Notes under the pieces: model-generated
What the model was told of the DNA's origin: nothing
Database searches by the model: none
The model's input: only the letters and a program-made list of their open reading frames with translations
Part shown: positions 1-64,000 of the stretch, in pieces
How positions within the stretch are numbered: the stretch's first letter is position 1
Layout: the number at the start of each line of letters is the position of its first letter
Made by a program: the position numbers and the translations under genes
Assembly: GCF_004010195.1 (NCBI RefSeq)
Contig: NC_057757.1
Coordinates: 5,370,430-5,434,429 of the forward strand
Direction of reading: 5' to 3'
Length of the DNA: 64,000 bases
DNA from: Chiloscyllium plagiosum
Lineage: Eukaryota

Positions 1-79
1 CGACCAGATCCTCAGCTTTGGTGTAGGTTGCAAAAATCACTCTTGATCAGAACATGGTGTGGAACTCTTTCTTCCAGTA

Positions 80-450
80 GGGTGACACGGTGGCTCAGTG
101 TAACTGCTGCCTCGCACAGCACCAGGGATCTGGATTTGATTCCAGTATCGGGCGACTGTCTGTGTAGAGTTTGCACATTCTCCCCCCGTGTCTGCATGGA
201 TGGGAGATCCAAATATTAGATTAAACGGATGAAGTACAAAAGAATGGAAGATGTGCAGGTTAGGTGGATTGGCCTTGCCTAATTGTCCAGAGCATCCAGG
301 GATCTGCTGGCTAGTTTGATTAGCCATGGGAAATGCAGGGTTACGGGGATAGCATAGGGGACGGATCTGGCTTAGATGCTCTTTGGAGGGTCAGTACGGA
401 CTTGGTGGGCCAAATGGCCTGCTTACGCACCATAGGGATTCTACGATTCC
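80..450 (+). mobile_element. HE1-type tRNA-derived SINE (interrupted)
   Basis: ggtggctcagtg head, gagtttgcacattctccccc core, gggccaaatggcctg...gggattct tail. Confidence 0.75.
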
Positions 451-808
451 ATAATCGTTATCTCTGATAGAGGCAGAAAGACTTCCTCTGTCACTGCACT
501 GGGAGCAGTTTGGCATTGGATTATTTACTCAAGTCTCTGAAGCCCTGACCTCCTGATTCTGAGGCATGGATGCCACCAAACTGCTTTCTGTAGCCAAATA
601 GCCAGTGGTAAGTGTGGTGCCCAGGGCAGGAATGATATTCAACCAGATGAGAACGGAGTTGAGCAAGTGAACAAAAGTCTGCTTTTTGAAGAATACATAT
701 TTTAATTTTGTTTTTGTGGACTTTCATGCTCTTTGGGATAGCAGTGAATTCTTCTCTTATCTTCCTCAGCCAAACTCTGTGTTTTTCCTCTCTTTCCCCG
801 CACCTTAG

Positions 809-936
809 AAAACGTGGCATCGTGACCTTCCTGTCTGGTAAGGATGCAAGCCAAGCACTGAAGTACAACGGTGAAGAGTTGCTCGGCCGGGCCCTGCGGA
901 TACGCCGGCCCCTGCAGATCCTGAGACCGGTAGCAA
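809..936 (+). CDS. Nucleolin-like gene, exon encoding an RRM C-terminal half (nucleolin RRM1-like); gene begins upstream of the window
   Basis: Pyrimidine tract + ttag acceptor, A|gtaagt donor, phase 2-1. (R)KRGIVTFLSGKDASQALKYNGEELLGRALRIRRP resembles nucleolin RKFGYVDFESAEDLEKALELTGLKVFGNEIKLEKP. Confidence 0.85.
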
Positions 937-1030
937 GTAAGTCGAAGGCTTAGTTAACGTCCGATCCTTGCATTTTTCCTGCAAGTGAGGTTGTTACCTT
1001 GTTTGACAGGTGCGATGTTTATTTTCAAAG

Positions 1031-1114
1031 TTGTCAAGGGAAGGAAACGAAAGCTTAAGGATGCTGACGGGGAATCCTTGATTCCGGCAAAGAAGAAGAA
1101 TGTTCGGAAAGCAA
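1031..1114 (+). CDS. Nucleolin-like gene, Lys-rich mini-exon 1 (84 nt, bipartite NLS-like)
   Basis: ttttcaaag acceptor, A|gtacgt donor, phase 1-1; VKGRKRKLKDADGESLIPAKKKNVRKA. Confidence 0.8.
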
Positions 1115-1517
1115 GTACGTGGCATCATCACAGCAGCGTTCCAGAACTGTCGTCGAATGTGCCGGTAGATTTGGTGGTGGGGGTGGGGGGGTGCAGGGTG
1201 CAGAGCAGCCAGCTACCTCAATCTCAGGGTCCTTTAAAGCTGTGGCTCAGTAGCTGACTAATCTTTGAACTGCAGAGTTGTGGGTTTGGGTCCCAGCTCG
1301 TGGACCTGAACACACAACCTGGGACAGCATTCCCACCGTGGGATGCGTGCTGCTGAGGTGCCACCTTTCAGACTGAACATTGGCAGCTAAGTTGGAGACC
1401 CCATGACATGACAGCATTTGTCTCTGAACCGATATCTCGATATAGCCGTGGGATCTCGCAGTATGTGAGTCGGCTGCTGGGTTTTAATTAGAACATTTCA
1501 AAGATTCACTCAGTCTA

Positions 1518-2130
1518 GTCTATTGTATTAGCTGCTGACAATGTGGTCTCCTCTATACTGAGGAAACGAAGGGTAGGCTGGGTGACAACTTCACAGAACA
1601 CCTACGTTTTGCCCGCAAAAAGGACTCCGAGCCTCCAGCTGCCTACCACTTCAACACATAGCCCTGTGTTCCCTGGCCAACATTTCTGTCTCCAGCTCGC
1701 TGCAGTGCTCAAGTGAAGTTCAGTGCAAGCTGGAAGAACAGCACCTCGTTTTCCGCTCAGGAACTCTGCAGGCTTCTGGACTCAATATCGAGTTCAACAC
1801 CTTTTAGGGTTTGAGCTGTCCCATGGCCTTACCCCAACCCCACACACCAGGCCTTATTATCACAGGGTCTGCTATTATGACTGTTAGCTGCTAACAGTCC
1901 CCATTATTAGCTATTCACTTTCCTAGCCTGATCATCATCCACTCCTTTGTCTGTCCAACTGTTCTCTCACGTTTTGGGCTCTATCTCCATCTATTGTTTA
2001 CCCACCGCCACCACCACCCTGTCATCAGTTCTGAGATAGGGTCACTTGACCCATAATGTTACTTCTGATTTCTCTCCACAGATGCTGCCAGACCTGCTGA
2101 GCTTTTCCAGTGATTTGTGTTCTTGGTTCA
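1518..2130 (+). mobile_element. Decayed Penelope-like element 3' end (GIY-YIG endonuclease remnant + pseudo-LTR tail)
   Basis: Translates to VYCISC*QCGLLYTEETKGRLGDNFTEHL...YHFN* and KLEEQHLVFRSGTLQASGLNIEFN, followed by the tail (gatgctgccagacctgctgagcttttccag) shared with the palindromic repeats. Confidence 0.8.
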
Positions 2131-2398
2131 AAAATACGACACTGGCTGAAAACCACTTTGTAACTTAGACTTTGAAAGCCGCTGTAAAAATCATTATAAT
2201 TGTCAGGCCAGGGCTACAGGGCAGTGGCAGAAGGGTGGGATTAATTGAGTTGCAGGTGCAGAGAACTGCTATAGATGTGAGGGGGCTGAGTGGCCTCCTC
2301 CTGTGCTATAACTTTTCTGTGATTCTGCAAGTCTTTTTGTACTTTTCCCAACTCTGTTCCCGTTGTTACTTGGCTCTTTACTTTTTGTTTTCCAAAAG

Positions 2399-2470
2399 CC
2401 ACATTGACTAAGAAAAACAAGAAGGAATCAGAGTTACTGATTAAAAGAAGGAAGAAAAAACAAGAACAAA
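2399..2470 (+). CDS. Nucleolin-like gene, Lys-rich mini-exon 2 (72 nt)
   Basis: Pyrimidine tract + aaaag acceptor, A|gtatgt donor, phase 1-1; TLTKKNKKESELLIKRRKKKQEQ. Confidence 0.75.
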
Positions 2471-3073
2471 GTATGTACACATCATCTGTTCCTGAAATGA
2501 ATCTGTACTCTTCTTTCCCTCTTTCTACCGAATTTACTGCTCCCCAGCAAACACCCAGAATGCACTCTGGTTCTAGCTCAGAAAATTGCTGACGGTTGTC
2601 AGTGTATCTTGTGCTACTGGCCCATGCACACCAAGAAGACAATCAAACTCTTGTCAAACTGGCTGAGCCTTCAGTGCTTAGAAGGAAGCCATTCAGCCCA
2701 TCATGCCTACTCGTGCTTTGTCAATAGAGTGTGTAAATCTGCATGTTCTAGTTGTGATTTAAGAACAGCGTATGCTATTTGGGCACCAGAGGGTATTCTG
2801 GAGTAATTCTGGTAGTGCCCCTTCCTCTGCACCAGGTTCAAGTCCTACCTGTCCTGGAGGTGTGTCATTACTTGTCCGAACAGATTAGGTTAAAAGTCTA
2901 TAACAACCCAGTTCCGCCTGGGAGAGTCTGGACTGTGGATGGGAAATGTGGGCAGCACCTATGCTGTAGGATAAACTAACTGGCCAGGTCTTGTTTCACC
3001 CTTTAACCGATAGACTGCTAATCCAGAACCCAGGCTAACGCTAATAGGTTGGGTATAGGTTTGATTCTCACCA

Positions 3074-3520
3074 TGGCAGCACCAGGGACCCGGATTCGAT
3101 TCCAGCCTCGGGTGACTGTCTGTGTGCAGTTTGCACGTTCTCCCCATGTCTGCGTGGGTTTCCTCCGGGTGCTCTGGTTTCCTCCCACAGACCAAAGATA
3201 TGCAGGTTAGGTGAATTGGCCATGCTAAATTGTCCCATAGTGTTCAGCGATGTGTAGGTTGGGTGCATTTGTCAGGGATAATGTAGGGTAACAGGATAAG
3301 AGAATGGTTCTAGGTGGGTTATTCTTCGGAGGGTCGGTGTGGACTTGTTAGGCTGAAGGGCCTGTTTTCACACTGTAGGGATCCTATGATTCTATGAAAG
3401 CAGTTCAATTCCCTTAGTGTTAGGTGCATTAGTCAGGGAAATGGGTCTGGGTGGATTACTGTTTGGAGGTGTGGACTTGTTGGGCCAAATAGCCTGTTTC
3501 CACACTGTAGGGAATCTAAT
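3074..3520 (+). mobile_element. HE1-type SINE plus an extra 3' fragment
   Basis: Typical core and a duplicated ctgtttccacactgtaggga tail. Confidence 0.75.
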
Positions 3521-4024
3521 TTAGTCGACTAATCTTATTCTCCTTTATACACAGTTTTAAAGTCAGGCAGACATTCTATCTGACATTCTTGGGTTAGGGT
3601 TAGAAGTCTAAACAGCTGCTGGTGCCCTAACCTTTGCCCAGTTTGCGCTAGTTGCTCTTAAATCACAGCTAAAGCACACTGATATATGCAGTGAATTGAC
3701 ACAGCTGTTGTACCACAAGTAGGCATGATGGGCCAAATGGCCGAGAGTGAAAAGTTCACAGTTTGTTGTTCTACAAACAGCCCTGCACTAGATTCAAATC
3801 CCAGTTTGACTTGAGTTTGCTGGTTGGAGTGGATGTGCAGTACGGTTGGTCTCTGTGTCTCTGAGCTAGTGTTTTAGCTGGCCTTTGGACTCTTGAGGAC
3901 TGACCAGTAATATCCCTACTGCTGGCTTGATTGGTGGGTGTGTATGGGAGGAGCAGGCAAAGTCAGGGTCTTGTATAGGACCAAGGAATTTATTATGGCT
4001 GCTACTTGTATGTTTGTTCATCAG

Positions 4025-4093
4025 AAGCTGAGAAAATAGAGGAGGAGGAAGCATCGACACGTCAGAAGATGAAGAAAAGACATTGGGAGATAA
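4025..4093 (+). CDS. Nucleolin-like gene, mini-exon 3 (69 nt)
   Basis: ttcatcag acceptor (CAG/AAG NAGNAG), A|gtatgt donor, phase 1-1; AEKIEEEEASTRQKMKKRHWEI. Confidence 0.72.
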
Positions 4094-4704
4094 GTATGTA
4101 AATAGATACTTGCTGATATCTTGCAGATGTGGTCTCTCAGTGGTTAGCACCGCTGCCTCTCAGTGCCAGTTCCCTCAGGCAACTGTCCGTGTGGAGTTTG
4201 CACATTTGCCTCGTATGGGTTTCCTCCCACAGTCCAAAGATGTGCAGGTTAGGGTGGGTTGGCCATGCCAAATTGTGCAGAGCGTCCAGGCATGTGCAGG
4301 CTAGGTGAATTAGCCATGGAAATGCAGGGTTAGAGAGGTGAGGTAGGGGCTAGATCTGGATGGGATGCTCTTTAGAGGGTCTATGTGGACTTGATGGGCC
4401 AAATGGCCTGTTTCCACACTGAGGGGATTTTGTGTTTCTATCATCATAGGAGAAGACGTAGGCCATTCAGCCTGTTGAATCTATTTTGCTACTAGTGATA
4501 CAATGACTGATCTCATAATCTTCAACTCCACTTCTCTGCTTTTTCTCCAACCACTCTTGGTATCCTTACTGAGTTTAAATATACTTAATGATCCAGCCTT
4601 GACAGCCCACTGTGATAATGTAATCCCCAGACTGACTACCATCAGAGAAGAAATTCCTCCTCATTACTGTCCCAACTGGAAGACCCTATTCTGAGATGAG
4701 CACT

Positions 4705-6840
4705 TTGGAGAGATTGACCATAGTTCAGTTACATTTAGTTGGAAAGGGATAGGTACATGCCACAGGTTAAGAGTTATTGATGGAGCAAGGGCAATTATAA
4801 TGTGATTAGGCAAGAATTACGATGCATAGAATGGGGTAGCAAAATGCAGGGGATGCGGACAATGGAAATGTGGAGCTGGTTTAAGGAATAGATATTGCGT
4901 GTCCTTGATAGGTATATCCCTGTCAGGCAGGAAGTGATAAGGTAAGGGAACCGTGGTTTACTACAGAAATTGCATCTCTTGTTAAGCGGAAGAAAAAGGC
5001 TTATGTGTTGATGAGACAGGATGGTTCAGATGAGGTGATGGAGAGTTACAAATCAGCTAGGAAGGATTTAAAGAGAGAGTTAAGAAGAGCAAAGGGAGGA
5101 CACGAGCAGTCGTTAGCAGGTAGAATAAAGGAGAACCCTAAAGCTTTCTATAGATATGTGAGGAATAAAAGGATGACTAGGGTAGGAATAGGGCCAGTCA
5201 AAGACAGAAGTGGGAAGTTGTGTGTGGACCCTGTGGAGATCAGAGAGGTGCTAAATGAACATTTCTCATTGGTTTTCACTCAGGAAAAGGAGAATATTGT
5301 AGACGAGACGATTGAGATACGAGATATTCGACTAGAAAGGATCGAGGTTAGTTACGAATAGGTGTTATCAATTCTAGGATTGAAAGTAGACAAGTCCCCT
5401 GCGCCAGATGGGATTTATCAGAGGATTCTCTGGGAAGCTAGAGTTGGAGCCTTTGCTTTTGATATTTGAGTCATCATTGTCTACAGGTTTAGTACCAGAG
5501 GACTGGAGGAATGCAAATGTTGTTCAAGAAGGGCAGTAGAGATGACCCAGGTAATTATAGACCACTGAGCCTTACTTCTGTTGTAGGAAAGGATTATAAG
5601 AGAGAGGATTTATAATAATCTAGCAAGCAACAATTTGATTTCGGATATCAACGTGGATTCGTCATGTCTCACAAACCTTATTGAGTTTTTTGAGAAGGTG
5701 ACCAAGCATGTAGATGAGGGTAGGGCAGTTGATGTGGTGTACCTGGACTTTAGTAAAGCCTTTGATAAGGTAAGCTGTTGGAGAAAATGCAGAGACCTGG
5801 GATTGCGGGTGATTTACCAGTTTGGATTGGAAACTAGCTTTCTGAAAGAAGGCAGCGAGTGGTGGTTGATGGAAAATATTCAGCCTGGAGTCTGGTTACT
5901 AATGGTGTGCCACAAGGATCTGGTTGGGACCACTGCTGTTTGTCATCTTTAAAAATGACTTAGACGCAGGCAAAGGTGGATGGATTAGTAAATTTGCAGA
6001 TGACACTAAAGTCGGTGGAGTAGTGGACAGTTTGGAAGAGTGTTACAGGTTGCAGGTGGACTTGGATAAACTGCAGAATTGGGCTGAGAGGTGGCAAATG
6101 GAGTTCAATGCAGCTAAATGTCAGGTGGTTCACTTTGGGAAGAATAACAGGAAGGCAGAGTACTGGGTCATTGGAAAAATTCTTGGTAGTGTGGACATGC
6201 AGAGGGATCTTGGAGTCCATGTACATAGATCCCTGAAAGTTGCCACCCAGGTTGATAGTGCTGTTAAGAAGGCATACGGTGTGTTAGGTTTCATTGGTAG
6301 AGGGATTGAGTTCCGGAGCCGCAATATCTTCTGCAACCATATAAAACGCTAGTTCTGGTCACCATATTTCGGGAAGGATATGGAAGCATTGGAAAAGGTG
6401 CAGAGGAGATTTACCAGGATGCTGTCTGGTCTGGAGGGAAGGTCTTATGAGGAAAGGCTGAGAGACTTGGGTCTGTTCTCATTGGAAAGAAGAAGGCTAA
6501 GAGGAGATTTGATAGAGACATACAAGATGATCAGAGGATTAGATAGGGTAGACAGTGAAAGTCTTTTTCCTAGGATGATGATGTCAGCTTGTACAAGGGG
6601 GCGTAACTACAAATTGAGGGGTGGTAGATTTAAGACAGATGTCGGAGACAGGTTCTTTATTCAGAGAGTGGTAAGGGCGTACCTGCCAATAGTTAACTCA
6701 GCCACATTAGGGAGATTTAAACAATCCTTGGATAAGCACATGGATGATGGTGGGGTAGTATAGGGGGATGAGCTGAGAATAGTTCACAGTTGGCGCAACA
6801 TTGAGGGCCGAAGGGCCCGTTTTGCACTGTTTTGTTCTAC
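4705..6840 (+). mobile_element. CR1-clade LINE (HER1-like), degenerate ORF2 and 3' UTR
   Basis: ORF fragments with VYLDFSKAFDKV, KFADDTKVGG and LEKVQRRFTRM...GLFSLERRRLRGDLIETYK; frameshifted. Confidence 0.92.
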
Positions 6841-7578
6841 GTGCCACACAAATCCCAAGCAACAATCATCACTGATAAGAGACAGTCTAACCACTCCCTC
6901 TTGACATGCAGTGGTGTTACTGTCAAAGCCCCCACTATCAACATCCTGGGGGATTATCATTGACTGGAAACTCAACTGGACTCACCACATAAACACTGGC
7001 TACAAGAGCAAATCAAAGGCTAGGAATACTGTGACAAGAAACTCCCCTCCTGACACCCTAAAGTCTGTCCATCATCTACAAGGCACAAGTCAGGGGTGTG
7101 ATGGAATACTCCTCAGTTGCCTGGATGAGTGCAGCTGAAACGACACTCAAGAAGCTCGCGCCATTCAGGACAAAGCAGTCCACTTGATTGGCACCACATT
7201 CACAAACACCCACTTCCCTCAGTCGCAGCACTGTGTGCTATCTACAAGTTGCACTGCAGCAATTCACCAAAGATGCTCAGACAGCCCTTCCTGACCCTCA
7301 GCCATATCCATCTAGAAAGACAAGAGCTAGCAGATACGTGGAAACACCAGCCCCTGCAAGTTCCACTCCAAGCAAATCTCCATTCTGGCTTGGAAATATG
7401 TCAGTGTGTATGTTGCTGTCGCTGGGTCAAAATGCTAGAATTTCCTTCCTAATGGCATTGTGGGACTGCAGCAGTTCATGAAGGCAGCTTGTCCCCCACC
7501 TTCTCGAGGGCAACTAGGGACGGAATAAATGCTGGGCCCAGCCAGTGACACCCACAATCCTGCAAATGAATAAAAAAC
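6841..7578 (+). mobile_element. 3' fragment of a second CR1/L2-group LINE family
   Basis: Homologous to 12765-13285; ends in aataaatgctgggcccagcc...gaataaaaaa, a tail shared with a SINE family in this window. Confidence 0.65.
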
Positions 7579-7828
7579 ATTGTCCTGTAGAACACCCCTC
7601 AGTCCTCTTCAAAATAGCAACTGAAGGATCTTTTATGTCTACCCAAAGCCAGCCTCAATTTTAGCCAACAGCCAGCATTTTCAAAACCGCAGCATTCTGT
7701 TAACACTGCCACCAGAGCTGTCAGCCTGAATCTTTGTGCTCAGGTCTCCAGCATGGGAATGGAGCTCTTCAGATGAGCATTATGACTTGTCCATATGGTT
7801 ATTTGAATAGAAAGGATTACAGAAAAAA

Positions 7829-8128
7829 GGGTGGCACGGTGGGCTCATTGGTTAGCACTGCTGCCTCACAGCGCCAGAACCCAGGTTCGATTCCAGCCTC
7901 GGGTGATTGTCTGTATAGAGTTTGCACATTTTCCCCGTGTCTGCGTGGGTTTCCTCCGGGTGCTCCGGTTTCCTCCCACAATCCAAAAGAAGTGCAGGTC
8001 AGGTGAAATGGCCATGCTAAATTGCCCCATAGTCAGAGGGAAACGGGTCTGGGTGGCTTACTCTTCGGAGGGTTGGTGTGGACCTGTCGGGCCGAAGGGC
8101 CTGTTTCCACACTGTAGGGAATCTAATC
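7829..8128 (+). mobile_element. HE1-type SINE
   Basis: Complete head, core and tail motifs. Confidence 0.8.
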
Positions 8129-8186
8129 AGAAAAGGCAGGAAAATGGCACTGACACTATCTTTTGAACTTGTTTCTTCCTGGGAAG

Positions 8187-8264
8187 CTGCTTCAACTGAG
8201 CAGCATGGAGAAGACGCCACAGAAACCTCGCTTCGGCAGCTGAAGAAACGGAGACGCGGCAAGT
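8187..8264 (+). CDS. Nucleolin-like gene, mini-exon 4 (78 nt)
   Basis: tttcttcctgggaag acceptor, T|gtaagt donor, phase 1-1; ASTEQHGEDATETSLRQLKKRRRGK. Confidence 0.72.
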
Positions 8265-8755
8265 GTAAGTGGATAAAACTACTTGTGATTTGAGGTTGTC
8301 TCTGGCTGAGCCTGTTCAGGCACAGCACTGGCTACCTTGCCAAGCATGTCTGCAGACTCAGTCAGTCAATTCATTGCCCCTGACGAGTCATAGAGATATA
8401 CAGCATGGAAACAGACCCTTTGGTCCAACTTGTCCATGCAGAACAGACACGCTAAATTAATCTAGTCCCATTTATGTGTAATCACTCATCCCTGGAGACA
8501 CTCTGCTGAATCTCCTCTCCAAAGTCTTTGTTACGATGTTTTGCCTCACATCATTTCTGGCTGTTTTCCACATCCACTTAAAGCTGCCTTAACAGTAGGG
8601 TAGCCCATATTGTACACATGTAGCTTTGACCAGGGGCGTACAACACCAAAGGAGGCCATTGAGCCCATCAAGTATGCATGGGTGAGCCACTTCATGGTTT
8701 CTGCTATGCCAGATTCCTGGTATCTACATTTTTGAAAATTTGTCTGGAGGAAACT

Positions 8756-9092
8756 GGGTGGCACAGTGGCTCAGTGGTTAGCACTGCTGCCTCACAGCGC
8801 CAGAGACCCGGGTTCGATTCCACCCTCAGGTGGCTGTCTTCAAGTGCCCATCCATTCTCCCCGCGGGTGCTCCAGTTTTCTCCCACAGTCCAAAGATGTG
8901 CAGGTTGGGTTGGATTGGCTATGCTAACGTGTCCTAAAGTGTCCAGGGATGTGTAGGCCAGGTGGATTACCCATGGGAAATGCAGGGTTGCAGGGATAGG
9001 GTAGGGGGTTGGGCATGGGTGGTATGCTCTTTAGATGGTCAGTGGTGACTGAATGGGCCAAATGGCCTGCTCCCACACTGTCGGGTTTCTAT
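8756..9092 (+). mobile_element. HE1-type SINE
   Basis: ggtggcacagtggctcagtggttagcactgctgcctcacagc head. Confidence 0.8.
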
Positions 9093-9331
9093 GGAAGTTA
9101 CAGGCTGAACCCTTGATGGATTTGACAGGGGCATGAACTGAAGAGGCCAGGTGGGAAACACTTTTTTTTCAGGAGATCCTTACCAGGTGCAGAGCGGGAC
9201 AGGAAAAAGCCAGGACTGGTGGCAAACGTTGGGGTGGAAAGGCGGGGAAGAGGCAGTAGGATTGTGGGACTGGAGTGCACCTTACCGAGCGCAGCTCTTG
9301 TCAGAAAACTCACTGCTTTGTTCTCAAAAAG

Positions 9332-9412
9332 CAGCTTCAAGTGAGGGACGCAAAGGCGATGATCTGGAGGACAAGCTATTTGAGAAGGAAAAGAAGCAAA
9401 GTACAGAAAAAC
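9332..9412 (+). CDS. Nucleolin-like gene, mini-exon 5 (81 nt)
   Basis: ttctcaaaaag acceptor (alternative CAG 3 nt downstream), C|gtaagt donor, phase 1-1; ASSEGRKGDDLEDKLFEKEKKQSTEK. Confidence 0.75.
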
Positions 9413-9664
9413 GTAAGTGAATAGTTGTTTCCTGCTCACTCACTTTATTGCCTATCGGTTTGTTCAACCATATATTTATTCACGCACCACCCTGACTTGG
9501 AACTACATCGGCTGCGCCCTCACTGTGTCGCTGGGTCAAAAGCCTGGAATTCCCTCCCACGGCATTGTGGGTATCCCCACACCACACCACACCACACAGA
9601 CTTCAGCCATTCAATACGGCAATGCTCCAGAAGAATTTTAAGGCTGATTATGAGATGTGCAAAA

Positions 9665-9957
9665 CGGTGGCACAGTGGTTAGCACTGCTGCCTCACAGCA
9701 CCGGAGACCCGGGTTCAATTCTGGCCTCAGGCGACTGACTGTGTGGAGTTTGCACGTTCTCCCCGTGTCTGCGTGGTTTTCCTCCGGGTGCTCCGGTTTC
9801 CTCCCACAGTCCAAAGATGTGCAGGTTAGGTGAATTGGCCGTGCTAAATTGCCCCATAGTGTTAGGTAAGGGGTAAATGTATGGGTGGGTTGCGCTTAGG
9901 GGGTCGGTGTGGACTTGTTGGGCCGAAGGGCCTGTTTCCACACTGTAATGTAATCTA
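9665..9957 (+). mobile_element. HE1-type SINE (well preserved)
   Basis: Head, core and ctgtttccacactgtaatgtaatct tail. Confidence 0.82.
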
Positions 9958-11218
9958 AAAACGCACAATGCCCATATGCTGTGAACGAATCACAAAACAA
10001 GATAAATAGGAAGTCTATCTTACCCAGGCCAGCGTTTATTGCTCATCACTAATTGCCTTTGAGATGATAACTTCAACTGCTGAAGTCCGTGGGGTATAGA
10101 TACACTCACCGTGTTATTAGGGAGGCAGTTCTAGGAGTTTCTTTTATTCATTTGCTGGCCAGCATTTATTACCCATCCCTTGATGTCCTTGAAGACCCTT
10201 TGTAGCGATTAGTACAACTGAATGGCTTGCTAGGCCATTTCAGAGGGCAATTGAGAGTCTATTGCTGTCAGCCCAGAGTCACAAATGCCAGCTCCCTTTC
10301 CTGAAGGACATCAGTGAACCAGATGGGCTTTTCCAACAACGTCAACAGTCTCATGATCATCAGTAGATTATTTTCCTATTAAATTCAAATTCTACCATCT
10401 GCTGAGGTGGGATTCGAACCTAGAACATTCGCTGAGTTTCTGGATTTATAATCTTGTGATAATGCCACTAGGCCATCCCTATTTGACCCAGCAACAGTAA
10501 GGGAAGAGCTGATGTAGTCAGGATGGTGGCAGCTTGGAGTGGTCCTGTCAGTCCCACTCCATCCATGCTATCCCCACAGACCTGCAAGTTCTTCATCTTC
10601 AAGTGCCCATCCATTTTCCTTTTGAAATCATTCATCATCTCTGCCTGCACCTGGATATTAGTCCCAGCGGTTACCACCTGCTGCATAGGGAGAAAATAAA
10701 AACCAAGCTTCTTGCAAATAAGAGCAGAAGTAGGGCCATTCGGCCCTTCAAGCCAATCATAATGATATTGGTTGTTCATCCAGTTCAGTTCCCTGTTCCC
10801 GCTTTCGCCCCATATCCTTTAGCCCTAACAACCCTATCTAACTCTTTCAAAGCCTCAGCTGTGTTCTGTGACAGAGAATTCCACTCCTGGTTCTTGGCTC
10901 CCCTGGTCGCCAGGAGCAAATTCCAAATCAATGTCACTATCTCCTTTTCCCCTTTGATTTCCTTTTCGAAGTACTGGGCTTACAACTGAGACACAGTACT
11001 CTGAGGTTTGGCCAGTAGGTTTTGTACTCTATTCCCTTCGTAAAGGCTGGAATCTCAAGTGCTTGCATTTTTGATGACCTGATCAACTTGCCTAGTCTGA
11101 TTTGGGAAAGGGAGAATTACAGGAGAGCAATTTAACAGGATCCCAATTGTCAGAATGTGGCCTCTTACATTGCTCAGTCACACCACTGCCATCAAACCCT
11201 TCATTTCTTCCCAAAAAG

Positions 11219-11308
11219 CTGCTTTTAGTGAAAACGCAGATGGGAACGCTGCTTCTCTGCCTCAGAAGAAGAAGAAGAAAAAGAAAAGGAAAAAAGCTGA
11301 GGAGAAAG
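11219..11308 (+). CDS. Nucleolin-like gene, mini-exon 6 (90 nt, poly-Lys)
   Basis: tttcttcccaaaaag acceptor, G|gtaagg donor, phase 1-1; AFSENADGNAASLPQKKKKKKKRKKAEEK. Confidence 0.78.
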
Positions 11309-11387
11309 GTAAGGAAGTTCTTTTCAAGACGTGAACTTGTGTCTACTTCAACCTTTTCACTGACTTCCATTGCTGGTTTGAACAGGA

Positions 11388-11683
11388 GCGGCTCAGTGGT
11401 TAGCACTGCTGCCTCACAGCACCGGGGACCCGGCTTCGGCTCCACCCTTGGGCAACTGTCTGTGTGGAGTCCGCACATTCTCCCTGTGTCTCCTTGGGTT
11501 ACTTCCGGGTGCTCTGGTTTCCTCCCACAGTCCACAAATGTGCAGGTTGGGTGTATTGGCCATGGGAAAGGCAGAGTTTCTGGGATAGGGTTGGGGGGCT
11601 CTGTGTGGATGGAATGCTCTTTAGAGGGTCGGTCTGGACTTAATGGTCCGAATGGCCTGCTTCCACACTGTAGGGATACTATG
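11388..11683 (+). mobile_element. HE1-type SINE
   Basis: Same motifs as the other copies. Confidence 0.78.
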
Positions 11684-12764
11684 AAGTGCTTGTGATATTG
11701 CTGGGAATCAGTTGTTGGCGCACTTCACACACTCACACTCACAGCACTCGTGCACACACGCGCGCACACACACTCTCTCACACAATACATACATACACAC
11801 ACACATAAACAGAAGTTGCAGCATGGTGGTCAACTTTGGATTAGATTTTATTCTCACATGTACTCGAGTATAGGAATACAGGAGTACAATGAAAAGTGTA
11901 CAAAATCGCCATTCTCTGACGCCCGATTGGTTACACACTTGACTACAAAACTGGAATCTTAAAAAAAAAAGCCCAGCAGAAATAAACAAAACAAAGCCAA
12001 AATGACTGAAAAACATCCAGATATTAAAGTCAGGGGACAATTTCAAAGTTTGCAGATGAAAGAAAACGTGTACCAAACAAAACCAGAAACTGCTGGAGAA
12101 ACCAAACAGGCCCGGCAGTATCCATGGAAACAGAAACCGGGTTCAGTGTCTCAAACCTGCTCAAACTGTTTGGATTAACAACACAGTGATCCTGAGTTTG
12201 AACCTGACTACAGTAAACTAATGTCAATTTGTCAAGTTATTTTTGGAAACCCATCTCATTCATGGCAACATTTCCCAGTGCAACGCAGTCTGACCTACAT
12301 GTCCCTGTATTACCGTAGAGAACTTTGGTGGGGGAGGGAAGAAAAGCTGTCTTTTCATGTTAACAGTATTACCCAAACAAGATTTAAGAAAAAGGAGTGG
12401 AATGAAAGGATTTGGATATTGAGAAAGAGTGGGTAAATCGAGTTGAGATACAGAAGCGGGGATGTTCACCAATGGTTACAACTAGGAATGGTTACGTTTC
12501 TGATGAAGAGCTTTTGCCGGAAACATCGATTTTTCTTGCTCCTCGATGCTGCCTGACCTGCTGTGCTTTTCCAGCACACTCTAATCTTGACTCTGATCTC
12601 CAGCATCAGGAGTACTCACTTCGGCCTAATGGTTACACCATGTCAGTACCATTTGCGGCTTCTCGGACACTTGAAGCTGTCCATGTTCAAGTTCAAAAAA
12701 ATATCTGAAAATGAGATATATATTTTAAAAAACCACATTTAACAAGATGACATCCAAATTTGGG

Positions 12765-13285
12765 CTGACAAGTGCCACAGAAATGTCAGGCAATGACCAT
12801 CACCAATAAGAGGCAATCTAATCACTACCCCTTGATATTAAGTTGTGTTATCATCACTGAATTCCCCCACCTCACCACTATCAATGTCCTAGGGGTTATC
12901 ATTGTTCAGAAGCTCAACTCGACTCTCCACATAAACACAGCAGTTACAGGAGCAAGTCAGAGGCTGGGAATACTGTGGAAAGTAACTCACCACCTGACTC
13001 CCCAACGCCTGTCCACTAGGCACAAGGCAGGACTCTGATGGAATACTCCCCGCTTGCCTGGATGGGTGCAGCTCCAACACCGTCCAGGCCAGTGGCGCCA
13101 CATCCACAGGCATCCACTCCCTCCACCACTGACGCTCAGTAGCAGCAGTGTGTACCATCTACAAGATGCACTGCAGGAGTTCACCAAAGATCCTCAGGCA
13201 GTACCTGCCAAACCCACAACCACTTCCATCTAGAAGGACAAGGGCAGCGGATACATGGGATCACCAGCCCCTTCAAGCCCTCCCA
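12765..13285 (+). mobile_element. Fragment of the second CR1/L2-group LINE family
   Basis: Homologous to 6841-7578. Confidence 0.6.
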
Positions 13286-13398
13286 CAACCTTGATGTATC
13301 GCTACTGTGTCGCAGCCTCCCCTGAAACACCACGAGCGATTCCCTGGTACATTTACAAAGAAAGGCTTGCCACAAAACATTTCTTTGGTCTCCTTCAG

Positions 13399-13482
13399 TT
13401 TTCTTAAGCGACAAGAGAGCAGAGGAGAAGGAGAAGGTTGCCTCTGTGCTGCAAAAGAAAAAGAAAAAAAGGAAGAAGAAAC
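13399..13482 (+). CDS. Nucleolin-like gene, mini-exon 7 (84 nt, poly-Lys)
   Basis: tctccttcag acceptor, C|gtaagt donor, phase 1-1; FLSDKRAEEKEKVASVLQKKKKKRKKK. Confidence 0.8.
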
Positions 13483-13691
13483 GTAAGTAGATTAAACAAT
13501 TTCTAACAACAAAGTCTGAAGTAGTGCTCAGTTCTGTCTCTTTGATGCCATGATCTGTCCCATTAACAAGGAGTCTGACAAATGCAGGGCTCCTATCCTG
13601 TCCCACTGCATTTCTCTGCCAGGCCTACATTGCTCAGTCTGGTTGTCTGATAATGCCAACTGTTACTACGTTCTTATTTTCTTCCTCGAAG

Positions 13692-13772
13692 TGACTTTAA
13701 GCAAGAAAACAGCAGTGGAGGAGCACGCCACCAGCGCAAAGACGAAGAAACGTAAAAAGACGCAAGAGAAAA
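13692..13772 (+). CDS. Nucleolin-like gene, mini-exon 8 (81 nt)
   Basis: ttttcttcctcgaag acceptor, A|gtacgt donor, phase 1-1; TLSKKTAVEEHATSAKTKKRKKTQEK. Confidence 0.75.
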
Positions 13773-14109
13773 GTACGTTAAAATGGAACACAATCAAAGT
13801 TACCATAAAACAAGGAACTGTGGGGGCTGAAGATCTGAAACAAAAACAGAAATTGCAGGAGCAGCTCAGCAGGTCTGGCAGCACCTGTGAAGAGAAAGCA
13901 GAGTCAATGATTTGAGTCCAGTGACCCTCCCTCAGAACGTTGTCTCCACAGATGCTGCCAAACCTGCTGAATCTCTCCAGTAATTTCTGCTGATTGCATT
14001 TTGTGTTTTTTGTCTCCCTCTTTTGGCTGCCATACACAGAAACACATTGTTGTACCGTGGGCTGCTCACCTCGGAGCTGAGGAGATTGCAAGAGGTGTAC
14101 AAGGTTATA

Positions 14110-14470
14110 TTTGATTTGATTTTTTTATTGTCACATGTACCTCAGTACATTGTTTTGCGTGCGGTACAGACAGATACAAAGGGCATAGGCGTAATAGAAC
14201 AGAGCGAGGAACACAAGGTTACAGCTGCAGAGAAGGTGCACAAGCTGCAGAGATCAACATTAAATTTAAAATGTGAGAGGCCCATTCAGATATCTAATAA
14301 CAGCAGGGAAGAAGCTGTTCTTGAATCTATTTGTATGTGTATAGAAACTTTAAGAAGGTGGGAGAGCGTACATCCAAGATGGGAGAGGGGCCTTTGATGT
14401 TGGTTGCTTTCCCAGTGTGGTGGGAAGTATAGATGGAGTCAGTGGATGGTAAGCTGGTTTGCGTGATGGC
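14110..14470 (-). mobile_element. Rex1/Babar-type LINE 3' fragment
   Basis: Reverse complement matches the 3' region of the element at 41130-42290. Confidence 0.6.
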
Positions 14471-15681
14471 AGGATAACAGGCTTGGAAGGAGCAATTCTT
14501 CCCATTAGGGGTTTGAGTTTTTTTTTCACGGAAGCGTAAGAGGTTGAGGGGTGACTTTTATGGAGGTTTATAAAATCATGAGGGACATAGGTAAGGTGAA
14601 TAACAAGGGTTGTTCCCCTAGGTCGGGGAGTTCAAAATCAGCGGGCATGTTTTTAAGGGAGGGGAAAAGGTTTTAAAGAAGATGTGAAGGGTAACGTTTT
14701 TACACAGAGGGTGGTCAGTGTGTGGAATGAACTGTCCGAGGAAGTGGTGGATGCGGGTACAGTTATAACATTTAAAAGACATTTTGATAAGTAAATGAAT
14801 AGGAAAGGTTTGGAGGGATATGGGCCAGGAGCAGGGACTGGTTTCGTTTTGGAACGTGGTCAACATGGACTGACTGGACCAAAGGGTTTGTTTCAATATG
14901 GTGTGACTCTGTAATGGATGGTATCAGGGTGAAGGGACAAAATTTAAAGTTTCAGACTGGAGATTTAGGGATGCTATGGAGCATGTGATAAGAACTCGGG
15001 ACGTCGCGAGGGTGCTGGAAGCAGAGACTAATTCCAAAGGGAAATTGGATGGCCACTCGGCGGGGGGGGGGGGAATAAATTTTCAGGGCTACAGGTATCG
15101 AGCAGGAGAGAGGCACTGACTAGATTGCTCCGCATGGAGCGGGCATGGACTCAATGGGCTGAATTGTCACTGCCTCTACTGTAAATGACTCCATGCTCCA
15201 GCATGGAAGGAGCTCATTCAGCCCCTTGGGTGATCTCTTTGAAAGAGTTCACGAACAGCTCCCACTTCCCTTTGCCCTTGTTCTTTCCCCATCGCTTCAT
15301 AAATTTTTCCCCTTAAAGCATTTATCCACTTTCCCTTTGAAAGTTAATGCAGAATAATTGAAAGCGAGCACTTCCCAGGTCACAAAAACCCGCAATGTCA
15401 GAAAATCATTTTTCATGTTGTCTCTGGTTTTGTTTGCAAAACCACGCTGTACAAGTCTTCTCAAAACTCACCGCACTGTATAAACAAAATGTGCCTGAGA
15501 TGAAATATCGTCTTGTTTTATACTCCTAAGGGCCATTAGCAGGGATCTAGGGCTTGTGTTTTCACCTCTCTTGTGTTGTCCAACCCTGACCTTTCCTTAC
15601 AATCTGTACATCCCTGAAACACCCTAGTACCAGTGTCTACTTCATCAGGAGTTATGAGTACAAGTTGCACAGTTTCACTGG

Positions 15682-16482
15682 TGCTACCTCACGTTTGCAA
15701 TGATTTGATCCCTGTGGTTCTGGCCCTACTTGGAGCTCCTCTATGCTCCTTCCCTCCCCAGGTGAAACAACTAGCTCAGTGTCCATTGGTGGGGGTGGGG
15801 GTGTATGTGTTGGTGTGCCATCCAGTAAGACCAAACCCAGATGACACTGAAATATTTTGAGACCCCCCCACCCCACCAAACCAAAATCCCTTTGGTGTTT
15901 GCAAAGCCCCAGTTTGTGACCATGTTTAGAATGATAAAGACCTCCATTGGGTTAGGAAAGAAACCAACTTTCTTCGGGGAATCGACAGCGTGAGGTCCTT
16001 CTACTCATCACGTTTCTTGTTCTCGCAGCTTCCTGGTGTCTCTATATCGAGAAGTTGAGGTCCCAGAATTCACCTTGTGAGCTGATGCTACCTCACGTTT
16101 GCAATGATTTGATCCCTGTGGTTCTGGCCCTACTTGGAGCTCCTCTATGCTCCTTCCCTCCCCAGGTGAAACAACTGGCTCAGTGTCCATTGGTGGGGGT
16201 GTATGTGTTGGTGTGCCATCCAGTAAGACCAAACCCAGATGACACTCAAATATTTTGAGACCCCCCACCCCACCAAACCAAAATCCCTTTGTTGTTTGCA
16301 AAGCCCCAGTTTGTGACCATGTTTAGAATGATAAAGACCTTCATTGGGTTAGGAAAGAAACCAACTTTCTTCGGGGAATCGACAGCATGAGGTCCTTCTA
16401 CTCATCACGTTTCTTGTTCTCGCAGCTTCCTGGTGTCTCTACATCGAGAAGTTGAGGTCCCAGAATTCACCTTGTGAGCTGA
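15682..16482. repeat. Tandem direct duplication of ~400 bp (15682-16085, 16086-16482)
   Basis: Two near-identical adjacent copies differing by small indels and substitutions. Confidence 0.92.
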
Positions 16483-16699
16483 AGGCAGCCATTGGCGATT
16501 TTCTAAGTGAGAGGTCGGTCCCATACAAAGAGATCCAGCTGGATCCTGACAGGTATGGGCTTGAGTTTCTCTCGCGGCAGTCAGTTTTCTATCCAACTGG
16601 GACATGATGTCAAATCCAGGGAAGGAGATGCTTTTTCTTTCCCAACTCTAGGCACGTAGTGTCAGCGGCAAAAACTCCCAGACTACATAAATCGTGTTC

Positions 16700-17140
16700 G
16701 AGAATAAAGCTCCATCTAGAACTTTGCCCATCAAACACTCCCAAGACAGGGACAGCACGGGATTAGATGCAGAGTAAAGTTCTTTCTACACAGTCCCCAT
16801 CAGACACTCCCAAGACAGTGACAGCACAGGGTTAGATACAGAGTAAATCTTCCTGTACACTGTCCCTCATCAAACACTCCCAGGGCAGGGACAGCACAGG
16901 GTTCGATAGAGTAAAGCTCTCTCTACACAGTCCCCATCAAACATTCCCAGCGCAGGTATAGCAAGGGGTTCGATATGGAGTAAAGCACCCTCTACATTGT
17001 CTCTAGCATACATTCCCAGGACAAATATAGCGCACAGTTAGATACCGACTAAAGCTTTCTCTATACTGTCTCCACCAAACACTCCCAGGACAGGTATAAC
17101 ACACAGTTAGGTACAGAGTAAGTAGCTTCTAAACACTTGC
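16700..17140 (+). repeat. ~67-70 bp minisatellite array
   Basis: Unit caaacactcccaggacag...ggttagatacagagtaaagct...tgtccccat, about 6 copies. Confidence 0.88.
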
Positions 17141-18429
17141 AGGGCAAATAAAGTGAAGCTGCTTTCCACTGCAAAATCAGATCATCCCAAATCAGGTCCA
17201 GGGTGGAAAGAGATGCAGTTAATTTCCCCAACCGCCTGCCCACAATACAACAATAAGCCCCCAATGGCTTTTCTGAATCTTATTGTAAACTTGCATTTGC
17301 ACACTACAGAAGTAACTTTCTAACATCCCAACCCTTCACATACGCTGTGGAAAATTGTTATGAACAGCAGATATTGTCATGTCATTGTGTGCACTTAAAG
17401 ATCCCATAAATATCGGAGAGGGGGGCGGGGGGTGGAATGATGTTGCATAGTGTAGAGAAACATTGGTGCATTACCCAGGAGTAAAGGAGTCCAGCATCCA
17501 CCTGAACCAGTGGGACTGGTGGTTAGGACCTGGGGTTAATGTCTCATCTGACAGACGGCTATCTTCAATGCTGCAGAACTCCTTCACTACCCAGTCTGAA
17601 TTGTTGGATGGGGTCAGAACACAATATCCTCACCAGAAGCAAAACTGCTGCTAACACCCATCGTTTGGAAGCTTGCTTCAGGTGGGGTCACATGACTGAG
17701 GGGAGTTTAGCATTACGCCATAACTGTAGATTCATATATCAATGTCTACAAAATGAAAGGATGCAAATTTGCCAACCTTCCTCTGGAATTCTTCCTTGAT
17801 AGGTACCACCATCCAGTTCTGTCTCAATGTATTAAATAATTTTGCACCTTTTGCCTGTACATCAATTTGTAGAATCTGTACACCAGAATTTCATAGTTCA
17901 TCTGAGCAAGTTTAACGTGGTTTCTCTGTATTTCAGGCCCTTTAGAAAAGAAGCCAAATGCTTTGCCAGTGTTTTGAGCAATCTGTGTACTTGTTTAAAA
18001 GTTAGATTTATTTGATCAATTTGACCGATTTCTTGCTGGCTCACTTCCAGCTGCTCCGCCTGTGTTGAACTGAACCATGAGGGCGATCTGAATGAAGCTC
18101 TGCAGTTTGGCACGTGCAACATTCTCGGACAAGTAGCAAGATTAAGCAAGGTGGAGAAACTGGGAGCGCTGAATGGCAGTGAGTCAGTCTCTTTTTTTTT
18201 CAGCGCCTTCAGTTCACGATGCTCTGCTGAAGGAATTGTTTCCTGGCGTAGGAATCCCCTAAGGGGAATGAGCCTCCTGGTCATTGGCAAAGGGACCAGG
18301 CTTCATGCTGAGCCTGAACGATGCACGTTGCAAAGCTGAGTAGCAGGGGTCCTACAAAGGAGACCCCAGTCCCTTCCTTTACCAACACGCAAAGGCTGTC
18401 CAGCCAGAGAGTATGCCTTGTTTCTCGGG

Positions 18430-19035
18430 ATGTGAAGAAGACATTTGGTGTGTTTGCCTTTATTGGTCAGCGCATTGAGAGTAGGAGTTGGGAAGTCATG
18501 TTGTAGCTGTACAGGACATGAGTTGGGCCAGTTTTGGAGTACTGTGTGCAATTCTGGTCTTCCTGCTATAGGAAAGAGTGCGGAGAAGATTTGCAAGGAT
18601 GTTGCTGGGATTGGAAGGTCTGAGCGATAGGGAGAGGTTGAATGGGCTGAGGCTATTTTCCCTGAGGCATCAGAGGTTCAGGGGTGGACTTTGATAAAAT
18701 CATGATGGGCATGGAGAGGGCGAATAGTCGAGGTGGTGGTGGTGGTGGTGATGGGGAGGTGGGTTCCAAAACTGGGTTTATGGTGAGAGGGGAAAGACTT
18801 AAAAGGGATCTAAGGGACAACTTTTTCATGCAGAGGGTGGTGTGTGTATGGGAATGAGCTGCCAGAGGAAGTGGTGGAGGCTGGTACAACTGCAACATTT
18901 AAGAGGCATCTGGATGGGTACATGAATAACAAAGGTTTAGAGGGATATGGGCAATGGAAATGCTGGAAAAATGGGACTAGATTAATTGAGGATATCTAAT
19001 TGGCATGGATGAGTTGGATCGAAGGGTCTGTTTCC
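18430..19035 (+). mobile_element. CR1-clade LINE 3' fragment
   Basis: gagctgccagaggaagtggtggaggctggtac and the CR1 3' tail. Confidence 0.8.
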
Positions 19036-20494
19036 ATGCTGTACATCTCTATGACTGTCGGAACTATACCTGATCACAAGGGACAGTTGCATCGTGGTAA
19101 TTTTATTGGAATAGTAAATCAGAGAGATCAGCTAGTGCTCTGGTCTAAGGTCCAAATCCCACCATGACACCAAGGTATCCAAACCTTGATTATCATGGAC
19201 TAATCATGAAACTACAAGATTGTCATGGAAATGTTTGTTAAAAAGTTCATGATGGTGGGTGTTGCTGGCTCAGTCCAGCATTTATTGCCCATCCCTAATT
19301 ACTCAGAGGGCAGTCAATAGATAACCACATCGCTGTGGGTCTAGAATCCCATGTAGGCCAGACTAGGTCAGAATGACAGTTTCCTTCCCTAAAGGACACT
19401 AGTGAGCCAGATGGGTTTTTCTAACAATCGACAATGGATTCATTAGACATCATCAGATTCTTAATTCCAGATTGTTACTGAATTCAACTTCCACCATCTA
19501 CCATGGCATTTCGGAAAACTGATCTAGCGATAATGCCACTAGGCCATCACCTCTCCTTGTTCATGTCCTTTGCGAGGGACGTCTGGGTCATTCCTTACCT
19601 GCTCTGGCCTATGTGTGCCAATGAATGTGGAAAACCACATGTTAGGTTTGCAAACTTTTGCCATGTTTGAGTAACTAAAGTAAGTGTGAGACCCTAGGAG
19701 GATGTAACTGGGGAATTGACAATGAGGAGCAAAAGAAACAGCAGATATTTTAAAACCAATGACCGTTGGATCCCTCCTGTTGCTGGAAAGGACAGGAATT
19801 TGAGGATGTTGACCCAGCGACAGTGAAAGAACAGCAGTGGATTTCCAAGTCAGGATGGTGAGTGGTTTGGAGGAGAGCTTGCAGGGCTGATATCTGCCAC
19901 CTTTTATCCTTCTAGATGATTGGTTTAGAAAGTGGCGTCAAAGAAGGTTTGGATGGTTATCAAAGCATAGAACAGGGAAACAGGCGCTTTGGCCCACCCT
20001 TCTTAATTCTTTCCCCTCACCTAAAGCCTATGACCTCTAGTTTTGGACTCCTCTACCCTGGGGAAAGATCCTTGGCTATTCACCTTATTTATGTCCCTCC
20101 TGATTTTATAGACTTCTGTGCATCTAGTACACACTGCAGCCGCGGAGTGTCAGAAATGGAGGGAGTGTATGTCTTAGGTGCTGGTTGGTTGTCAATCAAG
20201 TTGGATCACTCCCTGCACCACCAGAGGGCGCATATATCTCCACTGTTGCAAATCTCTTCCAATAATATTACAGTGAAAATGGAAATTGTTAGTGAACAGG
20301 AGGGTACAAGGGACTTGATGGAAATATGCAGGATTTCGGGGAGGATGGTACTATATCAGTTCTTCTTTTAGAGAGGCTTTGCAGACATGATGGGCCAAAT
20401 GGCCTCCTTCCATACTGTAACCATTTACTGTTTCTGCTGTCCCAATGTGTGGCTCAGTATCAGTTTTTTTTTTTCAAAAAAATAATGTTCTTAG

Positions 20495-21080
20495 CATGAA
20501 ACAGACCCTTTGGGCCAACCCGTCCATGCTGACCCAATATCCTAAATTAATCTAGTCCCATCTGCCGGTATTTGGCTCATATCCCTCTAAGCCATTCCGA
20601 TTCATACGTCCATCCAGGTGCCTTTTAAATGTTGTAATTGTACCAGCCTGTACCACTTCCTCTGGCAGTTCATTCCATACATGTACCACCTTTTAAATCT
20701 TTCCCCTCTCACCTTAAACCTATGCCCTCTAGTTTTGGAAGACTCCACCCTGGAGGAAAGACCTTTGACTATTCACCCTATCTATACCCCTCATGATTTT
20801 ATAAACCTCCCTGAAGTCACCCCTCAGCCTCCTGGGCTCCAGGGGAAAAGGTCCCAGCCAACACAGCCTCTCCTTACAACTCAAATCCTCCAGTCGTGGT
20901 AACATCCTTGTTAGTCTTTGTTTTTTGCACCCTTTCCAGCTTAATAACGTCCTTCCTATAGCAGGGCAATTGTACACAGTATTCCAAATGTGGCCTCACC
21001 CAATGTACAGCCATAACATGACACCACAGTTCCTGTACTCTGTACTCTGACCAATGAAAGTAAATGTGCCAAACACCACC
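20495..21080 (-). mobile_element. CR1-clade LINE 3' fragment
   Basis: Minus-strand ORF with LEPRRLRGDFREVYKIMRG. Confidence 0.8.
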
Positions 21081-21353
21081 TTGTGTGAAGCACATTGGGA
21101 AGTTCCTCTACCTTAAAGGTGCTATTCAAATGCAAGTTGTGGGCTGAAAGGAAAGCTGGGGAGATGTTGAAGAGGATGATAAATGTGGAAAAGAACAGGA
21201 GCAGGCTAAAGAGAGCAGAGACTCCTGCAAATTAAAGTGGCTTTCTGTAGTTCTGCAGTCTCATGTAGGCCAGACCAGGTAAGGATGGCAGATTTCCCTC
21301 ACAGAATAGGAGTAGTGAACCAGACAGATTTTATCACCTGTGTTTCCTTTTAG

Positions 21354-21471
21354 GAATTGACTCTAGGACACTTCGTGTGAAAACCCTTCCAAGTGACGTC
21401 TGTGCCAAGGACCTTAAGCGTTTGTTTGAGAAAGTTGCTGGTGTTTGGATATGTCAGGACGTCAACAAAAG
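21354..21471 (+). CDS. Nucleolin-like gene, RRM N-terminal half
   Basis: tttccttttag acceptor, AG|gtacgc donor, phase 1-2. IDSRTLRVKTLPSDVCAKDLKRLFEKVAGVWICQDVNKR resembles nucleolin RRM2 ERDARTLLAKNLPYKVTQDELKEVFE. Confidence 0.85.
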
Positions 21472-21978
21472 GTACGCGGTCAGAGTGTAGTTGGATTTGA
21501 GAGCAAGCAGGAAACCCATATAGACACAGGGAGAACGTGCAGTCTCCACACAGAAAGTCCCCTGAGGGTGGAATCGAACACGGGTCCCTGGCATGTGAGA
21601 CAGCAGCACAACCACTGAGTCACCACGCTGCCTGGCATGATGAGATTTTATTTTCCTTTGGGGATTGGGAATCTTGTCTTCCTAAAAAGGAAGTAGAGTC
21701 CCTGAATACTTTAAGGCAGAAGTGGATAGATTCCTGATCATTTGAAGTGGGGGCCGGGGAGCCGAAAGGTTATCAAGGGCGGGTAGGAATTTGGACTAAT
21801 CAGACCAGCTGCAATTGGCAAGGCAATAAGAGCATTAAGAGATTTCAACCTATGGTCGGTAAGTTATTTGGTTTAAATAAATTTTTTTTCATAACTGTGA
21901 ACAATAACACAGAAGATCCACCAATATAACATGTTAAATGTAACTGTGTGTAACTGTTGTCTTGCTTTTCTTTGCCAG

Positions 21979-22094
21979 GTTTGGACTTGTCATGTTTGAG
22001 ACAGAGGAAGACACAGCTAACGCGCTAAATAATGGTGAAATAGAATGCAGAGGAAACCTGCTCCGACTGGACCGTGCATATCCAGTGAAACAAG
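21979..22094 (+). CDS. Nucleolin-like gene, RRM C-terminal half
   Basis: ttttctttgccag acceptor, G|gtatgt donor, phase 2-1; RNP1-like RFGLVMF then ETEEDTANALNNGEIECRGNLLRLDRAYPVKQ. Confidence 0.88.
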
Positions 22095-22847
22095 GTATGT
22101 CTGTGGTCCGGTCATAGTGTCAAAGAGGGCAACAGCATGGAAACAGGCCCTTCGGCCCAACTCGTCCATGCCATCCAGTTTTTAAATTAATCGAGTCCCA
22201 TTTGCCTGCGTTTGGTCCATGTCCCTCTATACCTACCCCATCCACATGCCTGTCCAGATGTTTCTTTAAATTATGAAATTGTAGTCGCTTCCACTGCTAC
22301 CTCAGCAGCCCATTCCAGACACTCACCACCTTCTGTGTGAAACAAATTGACCCTCTGGACCCTTTTAAATCTCTCCACTCTCAATCTAAACCTATGCCCT
22401 CTATTGTTAGGCTCCCATACCTAAGGGAAAGGCTGTTGGCCATCATCTAGCTTATCTACGCCTCTCATGACTCTGTAAGGTCACTTCTCTGTCTCCTACG
22501 CTCTGGGGGGGGGGGGTCCCAGCCTATCCAACCCCTCCCTATAACTCAAAGTTTCCAGTCCGGATGGCAACCTAGTAAATCTTTTGTGCATTCTTTCTAG
22601 TTTAATAATATCCTTTCTACAGCAGGGCAACCAAATCATTTCCATTCAAGGTGCACACTGCAGCTTCTTTCACCTCTGACCCCATGCCGTGCGTTTGTCA
22701 ATCCACGTCAACCTCTTCCTGGCCCCAAACCCCATTTGTCGCCTATTCATTAAGACCCATTTACCTTTCACCAACTTAACACGACACGTGCTTCCGATTT
22801 CTCCACTCGATCCTCAGAACCAAGAATTTGACAACAAGGTCAGTCAA

Positions 22848-23043
22848 GCGCAGCAGGTCAGGCAGCATCCAAGGAGCAGGAGAATCGACGTTTCGGGCAT
22901 GAGCCTTTCTTCAGGAAGGACTTCTTCAGGCTCGTGCCCGAAACGTCGATCCTCCTGCTCCTTGGATGCTGCCTGACCTGTCGCGCTTTTCCAGCAACAC
23001 ATTTTCAGCTCTGATCTCCAGCATCTGCAGTCCTCACTTTCTC
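22848..23043. mobile_element. Palindromic Penelope-derived short insertion with 16-bp TSD
   Basis: Inverted arms; flanking direct repeat caacaaggtcagtcaa at 22832-22847 and 23044-23059. Confidence 0.75.
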
Positions 23044-25057
23044 CAACAAGGTCAGTCAACCCATGTGACTTTGCTCTGCATTGCCCCCAGTGCCTGAGTG
23101 GCTTCCCTTGTGTCAGACAACTGGACAGGGTTCCCTTTATCCACTCGACAGTTCGTTTGTAGTATGTGGCATGGCTGGCAAGACCAGAAACCTTTGCACA
23201 GCATAATAGTCCTTCAATAAGCAAGGGGCTTTTTTTAACAAAGGGGGTAAGTTCGAACCCCTCCGATAATTGTTGTGTTGCGTCACCACAGTCTTGCCAT
23301 TAAAGAGAAGCGACTGGTGGTGATTTAACCTGCGGGCCACCAGATCTCAGCCGAGGCAAGAGTTTGAGAAGGAGAGTCCCTCATGATAACCTCAAGCTGG
23401 TGATGGGAATTGAACCCATGTTGTTGGCATCACACTGCTGTGTAAACCAACAATCCAGCCAACTGAGCTAAACCAATCCCCCGTGATAATTAATCCCACA
23501 TACAAACTCCAATTGGTTATGATGGGAGTAGAGGTTCCCTCCTAATAATAATTAAATCCAAAAGGCCCAGACAAATTCATCTCTCCCCTTGTAATCTGTT
23601 AAAGTGGGTTAAAAGGAAAGAAAGTCTCTAATCTCCACTTTATAAGTAACAAATAATAGTTTATTTATTCAACTCTAACAGCAAACTATCAAACTGGACA
23701 ATTTTCCCTGAAGTTCTAGCTGTTACCTAACTGAACTAAATTCTACTGGAAGGAATGCTGTTCAAGTCCCATTTGTATAAACCCAATTAATAAGAAAGCA
23801 ATAAATTCAAACTTAATCTCTCCAAGTTCTTTGCTTTATCTCCACTCTTCCTTCTGTTGAACTAACATCACAAATGCTTATGTTCTGATGATCCCTCAGT
23901 GAGGGTTTTGAGCTGGGAAATACTGTGGTACCTTTGGGTCTTTTTAGAGAGCTTACAGATTTCTGAGAGAGCCCGATATTTACTCTTCAGATGGGAAGTG
24001 GCTCTCTGCCGATTTTCAAATCTCCCAGTTTTACATACCCTCCATGACGCATTCAATTCTTTATAATTTGATTGGCTTCTGGGTGTCAAAACAATCCGTT
24101 TTAAATTCAACTGGTCCTTAGTTTCCAAGTGTCTTTTTAAATTAATTGGCTGAATTTAAACTGTTGTCTGGGTAAAAAATGCTACTTGGCTGTTTGATAC
24201 AAAATGTGTTAATTCAGGTGCTCCCTGTGCACCTGCACTTTTAACTGCTGTTCAGTCCATTCTTAAACCTGAAAAAGAGCACCATCTCTGAAAGGGACAT
24301 CCCAGTGCTTTCCCCCATTTTTACACACCAACTTTATAACAACTCTATCCCTGTCCTGGGAGTATTGGATCAGGGATGGTGTTAAGGGAGTTTTATCTTC
24401 CATTTAAAAGAGTAGAGGCTACTTTACTCTGTCCCTCACCTTGTGCTGCCCTTGTCAAAGAGCAGACAACAGTACGGCACAGGACCAGGCCGTTGGGCCC
24501 ACCAAGCTTGTGCCAACTCATGGACTCCTTTCTAATACAGAACCTTTTGCCTTCTAGTGGTCTGTGACCCTCTATTTCCTGCCTATTCAATCTATCTCAA
24601 GATACCTCTGAAATATTGCTGTTGTATCTGCTTGCCCTATGAACTTTGGCAGTGCATTCCAGGCACTTGCCACCCTCTGTTTTAAAAACAACTTGCCTCT
24701 TGCATCTACTTTAAACTTGTCCCCTTTTACCTTATGCCCCTAGTAATTGACCTTTCTTCCCTGCACTAGACCCCGACTACCAATTCTACCCATGCCTCTC
24801 ATAATTTTGTAAACTTCAATTGGATCAGCCCATTGCAAGCTTTTCACTGCACTCACTCAAGTGCACGTGACAATAAAGCGATTTAATTCAATTCAGTACA
24901 TCTTTTGATGTTCAAGTGAAAACAAGCCAGGTTTGACCAACCTCTCCTCATAGTTAATACCCTCCAAGCCAGGCAACATTCTGGTAAATCTTTTCAGTAC
25001 CCTCTCCAGAGTCTCACAAGTCGTTCCTATAATGTGGCAACCAGAACTGTACGCACT

Positions 25058-25400
25058 TCTGGGAGTGTTTAATGGGGCAGTGTAGAGGAAGCTTTGATTC
25101 CAGTTTAAAACATAACCCCATGCTGTCCCGGTCCTGGGAGTGTTTCATGGGGACAGGGCAGAGAGAGCTTTACTCTGTATCTAACCCCGTACTGCCTCTG
25201 TCCTGGCAGTGTTTGATGGGGGACAGAGCTTTACTCTGTATCTAACTCCATACTGCCTCTGTCCTGGGAGTATTGGATGGGGACAGTGTAGATGACATTT
25301 TACTCTGTCTCTAACCCCATGCTGTCCCGGTCTTAGGACTGTTTAATGGGGGAACAGTGCTGTGGAAGCTTTACTCTGTGCTGTCCCTGTTCTGGAAGTG
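25058..25400 (-). repeat. Same ~68-bp minisatellite in the opposite orientation
   Basis: gggagtgtttgatggggacag...ctttactctgtatctaacccc units. Confidence 0.85.
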
Positions 25401-25512
25401 ACATCAGTCAGATGAGGCAGTCATGTTGGGTGTGTATTCATGTGGGTGTCCTTTGCCTGGAATGTGAAATACAGCTTGCAATGCACTGAAATGTAAACTG
25501 TTGTTTCTGCAG

Positions 25513-25630
25513 AGAAAAGGAAAATTCTTATGATTAAAAACCTGCCTTACCCAATCAGTAAAAAGAATCTAAAATCTATACTTAATGATGCTGAGGATAT
25601 CCACCTGTCAAAAAGCAACCAGTCACAAGG
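25513..25630 (+). CDS. Nucleolin-like gene, RRM N-terminal half (RRM2-like)
   Basis: tttctgcag acceptor, GG|gtgagt donor, phase 1-2; EKRKILMIKNLPYPISKKNLKSILNDAEDIHLSKSNQSQG, with RNP2 IKNLPY. Confidence 0.88.
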
Positions 25631-25739
25631 GTGAGTAAAACTTGGTCCATTAGCAACAATTTGCATTCATATATCACCTTTCACTAGTAACCCATCTCAA
25701 GGCATTACAAAGGAGTGTTATTAAACAATATTTGTCACT

Positions 25740-26790
25740 TCATCCATTAATGGTCTAGATGAAGGAACTGATGGCATTCTGGCTATGTTTGCAGACGATA
25801 CAAAGATGAGTAGAGGGATTGGTAGCATTGAGGAGGTGGGGAGGCTGCAGGAGGGTTTGGACAGGTTAGAGAGTGAGGTAAAAACAATGACTGCAGATGC
25901 TGGAAACCAGATTCTGGATTAGTGGTGCTGGAAGAGCACAGCAGTTCAGGCAGCATCCGAGGAGCTCCTTGGATGCTGCCTGAACTGCTGTGCTCTTCCA
26001 GGTTAGAGAGTGGGCAAAGAAGTGGCAGATGGAGTACAGTGTGGGAAAGTATGAGGTCATGCACTTTGGTAGGAAGAATAGAAGCATGGACTATTTTCTA
26101 AATGGGGAGAAATTCAGAAATCTGAAGTGCACAGAGACTCCAGAGTTCTAGTCCAGGATTCTCTCAAGGTAAACTTGCAGGTCGAGTATGTAGTTAGGAA
26201 GGCAAATGCAATGATGGCATTTATTTTGAGAGGACTTCCATATAAAAGCAGAGATAAACTTCTGAGACTCTGCACAGGCCACATTTGGAGTATTGTGTGC
26301 AACTTTGGGCCTCATATCTCAGGAAGGATGTACTGGCCCTGGAGCATGTTCAGAGGAGATTCACGAGAATGGTCCCAGCAATGAAAAGCTTAACATATGA
26401 GGAACGTTTGGGATCGGGGGGGGAGCTAATTGAAATATACAGAATACTGAATTGCCTGGACAGAGTAGATTTTGGGAAGATGTTTCCATTGGTAGAAGAG
26501 ACTAGGTCCCAAGGGCACAGCTTTTGAGTAAAGACCTTTTAGAATGGAAATGAGGAGAAAGTTCTTCAGCCAGAGAGTGGCAAATCAATGGAATTCACAG
26601 CCACAGAAGGCCGTGGAGGCAGGTCATTGAGTGTATTTAAGACGGAGATAGATAGGTTCTTGAGTATCGAGGGGATCAAGGTTTAGAGGGAGAAGGCGGG
26701 AGAATGGGGATGAAAACCTATCAGCCATGATTCAATTGCAGAGCAGACTCGGGCTGAATAGCCTAATTTCTGCTGCTTTTTCTTATGGCC
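25740..26790 (+). mobile_element. CR1-clade LINE 3' portion, interrupted by a palindromic insertion at 25876-25998
   Basis: FADD, LEYCVQLW and VQRRFTRM motifs; 14-bp TSD caggttagagagtg around the insert. Confidence 0.85.
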
Positions 26791-26874
26791 TTATGAGCTT
26801 TGTGAAATAATTGGGAGGGGGGGTGCTAAAGCTTGGTTGAAATTGTGATTGTCAAAAGGGGAGGTTTAGGGTTA

Positions 26875-27915
26875 GAGCGATCACATGGAATGCAGGGAGA
26901 ATTAGCCATTTGGATACAGACCTGGCTCGAAGATAGAAGACAGAGGGTGGTGGTCGAGGGTTGCTTTTCAGACTGGAGACCCGTGACCATCGGTGTGCCA
27001 CAAGGATCGGTGCTGGGTCCAGTACTTTTCATTATTTCTATAAATTATTTGGATGTGAACATAGGACGTATAGTTAGTAAGTTTGCAGATGACACCAAAA
27101 TTGAAGGTGTAGTGGACAGCGAAGAAGATTACCTCGGATTACAACGGAATCGTGATCAAATGAGCCAATGGGCTGAGGAGTGGCAGATGGAGTTTAGATA
27201 AATATGACGTGCTTTATTTTGGAAAAGCAAATCGGGGCAGGACTAATACACTTAATGGTAAGGTCCTAGGGAGTGTTGCTGAACAAAGGTTCATAGTTCC
27301 TTGAAAGTAGAGTCGCAGGTAGACAGGATAGTGAAGAAGGTGTTTGGTATGCTTTCCTTTATTGGCCAAAGCATTGATTATAGGAGTTGGGAGGTCTGTG
27401 GCTATACAGGACACTGGTTAGGCCACTTTTGAAATATTGCATGCAATTCTGGTCTCCCTATCGGAAGGATGTTGTGAAACTTGAAAGGGTTCAGAAAAGA
27501 TTTACAAGGATGTTGCCAGGGTTGGAGGATTTGAGCTATGAGGAGAGGCTGGGGCTGTTTTCCCTGGAACGTTGGAGGCTGAGGGGTGACCTTATCGAGG
27601 TTTATAAAATCATGAGGGGCACTGATAGGGGGAATAGCCAAGTTTTTTTTTCCCCCCAGGGTAGGGGAGTCCAAAATCTAGAGGGCATAGGTTTCAGGTG
27701 AGAGGGGAAAGATTTAAAAGGGACCTAAGGGGCAATGTTTTCACACCGAGGATGGTACGTGGATGGACTGAGCTGCCAGAGGAAGTGGTGGAGGCTGGTA
27801 CAATTACAGCATTTAAAATGCTGGCAAATGGCACTGGATTAGGTTAGGATATCTGGTCAGCATGGATGAGTTAGACCAAAGGCTCTGTTTCCATGCTGTA
27901 TGTCTCAGTGACTGT
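26875..27915 (+). mobile_element. CR1-clade LINE 3' portion
   Basis: GVPQGSVLGPVLFII...KFADDTKI and LERVQKRFTRMLPG motifs. Confidence 0.9.
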
Positions 27916-28184
27916 AATTCTAGAGCCTACTGCCTCGGCGGGTGAAGAGACAGTCACGGTGATGAAGGAGTGGCAGTCTGAGGTCAGTGATTGGGAGCGG
28001 TAGTGACTGGTGAGGGTGGGCGGGGGGACACTGAGATCCCCGTGTGATGGGAAGAGCTGGTGCAGGGGGCCAGACTTTGAGTGAAGGCAAAATCCCAGAG
28101 GGTTTTGAAACCAGAAGATGGGAAAGTTAAAACTGGGAGAGACTCAGAACACTAGAGAAACTCAGCAAGATCTGGCAGCGTCTG

Positions 28185-28382
28185 TAGAGAGAGAGAGAGA
28201 GAGCAGGGTTAACATTTTGTGTCATGTGTGACTCTTATAGAACAGTAACGTAGACGTGTTATGCTGGACTCACAACATCAACTCTCGCTTTCTCTCTCTC
28301 TCGCGCGCGCGTTCTCTCTCTCTCTCTCGCGTGCTCTCTCTCTCTCTCTCTCTCTCTTTTCCTCCCCCCCCCCCCCCCCCTC
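28185..28382. repeat. (GA)n/(CT)n microsatellites and a poly-C run
   Basis: Seen directly. Confidence 0.85.
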
Positions 28383-30566
28383 TCCAAACGAAGACAGACA
28401 GAATGTAAATTGGGCAAATTCAGAGCACTGAATATTCCCAAATAAAAAACACACCAGCCCATTACAAAGGCTGAGTTTTTGAAATTTACAGTCCTGCACT
28501 CACAAGAACGCTAAAAGTTAACTGTTATCTTTCTTTCTCAGAGTTTTTCAGGAATAATTGAAAATAAAACAAATCTCTGGGACACACACACACACACCAG
28601 CAGTCCCCCAACTTTGAAACTGGCAGATGTGAAAACTGACAGCTTTCTCTGAGGAAATAGGAAGATGGGTTTTACACACACCTCCATCTGATTCACACCA
28701 CCCTGACACATGCCTCTGAGCAGCAAAGAAATGGAAACTAAAAAACCAGGGGCTGGAATTCCCTCGCTTAGTTTGCACTTTTCACTTTCTCAACAGTCTC
28801 CAGATCTGAAAGGAGGCGAGTTTTCAAGCGTGCTTTGTTTTTACTTTAACACAGAGCTTTGTCTAACCAGGAGGTCACAGCAAGCACTGGGGGCTTTCTA
28901 GGTATCGAGACACCCCCCCCCACCCCCACCCCACCACCTCCCTCCACTTGCCCTAGAGTTCTACACAGGGGTGTACCCTACCATACAAAGCCCCCTATCC
29001 TAGATAATCGCTCCAACGTTGTCCTGTGCAGGGCAAAGTGGGAACTACTCAAAAGTTTTGTGTGTGTGCGCGCACGCGCGCACACTGTTTTGAGATTCAC
29101 CCCCCCCACCCACCTACACAGAGAGACACAAGGCAGCAGCAGTCTGACCCACTGTGCTCCTGCCTGGTCTCCTGAATAGGGAACGGACTCGGCAAGTGCT
29201 CGCTCCCTCAATCCCATTGAAGTGAGGTGGGGTGGGGAGAGGCTTCAGCAATGCTGCAGCCTGCTCAAAAACGAACCCTGAGACAGAGGGAGGGAGCAAG
29301 GCAGGCAGAGAGAGGAGAAAGGAAGCTGCAGAGAACTCCGAGTCCCAGAGGAGAGGCATTAGATCAGTCATCTGAATAATCAGTTATCAGAACGAAATAC
29401 TGCCCGCCCGTTTCGTTCGGATAATTGAGGTTCCTTTGTATTCCTACCTGCCTGCGCTTGGCCCAAATCCCTCCAAACATTCATGTTGTTATCCATGTCT
29501 TTTAAATATCGGTGTGGAGTGCCACTTACACCTGATGAAGGAGCAGCGCTCCAAAAGTTGGTGTTTTCAAATAAACCAGTTGGACCATAACCTGGCATCA
29601 TGTGATTTTTGGCCTTTTAAATATTGTAGTTGTATCCGTATCCGCCTCTTCCTCGGGAAGTTCATTCCACACACGAACCTCCCTCTGTGTTTTAAAAAAA
29701 AGATTGCCCCAATATCCTTTTTAAAATCTTTCTCCTCTCACCTTATAAATAAGCCCTCTAGTCTTGAAATGCGCCACCCGAGGGGAGAAGAAAGTCTTGT
29801 CGTTCACCTTATCTGTACGCCTGATGATTTTATAAACCTCTATGAAGTCACCTCTCAATCTCCCAACGCTCCAGTTTTAAAAAAAAAGTCCCAACCTATT
29901 GAGCCTGTCCTTATCACTCAAACCTTCCATACCCGGCAACATCCCGGGCGACCTCTTCTGAACCCTCTCCAGTTTAATAATATCCTTCCTATAATAGGGC
30001 GACCAGAACTGCACCAACCCTGCAGAAGAGGCCGCTCTAATGTCCTCGACATGACGTCCCAACTCCGATATTCAAACTTAACCGGGTCCCTAGATTAACA
30101 GCCCAGTGCCAATGTCACAATGCCATCGCCTCCCCATGTGCTGATCACAATAACTATCATCAGGGAAGGGAATCTGCTGTCCTCTCTCATTCTGGCCTGG
30201 GCGTGACTGACTCTTAACTGCCCTCTGAAATGGCCTAGCAAGCCAGTCATTTCAAGGGGCATTCAGGGATGGGCAACAAACATCGGCCTTGCCCCAGTGA
30301 TGCCCGCTTTTTGTGAAAGAGGGCACAGGAAAAAAAAGCCAGTTGAAGGGAAGAAATGTACAGAGCAACGGGGCAGGAGGAAGGTATAGGGACTTGATAG
30401 ACTCACTTTCTATGAAGGGCCCAGCAAAGACCCGACAGGGCGAACAGCCTGGCGTGCTGGATGTCGTGAGAGATCTGGAAAGTTCAGGTGTGACGGGGAT
30501 TGGGGGTTGGGGGGGAGCGGTGTAAGGGCAATTGCTGTGTTTTATAATTCATTGCTGTTGTTGTAG

Positions 30567-30712
30567 AGTTGCCTACGTGGAATACAAGACCACGAAACAA
30601 GCCAAACTTGCTCTGAAGGACTTCCAAGGCAGAGGTATTCCAGGCCAGGCAGTTCGAGTGGCTTCGATAGAGGAAGAGCAGGAGAGCCCAGAGAGCCAGT
30701 CTGACTGGTCAG
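30567..30712 (+). CDS. Nucleolin-like gene, RRM C-terminal half (RRM2-like)
   Basis: ttgttgtag acceptor, G|gtatgt donor, phase 2-1. GVAYVEYKTTKQAKLALKDFQGRGIPGQAVRV...SDWS matches nucleolin GIAYIEFKTEADAEKTFEEKQGTEIDGRSISL...STWS. Confidence 0.9.
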
Positions 30713-32582
30713 GTATGTACCAGTGCACGTGGTCCAAATCCTATTTGCGAACTGACTGGAGATTAGTGTAGTTAGAACCACCCTCAGTCACGTTGACTTG
30801 CTGTGCGCTGGTTACTGAATGGAAGCTACTGCTGCTGCTGGCATTTCTTTCCAACAGCTGAATTGTGGCCTTGCTGGCGTTAGGCTCCACAAATCTGGTC
30901 TCCTCTCGTCCCCGGGGATGATGGGGACACTGTGGACATGTGATCAGGTGCCTTGGTTTTATGTTTTGTGGACATGGGTTCGAATCCCACCACGGCTGCT
31001 GGTGGAGTTAACTTCAATGAATAAAATGCAAGACGACTAGCTTTGAAACAGCATGGTGTTCATGGGAATGTGTCTGTCCTTACCCCATCTGACCCACATG
31101 TGACTCCAGACTCACTTCAACATGGTTGATGTTGCCAGAACGGAGGCTGGATAGGCTGGGACCTTTCTCCCTGGATCATCGGAGGCTGAGGGGGTGACTT
31201 TACCGAGGCTTATAAAGTCATGAGGGACATGGATAGGATGAATAGCTAAGGTGCTTTTTCCAACGTTAGGGGAGCCCAAAACCAGAGGGCTTGGGCTTAA
31301 GGTGAGAGGGGAACGATTTAAAAGGGACCTAAGGGGTACCTTTTTCACACAGAGGGTGGTCGGCAAATAGGATGAGCTGCCAGAGGAAGTGGTGGAGGCT
31401 GGTACGGTTACAACGTTTAGAAGGCACTCAGGCAGTTACATGGAGTAGGAAGGGTCTAGAGGGATATGGGCCAAGTGCTGGCAAATGGGACTTGATTAAT
31501 TTAGGATATCTGGTTGGTCTGGACGAGTTGGGCCGACGGGTCTGTTTCCATGCTATGTGACTTTATGACTTAAGTCACCCCCTCAGCCCCCTCTGAACCA
31601 GTCGAACAAGCCACTCAGCTCGGGTCTGTTAGGGATGAGCAACACCCATCGAAAGAATTCATTGATCAGGATTTGCAGGGTCTCCGGCCTTGATGTGACC
31701 AGCTGTAAAAAGTAATTCAGCGGCTGGGAAGAACACGAATACAGGCTTCCCCCTGGTGTTTCACCAGTGACAGGGGAAGGTGGATAGTAGCTCTCCAGCC
31801 CAGGGACCAGTTGAAGCTCTCGAGTGACCAGTGAAGGTCTTTTGCCACATGTGCAGATGGCCTGGTCAACCTCAGACCCAGGGAGGAGACTCCTGATTTG
31901 TTACTCTGTAGTGCACAGAGGGCGGTACCCTGTAGTTATGGCCGACCCCTACTGAACAGCCCCCTCATCCAAGTACTCGCCAGCCACTGGGTCCTCCTGA
32001 CACTCCCCGGCCAACGCACTCGTGATCATGTTGGCATCCAAGTTGCCCTCTGGCTGCAGTCCCAGTAGTGGCCATTGCTCACTGTGGCGCTGCTGGGCCT
32101 GGAGAGCACTTCCAAATGGTTGGCAGCTCTTGGGAAGCAGGATCCTGTCCTCGATGGAGATGGACACCCCATCATTGGACCTAATGGGTACAAAGTCCGC
32201 CTGGGAATGCCCATGGATTGGGCCACCGCGTAAAGTCCAGAACACCCTTTTTGAGGAACTCTGTACGGTGGCGATGCCTCTCCCCCTCCATAGTCTTCCC
32301 TTGCTACTACAGTTCACAGAGGTTGGCATTGCCCATCTAACAAACAGCAATTTATTTTTCCACTGTCTTCTCTGAAAATGGAGAGAAAAGGCAATCCTTT
32401 GGGATTTGGTGTTCTTGCATCTTAAGTGCACGATGGAAAGCGTCAGCGTGTAATGTATCTCTTTAACAGCGATACATGGGTGTCTTCTCTCCTGGCCTTC
32501 TCTGTGATGAGCTTGCTCCGAGTTTTGAGGGAACGGACGAGAGTGTTTCAAGACTGCGCTGACCTGCTTTCTCTCCTTTCAG

Positions 32583-32706
32583 ATTCCACCAGATCCACCA
32601 GATCCCTGTTTGTATGGCGCCTGTCCAAACGAACAACAGTCAAAATGTTGAAATCAACCTTCAAGGAGGCCGTGGGTGCCAGGATACCACGAAAAAAGGG
32701 ACGGCG
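32583..32706 (+). CDS. Nucleolin-like gene, last RRM N-terminal half (RRM4-like)
   Basis: ctctcctttcag acceptor, CG|gtgagc donor, phase 1-2. STRSLFVWRLSKRTTVKMLKSTFKEAVGARI resembles PSKTLFVKGLSEDTTEETLKESFDGSVRARI. Confidence 0.88.
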
Positions 32707-33382
32707 GTGAGCATTCGCTGACTTTTAGGGAAAACACCAGCCAATTCCCGTTGCCACCACCATCCCGTGGAAAAGTTGAGAAGCTCTCCCATCTCCCTGT
32801 TCAACTACCATGACTGTGGACTTGTTGGGCCAAATGGCCCAACACTGTCTTCCACACTGTGGGGATTCTAGGATTCAAAACGAAAACACATTGTCTCGTG
32901 GTTATCACCAGCTGCAGGAGCTGACTCTGCAGCCAGGTTTCTTACAATACATCAGCAATTGCACTTGCAAAATATGTGCCATTGGTTATGAATTGCTTTG
33001 GCATGATCTGAAGATGGAGGGGGAGGTAATGGCCTAGTAGTATTTATCACCAAACTATTAATCCAGAGACCCAGGTAACATCCTGGGGACCCGGGTTCCA
33101 TTCCCACCATGGCTGATAGTAGAATTTGAACTTGATTTTTTTAAAAAAATCTAGTATTAAGACTCTAGTGATGACTTTGTTGGAAAAACCCATCTGGTTT
33201 GCTAATGTCCTTTAATGAAGGAAACTGCCATCCTTACCTGGTCTGGCCTACATGTGACTCCAGACCCACAGCGATGTGGTTGACTGCCCTCTGGGCACTT
33301 AGGGATAGGCAATAAATGCTGGGCTTAGCCAGCAACGCCCATGACTCACGAGCGAATAAAAAATTGTGAAAGATGGTATATG

Positions 33383-33698
33383 ATTAGATTAGATTCCCTA
33401 CAGTGTGGAAACAGGCCCTTGGGCCCAAAACGTCCACACCGACCCTCTGAAAAGCAACCCACCCAGACCCGTTCCCCTACATTTACCCCTGACTAATGCA
33501 CCTACGGGCAATTTAGCATGGCCAATTCACCCTAACCTACACATCTTTGGACTGTAGAAGGAAACCGGAGCATCCAGAGGAATCCCACACAGACATGGGG
33601 AGAATGTGCACACAGACAGCTGCCCAAGGCAGGAATTGAACCCAGGTCCCTGGTGCTGTGAGGCAGCAGTGTTAACCACTGAGCCACCGTGCCACCCC
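33383..33698 (-). mobile_element. HE1-type SINE
   Basis: Reverse-complement head cactgagccaccgtgccaccc and tail attagattccctacagtgtggaaacagg. Confidence 0.82.
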
Positions 33699-34399
33699 TA
33701 TATAGCTAGAACCTTTCTGTAAACTGATGAACATTAAACATTCAAAAACAGGGTAAATGTCATGTTATCGAGGAGCTGACGCCTAGTTGCTTCCTTGCTG
33801 TATTGGAAATGCTCCCTACCACAGCTGGGCTGTTGAGTGGAGGAATTAACCAAGCTTCTGATCCCTAATGGCTGACTAATCACTAGTAACACTAATAAAA
33901 TCCCAAGAGTGTAATGTGTGCGCGAGTGGGTGTTTAAATGATGACTCGGTGTGACGCATTTTGTGGTTGAATAGTTTACTGACGGGCTACCTCCTCCACT
34001 CACAGGTGAAGGATGTCTGCCTGTTTGTGGGTGAGGGATGGCAGGGGTGGGGGGGTAACCTGCCAAGCAGGATCCGAGCAGGAAAGAACACCAGTGGTCA
34101 CCGATGTCAGCTCGGTGAACCAAGCTTTCCAAGTTGGTTTTGCAGCATTGACATTGAGAGTGTGGGTTTGAGATTCCCATCACTGGGGGAGCTCTGTGGA
34201 GAGTATTTCTGTGTTTGCTGCTGACTCTCACGCGACCTCATGGGTTCGACACGTCCTCGCGTTGTCTCACAACCAGGGCCAGTGGTGGGAGAGGGGGGTG
34301 CCAATGCCACAAGTGATGGACTTGAAAAACAATTTTCCGTTTTTTAGAAATGGAGCCCAGGTGAGAAGGAGCCAAAGTCTGGACCTCAATGGCCTGTTT

Positions 34400-35183
34400 G
34401 TAAGAACATGAAGGACTAAAAGCAGGAGTAGGTCGTCTGGCCCTTCGAGCCAGCTCCACCATTCAATAAGATCATGGAAGATCATGGCTGATCTTTTCAT
34501 GGACTTAGCTCCACTTACCCTCCCTCTCACTGTATCCCTTAATTCTTTTATTTTTCAAGAAAAAAGTCTACCTTAGCCTTAAAAATGTTTACTGAAGTAT
34601 TGTCAACTCGTTCGCTGGGCAAGGAATTCCGTTGTTTAAGAACCAGAAGTTCCTTCTCAATTCTGTCCTAAATCTGCTCCCCTTAATTTTGAGGCTACAC
34701 CCTCTTGTGCTAGCTTCACCTGCCAGTGGAAACATCCTTTTTATTTTATCCATTCCCTTCCTAATTTTATATGTTTCTATAAGATCCCCTCCCTCCCTAC
34801 CCCCATTCTTCTGAATTCCAGTCTACTCAGTTTCTCCTCATAAAGCAACCCCCTCAACTCCAGTATCAATCTGGTGAACCGCCTCTGCACCCAAAGTGCC
34901 AGTGTATCCTTTCTCAAGTAAGGAGACCAAACCTGCACACAGTACTCCAGGTGTGGCCTCACCAGCACCCTGTACAGCTGCAGCATTACCTCCCTGCTTT
35001 TAAACTCAACCCCTTTAGCAATGAAGGACAAAATTCCATTTGCCTTCATAATTACTTGTACTTGCAAACCAACCTTCTGTGATCCATGCACAAGGGTGCC
35101 CAGGCCCCTCTGCATAACATCAAGCTGCAACATTTTAAGCATTCAAGTAATGATCCTTTTTTACTGTTATTCCTACCAAAATG
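34400..35183 (-). mobile_element. CR1-clade LINE 3' fragment abutting a splice acceptor
   Basis: Minus-strand ORF KANGILSFIAKG...LVRPHLEYCVQVWSPYLRKD. Confidence 0.85.
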
Positions 35184-35191
35184 TGCTGTAG

Positions 35192-35309
35192 GTTTGCCTT
35201 TGTGGACTTTAAGACGGCGGAGGAAGCAACGAGGGCACGGGCGCAGTTCCAGAATATGGAGATAGATGGCCAGCAAATGAAGCTATACTTTGCCAACTCT
35301 GCACAGTGA
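35192..35309 (+). CDS. Nucleolin-like gene, last coding exon (RRM C-terminal half, TGA stop)
   Basis: gctgtag acceptor, phase 2. RFAFVDFKTAEEATRARAQFQNMEIDGQQMKLYFANSAQ* resembles nucleolin RRM4 GFGFVDFNSEEDAKAAKEAMEDGEIDGNKVTLDWA. Confidence 0.88.
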
Positions 35310-36020
35310 GGGGAAGAGGCCGGCGTGTGACCTGGTCACCGATGGTATGCAGCAGCCCAGAGTGGGGGGGGAGAGAGAGAGATGATGGAGTAGTGGTAAT
35401 GTTGCTGGGCCAGGAAGTTAGAGGTCTGGGCTAGTGCACTGGGTTCAAATCCCACCAGGGCATCTAGTAAAGTCAATCTTTTGACACAAACGAATCAGGA
35501 ATGTTAGAAGTACCATTGTCGGATTGAGCTGGTCTAGTTCTTTAGTAACAGAAATCTGCCCCTCATTACCCGTCTGACCTGCGCGTGATTCCATACCAGC
35601 AGCAATGGAGTTGACTGTGACTCTCTTGCTATCCTGAAGTGCTCTCACACACGGCTGGGCGTCTTTCCCGCCACCAAATCACCGTGACTTTTTTCATATT
35701 TTTAAAACCCGTCACCAGTACTGCGCCTGTCAGGAATGGGAAATACATGATGCCCAAACTCGCATTGAAAGAAAAACTAGAAGGACTGTGCAGCCGTGAA
35801 TTAAAATTGTGTTTTATTCTCACGTGCACAGGGTTACAGTGAAAAATGTCCAATGTTACCATTCCCGGTGCCATCTTAAGTACAAAGGTATCCAGGTACA
35901 AATTCTTAGGTACCAGGTAGAAAAATAAAGTTACAAGTTGTACATTACCATCTTTACAAAGTAGAAAGAAAAAAGAAATAAAGGCCCAAGTTCAAAATTA
36001 CAATTCTTCTTAAGTGCTTG

Positions 36021-36334
36021 ATTAGATAAGATGAGAATCCCTAACGTGTGGAAACAGGCCCTTCGGCCCAACCAGTCCACACCGACCCTCCGAAGAGTAA
36101 CCCACCCAGTCCATTTCCCTCTGACTAATGCACCTAACACTACGGGCAATTTAGCACGGCCAATTCACCCCAACCTGCACATCTTTGGACTGTGGGAGGA
36201 AACTGGGGCACCCGGAAGAAACTCACGCAGACGCTGAGAGAATGTGCAAACTCCACCCAGTCAGTCGCCCAAGGCTGGAATCGAACCTAGGTCCCTGGTG
36301 CTGTGAGGCTGCAGTACTAACCACTGAGCTACAG
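36021..36334 (-). mobile_element. HE1-type SINE
   Basis: Reverse-complement motifs. Confidence 0.8.
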
Positions 36335-39300
36335 TGCTTAGCCACACTGGCCTCGCAATCCCACCCCCATTGGTTCGATCTCCACACTGCACACACCCAT
36401 TCTCCACAGAAGGAGAATAGATTAAAGTGAGGGAAAAAAAAGTGAAAGAAGGAAAAGAAAGTGCCAGCAGATGAACTCCAGGCAGGAGCCCACAAGCTGC
36501 ACATCCTACTCTGCTGCCATCTTGAATTGGAATGGACTGCACTGGGTTGGGCATGGGCGCAGTGGAAGTAGGAATGGTCACCCAGAGGAACTTGGGAGTA
36601 AGCCCTTTCGCCAGACAGTGGTGAGAACGTGGAACTGGCTTACCCAGGAAGTGATTGAGGCGGGAAGGGGTGAAGGGAATAGAAGCCAAGGGAGATGTGT
36701 GCAAGGGAAGGGGGCTGGTAGCATGACTCTCGACCCACACAAGGTGGGAAGGGGGCTCCGGGGTCACAGACTCCAAGCTGCCCAATGTCTCAGGGATTTC
36801 TCGTGTGGTGGGCAGAAGGGTCTGTTGCTGTGCTGTACCGTCCTATGTAGCCCTGCTCAGATGGGTCTCTCTGTCTGTAACCCCCTCCCCACCCACCCAC
36901 CCCAACCAGCATCCTGCCCCCTACCGCCCCGTTGTCACTGAGAGTTTGCAACAAATTCCAAGCGTTCGATCTGGGCTCAGTGTGGATTGAGAAGGGCCAC
37001 ACCGCATTGCGGCCTTTTGAGAGAATCTAGCGAACCGCCCACTCCATTTGTATTGAATGCCGTAACTCCTCTACTTTGGCTCTCTCCCTCTTCCATTTCA
37101 GATGAACCCGGATCACTCAGGATCGCAGACCTACGAGGAAAGCCAGCAAGCAAGCAAAGCATTCTCACACCTGTTTCCAAAACCAAATATTTCAGTTCTG
37201 TTGATGTAGCTGGGGACCAGTGGCTCTTGCACTGCTCTGGCAGTCTGACTTTTTTTTTCTCAACCTGAAATTATTCATCTGTACCTGCTGGTAATTTGGC
37301 TTGTTCCCTGTTGTTGCTTTCCTTTTCTCTCAAGGTTTGCCTGTGTCCCCACTTTGCCCCTTTCAATTCCTGTGTTGACCCTGACAACTGTTAGGCCTTG
37401 CTGTGTCTTGCACTGACCATTAGGGAGCAGCAGATGACAGCGTCAAACAAGGGTTTGGGTTTGTATGGGGAGATGAAAGAAAAGATCAGCTGGTCTGAGC
37501 CTCAGAACTTCTGAGGAAGAGTCACTGGACCCCAAACTCTGATTTCTCTCCACACGTGCCACCAGACCAATTTCAGCAGTTCCTTTTTTGTTTCTGATCT
37601 CCAGCATCAACTGGTTTTGGTTTTTATGAAGGAGATCATTATTGGACAGAGAGCAAGCTGTGTCAGTACATTGCCATTTTAAGCAATGGATGTGACATTT
37701 TCCAAAGGATACTGTCCCGTGCAAGCATGGTTGAAAGTAAGGGATTTAATTGTAGACACAGCATGACCTTTATGATGCCGTGTTCAGGAATGGTTGAGAT
37801 TTCAGCTGAGCCTTGAGTCTGCCATCTTTCTCCCCACTCCCCTGTGTCGTCTGAAGCTATGAGGCTGAGGAGGCAGAATTCCCCCTTCCACAAAATTAAT
37901 CCTTAAAACTTTGAGATGGGAGTTGAAGACGCAAAAATATTTCAGTTTCTTTCCGGAACAAAAAAGCAGGAATTGCCGGAAAGCTCAGTGGGTCTGGCAG
38001 CATCTGTGGAGAGAAATCGGAGTTTACATTTCAGGATCCAGTGACCCTCAGAACTCGAGCCAGAATGTTAACTCTGATGTCTCTCCTCAGATGCTGTCAG
38101 ACCCGCTGAGCTTTTCTAGCAGTTTCTATATCTGTTTCTGATTTTAGCATCTCCAGTTTTTCCTTCAGCTCCAGCCAGACTGTGCTTTTACTGAGACAGT
38201 GTTGATTTCAGTTTTAAACTCTGAACTGTGTCAGGAACCAAATAAAAAGACGCAGGGGTGATTTTAACTTTTTCTTTAGTTTACACGTTCCGTGAACATG
38301 GGTGTGGCTGCTTAGAGGACAACTGAGAGTCAACTACATGGGCTATAGGTCTGGAGTCACATGTAGGCAAGACTGGGTAAGGATGGCAGATTTCACTTCC
38401 CTGAAGTAGATGGGCTTTCTGGGGAGGAGTTGAGGGAGGGGGTGTTGCGGGTAGGGAGAGGGTGATGAGGGAGAGAGGGTGTTGCGGGTGAAGGCAACAG
38501 CTTAGTGGTATTATCGCTGGACTGTTAATCCAGAGATCCAGGTCATGTTCTGGGGACCTGGGTTCAAACCCTGCCCACGGCAGCTGGTGCAATTTGAATT
38601 CAATTTAAGAAAAATCTGGAATTAAGAGTCTAACGATGACAGTTGTCAGGAAAGCCCATCCGGTTCACTAATACCCTTTAGGGAAGGGATCTGCCATCCT
38701 TACCTAGTCCAACCTTACATGTGACTCCAGACCCACATCCAATGTGGTTGACTCAAACTGCCCTCTGGGGCAATAACTGCTGGGCAATAACTAGTGATGC
38801 TCTCGTTGCGAGTGAATTTTTAAAAAATTACCAACAGTAGTTATTGGCCAAGCTTTCTTTCATTCTAGTTTCCTTTCCATATATCGATTCAATGTTCACC
38901 GTCTGTAATTTGTTTATTGACAATCTACTGGGGTTCCCGTAGCTGGAGAGATTTATCAGAGAGCTGAGATGTTGCAGAACTCACCTTCTGCGCGTGTGTA
39001 GTCCACATAGCTGACTAGTGAACCTATTCTGATGAATCGTGAACTGGGGAAATAAATGCTGCCCCTCTGCTCCAGTATGAAGGAGCTTTCTCTTATTCCT
39101 GAGCGTGCTGCCCTTCGGGAGAAAGGGAATGCATATCGGTGTTTCTAACACACACAATCCCAATACGGTCAAGATTAAGGTCGACTGTCATATGATCTGG
39201 GCTCATAGTCGGGCAATAACCATGTGCCAACAGCCCCAAGGGACCTATGTACAGAAGGTTGAGTGACAATGCGTGTTTCAAATAGAACAGCAGAGCATTC

Positions 39301-40544
39301 TCTGAACGCTCAGTGGGTCTCTCTGCCTCTCTGAAAGATCACTAACCTAAAACGCTAACCCTCGTTATCCACAGACGGTGCCTGGCGTGTTGAGTAATCG
39401 ATTGTGTTTTTGCTTTGAATTTCCTGCGCCTGCTGTACTTAGCTTCAACCTTGTTAATGGTTGGAGAGTTTTAAGTTGAGGCAGGTGTTTGCACAGTAGT
39501 TTATTTTATTTCACAACTCTCTGTTTTTATTTGAAGTGAACATAGCTGTCAAGAGCCCATTATCTTCCTGTAGGTATGCTTTCCGTTTGTGCACCTAATT
39601 AGCCTTTAGACGTACTGGCATGTTTTAACATGCATTTTTTTTTTAACCACAATGTTATATCATGAAAGGAACTTGGAATTAGATTCATTGAAGCTAGGCA
39701 AAGAGTTTTTTTTTAATCAGAAATAAATTTGAATGTATTTCTGTATGTCTGCCCTAACAAACTTTGCTGAAACACCACCATTCCTGATTAAATCTGTTTA
39801 TCAAAAAAGTGCTTTGGCTGTGACTGTGTGATTAAAAAGAATTAAGAGTTGGGGTTTATTGTCACGTATGCTCAAGTAGAGGAGGCCAGAAACAGGCCAT
39901 TCGGACCGACTAAGAGAAGACGGCAATGTGATCGGATTCTCACCAGATTATCTAGTTGGCATGGACAAGTTGGACCGAAGTGTCCATGCTGTACATTTCT
40001 TCCTTTCCGTTTGGAATACTGAGCTTCAAGAATGCATTGCTGTTTGCGTTGACTTCCTCACCCAACTGAAGGAGGAAGATAGCAGGACGTAGTTCAGTTC
40101 GCTGAACAGCTGCTTTAGAAGAGATCTCTACATTTTCGTCATCGTACAGCAATTAAACTCTGGCCCCCAGGGTGTGTCTGCTTTCAAAGTGTTAGACTTT
40201 GACATCTAGCAGGGTGTTTCGAAAGGTGTGCCATAGAGTCGTATTGCACCGAAATCAGTCCAATTAATCCGTGCCGACCATAACCCCAAAGTAAACTAGT
40301 CCCACCTACCTTGCCCCTGGCTCACATCCCTCCAAACCTTTCCTATTCCTGCACTTATCCAAATGTCTTTTAAATGTTGTAACTATACCAGCATCCACCA
40401 ATTCCTCTGGCAGTTCATTCCACACACGAACCACCCTCTGCAAAATAGTTGTTCCTCTTGTCCGTTTTAAATCTGTCTCCTCTCATCTTAAAAATATGCC
40501 CCTTAGTTTTGAACTCGCCCACCTTAGGGTAAAGACTGCTATTG

Positions 40545-40752
40545 AAGAGAAAATGAGGTCTGCAGATGCTGGAGATCAGAGATGGAAATGTGTTGCTGGA
40601 GAAGCGCAGCAGGTCAGGCAGCAGCTAGGGACCAGGAGAATCGATGTTTCGGGCATTAGCCTGAAGAAGGGCTAATGCCCGAAACGTCGATTCTCCTGTT
40701 CCCTAGATGCTGCCTGACCTGCTGCGCTTCTCCAGCAACACATTTCCATCTC
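40545..40752. mobile_element. Palindromic Penelope-derived insertion with a hammerhead core and 15-bp TSD, inside a CR1 fragment
   Basis: Inverted arms; taaagactgctattg at 40530-40544 and 40753-40767. Confidence 0.8.
40661..40688 (+). ncRNA. Minimal hammerhead ribozyme core (Penelope-associated, dimer type)
   Basis: CUGAAGA-A-GGGC(UAAU)GCCC-GAAA-CGUC: conserved boxes, 4-bp stem II, palindromic ACGU in place of stem III, GUC triplet. Confidence 0.55.
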
Positions 40753-41129
40753 TAAAGACTGCTATTGTTCACCTTATCTTTGCCCCTTGTGATTTTATAA
40801 ACCTCTATAAGGTCACCCCTCAACTGTATAAGTCCCGCTGTTTGCTTTACCAAAATGCAATAACTTGCATTTATCCAAATTAAACACCATCTGCCACGCC
40901 TCAGCCCGTTGACCCAAATTGACCAAGATCTTTTTTGTAATTTCTAACTCTGTAACTTTCTGAGATCTCAGTGCACCTCAATCAGTGAGTGGTTTTGGTT
41001 TCAGATTCCATATCAGCAGCAGTTTAAAACAGGAGGTAGCAGAAAAGTCAGAGGTACTGTCCTTCAGATGAGATGTCCTGTGACCCTGTCAGTGAAGGAA
41101 AATAATCCAATGGCTAATGCTTCCAAGGA

Positions 41130-42290
41130 CTCAGAAGGCTGAGGAAATTCAACATGTCCACAATGACTCATACCATTTTTTATAGGTGCAGCGCAGGAAG
41201 CATCCAATCTGGATGCATCATGGCTTAGTACAGCAACTGGCCCAGGACCGCAAGAAACTACAAAGAGTTGTGACCACAGCCCAGTCCATCACTCAAACCA
41301 GCCTCCCATCCATTGACTTCATCTACGCTTCCTGCTGCCTCAGGATAGCAGCCACTATAATCAATGACCCCTCCCGACCTGGTTATAATCTCTTCCATCA
41401 GACAGAAGATACAAAAGATTGAAAACACATACCAACAGATTCAAGAAAAGCTTCTTCCCCACTGTTATCAGATTTCTGAATGGACCTCTCATATATAAGA
41501 GTTGATCTTTCTCTGCACCTTCAGTATATGCTGCATTCTGTTCTTTTACCCTGATGTGCTTATATAAGGTGGGATTCGTCTGGATAGCATTTGTTATGGA
41601 CCAGACCAGCTTCCCTCAAAATATATTAAGAAGGTAACCTAGACTGTAACTTTTTTCTTATTTTACAGGTAAATGTGAGGTGCTGTGCTTTAGATGCAAT
41701 TCGACTGGTTAAACTACACAATGTTAAGTAAAACACAATTTATTCAAGCACTATGGTTAAAATACAACAAAAGAAAGAGAAATTATTGGAAAATGTAACA
41801 GAATAACACATTTAGTAACTATTACTAATTAACTGTTCCTATGTATATATTGGAATACATCCCATAAACACACCCTTTGGCAAAAAGGCAAATTTGAAAA
41901 CAGGTTTTGTTTCACCTGTAATCCAGCAGCCTAGCAAGAGAGTCCCCAGCTTTAGGTTATAATCAAAACAAGGGAAAATAGTTTCCACTTCTTTAAGCCC
42001 CCAACAGCAACTGTTGCTGAAAGCTAAATCTAAAAATCCTGCATCTGAGAGTGCTTGAGCCCACCCAGTCAGGCTGCTTCTATTGTTCTATTTTTTAAAA
42101 AACTCAGGGCTTCACACGTTGTTTATCTTCTCATAGACTGCTTAGTACTTGACCCCTAATCTCTTTTTGAAAGAAACTAGGACAAAATAACTTCTTAAAG
42201 CTGCAGCATTGTCTCACACACACAAAACAATACTTCCCACTGTATCTCAGTACATGTGACAATGCTAATTTAAAAAAAAAAATCAAATGC
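41130..42290 (+). mobile_element. Rex1/Babar-type LINE 3' end, split by an insertion
   Basis: LRRLRKF...QDRKKLQRVVTTAQSITQTSLPSID...NDPSRPGYNLF; the 3' tail resumes near 42220. Confidence 0.75.
41592..42217. mobile_element. Putative solo LTR (TG...CA) nested in the Rex element
   Basis: Starts tgttatgg and ends ...tcaca; homologous copy at 53793-54417. Confidence 0.5.
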
Positions 42291-42809
42291 AGGATGGGGC
42301 AGTGATGGAGGAGTGGAGGAATATCTCCTTGCTCTCCAGTGGCTGATCAACATCTCTGAAAACAAATTATTATCAGACCATTCTCAATTTCCCGTTGATG
42401 GGAGCTTACTTTGTACAAATTGTGTGCCTCTTTTAAAAGATGGGAAACACTTCAAATGCACTTCACCGGCTGTGAAAGGGACATCCTCCGTTTGGCACAA
42501 ATAAATGTCTCGTCTCAGGAAGCAAGCACTATTAACTTTCAATCACTGCATGGTTGCCCAAGGGAGATAGAATTGTGCACTGGTTGCCTCTCCTCCCAAC
42601 CTCACCAGAGACCTTATATCAAGGCCTGGACAGGGATTAATGTCTGGACACCACACTTCGAGAAGACACGGAGACAGAGCAGACAAGATTCAGGAGAATA
42701 ATTGTGGGAATGAGGGACTCGTCAACATTTATGTCACAGCAGGAGGCCATTCAGCCCACATTCCAGTCGCCTGATTGCAGTACTCCCCATCTTCCATAAT
42801 CTGTTAGAA

Positions 42810-44170
42810 TCCTTTTAGGAGGTTAACAAGCAAGTTAGACCAAGGAGAACCAATGGATGTTATCTACTTGGCCTTTGACAAGTTGCCGTATGGGGGTCTG
42901 CTGAGTAAGATAAGGGCCCATGTTATTAGAGGCAAGTTGCTAGCATGGTTAGAAGCCTGGCTGTCTGGCAAAAAGCAGAGGGTGGGGATAAAGGGGTCCT
43001 TCTCCTGTTCCCTAGATGCTGCCTGACCTGCTGCGCTTCTCCAGCAACACATTTCCGTCTCTGATCTCCAGCATCTGCAGACCTCATTTTCTCCCCATGT
43101 TATTAGAGTTGCTAGCATGGTTAGAAGCCTGGCTGTCTGGCAAAAAGCAGAGGGTGGGGATAAAGGGGTCCTTCTCAGGATGGCAGCTGGTGACAAGTGG
43201 TGTTCCACAAGGGTCAGTGTTGGGACCACAACCTTTCACTTTATACATTAACAATCTAGATGAAGGAACAGAGGGTATACTGGCCAGGTTTGCAGATGAT
43301 ACAGAGGTAGGTGGAGGGACAGGTAGTATTGAGGAGGCAGGGAGGCTGCAGAAGGATTTAGACAGGTTAGGAGAGTGGGCAAAGAAGTGGCAGATGAAAT
43401 ACAATGTGGGAAAGTGAGGACATGCACTTTGGTAGGAAGAATAGACTATTTTCTAAGTAGGGAGAAAATTCAGAAATCTGAAGTGCAAAGAGACTTGGGA
43501 GCTCTAGTCCAGGATTCTCTTAAGGTAAACTTGCAGGTTGAGTCAGTATTTAGGAAAGCAAATATAATGTTGGCATTAATTTTGAGAGGACTTGAATATA
43601 AAAGCAGGGAGGTACTTCTGAGGCTTTATAAGGCTCTTGTCAGACCACGTTGAGAGTATTGTGAGCAATTTTGGTCTCCTGGATGTCCTGGCTCTGGAGC
43701 AGGTCCAGAGGAGATTACAAGAATTTTCCCAGGAATGAAAGGAATGTTTCAGGACTTTGGGTCTATACTCGATGGAGTTTAGAAGGATAGGGTGGGGGGT
43801 GGAGGTTGGAGTCTGATTGAAACTTACAAAATACTTAATGTCCTGGACAGCCTGGATGTTGGGAACATGTTTCCATTAGCAGGAGATGAAGATTGAAGGG
43901 CACAGCCTTCGAATAAAGATTCTCCTTTAGAATGGAGATGAGGAGAAACTTCTTCAGCTGGAGAGTGGAGAATCTGTGAAATTCATTGCCACAAAGGGCT
44001 TTGGAGACCAGGACATTGAGTATATTTCAGACTGAGATTGATAGGTTCTTGGTTGTCAAGGGAGGGTCCAAAGGTTACGAGGAGAAAGCAGGAGAATGGG
44101 GTTAAGAAACTTAGCTACGATTGAATGGTGGAACAGACTCGATGGGCTGAATTTCTGCTCCTATGTCTTA
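42810..44170 (+). mobile_element. CR1-clade LINE 3' portion
   Basis: SGVPQGSVLGPQ...RFADDT, LQKDLDRLGEWAKKWQM. Confidence 0.9.
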
Positions 44171-44810
44171 CCGACTATTGTGATGCAAGTGAGTGTCTAA
44201 ACAGAGGATCTCCAAGAAGATTAAACAGTGGGTACAAGTAAATTCTGTTGAGGGGAGGGGTCAGCAGAAGGTGTGATGGACCAATAGTCCTCACCCTGAA
44301 AGTAGGAATTGGAATGAGCTTTTATGGTAGCAGTGGAAAGTTTCCAAGTCACCCCTGATGGCGCCCTGTTGGGTCCAGAAGGGGCCCACACTGAGGCCGG
44401 GAGACTCCGACCGAGGGGAGAGGGGTAGGAAGGGGAGGAAAGAAAAAGAAAAAGGAGACAGGGGAGAAATGAAGATGAGGCCGGTCTCTCAGGTGGTGAG
44501 GAAGAGGAGGGACAGGGCGTGGTCCCAGTGGGGGAATGAGCAAATGAACGCTTGAGCTGGGGATTTAAGCGGATGAAAGGGACCAATCGCAGTGAGAGGG
44601 GCATCACATGGGCTGACATCCTTAAATTCGCAGGTTTGGCTGTAGGTTGGGAAGGGAGAGGGCTAGATTGTGGCTTTGATACACGGAGTCAGCTGATTGT
44701 ATTGTATCCATTTGCGGTTCCTTTGAAATGGACACGCGCTGAAGCCGCTTTGTTACATTGTTGCAGTTTCTGGACAGAGCGTGGGATTTCCCCTTCTCCT
44801 GCCCCTCACC

Positions 44811-45024
44811 ATGTCCAGTGAGACCTCTCCCCTTCTCAACTACCGGCTCTATAACGTGGCCGGCGGGTTCGCCGAGAGCTGCGGCGGGGCCCCGCAGGAA
44901 GACGAGGTCGCCGTCTCCAGCACCGCATCCCAGCCCGATGACTCCAGGAAGCTGTCCACTTTCTTCGGGGTGGTGGTCCCCACTGTGCTCTCCATGTTCA
45001 GCATCGTGATCTTCATGCGAGTGG
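44811..45024 (+). CDS. SLC12A9: Solute carrier family 12 member 9, first coding exon
   Basis: cacc-ATG context, upstream acceptor at 44766, G|gtaaat donor. MSSETSPLLNYRL...RKLSTFFGVVVPTVLSMFSIVIFMRVG matches SLC12A9 MASESSPLLAYRL...RKLSTFLGVVVPTVLSMFSIVVFLRIG. Confidence 0.95.
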
Positions 45025-46212
45025 GTAAATGCTGCCTTTTCACGCTCATCCCGACCCCTCTCTCTCTCTCTCTCTCAATACAAATTCCCATCTGTATTCC
45101 TCCTGCAATGATTTCTCTTTCTAGAAAACGTTGACTCACTTTTTACACTAAATATCAGGAGCTGCATTTTAAAAGCTGCCCCTTGCTTCAACTGCGGCAT
45201 TTGTGTGTGTATTTTAAATGTATTTTAATGGCAGCTGCAACGTTGTATCCTGGTGACCTTTCCCTCACCTCCTTTGCTGCATTGGATGTACACCTGGAGC
45301 TCTGGGGGAGCAGTCCAGGGCTAGAGCTGACCCCTGTCAGAGGCGCCTCCTGTTAAATTGCCCTGCCTGCTTTAGCAGGCTTGTGCACCGTTCGAGAGAG
45401 CACTCTCTTCCCTCACTTTATTGGAGGGGATGTTTAGTTTTCTTTTGCAACATGAACTGAAATTGCTGGAGAAACTTGGCTGCGGTGGGAAGGGAACAGT
45501 TAATGTTTTGAGTCCTGTGACCTTTCTGAACTTAAACTGCAGTTCCGGGAACCTGTAGTGTCCCACTTGCCCCATATGTATCCTTCACTGTCGAGTTAAC
45601 TGTCTGTCGTCAGGGCCTGATGTGTCTCTGTGTGTGTGTATAAGCTCCTTGAAAAGAATCTGCTCTGAGTAAGGTGCTGGGACCTTGCTGTAAAGAATCA
45701 TAGAATCCTAAAGTGTGGAAACAGACCATTCAGCCCAATAAGTCCACGCTGACCCTCTGAAGAGTAACCCACCCCAGATCCATTGCCCAATCTTATTGCT
45801 CTACATTTACCCTTGACTAATGCACCTAATCTATATATCCCTTAACACTAAGGGTAATTTCCCATGGCCAATTCACCTAACCTACACATCTTTGTGACTG
45901 TGGGAGTAGATTACCCCACACAGACATGGAAGAGGTACCTACAGTGTGAGTTCAGTCTCTCTTGATGCTGCCTGACCTGCTGAGCACTTCAAGTGCTTTG
46001 TTTCATTTCTAATATTTTATAAATATGACTTGGTATCGCTCCTGTGAATTATCATTGCTTTTTAAAAAAAAATAATTCACACGAGCAATTTCTTTTTCTC
46101 TTGCTCCTATCCTGTGACCTTTTTGGTTTTGAAACACACTTGAAAACCATGTGCTAAATAAAGGCATACTGTATCGTTTGCTAATCTCATTGAGCTTGGG
46201 TTTACCCACTTG

Positions 46213-47672
46213 GAGTCATACAGCATGGAGACAAGCTGCTGGACCCAGTCAATCCAATTTAGTTGCCACACTAAATTAGTCCCAGCTGCCTGCTCCTGGC
46301 CCATATCCCTCCAAACCTTTCCTATTAATGTACTTATCAAAATGTCTTTTAACAACACTTTTTTTTAAAAGGCACCTGGATGGGTACATGAATAGGAAGG
46401 GTTTGGAGGGATATGGGTCGGGTGCTGGCAGATGGGACTGATTGGGTTGGGATAATCTGCTCAGCATGGACAGGTTGGACCGAAGGGTCTGTTTCCCTGC
46501 TGTAAATCTGACACTAAATGTCCTAACTGAACTTGCATCCACCACTTCCTCAGGAAGTTCATTCCACATGTGAAACATGGAATTGGGGGGGGAGGGAGGG
46601 GGACTTACTATTCACCCTACCCATCCCCCTCAGATTTTATCAATTTTTCAGGTCACCCCTCAGCTCCAGTGAAAAAAGTTCCACTCTGTTTTTGTTTAAT
46701 AACTCCATTCCCAGCAGCAGCATAAATCTTTTCTGAAACCTCTCAGTTTAATAACATCGATACTTCTTTAACCAGAACAGAGACCTTGGAGTGCAGGTGC
46801 ATAGTTCCTTGAAAGCAGAATCGCAGGTAGATAGGATAGTGAAGGTGGTGTTTGGTTATGCTTTCTTTTAGTAGTCCAGGCACTGAGTACAGGAGTTGGA
46901 AGTCGTGTTGTGACTGCATAGGACATTGGTTAGGCCACTTGTGGAATATTGATTTCAATTCTGGTCTCCCTGCTATAGGAAGGATAGACTCCGAGTCATA
47001 ATGGTGTACAGCATGGAAACAGACCCTTTGGTCCAGCCTGTCCATGCAGACCAGATATCCCAATCTAGTCCCACCTGCCAGCACCTGGCCCATATCCCTC
47101 CAAACCCTTCCTATTCATATACCTATCCAAATGCCTCTTAAATGTTGCAATTGTACCAGCCTCCACCACTTCCTCTGGCAGCTCATTCTGTACATATGTT
47201 GTGAAACTTGAAAGGGTTCAGAAAAGGTTTCCAAGGATGTTGCCAGGGTTGGAGGGTTTGAGCTATAAGGAGAGGCTGAATAGGCTGGGGCTGTTTTCCC
47301 TGGAGCATCGGCGGCTGTGGGGTGACCTTATAGAGGTTTATAAAATCATGAGGGGCATGGATAGGATAAATAGACAAAGCCTTTTCCCTGGGGTTGGTGA
47401 GTCCAGAACTAGAGGGCATAGGTTTAGGGTGAGAAGGGAAAGGTATAAAAGAGACCGGAGGGACAACCTCTTCAAGCAGAGGGTGGTATGGAATGAGCTG
47501 CCAGAGGAAGTGGTTGAGGCTGGTACAATTGCAACATTTAAGAGGCATTTGGATGGGTATATGAATAGGAAGGGTTTGGAGGGATATGGGCCCAATGGGA
47601 CTAGATTAATTTTGGATATCTGGTCGGCATGGACGAGTTGGACCAAGGGGTCTGTTTCCGTGCTGTACATCT
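46213..47672. mobile_element. Cluster of CR1 3' fragments in alternating orientation
   Basis: The CR1 3' UTR occurs repeatedly on both strands; ORF LERVQKRFPRMLPG...GDLIEVYK. Confidence 0.8.
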
Positions 47673-49847
47673 CGAACTAAAGGATGTTATCCTGTCTGTT
47701 TGCAGTGTGGTGAGCTATGGTGTGTTTGTATCCGAAAACTTCCAAGTGGTAGTGCCTGGTTACCTTCACCTTCTAGCGGTTACCCTCCTCCTACCACCCA
47801 TTATTCCTAAATGTCTGCTTCAGCGGTCTGCTTCCCTTTCTCTCAATCATGGGTAACTTGCTTCCCCTATGGTTCTACGGCCTACATGTCCAGTCTCCGG
47901 ACTCTCCCATGTCTGGAGTGGGTATTGTTAGGCCAATGGGTGTGGGGGAGAATGTGGGAACAGTGTTAGGATAAGAGGGCCCATCATCTCAGGCTGAGAT
48001 GAGAAATGAGGGTCCCCTCTGAGCTTGGGTGAATCTTTTGGACTTCAGAAAGTTGCAGATGCTCCATCATCTATTAATAGACCTTGTCTATTAATCCTAT
48101 CCATGCCCCTCAATTTTGTAAACCTCTACAAGGTCACCCCTCAGCCTCCGACGCTCCAGGGAAAACAGCCCAATCTGCTGGTCTGGCCTATACGTGACTC
48201 CAGACCCACAGCAACGTGGCTGACTCTTAACTGCCCTTTTAAAACAGTAAACCACTCGGGTGATGGGCAATGAGGGTCCCCTCTGGTGTTGTACTGACTC
48301 TTGTCGTCTCCTCATTGCTTTTTTTCGTCCTGGTTTCCATCCTTATCCCTTATCCTTGCATGTTCTCTCTCTCTTGATGTTTGGCACCGGTTAAGGGGAA
48401 AAGTTGGATATTTTAACTGTTTCAAATACCACCCGATCCTGACTGACTGCAGTGGGTGAGAATGGGGGAGTATTCTTCGTGTGTGTTCTCGTAGAGCACA
48501 GTTTCTGTTTTGTCAAGGCTGCAAGGGGGGGGTCAAAGAAACATTTTCCTTCTACTTCCTCCTCTCTCTCGTGCTCGCTGTCTCTCTAGCACAAAGCTGC
48601 CTTGTGTTTGCTGTCTCGCTGTCCCTGTTCAAATGCAGAGCACGCAATGCTGCAATGGTACCAGGGATGATTGGTAAAGCTAGCGTTTGTTCTCCAAAGT
48701 CACTTGGTCGGTACATTGAGTATAGGAGTTGGGAGGTCGTGTTGCGGCTGTACAGGACCACTTTTTGGAATATTGTGTTCAGTTCTGGTCTCCCTCCTAT
48801 AGGAAGGATGTTGTGAAACTTGAAAGGCTTCAGAAAAGATTTACAAGGATTGGAGGTTTTGAGCAACAGGAGAGGTTGAATGGACTGGGGCTGTTTTCCC
48901 TGGAGTGTCAGGGGTTGACCCTTTTTTTATAGAGCTTATAAAATCATGGGGGACATGGATAGGGTGGAAAGACAAGAACTTTTCCCTAGAGTGGGAGCGT
49001 CCAGAACTAAGGGTTTAGGGTGAGAGGGGAAAGAATATAAAAAGGACCTATGGAGCAACTCTTTCTTGGGGTGGTGTATGTATGTAATGAGCTGCCAGAG
49101 GAAGTGGTGGAGGCTGGTACAATTACAGCATTTAAAAGGCATCTGGCTGGGTATATGAATAGGAAGGGTTTGGAGGGAAATGGGCTGGGTGCTGGCAGGT
49201 GGGACTTGATTGATTGATTTAGGTGGGCATGGACGAGTTGGACCGAAGGGTCTGTTTCTGTGCTGTAGGACTCTGATTGATTTGATTCTTGCGGGACAGA
49301 AATCTAAGAGGAGCTTTGGGTTTAAAATCATTTTGATTTTTGACAGAGGGGATGAGTGGTAGGAGGTTTACCGACCAGAGGAGACTCTTTTAGGAAAGAT
49401 AAAAGATGCTGTTGAAAGCAAGATAATCCGGCCCGGAAGAGCCCTGTCTTCAGCTGGTATTGAAAACCGAAATGACTGCAGATGCTGTAAATTTGACAAA
49501 GTGCAGGTCAGGTGAATTGGCTGTGCTAAATTGCCCGTAGTGTTAGAGTCAGAGGGAAATGGGACTGGGTGGGTTACTCTTCAGAGGGTCGGTGTGGACT
49601 TGTTGGGCCGAAGGGCCTGTTTCCACACTGTAGGGAATCTAATCTAAACTTAATAAAACAGAAATGGCTGGAAAAGCTCAACTGCTCTGGCAGCATCTTG
49701 GGAGAGAAATTGGAGTTAATGGCTTAGATCTAGTGCTGCTTGTTCAGAGCCTTTCCTCATGACCTGGATGGATTGGCCTCCAGTTTGGGGTTTGAAATGT
49801 TAACATGGCCTACGTGTGACTCCAGACCCACAGCCTTGGTGTTGATC

Positions 49848-50990
49848 TTTAGCTGCCTTCTGAAGTAGCCACTCGCTTCAAGAGCATCAAATACCAGCCT
49901 GGCCCTGCAATTCCCAGCCCTATCTGTGAAAGGATGGCTTTTATAAAAAATAAAATTTGGAGAACTTTGGGAAGGTGAATGTTTTTTTTTGCCAAAGTGT
50001 CTTTGTACGTGAATTGTACGTGAATTGTAAGTTAATTTCAAGATAAGGTTAGTCATGTTAGCCATCACCGTGCGGGAGTTAAAATGCGCGAATATTTGAG
50101 GTGCTCCCTCCATATTGAATGGGTTGTACCTACCTCGATTCCAGATCCTATCTGTGGTGTGGGACTTGAACTCACAACCTTGACTCGTCACAAAAGCCGG
50201 CAGTCGAGAAGCTGCGGAGGGAAGGGTTTTCATCTGTTCAGGGGCTGACTCCCCAAAGTCACTGGCACAAACTCTCTCTGCTTGCCTGGGTGAGCACAGG
50301 CCCAACGACACGGAAGAAGTGAAGACCGTAAGAAATAGGAACAGGTGGAGGCCATTCGGCCCCTCGAGCCTGTTCTATCGTTCAGTAGGACCATGGCTGA
50401 TTTTTTTTTTTCCCCTGCCCTTTTAGCTGCCTTCTGAAGTAGCCACTCGCTTCAAGAGCATCAAATACCAGCCTGGCCCTGCAATTCCCAGCCCTATCTG
50501 TGAAAGGATGGCTTTTATAAAAAATAAAATTTGGAGAACTTTGGGAAGGTGAATGGCAAAAAAAAAACAAAGTGTCTTTGTACGTGAATTGTAAGTTAAT
50601 TTCAAGATAAGGTTAGTCATGTTAGCCATCACCGTGCGGGGGTTAAAATGCGCGAATATTTGAGGTGCTCCCTCCATATTGAATGGGTTGTACCTACCTC
50701 GATTCCAGATCCTATCTGTGGCGTGGGACTTGAACTCACAACCTTGACTCGTCGCAAAAGCCAGCAGTCGCGAAGCTGCGGAGGGAAGGGTTTTCATCTG
50801 TTCAGGGGCTGACTCCCCAAAGTCACTGCCACAAACTCTCTCTGCTTGCCTGGGTGAGCACAGGCCCAACGACACGGAAGAAGTGAAGACCGTAAGAAAA
50901 AGGAACAGGTGGAGGCCATTCGGCCCCTTGAGCCTGTTCTATTGTTCAGTAGGACCATGGCTGACCCCCACACTCCATTTTCCTGCCCTT
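49848..50990. repeat. Tandem direct duplication of ~570 bp (49848-50421, 50422-~50990)
   Basis: Near-identical adjacent copies; duplicated ORFs appear in the ORF track. Confidence 0.92.
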
Positions 50991-53792
50991 TCCCCATAAC
51001 CCTCTATTTCCCCGACTGATCAAGAATCTCTCTATTTCAGCCTTAAATATACATGAGGACTCTGCCTCTTCCCCCTAACCCACCGTTCCTCCACCCCACA
51101 GCATTCTGTGACAAGGGGAGGTCCAAAAACCCAGCAGAAATACCTCCTTATCTCAGTCTCAAATCAGCCCTCCCCTGCTTTCTGAGAGACTGTGCCCCCT
51201 GGTCAGAGACCCCTCCTGTGAGGGGATACAACCCCTCAGCGTTGACCCTGCCAAGTCTTTGTTTCAATGAGATCGCCCTCTTGTTCCTCTAAACCCCAGG
51301 GAGCGGAGTCCCAAACTGTTCAGCCGTTGCTCATAAGGCAATCCCTCCGCCCTGAGGGATCATCCTTCTCTAAACCGCTTCCAATGAAATAATATCTTTC
51401 CTTAAATAAGGAACTGCTTGCAGTCCTCCAGATGTGGTCTCCCCAGCACCTTGTACAGTAAGACCTCCCTGCTCTTATACTCCAACCCCCTTGGAATAAG
51501 GGCCAACATTCTGTGACCCTTCCTGATTCCCTGCTGTACCTGTGTGCCTAGCTTTGTTTCATTTACAAGTCCCAAGAGGGGGACTAAATTTTTAGTTTTA
51601 GTATTAAAGTTGATTTTAAAGCACAATTACGGTGGTGGGTAAACTGGGTGAATAAATAAAACACAAAACATGACACATGATGATTAGAGGTCACTAACCT
51701 GTTGCTTATACAACCTTTTGTCTCCATTTAAATAATCCTCTTCCTTTCAAAATGAACAACTTTGCATTTTCCCACATGAAATTTAATTGCCAACTTTTTA
51801 CCCACTTCATTAACTGTCAATAACTCCTTTTAAACTGGGCATCATCCAGGGACAAAGTTAGCCACTTGATTGGCACCACGTCCACTCTTTCCCCCCCCCC
51901 CCCCCCCCCCCCCCCAACACCACCACCAATGCTTGGTGTGTACAGTACACTGCAAAAACTCACCAAAGATCCTCAGACAGCACCTTCCATTTCCCCCCAA
52001 CTACTTCCACCTAAAGGGACACAGCCAGCATTTATTGTCCATCCCTAATTGCCCCTGGAATGTGGTGATGTCCACATGCATTTCCCAGTTCAGTGTAGTG
52101 GCACATCCTGTAGCAGGTAAGGGCAGTTTGACCCTCTCCCCAGCCTGGGGAAGGTAGGGGTGCTAGAAGGGAGCTGATAGCCATTCTCCCACTCATCCCT
52201 TGTCTAGTTTTTGGATTCTGTGCTGTTCTAGAGCTCAGTTTGGTGTGTATAAGTTGATTGCATTAGTAGTTTGTTCCTGTCTGTCTGTCTTCAGTGAAGG
52301 GTGTTGAGATTTGAGTCTTGGTGAGGAGGAGATGGTGATTTGTTCAGACCTGTCCACGTTGTCTGCTGCTTCACTCTCTTCCTGGAAATGCAAGTGTTTT
52401 TGAAACTGATGATCTACCAGTGATATTGCCAGGGTTGGAGGATCTGAGCTACAGGGAGAGGCTGAACAGGCTGGGGCTGTTTTCCCTGGAGCGTCGGAGG
52501 CTGAGGGGTGACCTTATAGAGGCTTACAAAATTGAGGGGCATGGATAGGATAAATAGGCAAAGTCTTTTTTCCCTGGGGTCAGGGAGTCCAGAACTAGAG
52601 GGCATAGGTTTGGGGTGAGAGGGGAAAGATATAAAAGAGACCTAAGGGGCAACATTTCTCACAGGGTGGTACATGTATGGAATGAGCTGCCAGAGGAAGT
52701 GATGGCTGGTACAAGTGCAACATTTAAGAGGCATTTGGAATGGGTATATGAATAGGAAGGATTTGGAGGGATATGGGCCGGGTGCTGGCAGGTGGGATTA
52801 GATTGGGTTGGGATATCTGGTCGGCATGGACGGGTTGGACCGAAGGGTCTGTTTCCATGCTGTACATCTGACTCTGACTTGTGCTCTGAGCCAAGGGTTT
52901 GGAATTCTGGGAGGTGCAGGAGGCAGCTGGGGATCACTTGAATGTTGAAACTGAACTCATCCAAACAGCGATGAAGCTGAGCTTCACTCTGACCGGTGGG
53001 CGTGTAACGAAATAACAGAATGACTCAGCCACTGAATAGGGGTGGCATAGTGGCTGTGGTTCGCACTTCTGCCTCAGTGCTAGGGACCCGGGTTTGACTC
53101 TGCATGGGTTTCCTCCTGGTGCTTCCATTTCCTCCAGCTGTCCAGGGATGTGCAGGTTAGGGTGGGCTAGCTGTGAGGAAGTGCAGGGCTACAGGATTGG
53201 ATACTGTTCAGAGGGTCGGTGTAACTCGAGGGGCCAAACACTGTTCCCCACTGTCAGGATTCGATGATCCATCTTTTCCCCAGGTATCTGAAGATACAGA
53301 CTTCCCTTGTGTGCTTCTCAATGTAATGTTTCTAAAGTGCTTTTAGAGCCATTTTTAAGTGTTTTGACATGTAATTGCCACTCAGCGAGGAGGCTCTGTA
53401 GCTGGCTGGTGCACAGCTGTACTGTGATTTTAAAGGCCAGTTCATGGTTTGTTTAAATGTTGAATTTTTAAAGTGAAATACAGGCTGAATTTCCGCACCA
53501 CCCCCCACCCAATCGTCATCCTTGGGTCACTTCTATCCTCTTATAGCGGTGATGGTGGTGGGGAACCTCCATTTAGCAGCAGCCCCTTGATCCACATTGG
53601 AACATCATCCGACATGGGTAGAGTCCAAGCCTCTGGCCCATGGGGTGCTAGCATTGCCCTCCTTGAGCTGTGCACTGACCTGTAGTTGTGTTGAGAGTTG
53701 GGCCATTATCGGTTGGGAGATAGATGTGGTTTTTGTGTAGTTGATATGGTTGTGAAACTCCTTCGTTTGGCTAATCTCTCTTCCTTCCTTCC

Positions 53793-54417
53793 TGTTATGG
53801 CCTGAACCAAACCCCCTCAAAAAATATTTAGCCTAGGCCCTCAAGTTTTCTTAATTTAAAGGCAGGACATTGTATTCCAGATGCAATTTGGTTGGTCAAA
53901 CTACCAGGCTTGAAGCAAAACTCACTTTATTCAGACGCTATAGTTAAAATACAAGAAAAAGAATTGGTATAGCCTTAACTATTGGAAAGCTTAACAGAGT
54001 AATAGATTATTTAACTACTGAACTGCAACTTGTTCCTAAAAAGTAACATCCTGTTAACACACCCTTGACAAAGGTAAATTCGTAAAATAGATTTCTCCCA
54101 TGCAGTTCTCCAATCCAGGAGGAAAAACATCAACAGCACACTTAGTGTAGCAGGGAGAGATGTACTGTAGCTTCCAGACCCCAGCAACAATTGCAACTGA
54201 GACTCAAACTCAAAATCCTGTGGGAGCTTGTTCCCACCCAGTCAGGCTGCTTCTACTGTTCCAACTTTTTTAAAAACAAATTAAAAAAAAAAAAAAAAAA
54301 CCCAAGGCACCTCCAACTTGTTTATTTCAATAGGCAGCTCAGCCATTCTGTCTTACAACACTCTTCAACAAAAGGCCTAGGACACAATACAGCTCTTAAA
54401 GCCATAGTATTGTTGCG
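53793..54417. mobile_element. Putative solo LTR, same family as 41592-42217
   Basis: Shared tgttatgg start and agatgcaatt, gttaaaatacaa, cccacccagtcaggctgcttcta blocks. Confidence 0.5.
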
Positions 54418-54999
54418 TTGCCCACTGGGACCACTTGCACAGGTGTTGTGCAAGGTCATGTTCTGAAAGGGTTAATGTTGTAGTGGCTTCCCACAGTCTG
54501 TGGCCCAATCTGGGAGGTGAAGGAATTAATCCTGCAGGAAGCTATGTTGGAGGCAGGTGTGACATAACCAGCTTTTGATGATGTCACTTATTTTAGGCAC
54601 AGTTAACACGGTTGCCCTATAGTGTAATTAATAAAGTGAGCACCCCTTCTGGAGGTGGTGTCATCTGCTGTTGTTCATTAGGCCTGTAGTCTTGCCCCAT
54701 ATTTGGTCAACTCGCTTCTTTAAAAGTGCAGGGAGGTGTATTACCAGTAGTGAACCACCCTCTGGTAACCTGTGGCTGTGCCTCCCAAGTCCCACATGAC
54801 AGTGGAGATCAAATATTTGATGTTGGACCGTGTCAAATTCCTCACTTGTCTTCCCAGCTCAGCTGTCAGCTACAGGCTGCTGTCTTCAGAGATGGGAAGG
54901 AAGTAAGGAAGACTGAGAGTAGTGTCTGTTTTGTCTCCAGCTCTCCGGACTCTGGTAGTTTGCAAGTTGCTGCGTTGTGACTCAATTTGCGGACATGCC

Positions 55000-55310
55000 T
55001 CTGAGTCAGGGTGTTGTCAGTTTGAGTCCCCGTCCTGGAGATCTGAGAATCCACTTTGACGCTCCCGAACCCAAAGCTGAGGTGAGATTTTTAAAACTGG
55101 GGTGGAAAAGGGTGTCACGGACTGCACTTGAGGAGCAGTGTCCTGAACCCCCCTCTTAACGTCCGCAAAATCGTTTTTAGGGCAACTGATCCATTGCTGT
55201 TTAATGGGAGCTTGCTGTGCATAAAGTTGCCTGCCCATGTGACATGTCAAATACTTTCTATCGGTCGTACAGCTCTTGAGGTGGTTGGGAGCTACTTAAA
55301 TGCAGGATGA
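55000..55310 (+). mobile_element. Old Deu-domain-type SINE remnant
   Basis: cattgctgtttaatgggagcttgctgtgc core; similar remnants near 1240-1500 and 42313-42500. Confidence 0.45.
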
Positions 55311-58094
55311 CTTCCCCTGTATTGGGGCAGCAATAGTCCGACCCAGGAAGTGGTGAATTGGGCTGTGAGAATGGAGGCTGCTGCACAAATGCAAGTTGTT
55401 GTTGCAGCAGGCAAGGAATTGAGAGAGATGCCCCACTTGCAGGCAGATGGGGCTAGTTTAGAGTGGGATGGCGCAGATTTGGTGGGCCGAATGGCCTACT
55501 CCTGTCCTGTGCTGACTTACGTTTGACGTTTAATCAGAAAATAGAGGTGGCGAGTGCATCAGTTGGAATTTGACTGTAACAGGGTGACTAGAAGTGGACA
55601 CAGTACTCGGGAAGTGGCCTCACCAACATCCTGTACAACCTCAACATGATGTCCCCAACCCCTGTACTCAACAGTCTGAGCAATGATGGCAAGCGTGCTA
55701 AATGCTGCCTTAACCAGCCTGTGTACATGTGACAATAGAATTACTGTGGAGGTATCTGTGTCCTTTGTACTGTTTGATCCGAAGCTAAACTGAAACATGT
55801 TGGTTTTTACAGCTCTGTAAAACTGACTCTGACCTCAATTAGTGGCTAATCAGAGGGGGTGTAGTTATATTCAGGAAGTAATCGGCCTTTATTTATTCAT
55901 CAAACAACAGATCCTCTCCCTGGTTCTGTTACATAATACGTTGTCCTACCAATCACTGCCATCTGTCCATTTTAAAGTGACCGTTTCGGCCATGTTGGGA
56001 TTTCAAGTGGGGCCTCCTTACCCAGGCATAGAGTCCCTACCACCGGCCGAAGTGTGTAAGGGTCTGTCTGATTAGTGTAGGGCTAGTCTCCTAGTCTCTG
56101 TTTCTCTGCCTGGCATGATGTAGATGTTTTCAGATTGGCAGGCCACACTCCAACCCAAGCAGGCTCAGGCCGTCATGTTGAGGTTAAAAGTCTGGGGCTG
56201 GCGAGATCCAAGGCCGCACTGGCTGCCACGGAGACCCAGTCAAAATCCGACATCCATCTTCCAGTTTTTAACGTCTCTCTCGATCTCACTGAGGGAATGG
56301 AACAACTTTTTTCGAGGTTTGAACACCAGAGAACTCTACGACCTTTAACCCCCTTAGCCCCCACCCACACCGAACACCTTGACGACCAGTGCTTCAGAAC
56401 AGCTGGTTAGGTCATCTGGTTACAAAAGCGCTCTGGCCTTGTGTAGGTCCTGGGTCTGACTTCAAACCCAACACTTGAGTGTTTCCTTATTAAGAGAGAG
56501 CTCTCTTCCCAAAGAGAAGTGAGGGCCAATTGTATTGTTCTGGAGTGGGCGATTTGGATCATTGAGTCAGAAACACAGCCTTCGGTCCAACTCGTCTATC
56601 TCTATCCGAAATTAATCTACTCCAGTTTGCCAGCATTTGGCCTGTATCCCCCTCGACCCTTCCTATTCATGTCCCCATCCAGATGGCATTTAAATGTCAT
56701 TTGTACCAGCCTCCACCACTTCCTCTGGCAGCTCATTCCATACATGCATCACCCTTTGTCTGAAAAAGATACCCCTTGGGTCCCTTTTTAAAAAATCTTT
56801 TCTCCCCCACCCTCTAGTTATGGGCCCCACCCCAGGGTGGGGGGGAGCAGTGGAGGTGAAACGGCCATGGCCATTAAGGTGAAAATTAGTTCATTATGCC
56901 TGTTTTACCAGGGCCCCAAGGGGAGAGGCGGAGGACGGGGGAGAGAGTGTGGACTGTCTGTCACCTCCTAGCTACACTCAGTTCCCCACATCCTGTCAGC
57001 CTGCTGTTCCTATGGGACACTCCAGTTTACTCCCTGTTCAACTCCTTCCCACACTATTCCCTCCCCTCAGTAATGGTAGAAGGTGTAATTCCTGTCTATT
57101 TTAACCCCTTACTAACCAAGGCCCATCTTCTGGGTAAAGCTGTAACTTTTCTTTGTCCCCCTTTAACCCACAGCAGACCTTGCTCCAAAGTCCCAAAGCT
57201 GTCATAATTTTAAAAATGGATTAAATAAATTGAGATCTGAAAGGGAAGGGGTGCCTGATCTGTTTTGAGCTTATCTTCTTGACAACTAAACTTTCTCTTT
57301 TCAATTTTACTTTAAACTAACTTTTGCCGGCTTTGAGATTTGAACCAATGATCTCTGAATATTTGCTTGAATATGCAACCCTGTGACATTTCCACTGCTC
57401 CATATTCACACACTCCTCTTCAATGTGCATTTAAAAAAAAAACTGTTAGATCAGATGTCGCCCATTTCAAAACCTGTTTTAATAATTTACATGAACGCTC
57501 AGATGTTCTATTCATCTTGCAAATTTTCAAGGAAAATCTATTTTTGGGGATCTTTTAGCACTGAAATGACAGCAAGTGACTTTGTTTGTTTGTTTTTCTG
57601 TTAATAGCTCTGTTCTTTGTAACTCTCTCTGCAAATACTTGGTTCCTTTTTTCATCTGTTCTAAGCAGTGGGAAGTCACTAATTTTTTTTTATTAACTAC
57701 CTCTTCAGATTGGGGAGGGACTAAATTTTATGGTTGAAGTCCCTTTGGGTAGGCACTGTTTCCCTGCCCCTCCTGCTGGGAAAAGAGGCACATTTCTGGC
57801 TGCTTTTTTACCCCTTGGGTGAGACAGGCCATTTTACCCCTTCACCCTCCTTGTGCTGTCCACTGAGACCCCTGGGTGGGTGGGAGGGGTTGTTAGTGAG
57901 TGGTGTCCACCCACCAGTGCAACAGCTACCTTTTGAAATGCTTCCAAAGATTTAAAAACAAGCCAATCCTGTCTCTCTGGATCCCAGTCTCTTTCCCAGA
58001 TGTACCACCAGATGGCACATGCAGGTTGAGAGTTGTCCCCATAATTCTCCTGGAGACACTGTACCAGGGAGTTTGTCACTTTTTTAAAAAAATT

Positions 58095-58990
58095 TAATAA
58101 ATGACCTGGATGAGGGCGAAGAAGGATTGGCTAATAAATTTGTGGATGAATTAATGTTGGTGAAGCTGTGGACAGTGCTGAAGGATGTTGCAGGTTACAG
58201 ATGGACATAATTAAGCTGCAGAGGTGACAAATGGAGTTTAATGTGGACAAGTGTGAGGTGATTCACCTTTGGAAGGAGCAACAGGAATAGATTGTACTGA
58301 GCTAATGGTAAGATTCTTGGTAGTGTAGATGAGCAGAGAGATCTCTGGGTCCATGCACATAGATCCCTGAAAGTTGCCACCCAAGTTGATAGGGTTGTTA
58401 AGAAGGCATACGGTGTGTGAGCTTTAATTGGTAGAGGGATTGAATTTCAGAGCCATGAGATCATGCTGTGCTGTAGCCGCACTTGGAGTATTGCGTACAG
58501 TTCTGGTCACCACATTACAGGAAGGATGTGGAAGCTTTGGAAAGGGTTCAGAGGAAATTGACTTGGAAGTTGCCTGGTATGGAGGGAAGGTCTTATGAGA
58601 AGGTTGAGGGACTTGAGGCTGCTCTCGTTAGAGAGGAGGTTGAGCGGTGACTCAATTGAGACATACAAGATAATCAGAGGGTTAGATAGGTGGACAGTGA
58701 AAGCCTTTTTCCTCCGATGGTGATAGCTAGCACAAGGGGACATAACTTTAAATTGAGGGGTGATAGATATAGGACAGATGTCAGATAGTTGATTTACTCA
58801 GAGTAATAGGGCTGTGGAATTCCCTGCCTGCAACAGTAGTCGACTTGCCAACTTTAAAGGCATTTAAATGGTCATTGAATAGATATAGGGATGAAAACAA
58901 AATAGTTTAGGTTAGATGGGCTTCAGATTGGTTCCACAGGTTGGCACAACATCGAGGGCTGAAGGGCCTGTACTGCGCTGGAATGTTTTG
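58095..58990 (+). mobile_element. CR1-clade LINE 3' portion (same subfamily as 4705-6840)
   Basis: Shares catagatccctgaaagttgccaccca and the 3' UTR. Confidence 0.85.
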
Positions 58991-60289
58991 AGTTTAAGAT
59001 CTCTTCCTTAAAGAGTGACCAGCCAGCAATGATATGTACCTTACCCCTTCCAAACCATTTACAGGTTTGTAATTAACAATCAGAAATAGTGAAGGAGGAG
59101 GATTCCAAATTTCTGCCATCTTTGTTTTTGCTCGTCTCTCTGGCTCCTTGTCAGAGTCAGCCCCTCTTAAATAGCGATTCAGAGCAAGATATTCAAGCTG
59201 GTTTGCATGCTCTCGCTCGCTCTCCACAATAGCTCTGTGATGGCTCTCCCAGATGGTTCTGTTTATAAACCTGCCTTGATCACCGCCTGCATGCTATTAG
59301 TGGCAGAGCCATACAGCACGGAAACAGGCCCTTCAGCCCAGCTAGTCCATACTGACCACAATCCCAAACTAAACTAGTCCCACCTGCCTGCTCCTGGGCC
59401 AGATCACTCCAAACCTTTCCTATTCGTGAACTTATCCAAATGTTTTTTAAACTTTTGTAACTTGTACCCACATCCTCCACTTCCTCAGGAAGTTCATTCC
59501 ACATATGAGCCACTCTGTATTTGTTTTAAAAGGTTGCCCCTCGTGTCTTTGTTTTTTAAATCTTCCTTCTCTCCCCTTTTTTATAAATTGTGACCCCTAG
59601 TCTTGAAATCCCCCCACCCATGAGAAAGGGCACCTGCCATTCACCTTATCTATACCCCTCCAGATTTTATAATCCTCCATTAAGGTCACCCCTCAATGCT
59701 CCAGGGGAAAAGCGTCCCAGCCCCCCCCTCATAACTCGCCCTCCAGTCCCAGCAACAGCCTGGTAAATATCCTCTGAACCCTCTCCATCTTAATAATAAT
59801 CTCCCTGTAACAGAGTACGACAGAAGGGGCCTCACCAATGTCCTGTACAACCTCAACATGACGTCCCAACTCCTACACTCAAAAGGTTTGAGCAATGAAG
59901 GCGAGCATGCTATACCCCTTCTTAACCACCCTGGCTACCTGTTACACCAGTTATGTATCTGAACCCCTAGGTCTCTCTGTTCACTTAATGTCCTTTGGGG
60001 AAGGAAACTGACATCCTTACCTGGTCTGGCCTACATGTGACTCCAGACCCACTGCAATGTGGTTGACTCTCAAATGCCCTCTGGACAATTGGGGATGGGC
60101 AATAAATGCTGAGCCCAGCCAGTGATACCCTCCTCCTTAAACACTACCCAAGGCCCTACCTTTGACTGTATAAGTCCTGCCCTTGTTTTACCAAAGTGCA
60201 ATATCGGACATTTATTCAAACTCCACTCCATCTGCCAGTCCTCAGATGAAGACTGATTTGGTGATGCTGGTGTTGGACTGGGATGGACA

Positions 60290-60475
60290 AAGGTTAAAAA
60301 TCACAACGCCAGGTTATAGTCCGACAGGTTTATTTGGAAGCACTAGCTTTTGGAGCGCTGCTCCTTTATCAGATAGCTGTCATCACAACCACCTGATTGA
60401 AGGAGCAGCTCTCCGAAAGCTAGTGCTTCCAAATAAACCTGTTGGACTATAACCTGGCATTATGATTTTTAACTT
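60290..60475. mobile_element. Second palindromic Penelope-type repeat family with a hammerhead-like core
   Basis: Long inverted arms around ctgattgaaggagcagctctccgaaagcta. Confidence 0.65.
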
Positions 60476-60880
60476 TTTGAGGACTTGATTTAACTAATCG
60501 ATCAGGATCAGAATCGGGCTGGGGGTGCAATCCTGTGGGGACAGGGCTGGATATCTAGTAAAACTGACACTTCAGGCCGGAGCCCTTCATCAGGATTCCT
60601 GCTCCTCGGATGCTGCCTGACCTGCTGTGCTTTTCCAGCACCACACACTCAACTCTGATCTGCAGTCCTCACTGTCTCCTGGATATCTAGTAAAGCTATT
60701 CATTAGCTGGAAAGACTTGCTGGGATTAATTCGAACACCTCTTTTGTATTTTTATTTTTCAGGGAGTTGGGGCAATCCGGACCGTATAGTATTGAGAATA
60801 ATCCTGGTCTCCTGGGTTACTAAGACGCTAACATGTCTTTCTTTCCTTTTTTTTTTGTGTCCCCTCCCCACACTCTGCAG

Positions 60881-61015
60881 GCTTTGTAGTGGGTCAGGCC
60901 GGTTTCCTGCAGTCCCTGCTAATGTTGGTCGTTGCCTACATTATCATTAGCTTGACCGTGCTGTCAGTGTGTGCCATTTCAACCAATGGTGCCGTGAAGG
61001 GAGGAGGAGCCTACT
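60881..61015 (+). CDS. SLC12A9: SLC12A9 second coding exon
   Basis: ctctgcag acceptor; FVVGQAGFLQSLLMLVVAYIIISLTVLSVCAISTNGAVKGGGAY; donor T|gtatcctt (U12-type). Confidence 0.95.
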
Positions 61016-62311
61016 GTATCCTTCCAAAATGGCGCCCGCTTCATGGATCTCCCCCTCGGGATGGTTTGGTCAGCTGCATTTTGTCTGCTCCCACCTTTAA
61101 TTGCTCCGACCAAGAATGTGAAAGTGTATTGGAGATGGGTTTTGGAATAATAGGTATTTGCTCGGTGCTCCTTCTGCAGCTCCGGGACAGTTGGCGTCCT
61201 CCATGCCAACTTCAGATGCTAAAAGGCCACCTGTCATCAGGGGCTGGGCAGTATCTCCGCACCCCACCCCACATGCCAAGCCCCAATAGCCCCAGGAACA
61301 AGTTTAAATCTGTTCCAAATTTATGTAAATCTCATCCAAAAACCTGATGAAAGGCCCGAAACATCAACTCTCCTGCTCCTCAGATGCTGTCTGACCAGCG
61401 CTCTCTCACTACCCTGATCTCCAGCATCTGCAGTCCTGACGTTCTCTGAAAACCAATCCACCTGTCCCAAATTTTAGAGGTTGGAATAGTTTGAGGATTT
61501 TAAAAATGTGTTGCTGGAAAAGCGCAGCAGGTCAGGCAGCATCCAAGGAGAAGGAGAATCGGCGTTTCGGGCATAAGCCCTTCTTCCGGAAGATTCTTCT
61601 TCTCCTTGGATGCTGCCTGACCTGCTGCGCTTTTCCAGCAACACATTTTTAAGCTCTGATCTCGAGCATCTGCAGTCCTCACTTACTCATAGTTTGAGGA
61701 TTGATAAGACCCTAATTGTTGAAGCTTTTTCTACCTTGCCAGGGAGGCCTTCAGTGGTTAGCACTGCCAAGGGACCTGGGTTCGATTTCCCACTCTCGGG
61801 TAACTGTCTGTGTGGAGTTTGCACATTCTCCCTGTGTCTGCGTGGGTTTCCTCCCACAGTCCAAAGATGTGCAGGTTAGGGTGGATTGGGAATTCAAATT
61901 ATTTTTTTCTTTTCAAAAAAAATCAAAAATCTGGAATTAAGCATCTAATGACCACAAATCCATTGTCAATTTGTTGGGTCAGTTTGTTAATCACACCCTT
62001 TTGGGAGGGGAATCTGCAATTTTTACCTGCTCTGGCCTACCCGTGACTCCAGACCTAGTGATGTGGTTACTCTGGATTACCCTCTGGGCAATTAGGGATA
62101 GGCAGTAAATTGTGGGCCTAGCCATTGTCCTGTGAATGAATTAAAAGAAATAATAGGCGGGGCGGGGGGAGCGGAGAACCTACTGTGGTCTGCCATTTTG
62201 TTTTGAAAAAAAATTAATTGATGTGAAATATTAACTGCTCTCGTGCTCTTCCACCCCGCCGGTCACTCATTGTGGTACAACCCACTAAATTTCCTTTACG
62301 AGTGGCTACAG
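61016..62311 (+). other. U12-type (minor spliceosome) GT-AG intron of SLC12A9
   Basis: 5' splice site GTATCCTT; branch-like TTCCTTTAC at 62291-62299, with its A 13 nt from the 3' end; no pyrimidine tract before the CAG. Confidence 0.88.
61500..61688. mobile_element. Palindromic Penelope-derived insertion with 14-bp TSD
   Basis: atagtttgaggatt at 61486-61499 and 61689-61702. Confidence 0.72.
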
Positions 62312-62455
62312 TTATGATCAGCCGTACACTGGGCCCGGAGTTTGGTGGGAGCATCGGTCTGATGTTTTTCCTGGCCAATGTCTGTTCCTGTGCGGTCTAC
62401 ATCCTAGGCTTGGTGGAGGCCATTTTGGATGTGTTTGGAGAGGTCCCCAATGCAG
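62312..62455 (+). CDS. SLC12A9: SLC12A9 third coding exon; gene continues beyond the window
   Basis: [49 protein letters not shown]|gtgagt donor; phase 1-1. Confidence 0.95.
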
Positions 62456-62625
62456 GTGAGTCAACCCACCCTCCTCCCCCCCTCCCCCCCCCCCCCCCCC
62501 CCCCCCCCCCTCCCCTCTTCCCTTCCCCCAAAAGAAAAGGTTGGTTGTCTGAGTCTGATGTCTAACAACTTTTTAAACTTTGGTGCTAGGGGTTCTGGGG
62601 TTCAAAATCTTTTTCAACATTAAAT

Positions 62626-62930
62626 GGGGCAGCACAGTGGCTCAGTGGTTAGCACTGCTCCCTCAGTGCGAGGGACCTGGGTTTGATTTCACCCTCTGGT
62701 GACTGTGTGTGGAGTCCTCCCATTCTCCCCGTGTCTGCGTGGGTTTCCTCCCACAACCCGAAGATGGGCAGGTCAGGGTGGGTTGGCCACGTTAAATTGC
62801 CCCATAGTGTTCAGGGATATGTAGGTTAGGTGCATTGGTCAAGGGGAATGTCAAGTAATGGGGTTGGGGAATGGGTCGGTGTGGGCCCGTTGGGCCAAAG
62901 GACCTGTTTCCATACTGTAGGGATACTATG
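62626..62930 (+). mobile_element. HE1-type SINE
   Basis: Head, core and tail motifs. Confidence 0.8.
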
Positions 62931-64000
62931 ATAATTTGGGGCAGGACTGAACCGTTAATTGTCTAATTCAAGTGCTATTTTCCTGCACTTCCCCATATCC
63001 CCTTTTTTGACTTTTTTTTTAAAAACTTTTTTTAAATATTGAAATAGAAGCTCCTATCCACCACGCTGCTGTCTGTGGGATTTTGCTCTGCACTTGTCGG
63101 GTTGCCAGGTTTCCTGTATTTATAACCAGTGGTGCCACTGTATGTTTTGGTGGGGAAAGCCTAGTCAGTGCCTTCAGGAAAAGCACTGTTTTAACCTGGG
63201 CTATCCCTAGACCTTTTTTTGACCTGTCTTGCTTGGTTATGGTGCGTGACTCGTCTGTGATACGGGAATGAGTTCCATCACTGGCGACGATGCTTTAAAA
63301 AAATGACCAGAATCTAATTGGACTCCACTCCATCTGCCAGTCCTCAGATGAAGACTGATTTGGGGATGCTGGTGTTGGACTGGGATGGACAAAGGTTAAA
63401 AATCACACAACGCCAGGTTATAGTCCAACAGGTTTATTTGGAAGCACTAGCTTTTGGAGCGCTGCTCCTTTATCAGATAGCTGTCATCACAACCACCTGT
63501 TGAAGGAGCAGCTCAACAAATGTGCACATGTAACAGGGTCTTGGGCTGGGTCTAAAAAATAACCAAAGATTTCTGAACAGGGGAGCACTTAAAAACATGG
63601 AACCGAGGGTGGAAAAAAAGTCAGCAAATCAGACTGGAGTGGTAACACCATATAGAACCTTAGTCCCTCAGCACATGGAGCATGTTGAAGGGATGATGCT
63701 TTTGGAGGTTGCTATGCAAATACACACATTTTTTTTGATTTCCACCAGGTGATGAAGGGATACAGGGGCTGGGAAATCTGCTTTTTTTTTTTGTTTTTTG
63801 TTTTTTTTTTTGTCCCAGTTCTTCATAACCTACTTCTTATTTTGTGGAAGCTACAGATTACAAACATAATTCTTTGGAAACAAGAATTTTGAGATTTGCT
63901 TTCTCTCCAGGTGGAGGAGATTATGGGTGTTTTTTTTTTAAGATTAGATTCCCTACAGTGTGGAAACAGGCCCTCCAGGTGGAGGAGATTATGGGTGTTT

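Follow-up and report, generated by a model that had tools for sequence, protein, structure and literature searches.

Nucleolin is a protein of the ribosome factory, and in jawed vertebrates outside the later polyploids it is usually regarded as a single-copy gene. A locus of the shark Chiloscyllium plagiosum encodes a series of RRMs that resemble those of nucleolin and diverge strongly from them. Is this locus a second nucleolin, and if so, where did it come from and what could it still do? We analyzed the window, a stretch of 64,000 nucleotides of contig NC_057757.1; all positions below are window positions.

Gene structure and splicing

The locus is RefSeq LOC122544342, which is annotated but unnamed ("uncharacterized"). 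In the window it has 17 coding exons on the (+) strand. The first-pass annotation had joined 15 GT-AG exons into 3.5 RRMs and about 501 aa. All 15 are real, with AG/GT ends and consistent phases; with the acceptor at 9332 they again add up to 1507 nt, and the one stop codon is at the end. However, that model skipped exons 16426–16552 (phase 1-2) and 18051–18178 (phase 2-1), which together encode one whole additional RRM. Because of these two exons, the window encodes 4.5 RRMs in 585–593 aa. The whole protein has five RRMs, named RRM-A to RRM-E. The features are as follows.

809..936, +: C-half of RRM-A (RRM1-type), coding; its N-half and a long N-terminal region are encoded upstream, outside the window
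1031..1114, +: exon encoding a bipartite NLS motif like that of nucleolin; 1010 is an alternative acceptor
2399..2470, +: lysine-rich exon, phase 1-1; skipped in isoform X5
4025..4093, +: lysine-rich exon, phase 1-1
8187..8264, +: lysine-rich exon, phase 1-1
9332..9412, +: lysine-rich exon, phase 1-1; tandem acceptors 9332 and 9335
11219..11308, +: lysine-rich exon, phase 1-1
13399..13482, +: lysine-rich exon, phase 1-1; skipped in isoform X6
13692..13772, +: lysine-rich exon, phase 1-1, last of the run
15678..16482, strand not applicable: tandem duplication, two copies of 397 bp, 96.6% alike
16426..16552, +: N-half of RRM-B (second, degenerate RRM1); absent from the 15-exon model
18051..18178, +: C-half of RRM-B; absent from the 15-exon model
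21354..21471, +: N-half of RRM-C (RRM2-like)
21979..22094, +: C-half of RRM-C; nearest, weakly, to the RRM3 C-half
25513..25630, +: N-half of RRM-D (RRM2-like)
30567..30712, +: C-half of RRM-D and linker
32583..32706, +: N-half of RRM-E (RRM4-type)
35192..35344, +: C-half of RRM-E; stop codon 35307–35309, no RGG tail; putative donor after 35344
37102..37230, +: candidate last exon, non-coding, of which only the start is placed; similar to the coding tail in other sharks

The last of these was the top-scoring place in 35345–44800 for one of three tail queries. Copy 1 of the 397-bp duplication carries, from 16029, a dead duplicate of the acceptor and the first ∼57 nt of the RRM-B N-half exon.

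RRM-B is present in all 11 RefSeq isoforms of LOC122544342 and in all 8 isoforms of the Hemiscyllium orthologue. Nine of the 11 isoforms agree letter for letter with a 17-exon model, and the other two each lack one lysine-rich exon. At full length the protein has 1062–1256 aa and two alternative long N-termini, which sets it apart from vertebrate NCL. In the RNA comparison only run X5, from a related organism, was informative, run X17 being sparse (about 2 in 100 read). A spliced contig from run X5 includes both exons of RRM-B, and those predicted junctions that were tested are spliced there. The matches listed for runs X1 and X2 were nothing but intronic pieces, and all junction reads listed were repeat noise.

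Every RRM is split at RNP1 by a phase-2 intron, as the first-pass annotation had described. The intron falls in RNP1 codon 1 in RRM-A and RRM-B and in codon 2 in RRM-C, RRM-D and RRM-E. In vertebrate NCL, too, each RRM appears to be divided between two exons at RNP1 (codon 1 in RRM1, codon 2 in RRM2–4), to judge solely from database models in which intron-like sequence leads into the exon at these points. The N-half RRM exons are of phase 1-2, the C-half exons 2-1 and the linker exons 1-1, so that RRM and linker modules can be duplicated or lost without breaking the reading frame.

Nucleolin ancestry and the separate ncl gene

A derivation from nucleolin, proposed earlier from short motifs, was upheld by PDB and profile searches, domain scores and an RRM tree. 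The top PDB match was nucleolin with an E value of 2.4e-33, while the best entry other than nucleolin had 8.6e-07, and in the profile comparison nucleolin scored 183 bits versus 56. RRM-A and RRM-B matched RRM1 only, RRM-D scored best with RRM2 and RRM-E with RRM4. In the tree, RRM-A and RRM-B joined RRM1 (support 99/96), and RRM-E grouped with vertebrate RRM4, leaving amphioxus outside (98/86). Grouping RRM-D with RRM3 was not rejected (p-AU 0.12). Judged by these comparisons, the predicted order is RRM1, lysine-rich repeats, RRM1', RRM2-like, RRM2-like (or RRM3) and RRM4. The earlier order is replaced as well as the count, RRM1 being doubled. The motif "DWS", once taken as a nucleolin relic, occurs in one of five aligned orthologues and is probably there by chance.

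Could the protein be a member of some other RRM family (RBM19, RBM28 or Prp24, for example), or be the only, highly diverged nucleolin of sharks? AlphaFold2 folded the four C-terminal domains with a mean pLDDT of 74. A fold search returned only generic multi-RRM proteins, with nucleolin first at rank 14; neither it nor the Atlas discriminates between RRM families. Prp24-like proteins were among the top matches in the Atlas and fold searches, and in the Atlas ranking a Prp24 cluster (0.87) stood above a nucleolin-like cluster (0.85), both below 0.9. The sequence searches, however, single out nucleolin. For shark NCL protein, a search with a lamprey query gave no chondrichthyan among 81 matches; this search was word-filtered and is no proof of absence. 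Against a sole nucleolin stands the annotation of the same genome, in which one marker table has separate entries, by gene name, for "ncl" and LOC122544342 (supplement of PMC11372145, in the part covered). The ncl entry (nucleolin isoform X3) was detected in 83–99% of cells (PMC11372145, in the part covered), which largely refutes that reading. Both alternatives are extremely improbable. LOC122544342 is thus a second copy in addition to a gene named ncl, as had been claimed.

Features lost relative to canonical nucleolin

The longest D/E run is 3–7 residues in 16 of 16 paralogue sequences, compared with 9–33 in six of six canonical nucleolins. TPxK occurs 0–2 times in the same 16 sequences versus 5–8 times in five of five vertebrate canonical nucleolins. 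RGG was absent from 14 of 16 paralogues and found once in the other two; four of six canonical nucleolins have 8–12, and the two canonical models with none have tails that are apparently cut or frameshifted. The pI is at least 8.2 in 14 of 16 paralogue sequences, whereas it is 4.2–5.1 in all six canonical ones.

Both RRM1 copies have lost the RNP1 aromatics. An aromatic at RNP1 position 3 is found in 0 of 15 RRM-A and 0 of 13 RRM-B sequences, in 11 of 12 RRM-E sequences and in 12 of 12 canonical RRM1 sequences. Counts for the RNP2/RNP1 aromatics are 0, 0 and 3 of 15 in RRM-A and 10, 0 and 0 of 13 in RRM-B, against 12, 12 and 12 of 12 in canonical nucleolin. The C-half of RRM-E is missing from two ray models, which counts against the role as main RNA binder proposed for this domain below. 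A bipartite NLS, predicted by motif, sits after RRM-A and before RRM-B in seven of the eight orthologues shown (one with the first basic cluster only), and is absent there in Callorhinchus.

Compared with vertebrate NCL (PDB 9cb5, 1fje and 2krr), the paralogue shares RRM1-, RRM2- and RRM4-type domains and a bipartite NLS motif beside an RRM1. Identity across four RRMs is 27–32%. The paralogue has five RRMs with RRM1 doubled in place of four in the order 1-2-3-4, a lysine-rich spacer of 114–382 aa and a mostly basic pI, and it lacks acidic tracts, TPxK repeats, RRM1 aromatics and an RGG tail. Teleost "nucleolin-like" proteins (Paralichthys, Hippoglossus and Diretmus) are likewise second copies without long acidic runs and most RGG repeats, but they nest within teleost NCL, retain the RRM1-4 order and are 36–47% identical to canonical NCL. 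Amphibian "nucleolin-like" proteins (Ambystoma and Eleutherodactylus) are extra copies with reduced acidic tracts. They are about 49–56% identical to canonical NCL and, in the models scored, have neither a doubled RRM1 nor a lysine-rich spacer.

Distribution and origin

Orthologues were found in 16 named chondrichthyan species of sharks, rays and elephant shark (Callorhinchus), which bears out the suggestion that the gene was retained across chondrichthyans. Their database labels include "uncharacterized", "titin homolog", "trichohyalin-like" and "mst101(2)-like", and our literature search found no description of LOC122544342 or its orthologues. With the records scattered under unrelated names, a single name can now be assigned to all. 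Bony vertebrates and lamprey yielded no recognisable orthologue, so that an origin in 2R requires loss there.

The trees put the duplication after the divergence of amphioxus (98/86 for RRM-E; 92/97 for RRM-A, RRM-B and bony-vertebrate RRM1 grouped against amphioxus), and it preceded the holocephalan split, since Callorhinchus has an orthologue. The trees do not place it relative to the split from bony vertebrates; the stem of the paralogue is 1.67 substitutions per site long, and in AU tests none of three constrained alternative placements was rejected (p-AU 0.28, 0.34 and 0.31). The free trees never grouped it with the teleost nucleolin-like genes, an orthology that we set aside although it was not formally rejected (AU p 0.34). 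X-linkage was also set aside, on the weak argument that the 9.99 Mb contig is smaller than the quoted X chromosomes of 16.4–28.8 Mb.

The downstream gene is a member of the SLC12 family, presumably SLC12A9, the name given in the first-pass annotation. Genes with LOC numbers near LOC122544342 include GNB2 and a GIGYF, by adjacency of numbers rather than coordinates. Both families belong to paralogon 5, which includes CHRND/CHRNG, and CHRNG lies at human 2:232.54 Mb. If human NCL and the human 7q22 genes lie where we take them to be, the neighbour gene numbers fit a paralogon that also covers the human NCL region. We therefore favour an origin in 1R/2R as plausible. The earlier proposal of a whole-genome-duplication ohnologue gains from this indirect synteny, while the trees neither show nor reject it. 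In the rows covered, the ortholog tables of PMC8302630 contained no NCL entry under the Ensembl ids looked up.

A small-scale duplication in the chondrichthyan stem, followed by a move to the present chromosome, would account for orthologues being known from chondrichthyans only. Teleosts and amphibians have evolved their own divergent nucleolin-like copies, again without acidic tracts, and the teleost copies nest inside teleost NCL (95/95), so that lineage-specific copies of this kind are common. On the other hand, the introns are kept and the paralogue is thus no retrocopy, and birth in the matching paralogon is more likely than arrival there by chance. We regard this origin as somewhat unlikely.

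Expression and rate of change

In liver, spleen and kidney, 36.7% of T cells and 22.3% of the other cells were positive for LOC122544342 (PMC11372145, in the part covered). It is a T-cell marker; ncl also marks B and proliferating cells, and LOC122544342 does not in the part of the table searched (PMC11372145). These are somatic cells of immune organs, so the gene is not gonad-only, and an early hint of gonad restriction is not supported by these data.

The view that the gene evolves fast agrees with its low identity to canonical NCL and its long tree stem. RRM identity between two bamboo-shark genera is 85–97%. Among the coding differences listed versus contig 17 of run X5, 15 of 20 change the residue, and omega is ∼0.9–1.15 (CI about 0.3–4.1, from this subset of 20 listed differences). 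Such rates, with the two alternative long N-termini, would fit a gene that works mainly in the germ line, is under relaxed or positive selection and is expressed in somatic cells only at a low, incidental level. However, the fractions of positive T cells and other cells given above argue against it. The RRMs are also better conserved than the N-terminus in all nine comparisons, single domains excepted, and the 20 differences are the listed subset only. A mainly germ-line role is very doubtful.

Proposed history and function

The reading that we favour, at a probability of roughly 55%, is that an old nucleolin duplicate, most likely from 1R/2R, was kept in cartilaginous fishes, rebuilt by exon duplication and loss, and became an accessory basic scaffold for nucleolar RNA handling. 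RRM1 would have been doubled and the run of lysine-rich exons expanded between the two copies, and acidic tracts, TPxK repeats and the RGG tail would have disappeared. The basic repeats and the bipartite NLS may carry the protein into nucleus and nucleolus. RRM-E would be the main binder of single-stranded RNA, aided by RRM-C and RRM-D, and RRM-A and RRM-B, lacking stacking aromatics, may act as protein-contact or structural domains. Such a positively charged scaffold would be without the histone-chaperone function of nucleolin and without the recognition of the pre-rRNA stem-loop by RRM1-2. From its sequence, the protein is most likely a basic nuclear or nucleolar RNA-binding scaffold that would be unable to replace nucleolin.

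The protein might instead be nuclear without being nucleolar and regulate mRNA or small RNA in the nucleoplasm, binding through RRM-C to RRM-E, with the lysine-rich exons as import signals only. The loss of the RGG tail and the RRM1 aromatics points that way, and so does its pattern as a T-cell marker that, unlike ncl, does not mark B or proliferating cells. Yet absence from a marker list searched in part (PMC11372145) is weak evidence. We consider a purely nucleoplasmic role unlikely. Lysine runs of comparable size frequently target proteins to nucleoli, which argues against such a role. A more specific scheme, which we hold to be distinctly unlikely, is that a 1R/2R nucleolin ohnologue survived here and was lost in bony vertebrates, and that a burst of change in the chondrichthyan stem reversed its charge. 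Its present product, a lysine-rich counterpart, would bind acidic tracts in nucleolin or nucleophosmin and adjust how the nucleolus assembles in cartilaginous fishes.

The lineages of sharks, rays and chimaeras parted some 400 million years ago. That all three kept a second nucleolin shows that a version without the acidic and RGG ends was useful. The paralogue amounts to a domain-deletion experiment that nature has run on a central protein of the nucleolus, and LOC122544342 is a candidate ohnologue on a shark microchromosome.

Gene model and transcripts

The first-pass annotation had joined 15 exons. All of them do join in frame, into 1507 nt if the acceptor at 9332 is used and into 1504 nt if the one at 9335 is, but the model lacks two exons and thus 84 residues that are present in RefSeq proteins. 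Most of the listed exons were found by an unbiased AG-GT exon scan and the remainder were read off the sequence. Among the 10 candidates returned by a single-exon query, two isoforms of Chiloscyllium plagiosum LOC122544342 matched at 100% and one protein of Hemiscyllium ocellatum at 85%. LOC122544342 is already annotated but nameless. The 84 residues are encoded by exons 16426-16552 and 18051-18178, both compatible with the phase chain. The resulting 17-exon model exactly matches 9 of the 11 RefSeq isoforms, the other two each skipping one lysine-rich exon, and the extra RRM is present in all 11.

Upstream of the window, two unrelated long N-termini (up to 441 and 533 aa; proteins P0001 and P0002) are spliced to the same exon, which suggests that the gene has alternative promoters or else large alternative exons. 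The stop codon (35307-35309) falls where other sharks extend 14-41 residues further, and lies 35 nt upstream of the inferred last junction. The sequence 3' of it is still similar to the tails of other sharks, in two frames, and what is likely a former coding exon begins at 37102.

Reads were compared over 13300-33200 and bear on the ninth to sixteenth exons. Contig 17 of sequencing run X5, which we assumed to be RNA, differs from the window at 4-7 positions per exon and therefore comes from a related organism. It places 16426-16549 beside 18048-18178 and, likewise, 25511-25629 beside 30566-30712; the 232 letters between the pairs fit the two intervening exons. Differences at equal depth were also seen in the exons at 13692, 21354, 21979 and 32583.

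The marker table in the supplement of PMC11372145 is based on single cells of liver, spleen and kidney, analysed against this RefSeq assembly. There LOC122544342 is a T-cell marker (36.7% vs 22.3% of cells, log2FC 1.16), and a separate gene, ncl, marks T, B and proliferating cells. LOC122544342 is thus somatically expressed, and the table removes the objection to the earlier proposal of a second nucleolin that this gene might be the only NCL of the genome.

Other features of the window

44811-45024, 60881-61015, 62312-62456 (+): SLC12-family gene, coding exons 1-3, in frame
15678-16482: 397-bp tandem duplication in which the acceptor and the 5' portion of the RRM-B exon missed at first pass are repeated
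4690-6850, 25750-27900, 42780-44170, 58100-58990: decayed LINE reverse-transcriptase fragments
16701-17121 (-/+) and 25113-25351: 69-bp minisatellite, two arrays in opposite orientation
~15620-16480, 42990-43170, 49840-50930, 60220-60411 with 63322-63514, 63900-64000: short near-identical local duplications (two computed, others by eye)

We take the SLC12-family gene, whose first intron spans ~15.9 kb, to be SLC12A9, and the LINE fragments to be CR1-like. SINE copies are numerous across the whole window. Both minisatellite arrays have deep coverage in sequencing runs. Either a recent event or an assembly artefact may explain the 397-bp duplication; the short local duplications are possibly assembly artefacts.

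Domain identity

The best PDB match was nucleolin, by a wide margin. Against RRM1-4 profiles built from 12 canonical nucleolins, RRM-A and RRM-B scored as RRM1, RRM-D best as RRM2 and RRM-E best as RRM4. RRM-C was intermediate between RRM2 and RRM3; by halves, its N-terminal half was RRM2-like and its C-terminal half RRM3-like, with small margins. In the domain tree, A and B fell with RRM1 (99/96), E fell with vertebrate RRM4 (98/86), and C and D stayed among RRM2. Constraining D or C to RRM3 was not rejected (p-AU 0.12 and 0.38, respectively), so a colinear order is possible, in which B-C-D-E correspond to RRM1-4 and A is one extra RRM1. Among orthologue models, D is absent in Callorhinchus and C. 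punctatum, B is absent in S. torazame, and two ray models terminate inside RRM-E. Isoform choice, incomplete annotation or genuine loss could each account for such gaps.

Remodelling of the protein

For the RNP consensus, and for what the acidic and RGG regions of nucleolin do, we followed bioRxiv 10.1101/2021.06.09.447752. RGG domain, long acidic run and TPxK array are missing from all 16 sequences, 14 of which are basic. The A-B spacer measures 114-382 aa with 25-35% K+R. In the window it consists of eight phase 1-1 exons, five of which are more similar to one another than codon-shuffled sequences are (z 1.6-4.9, > 2 for most pairs); other sharks carry fresh repeats. The first spacer exon has a bipartite basic motif similar to that found before RRM1 of canonical nucleolin.

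Nearly all stacking aromatics are lost in RRM-A, and both RNP1 aromatics in RRM-B. RRM-C keeps the position 3 aromatic in 14/14, RRM-D retains the RRM2 pattern, and RRM-E retains all three aromatics in 10-11 of 12.

Independent nucleolin-like copies in teleosts (proteins P0038, P0042, P0046, P0052, P0063) and amphibians (P0051, P0055, P0061) have likewise lost the acidic tracts and most of their RGG repeats. In the flatfish forms RRM4 is present in several copies.

Distribution and origin

The four C-terminal RRMs as query returned 15 proteins: 14 came from 10 shark and ray species, and the other was a weak yeast match. When 1.84 billion representatives were searched with a profile, 3472 proteins reached E <= 0.001; 150 of them were listed and 20 of these named. 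The named matches bring in Heptranchias, Mustelus, Pristis, Hemitrygon, Scyliorhinus and Callorhinchus, raising the total to 16 species. No bony-vertebrate orthologue was recognised among these 20, the bony hits being nucleolins or nucleolin-like; as most of the 150 are unnamed, the gene may still occur in bony vertebrates.

A tree was built from A+D+E aligned to RRM1+2+4 (23 rows of 235 columns). In it the shark genes formed a clade (100/100) whose stem measures 1.67 substitutions per site, and the teleost nucleolin-like genes nested in teleost NCL (95/95). Identity between two sharks is 66%, similar to bird vs eel NCL (67%). None of three alternative constrained placements of the shark gene was rejected. 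The gene is vertebrate-type when compared with amphioxus and predates the holocephalan split.

LOC numbers 122544317-386, which are not coordinates, cover GNB2, a GIGYF, RNase kappa, a lipoxygenase and a TM4SF. Presumably GNB2, GIGYF1 and SLC12A9 lie together at human 7q22, and human NCL about 1 Mb from CHRNG. In PMC6354393, GNB and GIGYF are among 16 families of a 1R/2R paralogon around CHRND/CHRNG and CHRNB1/CHRNE, and its supplement places CHRNG at human 2:232.54 Mb. PMC8302630 describes 2R pairs made up of one large chromosome and one microchromosome. In most sharks the gene is carried on 10-35 Mb contigs. Origin by whole-genome duplication is likely, at a probability of about 0.65.

Proposed function

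A literature search with limited coverage of subscription journals, on nucleolin in chondrichthyans, sharks, Chiloscyllium or Callorhinchus, on nucleolin ohnologs and on six LOC ids, yielded no paper on the gene; supplements may list it. The gene is real and appears to be an undescribed variant within a known family. LOC122544342 encodes a spliced, expressed and conserved five-RRM protein of nucleolin ancestry that has lost the RGG, acidic and TPxK features and, in RRM-A and RRM-B, RNP aromatics. The function that we infer is as follows: the basic repeats would direct nuclear import and nucleolar enrichment, RRM-E together with C and D would bind RNA, and RRM-A and RRM-B may serve protein contacts. 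The gene is a nucleolin family member by descent and is not classifiable as a nucleolin orthologue; its protein probably works beside nucleolin.

Follow-up and report, generated by a model that had tools for sequence, protein, structure and literature searches.

A divergent nucleolin paralogue of cartilaginous fishes with an array of lysine-block mini-exons between two RRM1 copies

The window analysed here, i.e. the whole stretch of 64,000 nt from Chiloscyllium plagiosum (GCF_004010195.1, NC_057757.1, 5,370,430-5,434,429, forward strand), contains exons of LOC122544342, which its domain sequences identify as a divergent nucleolin paralogue of cartilaginous fishes. Eight mini-exons, placed by domain comparison between two RRM1 copies and thus ahead of an RRM1, encode a predicted disordered tract with net charge +40, rich in K-blocks. 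Our preferred reading, held with about even confidence, is that these duplicated phase 1-1 exons form a mostly included, multivalent basic anchor for nuclear import and nucleolar retention.

Exon structure and RRM domains

The features of the window are as follows.
809..936, + strand: RRM1a second exon, phase 2-1; the first half of the domain lies upstream of the window; RRM1-type in 9/9 elasmobranchs
1031..1114, + strand: unit M1, 84 nt; its two basic clusters recall the bipartite NLS ahead of RRM1 in nucleolin; an alternative acceptor lies at 1010, 21 nt upstream
2399..2470, + strand: unit M2, 72 nt K-block exon; absent from RefSeq isoform X5
4025..4093, + strand: unit M3, 69 nt, acidic then basic
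8187..8264, + strand: unit M4, 78 nt; compared with whale shark and zebra shark, its start lies 5 codons further on, in the same frame
9332..9412, + strand: unit M5, 81 nt; 78-nt form through a tandem acceptor (isoform X2)
11219..11308, + strand: unit M6, 90 nt; the sole position never skipped in 54 carpet-shark models
13399..13482, + strand: unit M7, 84 nt; absent from RefSeq isoform X6
13692..13772, + strand: unit M8, 81 nt
16426..16552, + strand: RRM1b first exon, phase 1-2; overlooked in the sequence-only reading
18051..18178, + strand: RRM1b second exon, phase 2-1; likewise overlooked
21354..21471, + strand: third RRM (RRM2 by position), first exon
21979..22094, + strand: third RRM, second exon
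25513..25630, + strand: fourth RRM (RRM3 by position), first exon
30567..30712, + strand: fourth RRM, second exon
32583..32706, + strand: RRM4 first exon
35192..35344, + strand: RRM4 second exon; the domain is followed at once by the stop codon, without an RGG tail

The sequence-only reading had proposed eight mini-exons of 84, 72, 69, 78, 81, 90, 84 and 81 nt, all phase 1-1 and totalling 213 codons, and all eight were recovered: the array comprised 639 nt, and every unit was open, AG/GT flanked and phase 1-1. Splicing the 17 exons from 809 to the stop gave 586 aa, the exact suffix of RefSeq isoform X3 (P0012). A fixed-criteria scan of both strands returned five phase 1-1 matches, all among the eight units and none on the minus strand; in the other two phases it returned three plus-strand matches, all on M5 and M6. 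A six-frame search revealed no convincing further units in the introns; its top four matches were M7, M6, M3 and M8, and those outside the units were short A-run matches. In the AlphaFold model the array (residues 506-727) had no secondary structure, with pLDDT <50 except for a few residues.

Most units had been described with an acidic or polar first half and a basic end. The basic end held, the second half being more basic in 7/8 units (M1, with +4/+4, was the sole exception), and only 4/8 first halves were net acidic.

The array had also been placed between RRM1 and RRM2, which is incorrect, as a further RRM on exons 16426-16552 and 18051-18178 had been missed. For the RRM on each side of the array, both halves matched nucleolin RRM1 best in 9/9 elasmobranchs, and both domains fell in the RRM1 clade of the tree (support 98 for the vertebrate RRM1 group). 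A transcript joining 936 directly to 21354, suggested as evidence against the array, was misposed because the RRM1b exons lie between these positions and an RRM would be removed too.

The protein had five RRM-type domains, seen as five folded RRMs in the AlphaFold model, and RRM families were the only Pfam families above cut-off. Each RRM of the shark gene was split over two exons. The exon plan of nucleolin likewise has RRMs over two exons each and a symmetric NLS exon ahead of RRM1. The RRM1b-RRM4 profile matched human nucleolin best in PDB (9cb5, E 3e-47; next non-nucleolin 9e-14), with the RRM1-RRM4 order shared. Fold search was not useful for family identification, giving generic multi-RRM matches with nucleolin at rank 24. 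Domain assignment was clear for RRM1, RRM1 and RRM4, while the two middle domains were RRM2/3-like and individually ambiguous. We rejected a chimeric third RRM (RRM2 first exon plus RRM1 second exon), because its second half was best as RRM1 in only 1/9.

The RNP motifs of shark RRM1a and RRM1b are degenerate, which differs from nucleolin. In C. plagiosum, none of the three RNP aromatics survives in RRM1a and only one in RRM1b; therefore RNA binding beside the array appears doubtful.

Gene family and duplication of the units

The array was found in sharks, rays and the chimaera Callorhinchus. The proposed comparison of copy number across species bore fruit: about 3-14 units were counted, a roughly fourfold range, with counts outside the window taken from protein models and not from genomic exons. 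In a tree of 33 chosen rows, where most non-shark group labels were guessed from resemblance, 10 chondrichthyan sequences formed one clade (100/100) with a long stem, whose attachment is not fixed by this tree without canonical shark NCL. The array diverged faster than the RRMs (39-86% vs 53-97%), and the N-terminus of 500-1100 aa was unrelated to nucleolin. We found the paralogue in no paper by literature search. Its annotated names are misleading (uncharacterized, titin homolog, trichohyalin-like, mst101(2)-like).

Besides the extra RRM1 and the K-block units, the shark copy differs from nucleolin in lacking the RGG tail and long N-terminal D/E tracts. RGG count was 0-1 in 16 orthologous proteins vs 10 in bird NCL, the longest D/E run 3-7 in the same number vs 24, and the neg-neg z -1.5 to 1.9 vs 22.1. 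Teleost nucleolin-like proteins (flounder P0071, halibut P0075, P0105) are also RGG-poor nucleolin copies with internal RRM duplications, and P0105 shares the RRM1-NLS-RRM1 order, but they are without the K-block array. Their orthology to the shark gene had no support in the tree; teleost copies grouped with loach nucleolin and not with the shark gene, so they probably represent a separate duplication.

Serial exon duplication, as first suggested, is well supported by sequence comparison: the units share an exon-start motif and AAG acceptors, and recent identical copies exist in basking shark, sawshark and elephant shark. With a start-motif matrix trained on 62 units from other orders, window M2-M8 scored 18.8 at true starts vs -74.5±12.9 elsewhere (0/100000 draws). 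AAG acceptors occurred in 6/8 units vs 0/9 RRM exons (p=0.002). Pairs at least 85% identical numbered 9/91 in basking shark, 8/28 in sawshark and 3/3 in the second array of elephant shark, and some units of these relatives were 100% identical to each other. The units of C. plagiosum had mean identity of 30% with 0/28 pairs at or above 85%, and going by this low identity they are old. DNA-level similarity between window units exceeded z=4 only for M3/M8 and M6/M7, and blastn of the flanking introns found, beyond splice signals, nothing except interspersed repeats and short matches at the 3' ends of M5/M6/M7. Frame symmetry is simply inherited by copies of one symmetric exon.

The likeness of M1 to the nucleolin bipartite NLS was confirmed. 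Against a profile of pre-RRM1 peptides, 7/15 M1-type units reached p<=0.01 vs 1/105 other units, and M1 of the window scored 13.6 bits vs 4.1 for shuffled sequences (0/200 shuffles), a likeness in sequence only. The array, with this bipartite-NLS-like peptide as its first unit, thus lies ahead of RRM1b, at the place where nucleolin has its bipartite NLS. Descent of M2-M8 from M1 is only moderately supported: 7/12 M1 units gave p<0.05 and 3/12 p<=0.01, the window's M1 gave p=0.25, and the first unit of the elephant shark arrays was not M1-type. We suggest that duplication of an [NLS exon + RRM1] block preceded the holocephalan/elasmobranch split, that the symmetric NLS-type exon would then have been copied repeatedly as single exons and as three-exon blocks, and that in most copies the first basic cluster may have become an acidic/polar 'xLSEK' start, leaving acid-base dipoles.

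These duplications could be neutral, with one NLS exon needed and extra copies, cheap in disorder, arising by unequal crossover and drifting into a spacer with redundant import signals. The fourfold copy-number range is matched with this, and parts of the family duplicate freely: the array-RRM1b-RRM2 block is present twice in elephant shark, a flounder protein has five RRM4 copies, and the N-termini hold other repeats. The available part of PMC3632108 also describes successive symmetric exons as commonly encoding disorder and resembling each other. However, the old copies, at 30% identity, remain open, spliced and K-blocked in all orthologues examined, their acid-then-base order has persisted through sequence divergence, and a 15-nt shift of the M4 acceptor between lineages keeps the frame. 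We regard purely neutral expansion as improbable.

Charge patterning and splicing of the array

By z-scores that approximate the published method only (King et al. 2024, PMC11938373), the window array had pos-pos 6.9, pos-neg 7.1 and neg-neg 2.3, with E 0.13 vs D 0.04. With class limits of pos-pos and pos-neg z>=3, E>=D and neg-neg under 5x pos-pos, the array fits, on these approximate scores, the 'K-block + E-rich' nucleolar pattern in its predicted sequence. The pos-neg z was >=3 in 18/19 arrays and <3 in 3/3 N-terminal controls from these proteins, while pos-pos z was <3 in 6/19 arrays. As far as the available text of King et al. 2024 (PMC11938373) describes, proteins with high-scoring regions of this type were nucleolar, and NUCKS no longer co-condensed with nucleolin and pre-rRNA after K-block deletion.

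Net charge of the arrays ranged from +7 to +47. Such basic arrays, together with the missing RGG tail and D/E tracts, the decay of several RNP aromatics and the long stem branch, could also mean that the paralogue abandoned ribosome biogenesis and that its tract attaches to DNA or chromatin elsewhere than in the nucleolus (in germ cells or on the mitotic chromosome surface), in the manner of a histone H1 tail. We consider this distinctly unlikely, as RRM4 kept all three aromatics in 7/8 orthologues having RRM4, and the E-rich halves between the basic blocks point more to the nucleolar pattern than to a purely basic tail.

Under the preferred anchor reading, the K-blocks would bind importin-alpha, RNA and acidic scaffolds (canonical nucleolin, UBF, NPM1) and would stand in for the lost RGG tail and D/E tracts; it would thus be a K-block client, not a D/E scaffold, that the protein represents.

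The sequence-only reading further proposed tuning of the array by alternative splicing. In-frame skipping was borne out in RefSeq models of 6/8 species compared, and regulated tuning is possible from these models. Among carpet sharks 18/54 models skipped 1-3 units and 7/8 positions were skipped somewhere, and the array was absent from 0/63 models. Cells might thus set the number of K-block exons according to tissue or stage and in this way adjust nucleolar partitioning or sub-phase, which would be consistent with the span of net charge across models (whale shark +31 to +15; sawfish +31 to +12, 2 models seen) and with the non-consensus splice signals of the units, namely the AAG acceptors and a G before the donor in 1/8 units vs 6/8. 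But species differ in which units are skipped, the same models also leave out in-frame exons of the N-terminus, and a unit was skipped in 0/4 models seen in Narcine and 0/3 in Heptranchias. Patterning z-scores were hardly altered by skipping, and annotation over-represents in-frame skips because these escape decay. Such a regulated choice therefore seems to us rather unlikely; skipping probably shifts block number by degrees and is tolerated rather than needed.

Known systems and meaning of the array

Treacle (TCOF1) is a nucleolar protein, and the available part of PMC7957619 describes its central domain (exons 6A-16) as holding 11 repeated motifs, exon 6A being subject to alternative splicing; its condensates are stabilised by alternating charge blocks, as the accessible portion of PMC11996177 states. 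So far as these excerpts go, Treacle resembles the shark gene in carrying each charge-patterned repeat on its own exon, with alternative splicing of some. Our literature search found nothing on Treacle repeats mapped to 'individual exons'. Treacle is not homologous, it lacks RRMs, and its longer repeats are clusters of serine and glutamate that CK2 phosphorylates, whereas the shark units, also in comparison with Nopp140, are of 23-30 codons, E/K based, net basic and in an RRM protein. The IDRs of LYAR, NUCKS and PolR1F share blocky K/R, E-rich spacers, E above D and high pos-pos/pos-neg z, but in the shark the blocks are separate exons of variable copy number, and the parent of the shark protein belongs to the opposite (D/E-tract) class.

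A bolder and tentative idea, to which we give little credence, is that a nucleolin copy was turned inside out, from D/E-tract and RGG scaffold to an exon-digitised K-block array in which splicing of single blocks would act as a counter that determines partitioning strength and nucleolar layer. The span of about 3-14 blocks among species, and of 5-8 in one shark, would then be a natural allelic series of charge valence.

Exon-per-repeat charge arrays are already known from Treacle, and the shark array is another version. If skipping is noise, the gene still neatly illustrates a process already known, the duplication of symmetric exons within disordered regions. Nucleolar partitioning is presumed to depend on the number of charge blocks, a relation mostly probed with artificial designs. 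The shark gene offers a natural series in which the RRM core stays constant while the blocks, each on its own exon, vary through both evolution and splicing; the parent of its protein has the opposite charge class.

The exon array and its domain context

The sequence-only reading had proposed eight lysine-rich mini-exons (here units M1-M8, together the array) at 1031-13772 between RRM1 and RRM2. All eight were confirmed with the claimed sizes (84, 72, 69, 78, 81, 90, 84 and 81 nt), AG/GT ends and phase 1-1, and the spliced window exons gave 586 aa that match the C-terminal end of a RefSeq protein, isoform X3 of Chiloscyllium plagiosum LOC122544342, without a mismatch. A fixed scan for K/R-blocked candidate exons of 60-99 nt in phase 1-1 found five matches on the plus strand, every one within the eight units, and no candidate on the minus strand of the window. 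The eight-exon feature is not chance. At M4, the 15 nt before the exon (8172-8186) are open in frame and resemble the M4-starting residues of whale and zebra shark; the M4 acceptor is shifted by five codons between lineages.

The placement between RRM1 and RRM2 did not hold, and the feature is real and correctly measured with its context misplaced. In the RefSeq proteins one extra RRM, a copy of RRM1 (RRM1b), separates the array from the exon at 21354:

16426-16552, plus strand: RRM1b, first exon (RefSeq proteins)
18051-18178, plus strand: RRM1b, second exon (RefSeq proteins)

Half-domain profiles for the four nucleolin-family RRMs scored RRM1b and the domain ahead of the array (RRM1a) best as RRM1, in either half and in 9/9 elasmobranchs; the last domain was RRM4 in 7/7, and the two middle domains were RRM2/3-like. 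A tree of 141 domains, built on few columns, was concordant for RRM1 and RRM4, and in the AlphaFold model all five RRMs are folded and the array lacks structure. The domain order is RRM1a, array, RRM1b, RRM2, RRM3, RRM4, stop. The array precedes an RRM1, a position that in nucleolin and its relatives holds two basic clusters about 10 residues apart (17 peptides).

Several other structures were seen in the window. A 397-bp tandem duplication (15678-16482, 96% matches), genuine or an assembly artefact, repeats the acceptor of the first RRM1b exon together with its opening 53 nt and leaves a decoy acceptor at 16029, ahead of the true exon at 16426. Two introns carry 69-bp minisatellite arrays in opposite orientation (16701-17121 and 25113-25351). 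A candidate 3' UTR intron lies at 35345-37101, its donor 34 nt past the stop codon and its possible acceptor at 37102. Further downstream, also on the plus strand, 44811-45024 is the start of an SLC12-family transporter gene (best E 0.003), presumably resembling SLC12A9, which could anchor synteny.

A probable nucleolin paralogue of cartilaginous fishes

The RRM1b-RRM4 profile matched human nucleolin best (E 3e-47), and orthologues were found in carpet sharks, horn shark, lamniforms, catsharks, smooth-hound, sawshark, sevengill, four batoid genera and Callorhinchus. In a tree of nucleolin-family proteins (33 rows picked out of about 165 distinct matches), all ten cartilaginous-fish sequences tested formed one clade on a long stem, with teleost nucleolin-like proteins placed apart. 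No protein with such an array outside cartilaginous fishes was found among the 71 top matches mapped (profile search of 50%-identity representatives, best 150 listed). Sixteen sequences had an RGG count of 0-1 and D/E runs never longer than 7 residues. The gene is derived from nucleolin, and because the RGG tail and long D/E tracts, two defining nucleolin features, are missing, it is classed as a paralogue, distinct from nucleolin proper.

The C. plagiosum isoforms P0010 and P0001 use different N-termini, each about 500-620 aa long, on a common RRM and array core, and in other species both are combined within one long model. Five batoid models (P0068, P0225, P0224, P0069, P0030) end inside or before RRM4 and have an additional K-rich stretch after the fourth RRM. 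Fish nucleolin or nucleolin-like proteins (P0071, P0075, P0074, P0105, P0117) have RRM duplications of their own: five RRM4 copies in flounder (P0071), eight RRMs in loach, and RRM1-NLS-RRM1 in P0105.

Duplication and skipping of units

Serial exon duplication, as the same reading had claimed, is well supported by a common start motif, AAG acceptors (6/8 units vs 0/9 RRM exons) and near-identical copies in relatives. A matrix of the start motif, with units of other orders as its training set, found the true window exon starts (18.8 vs -74.5±12.9 elsewhere), with M3 and M4 negative when scored singly. In basking shark a block of three units is present in three copies, with identity reaching 100%, and sawshark and elephant shark have runs of near-identical units; the window units are older (mean identity 30%). 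M1 was also correctly likened to the nucleolin bipartite NLS, by the pre-RRM1 NLS profile (p<=0.01 in 7/15 M1-type units vs 1/105 other units). It matched the M2-M8 profile partially, in 7/12 at p<0.05, and the window's own M1 was not significant. The related species behind all these counts are not independent.

An iterated profile counted 14 units in basking shark, eight each in sevengill, bamboo shark and epaulette shark, five in Mustelus, two each in Scyliorhinus canicula and Narcine, and 3+3 in Callorhinchus. M1 escaped this profile in seven species, and with M1 added the range is about 3-14, counted on protein models in which isoform choice may matter. A neutral accordion, in which extra units drift, seems to us quite improbable. 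In Callorhinchus milii (P0222, P0076) the array-RRM1b-RRM2 block occurs twice with no domain at the RRM3 position, and isoform X11 drops one entire block in frame.

The duplication probably began with a block of the NLS exon plus RRM1, followed by copying of a symmetric exon over and over; we take nucleolin's own NLS exon to be symmetric in phase 1. Units so copied would therefore inherit their frame symmetry, which is not a sign that skipping was selected for. Transcript models, presumably built on RNA-seq introns, skip units in 2/11 of C. plagiosum (M2; M7), 3/8 of epaulette shark (M4; M7+M8), 8/17 of whale shark (M1; M3; M8; M2+3; M1+3; M1-3), 2/9 of zebra shark (M2; M5), 3/9 of C. punctatum (M4; M4+5; excluding a 67-aa fragment and one GenBank model) and 1/2 seen of sawfish, and in none of four Narcine and three sevengill models seen. 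These are computed models and carry no inclusion levels. M6 was retained in 54/54 carpet-shark models, none of 63 models across the eight species compared was without the array, and N-terminal in-frame exons are also skipped within these sets. A regulated splicing rheostat of unit number, the tuning first proposed, is unlikely.

The design itself is already known. Successive, mutually similar symmetric exons encoding disorder are a described trend (PMC3632108), and Treacle has 11 repeats across exons 6A-16, one alternatively spliced (PMC7957619), with charge blocks that stabilise condensates (PMC11996177). The gene and its array appear undescribed: open full texts gave no description under shark nucleolin-like gene, teleost nucleolin paralogue or six LOC identifiers, nor, among the top 20 matches listed, under cartilaginous-fish nucleolin duplicate, and supplements or subscription papers could list the gene.

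Charge pattern and predicted localisation

The array has a net charge of +40 over 215 aa and is blocky (pos-pos z 6.9, pos-neg z 7.1, E above D, by an approximation of the published method). With these approximated z-scores it has the pattern of basic lysine clusters (K-blocks) plus E-rich regions of King et al. 2024 (PMC11938373), who report such proteins in nucleoli, tending to the fibrillar centre and co-condensing with nucleolin and pre-rRNA by way of the K-blocks. A chromatin role outside the nucleolus for such a tract appears rather doubtful. In yeast NSR1, both basic stretches of the bipartite NLS are reported as required (PMC2119886). RNA binding would rest mainly with the C-terminal RRMs, because the three RNP aromatics are all retained in RRM4 and all missing from RRM1a. 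From its sequence, we give about an even chance that the array is a multivalent import and nucleolar-retention tract, a K-block anchor, which would substitute for the lost RGG tail in this paralogue.
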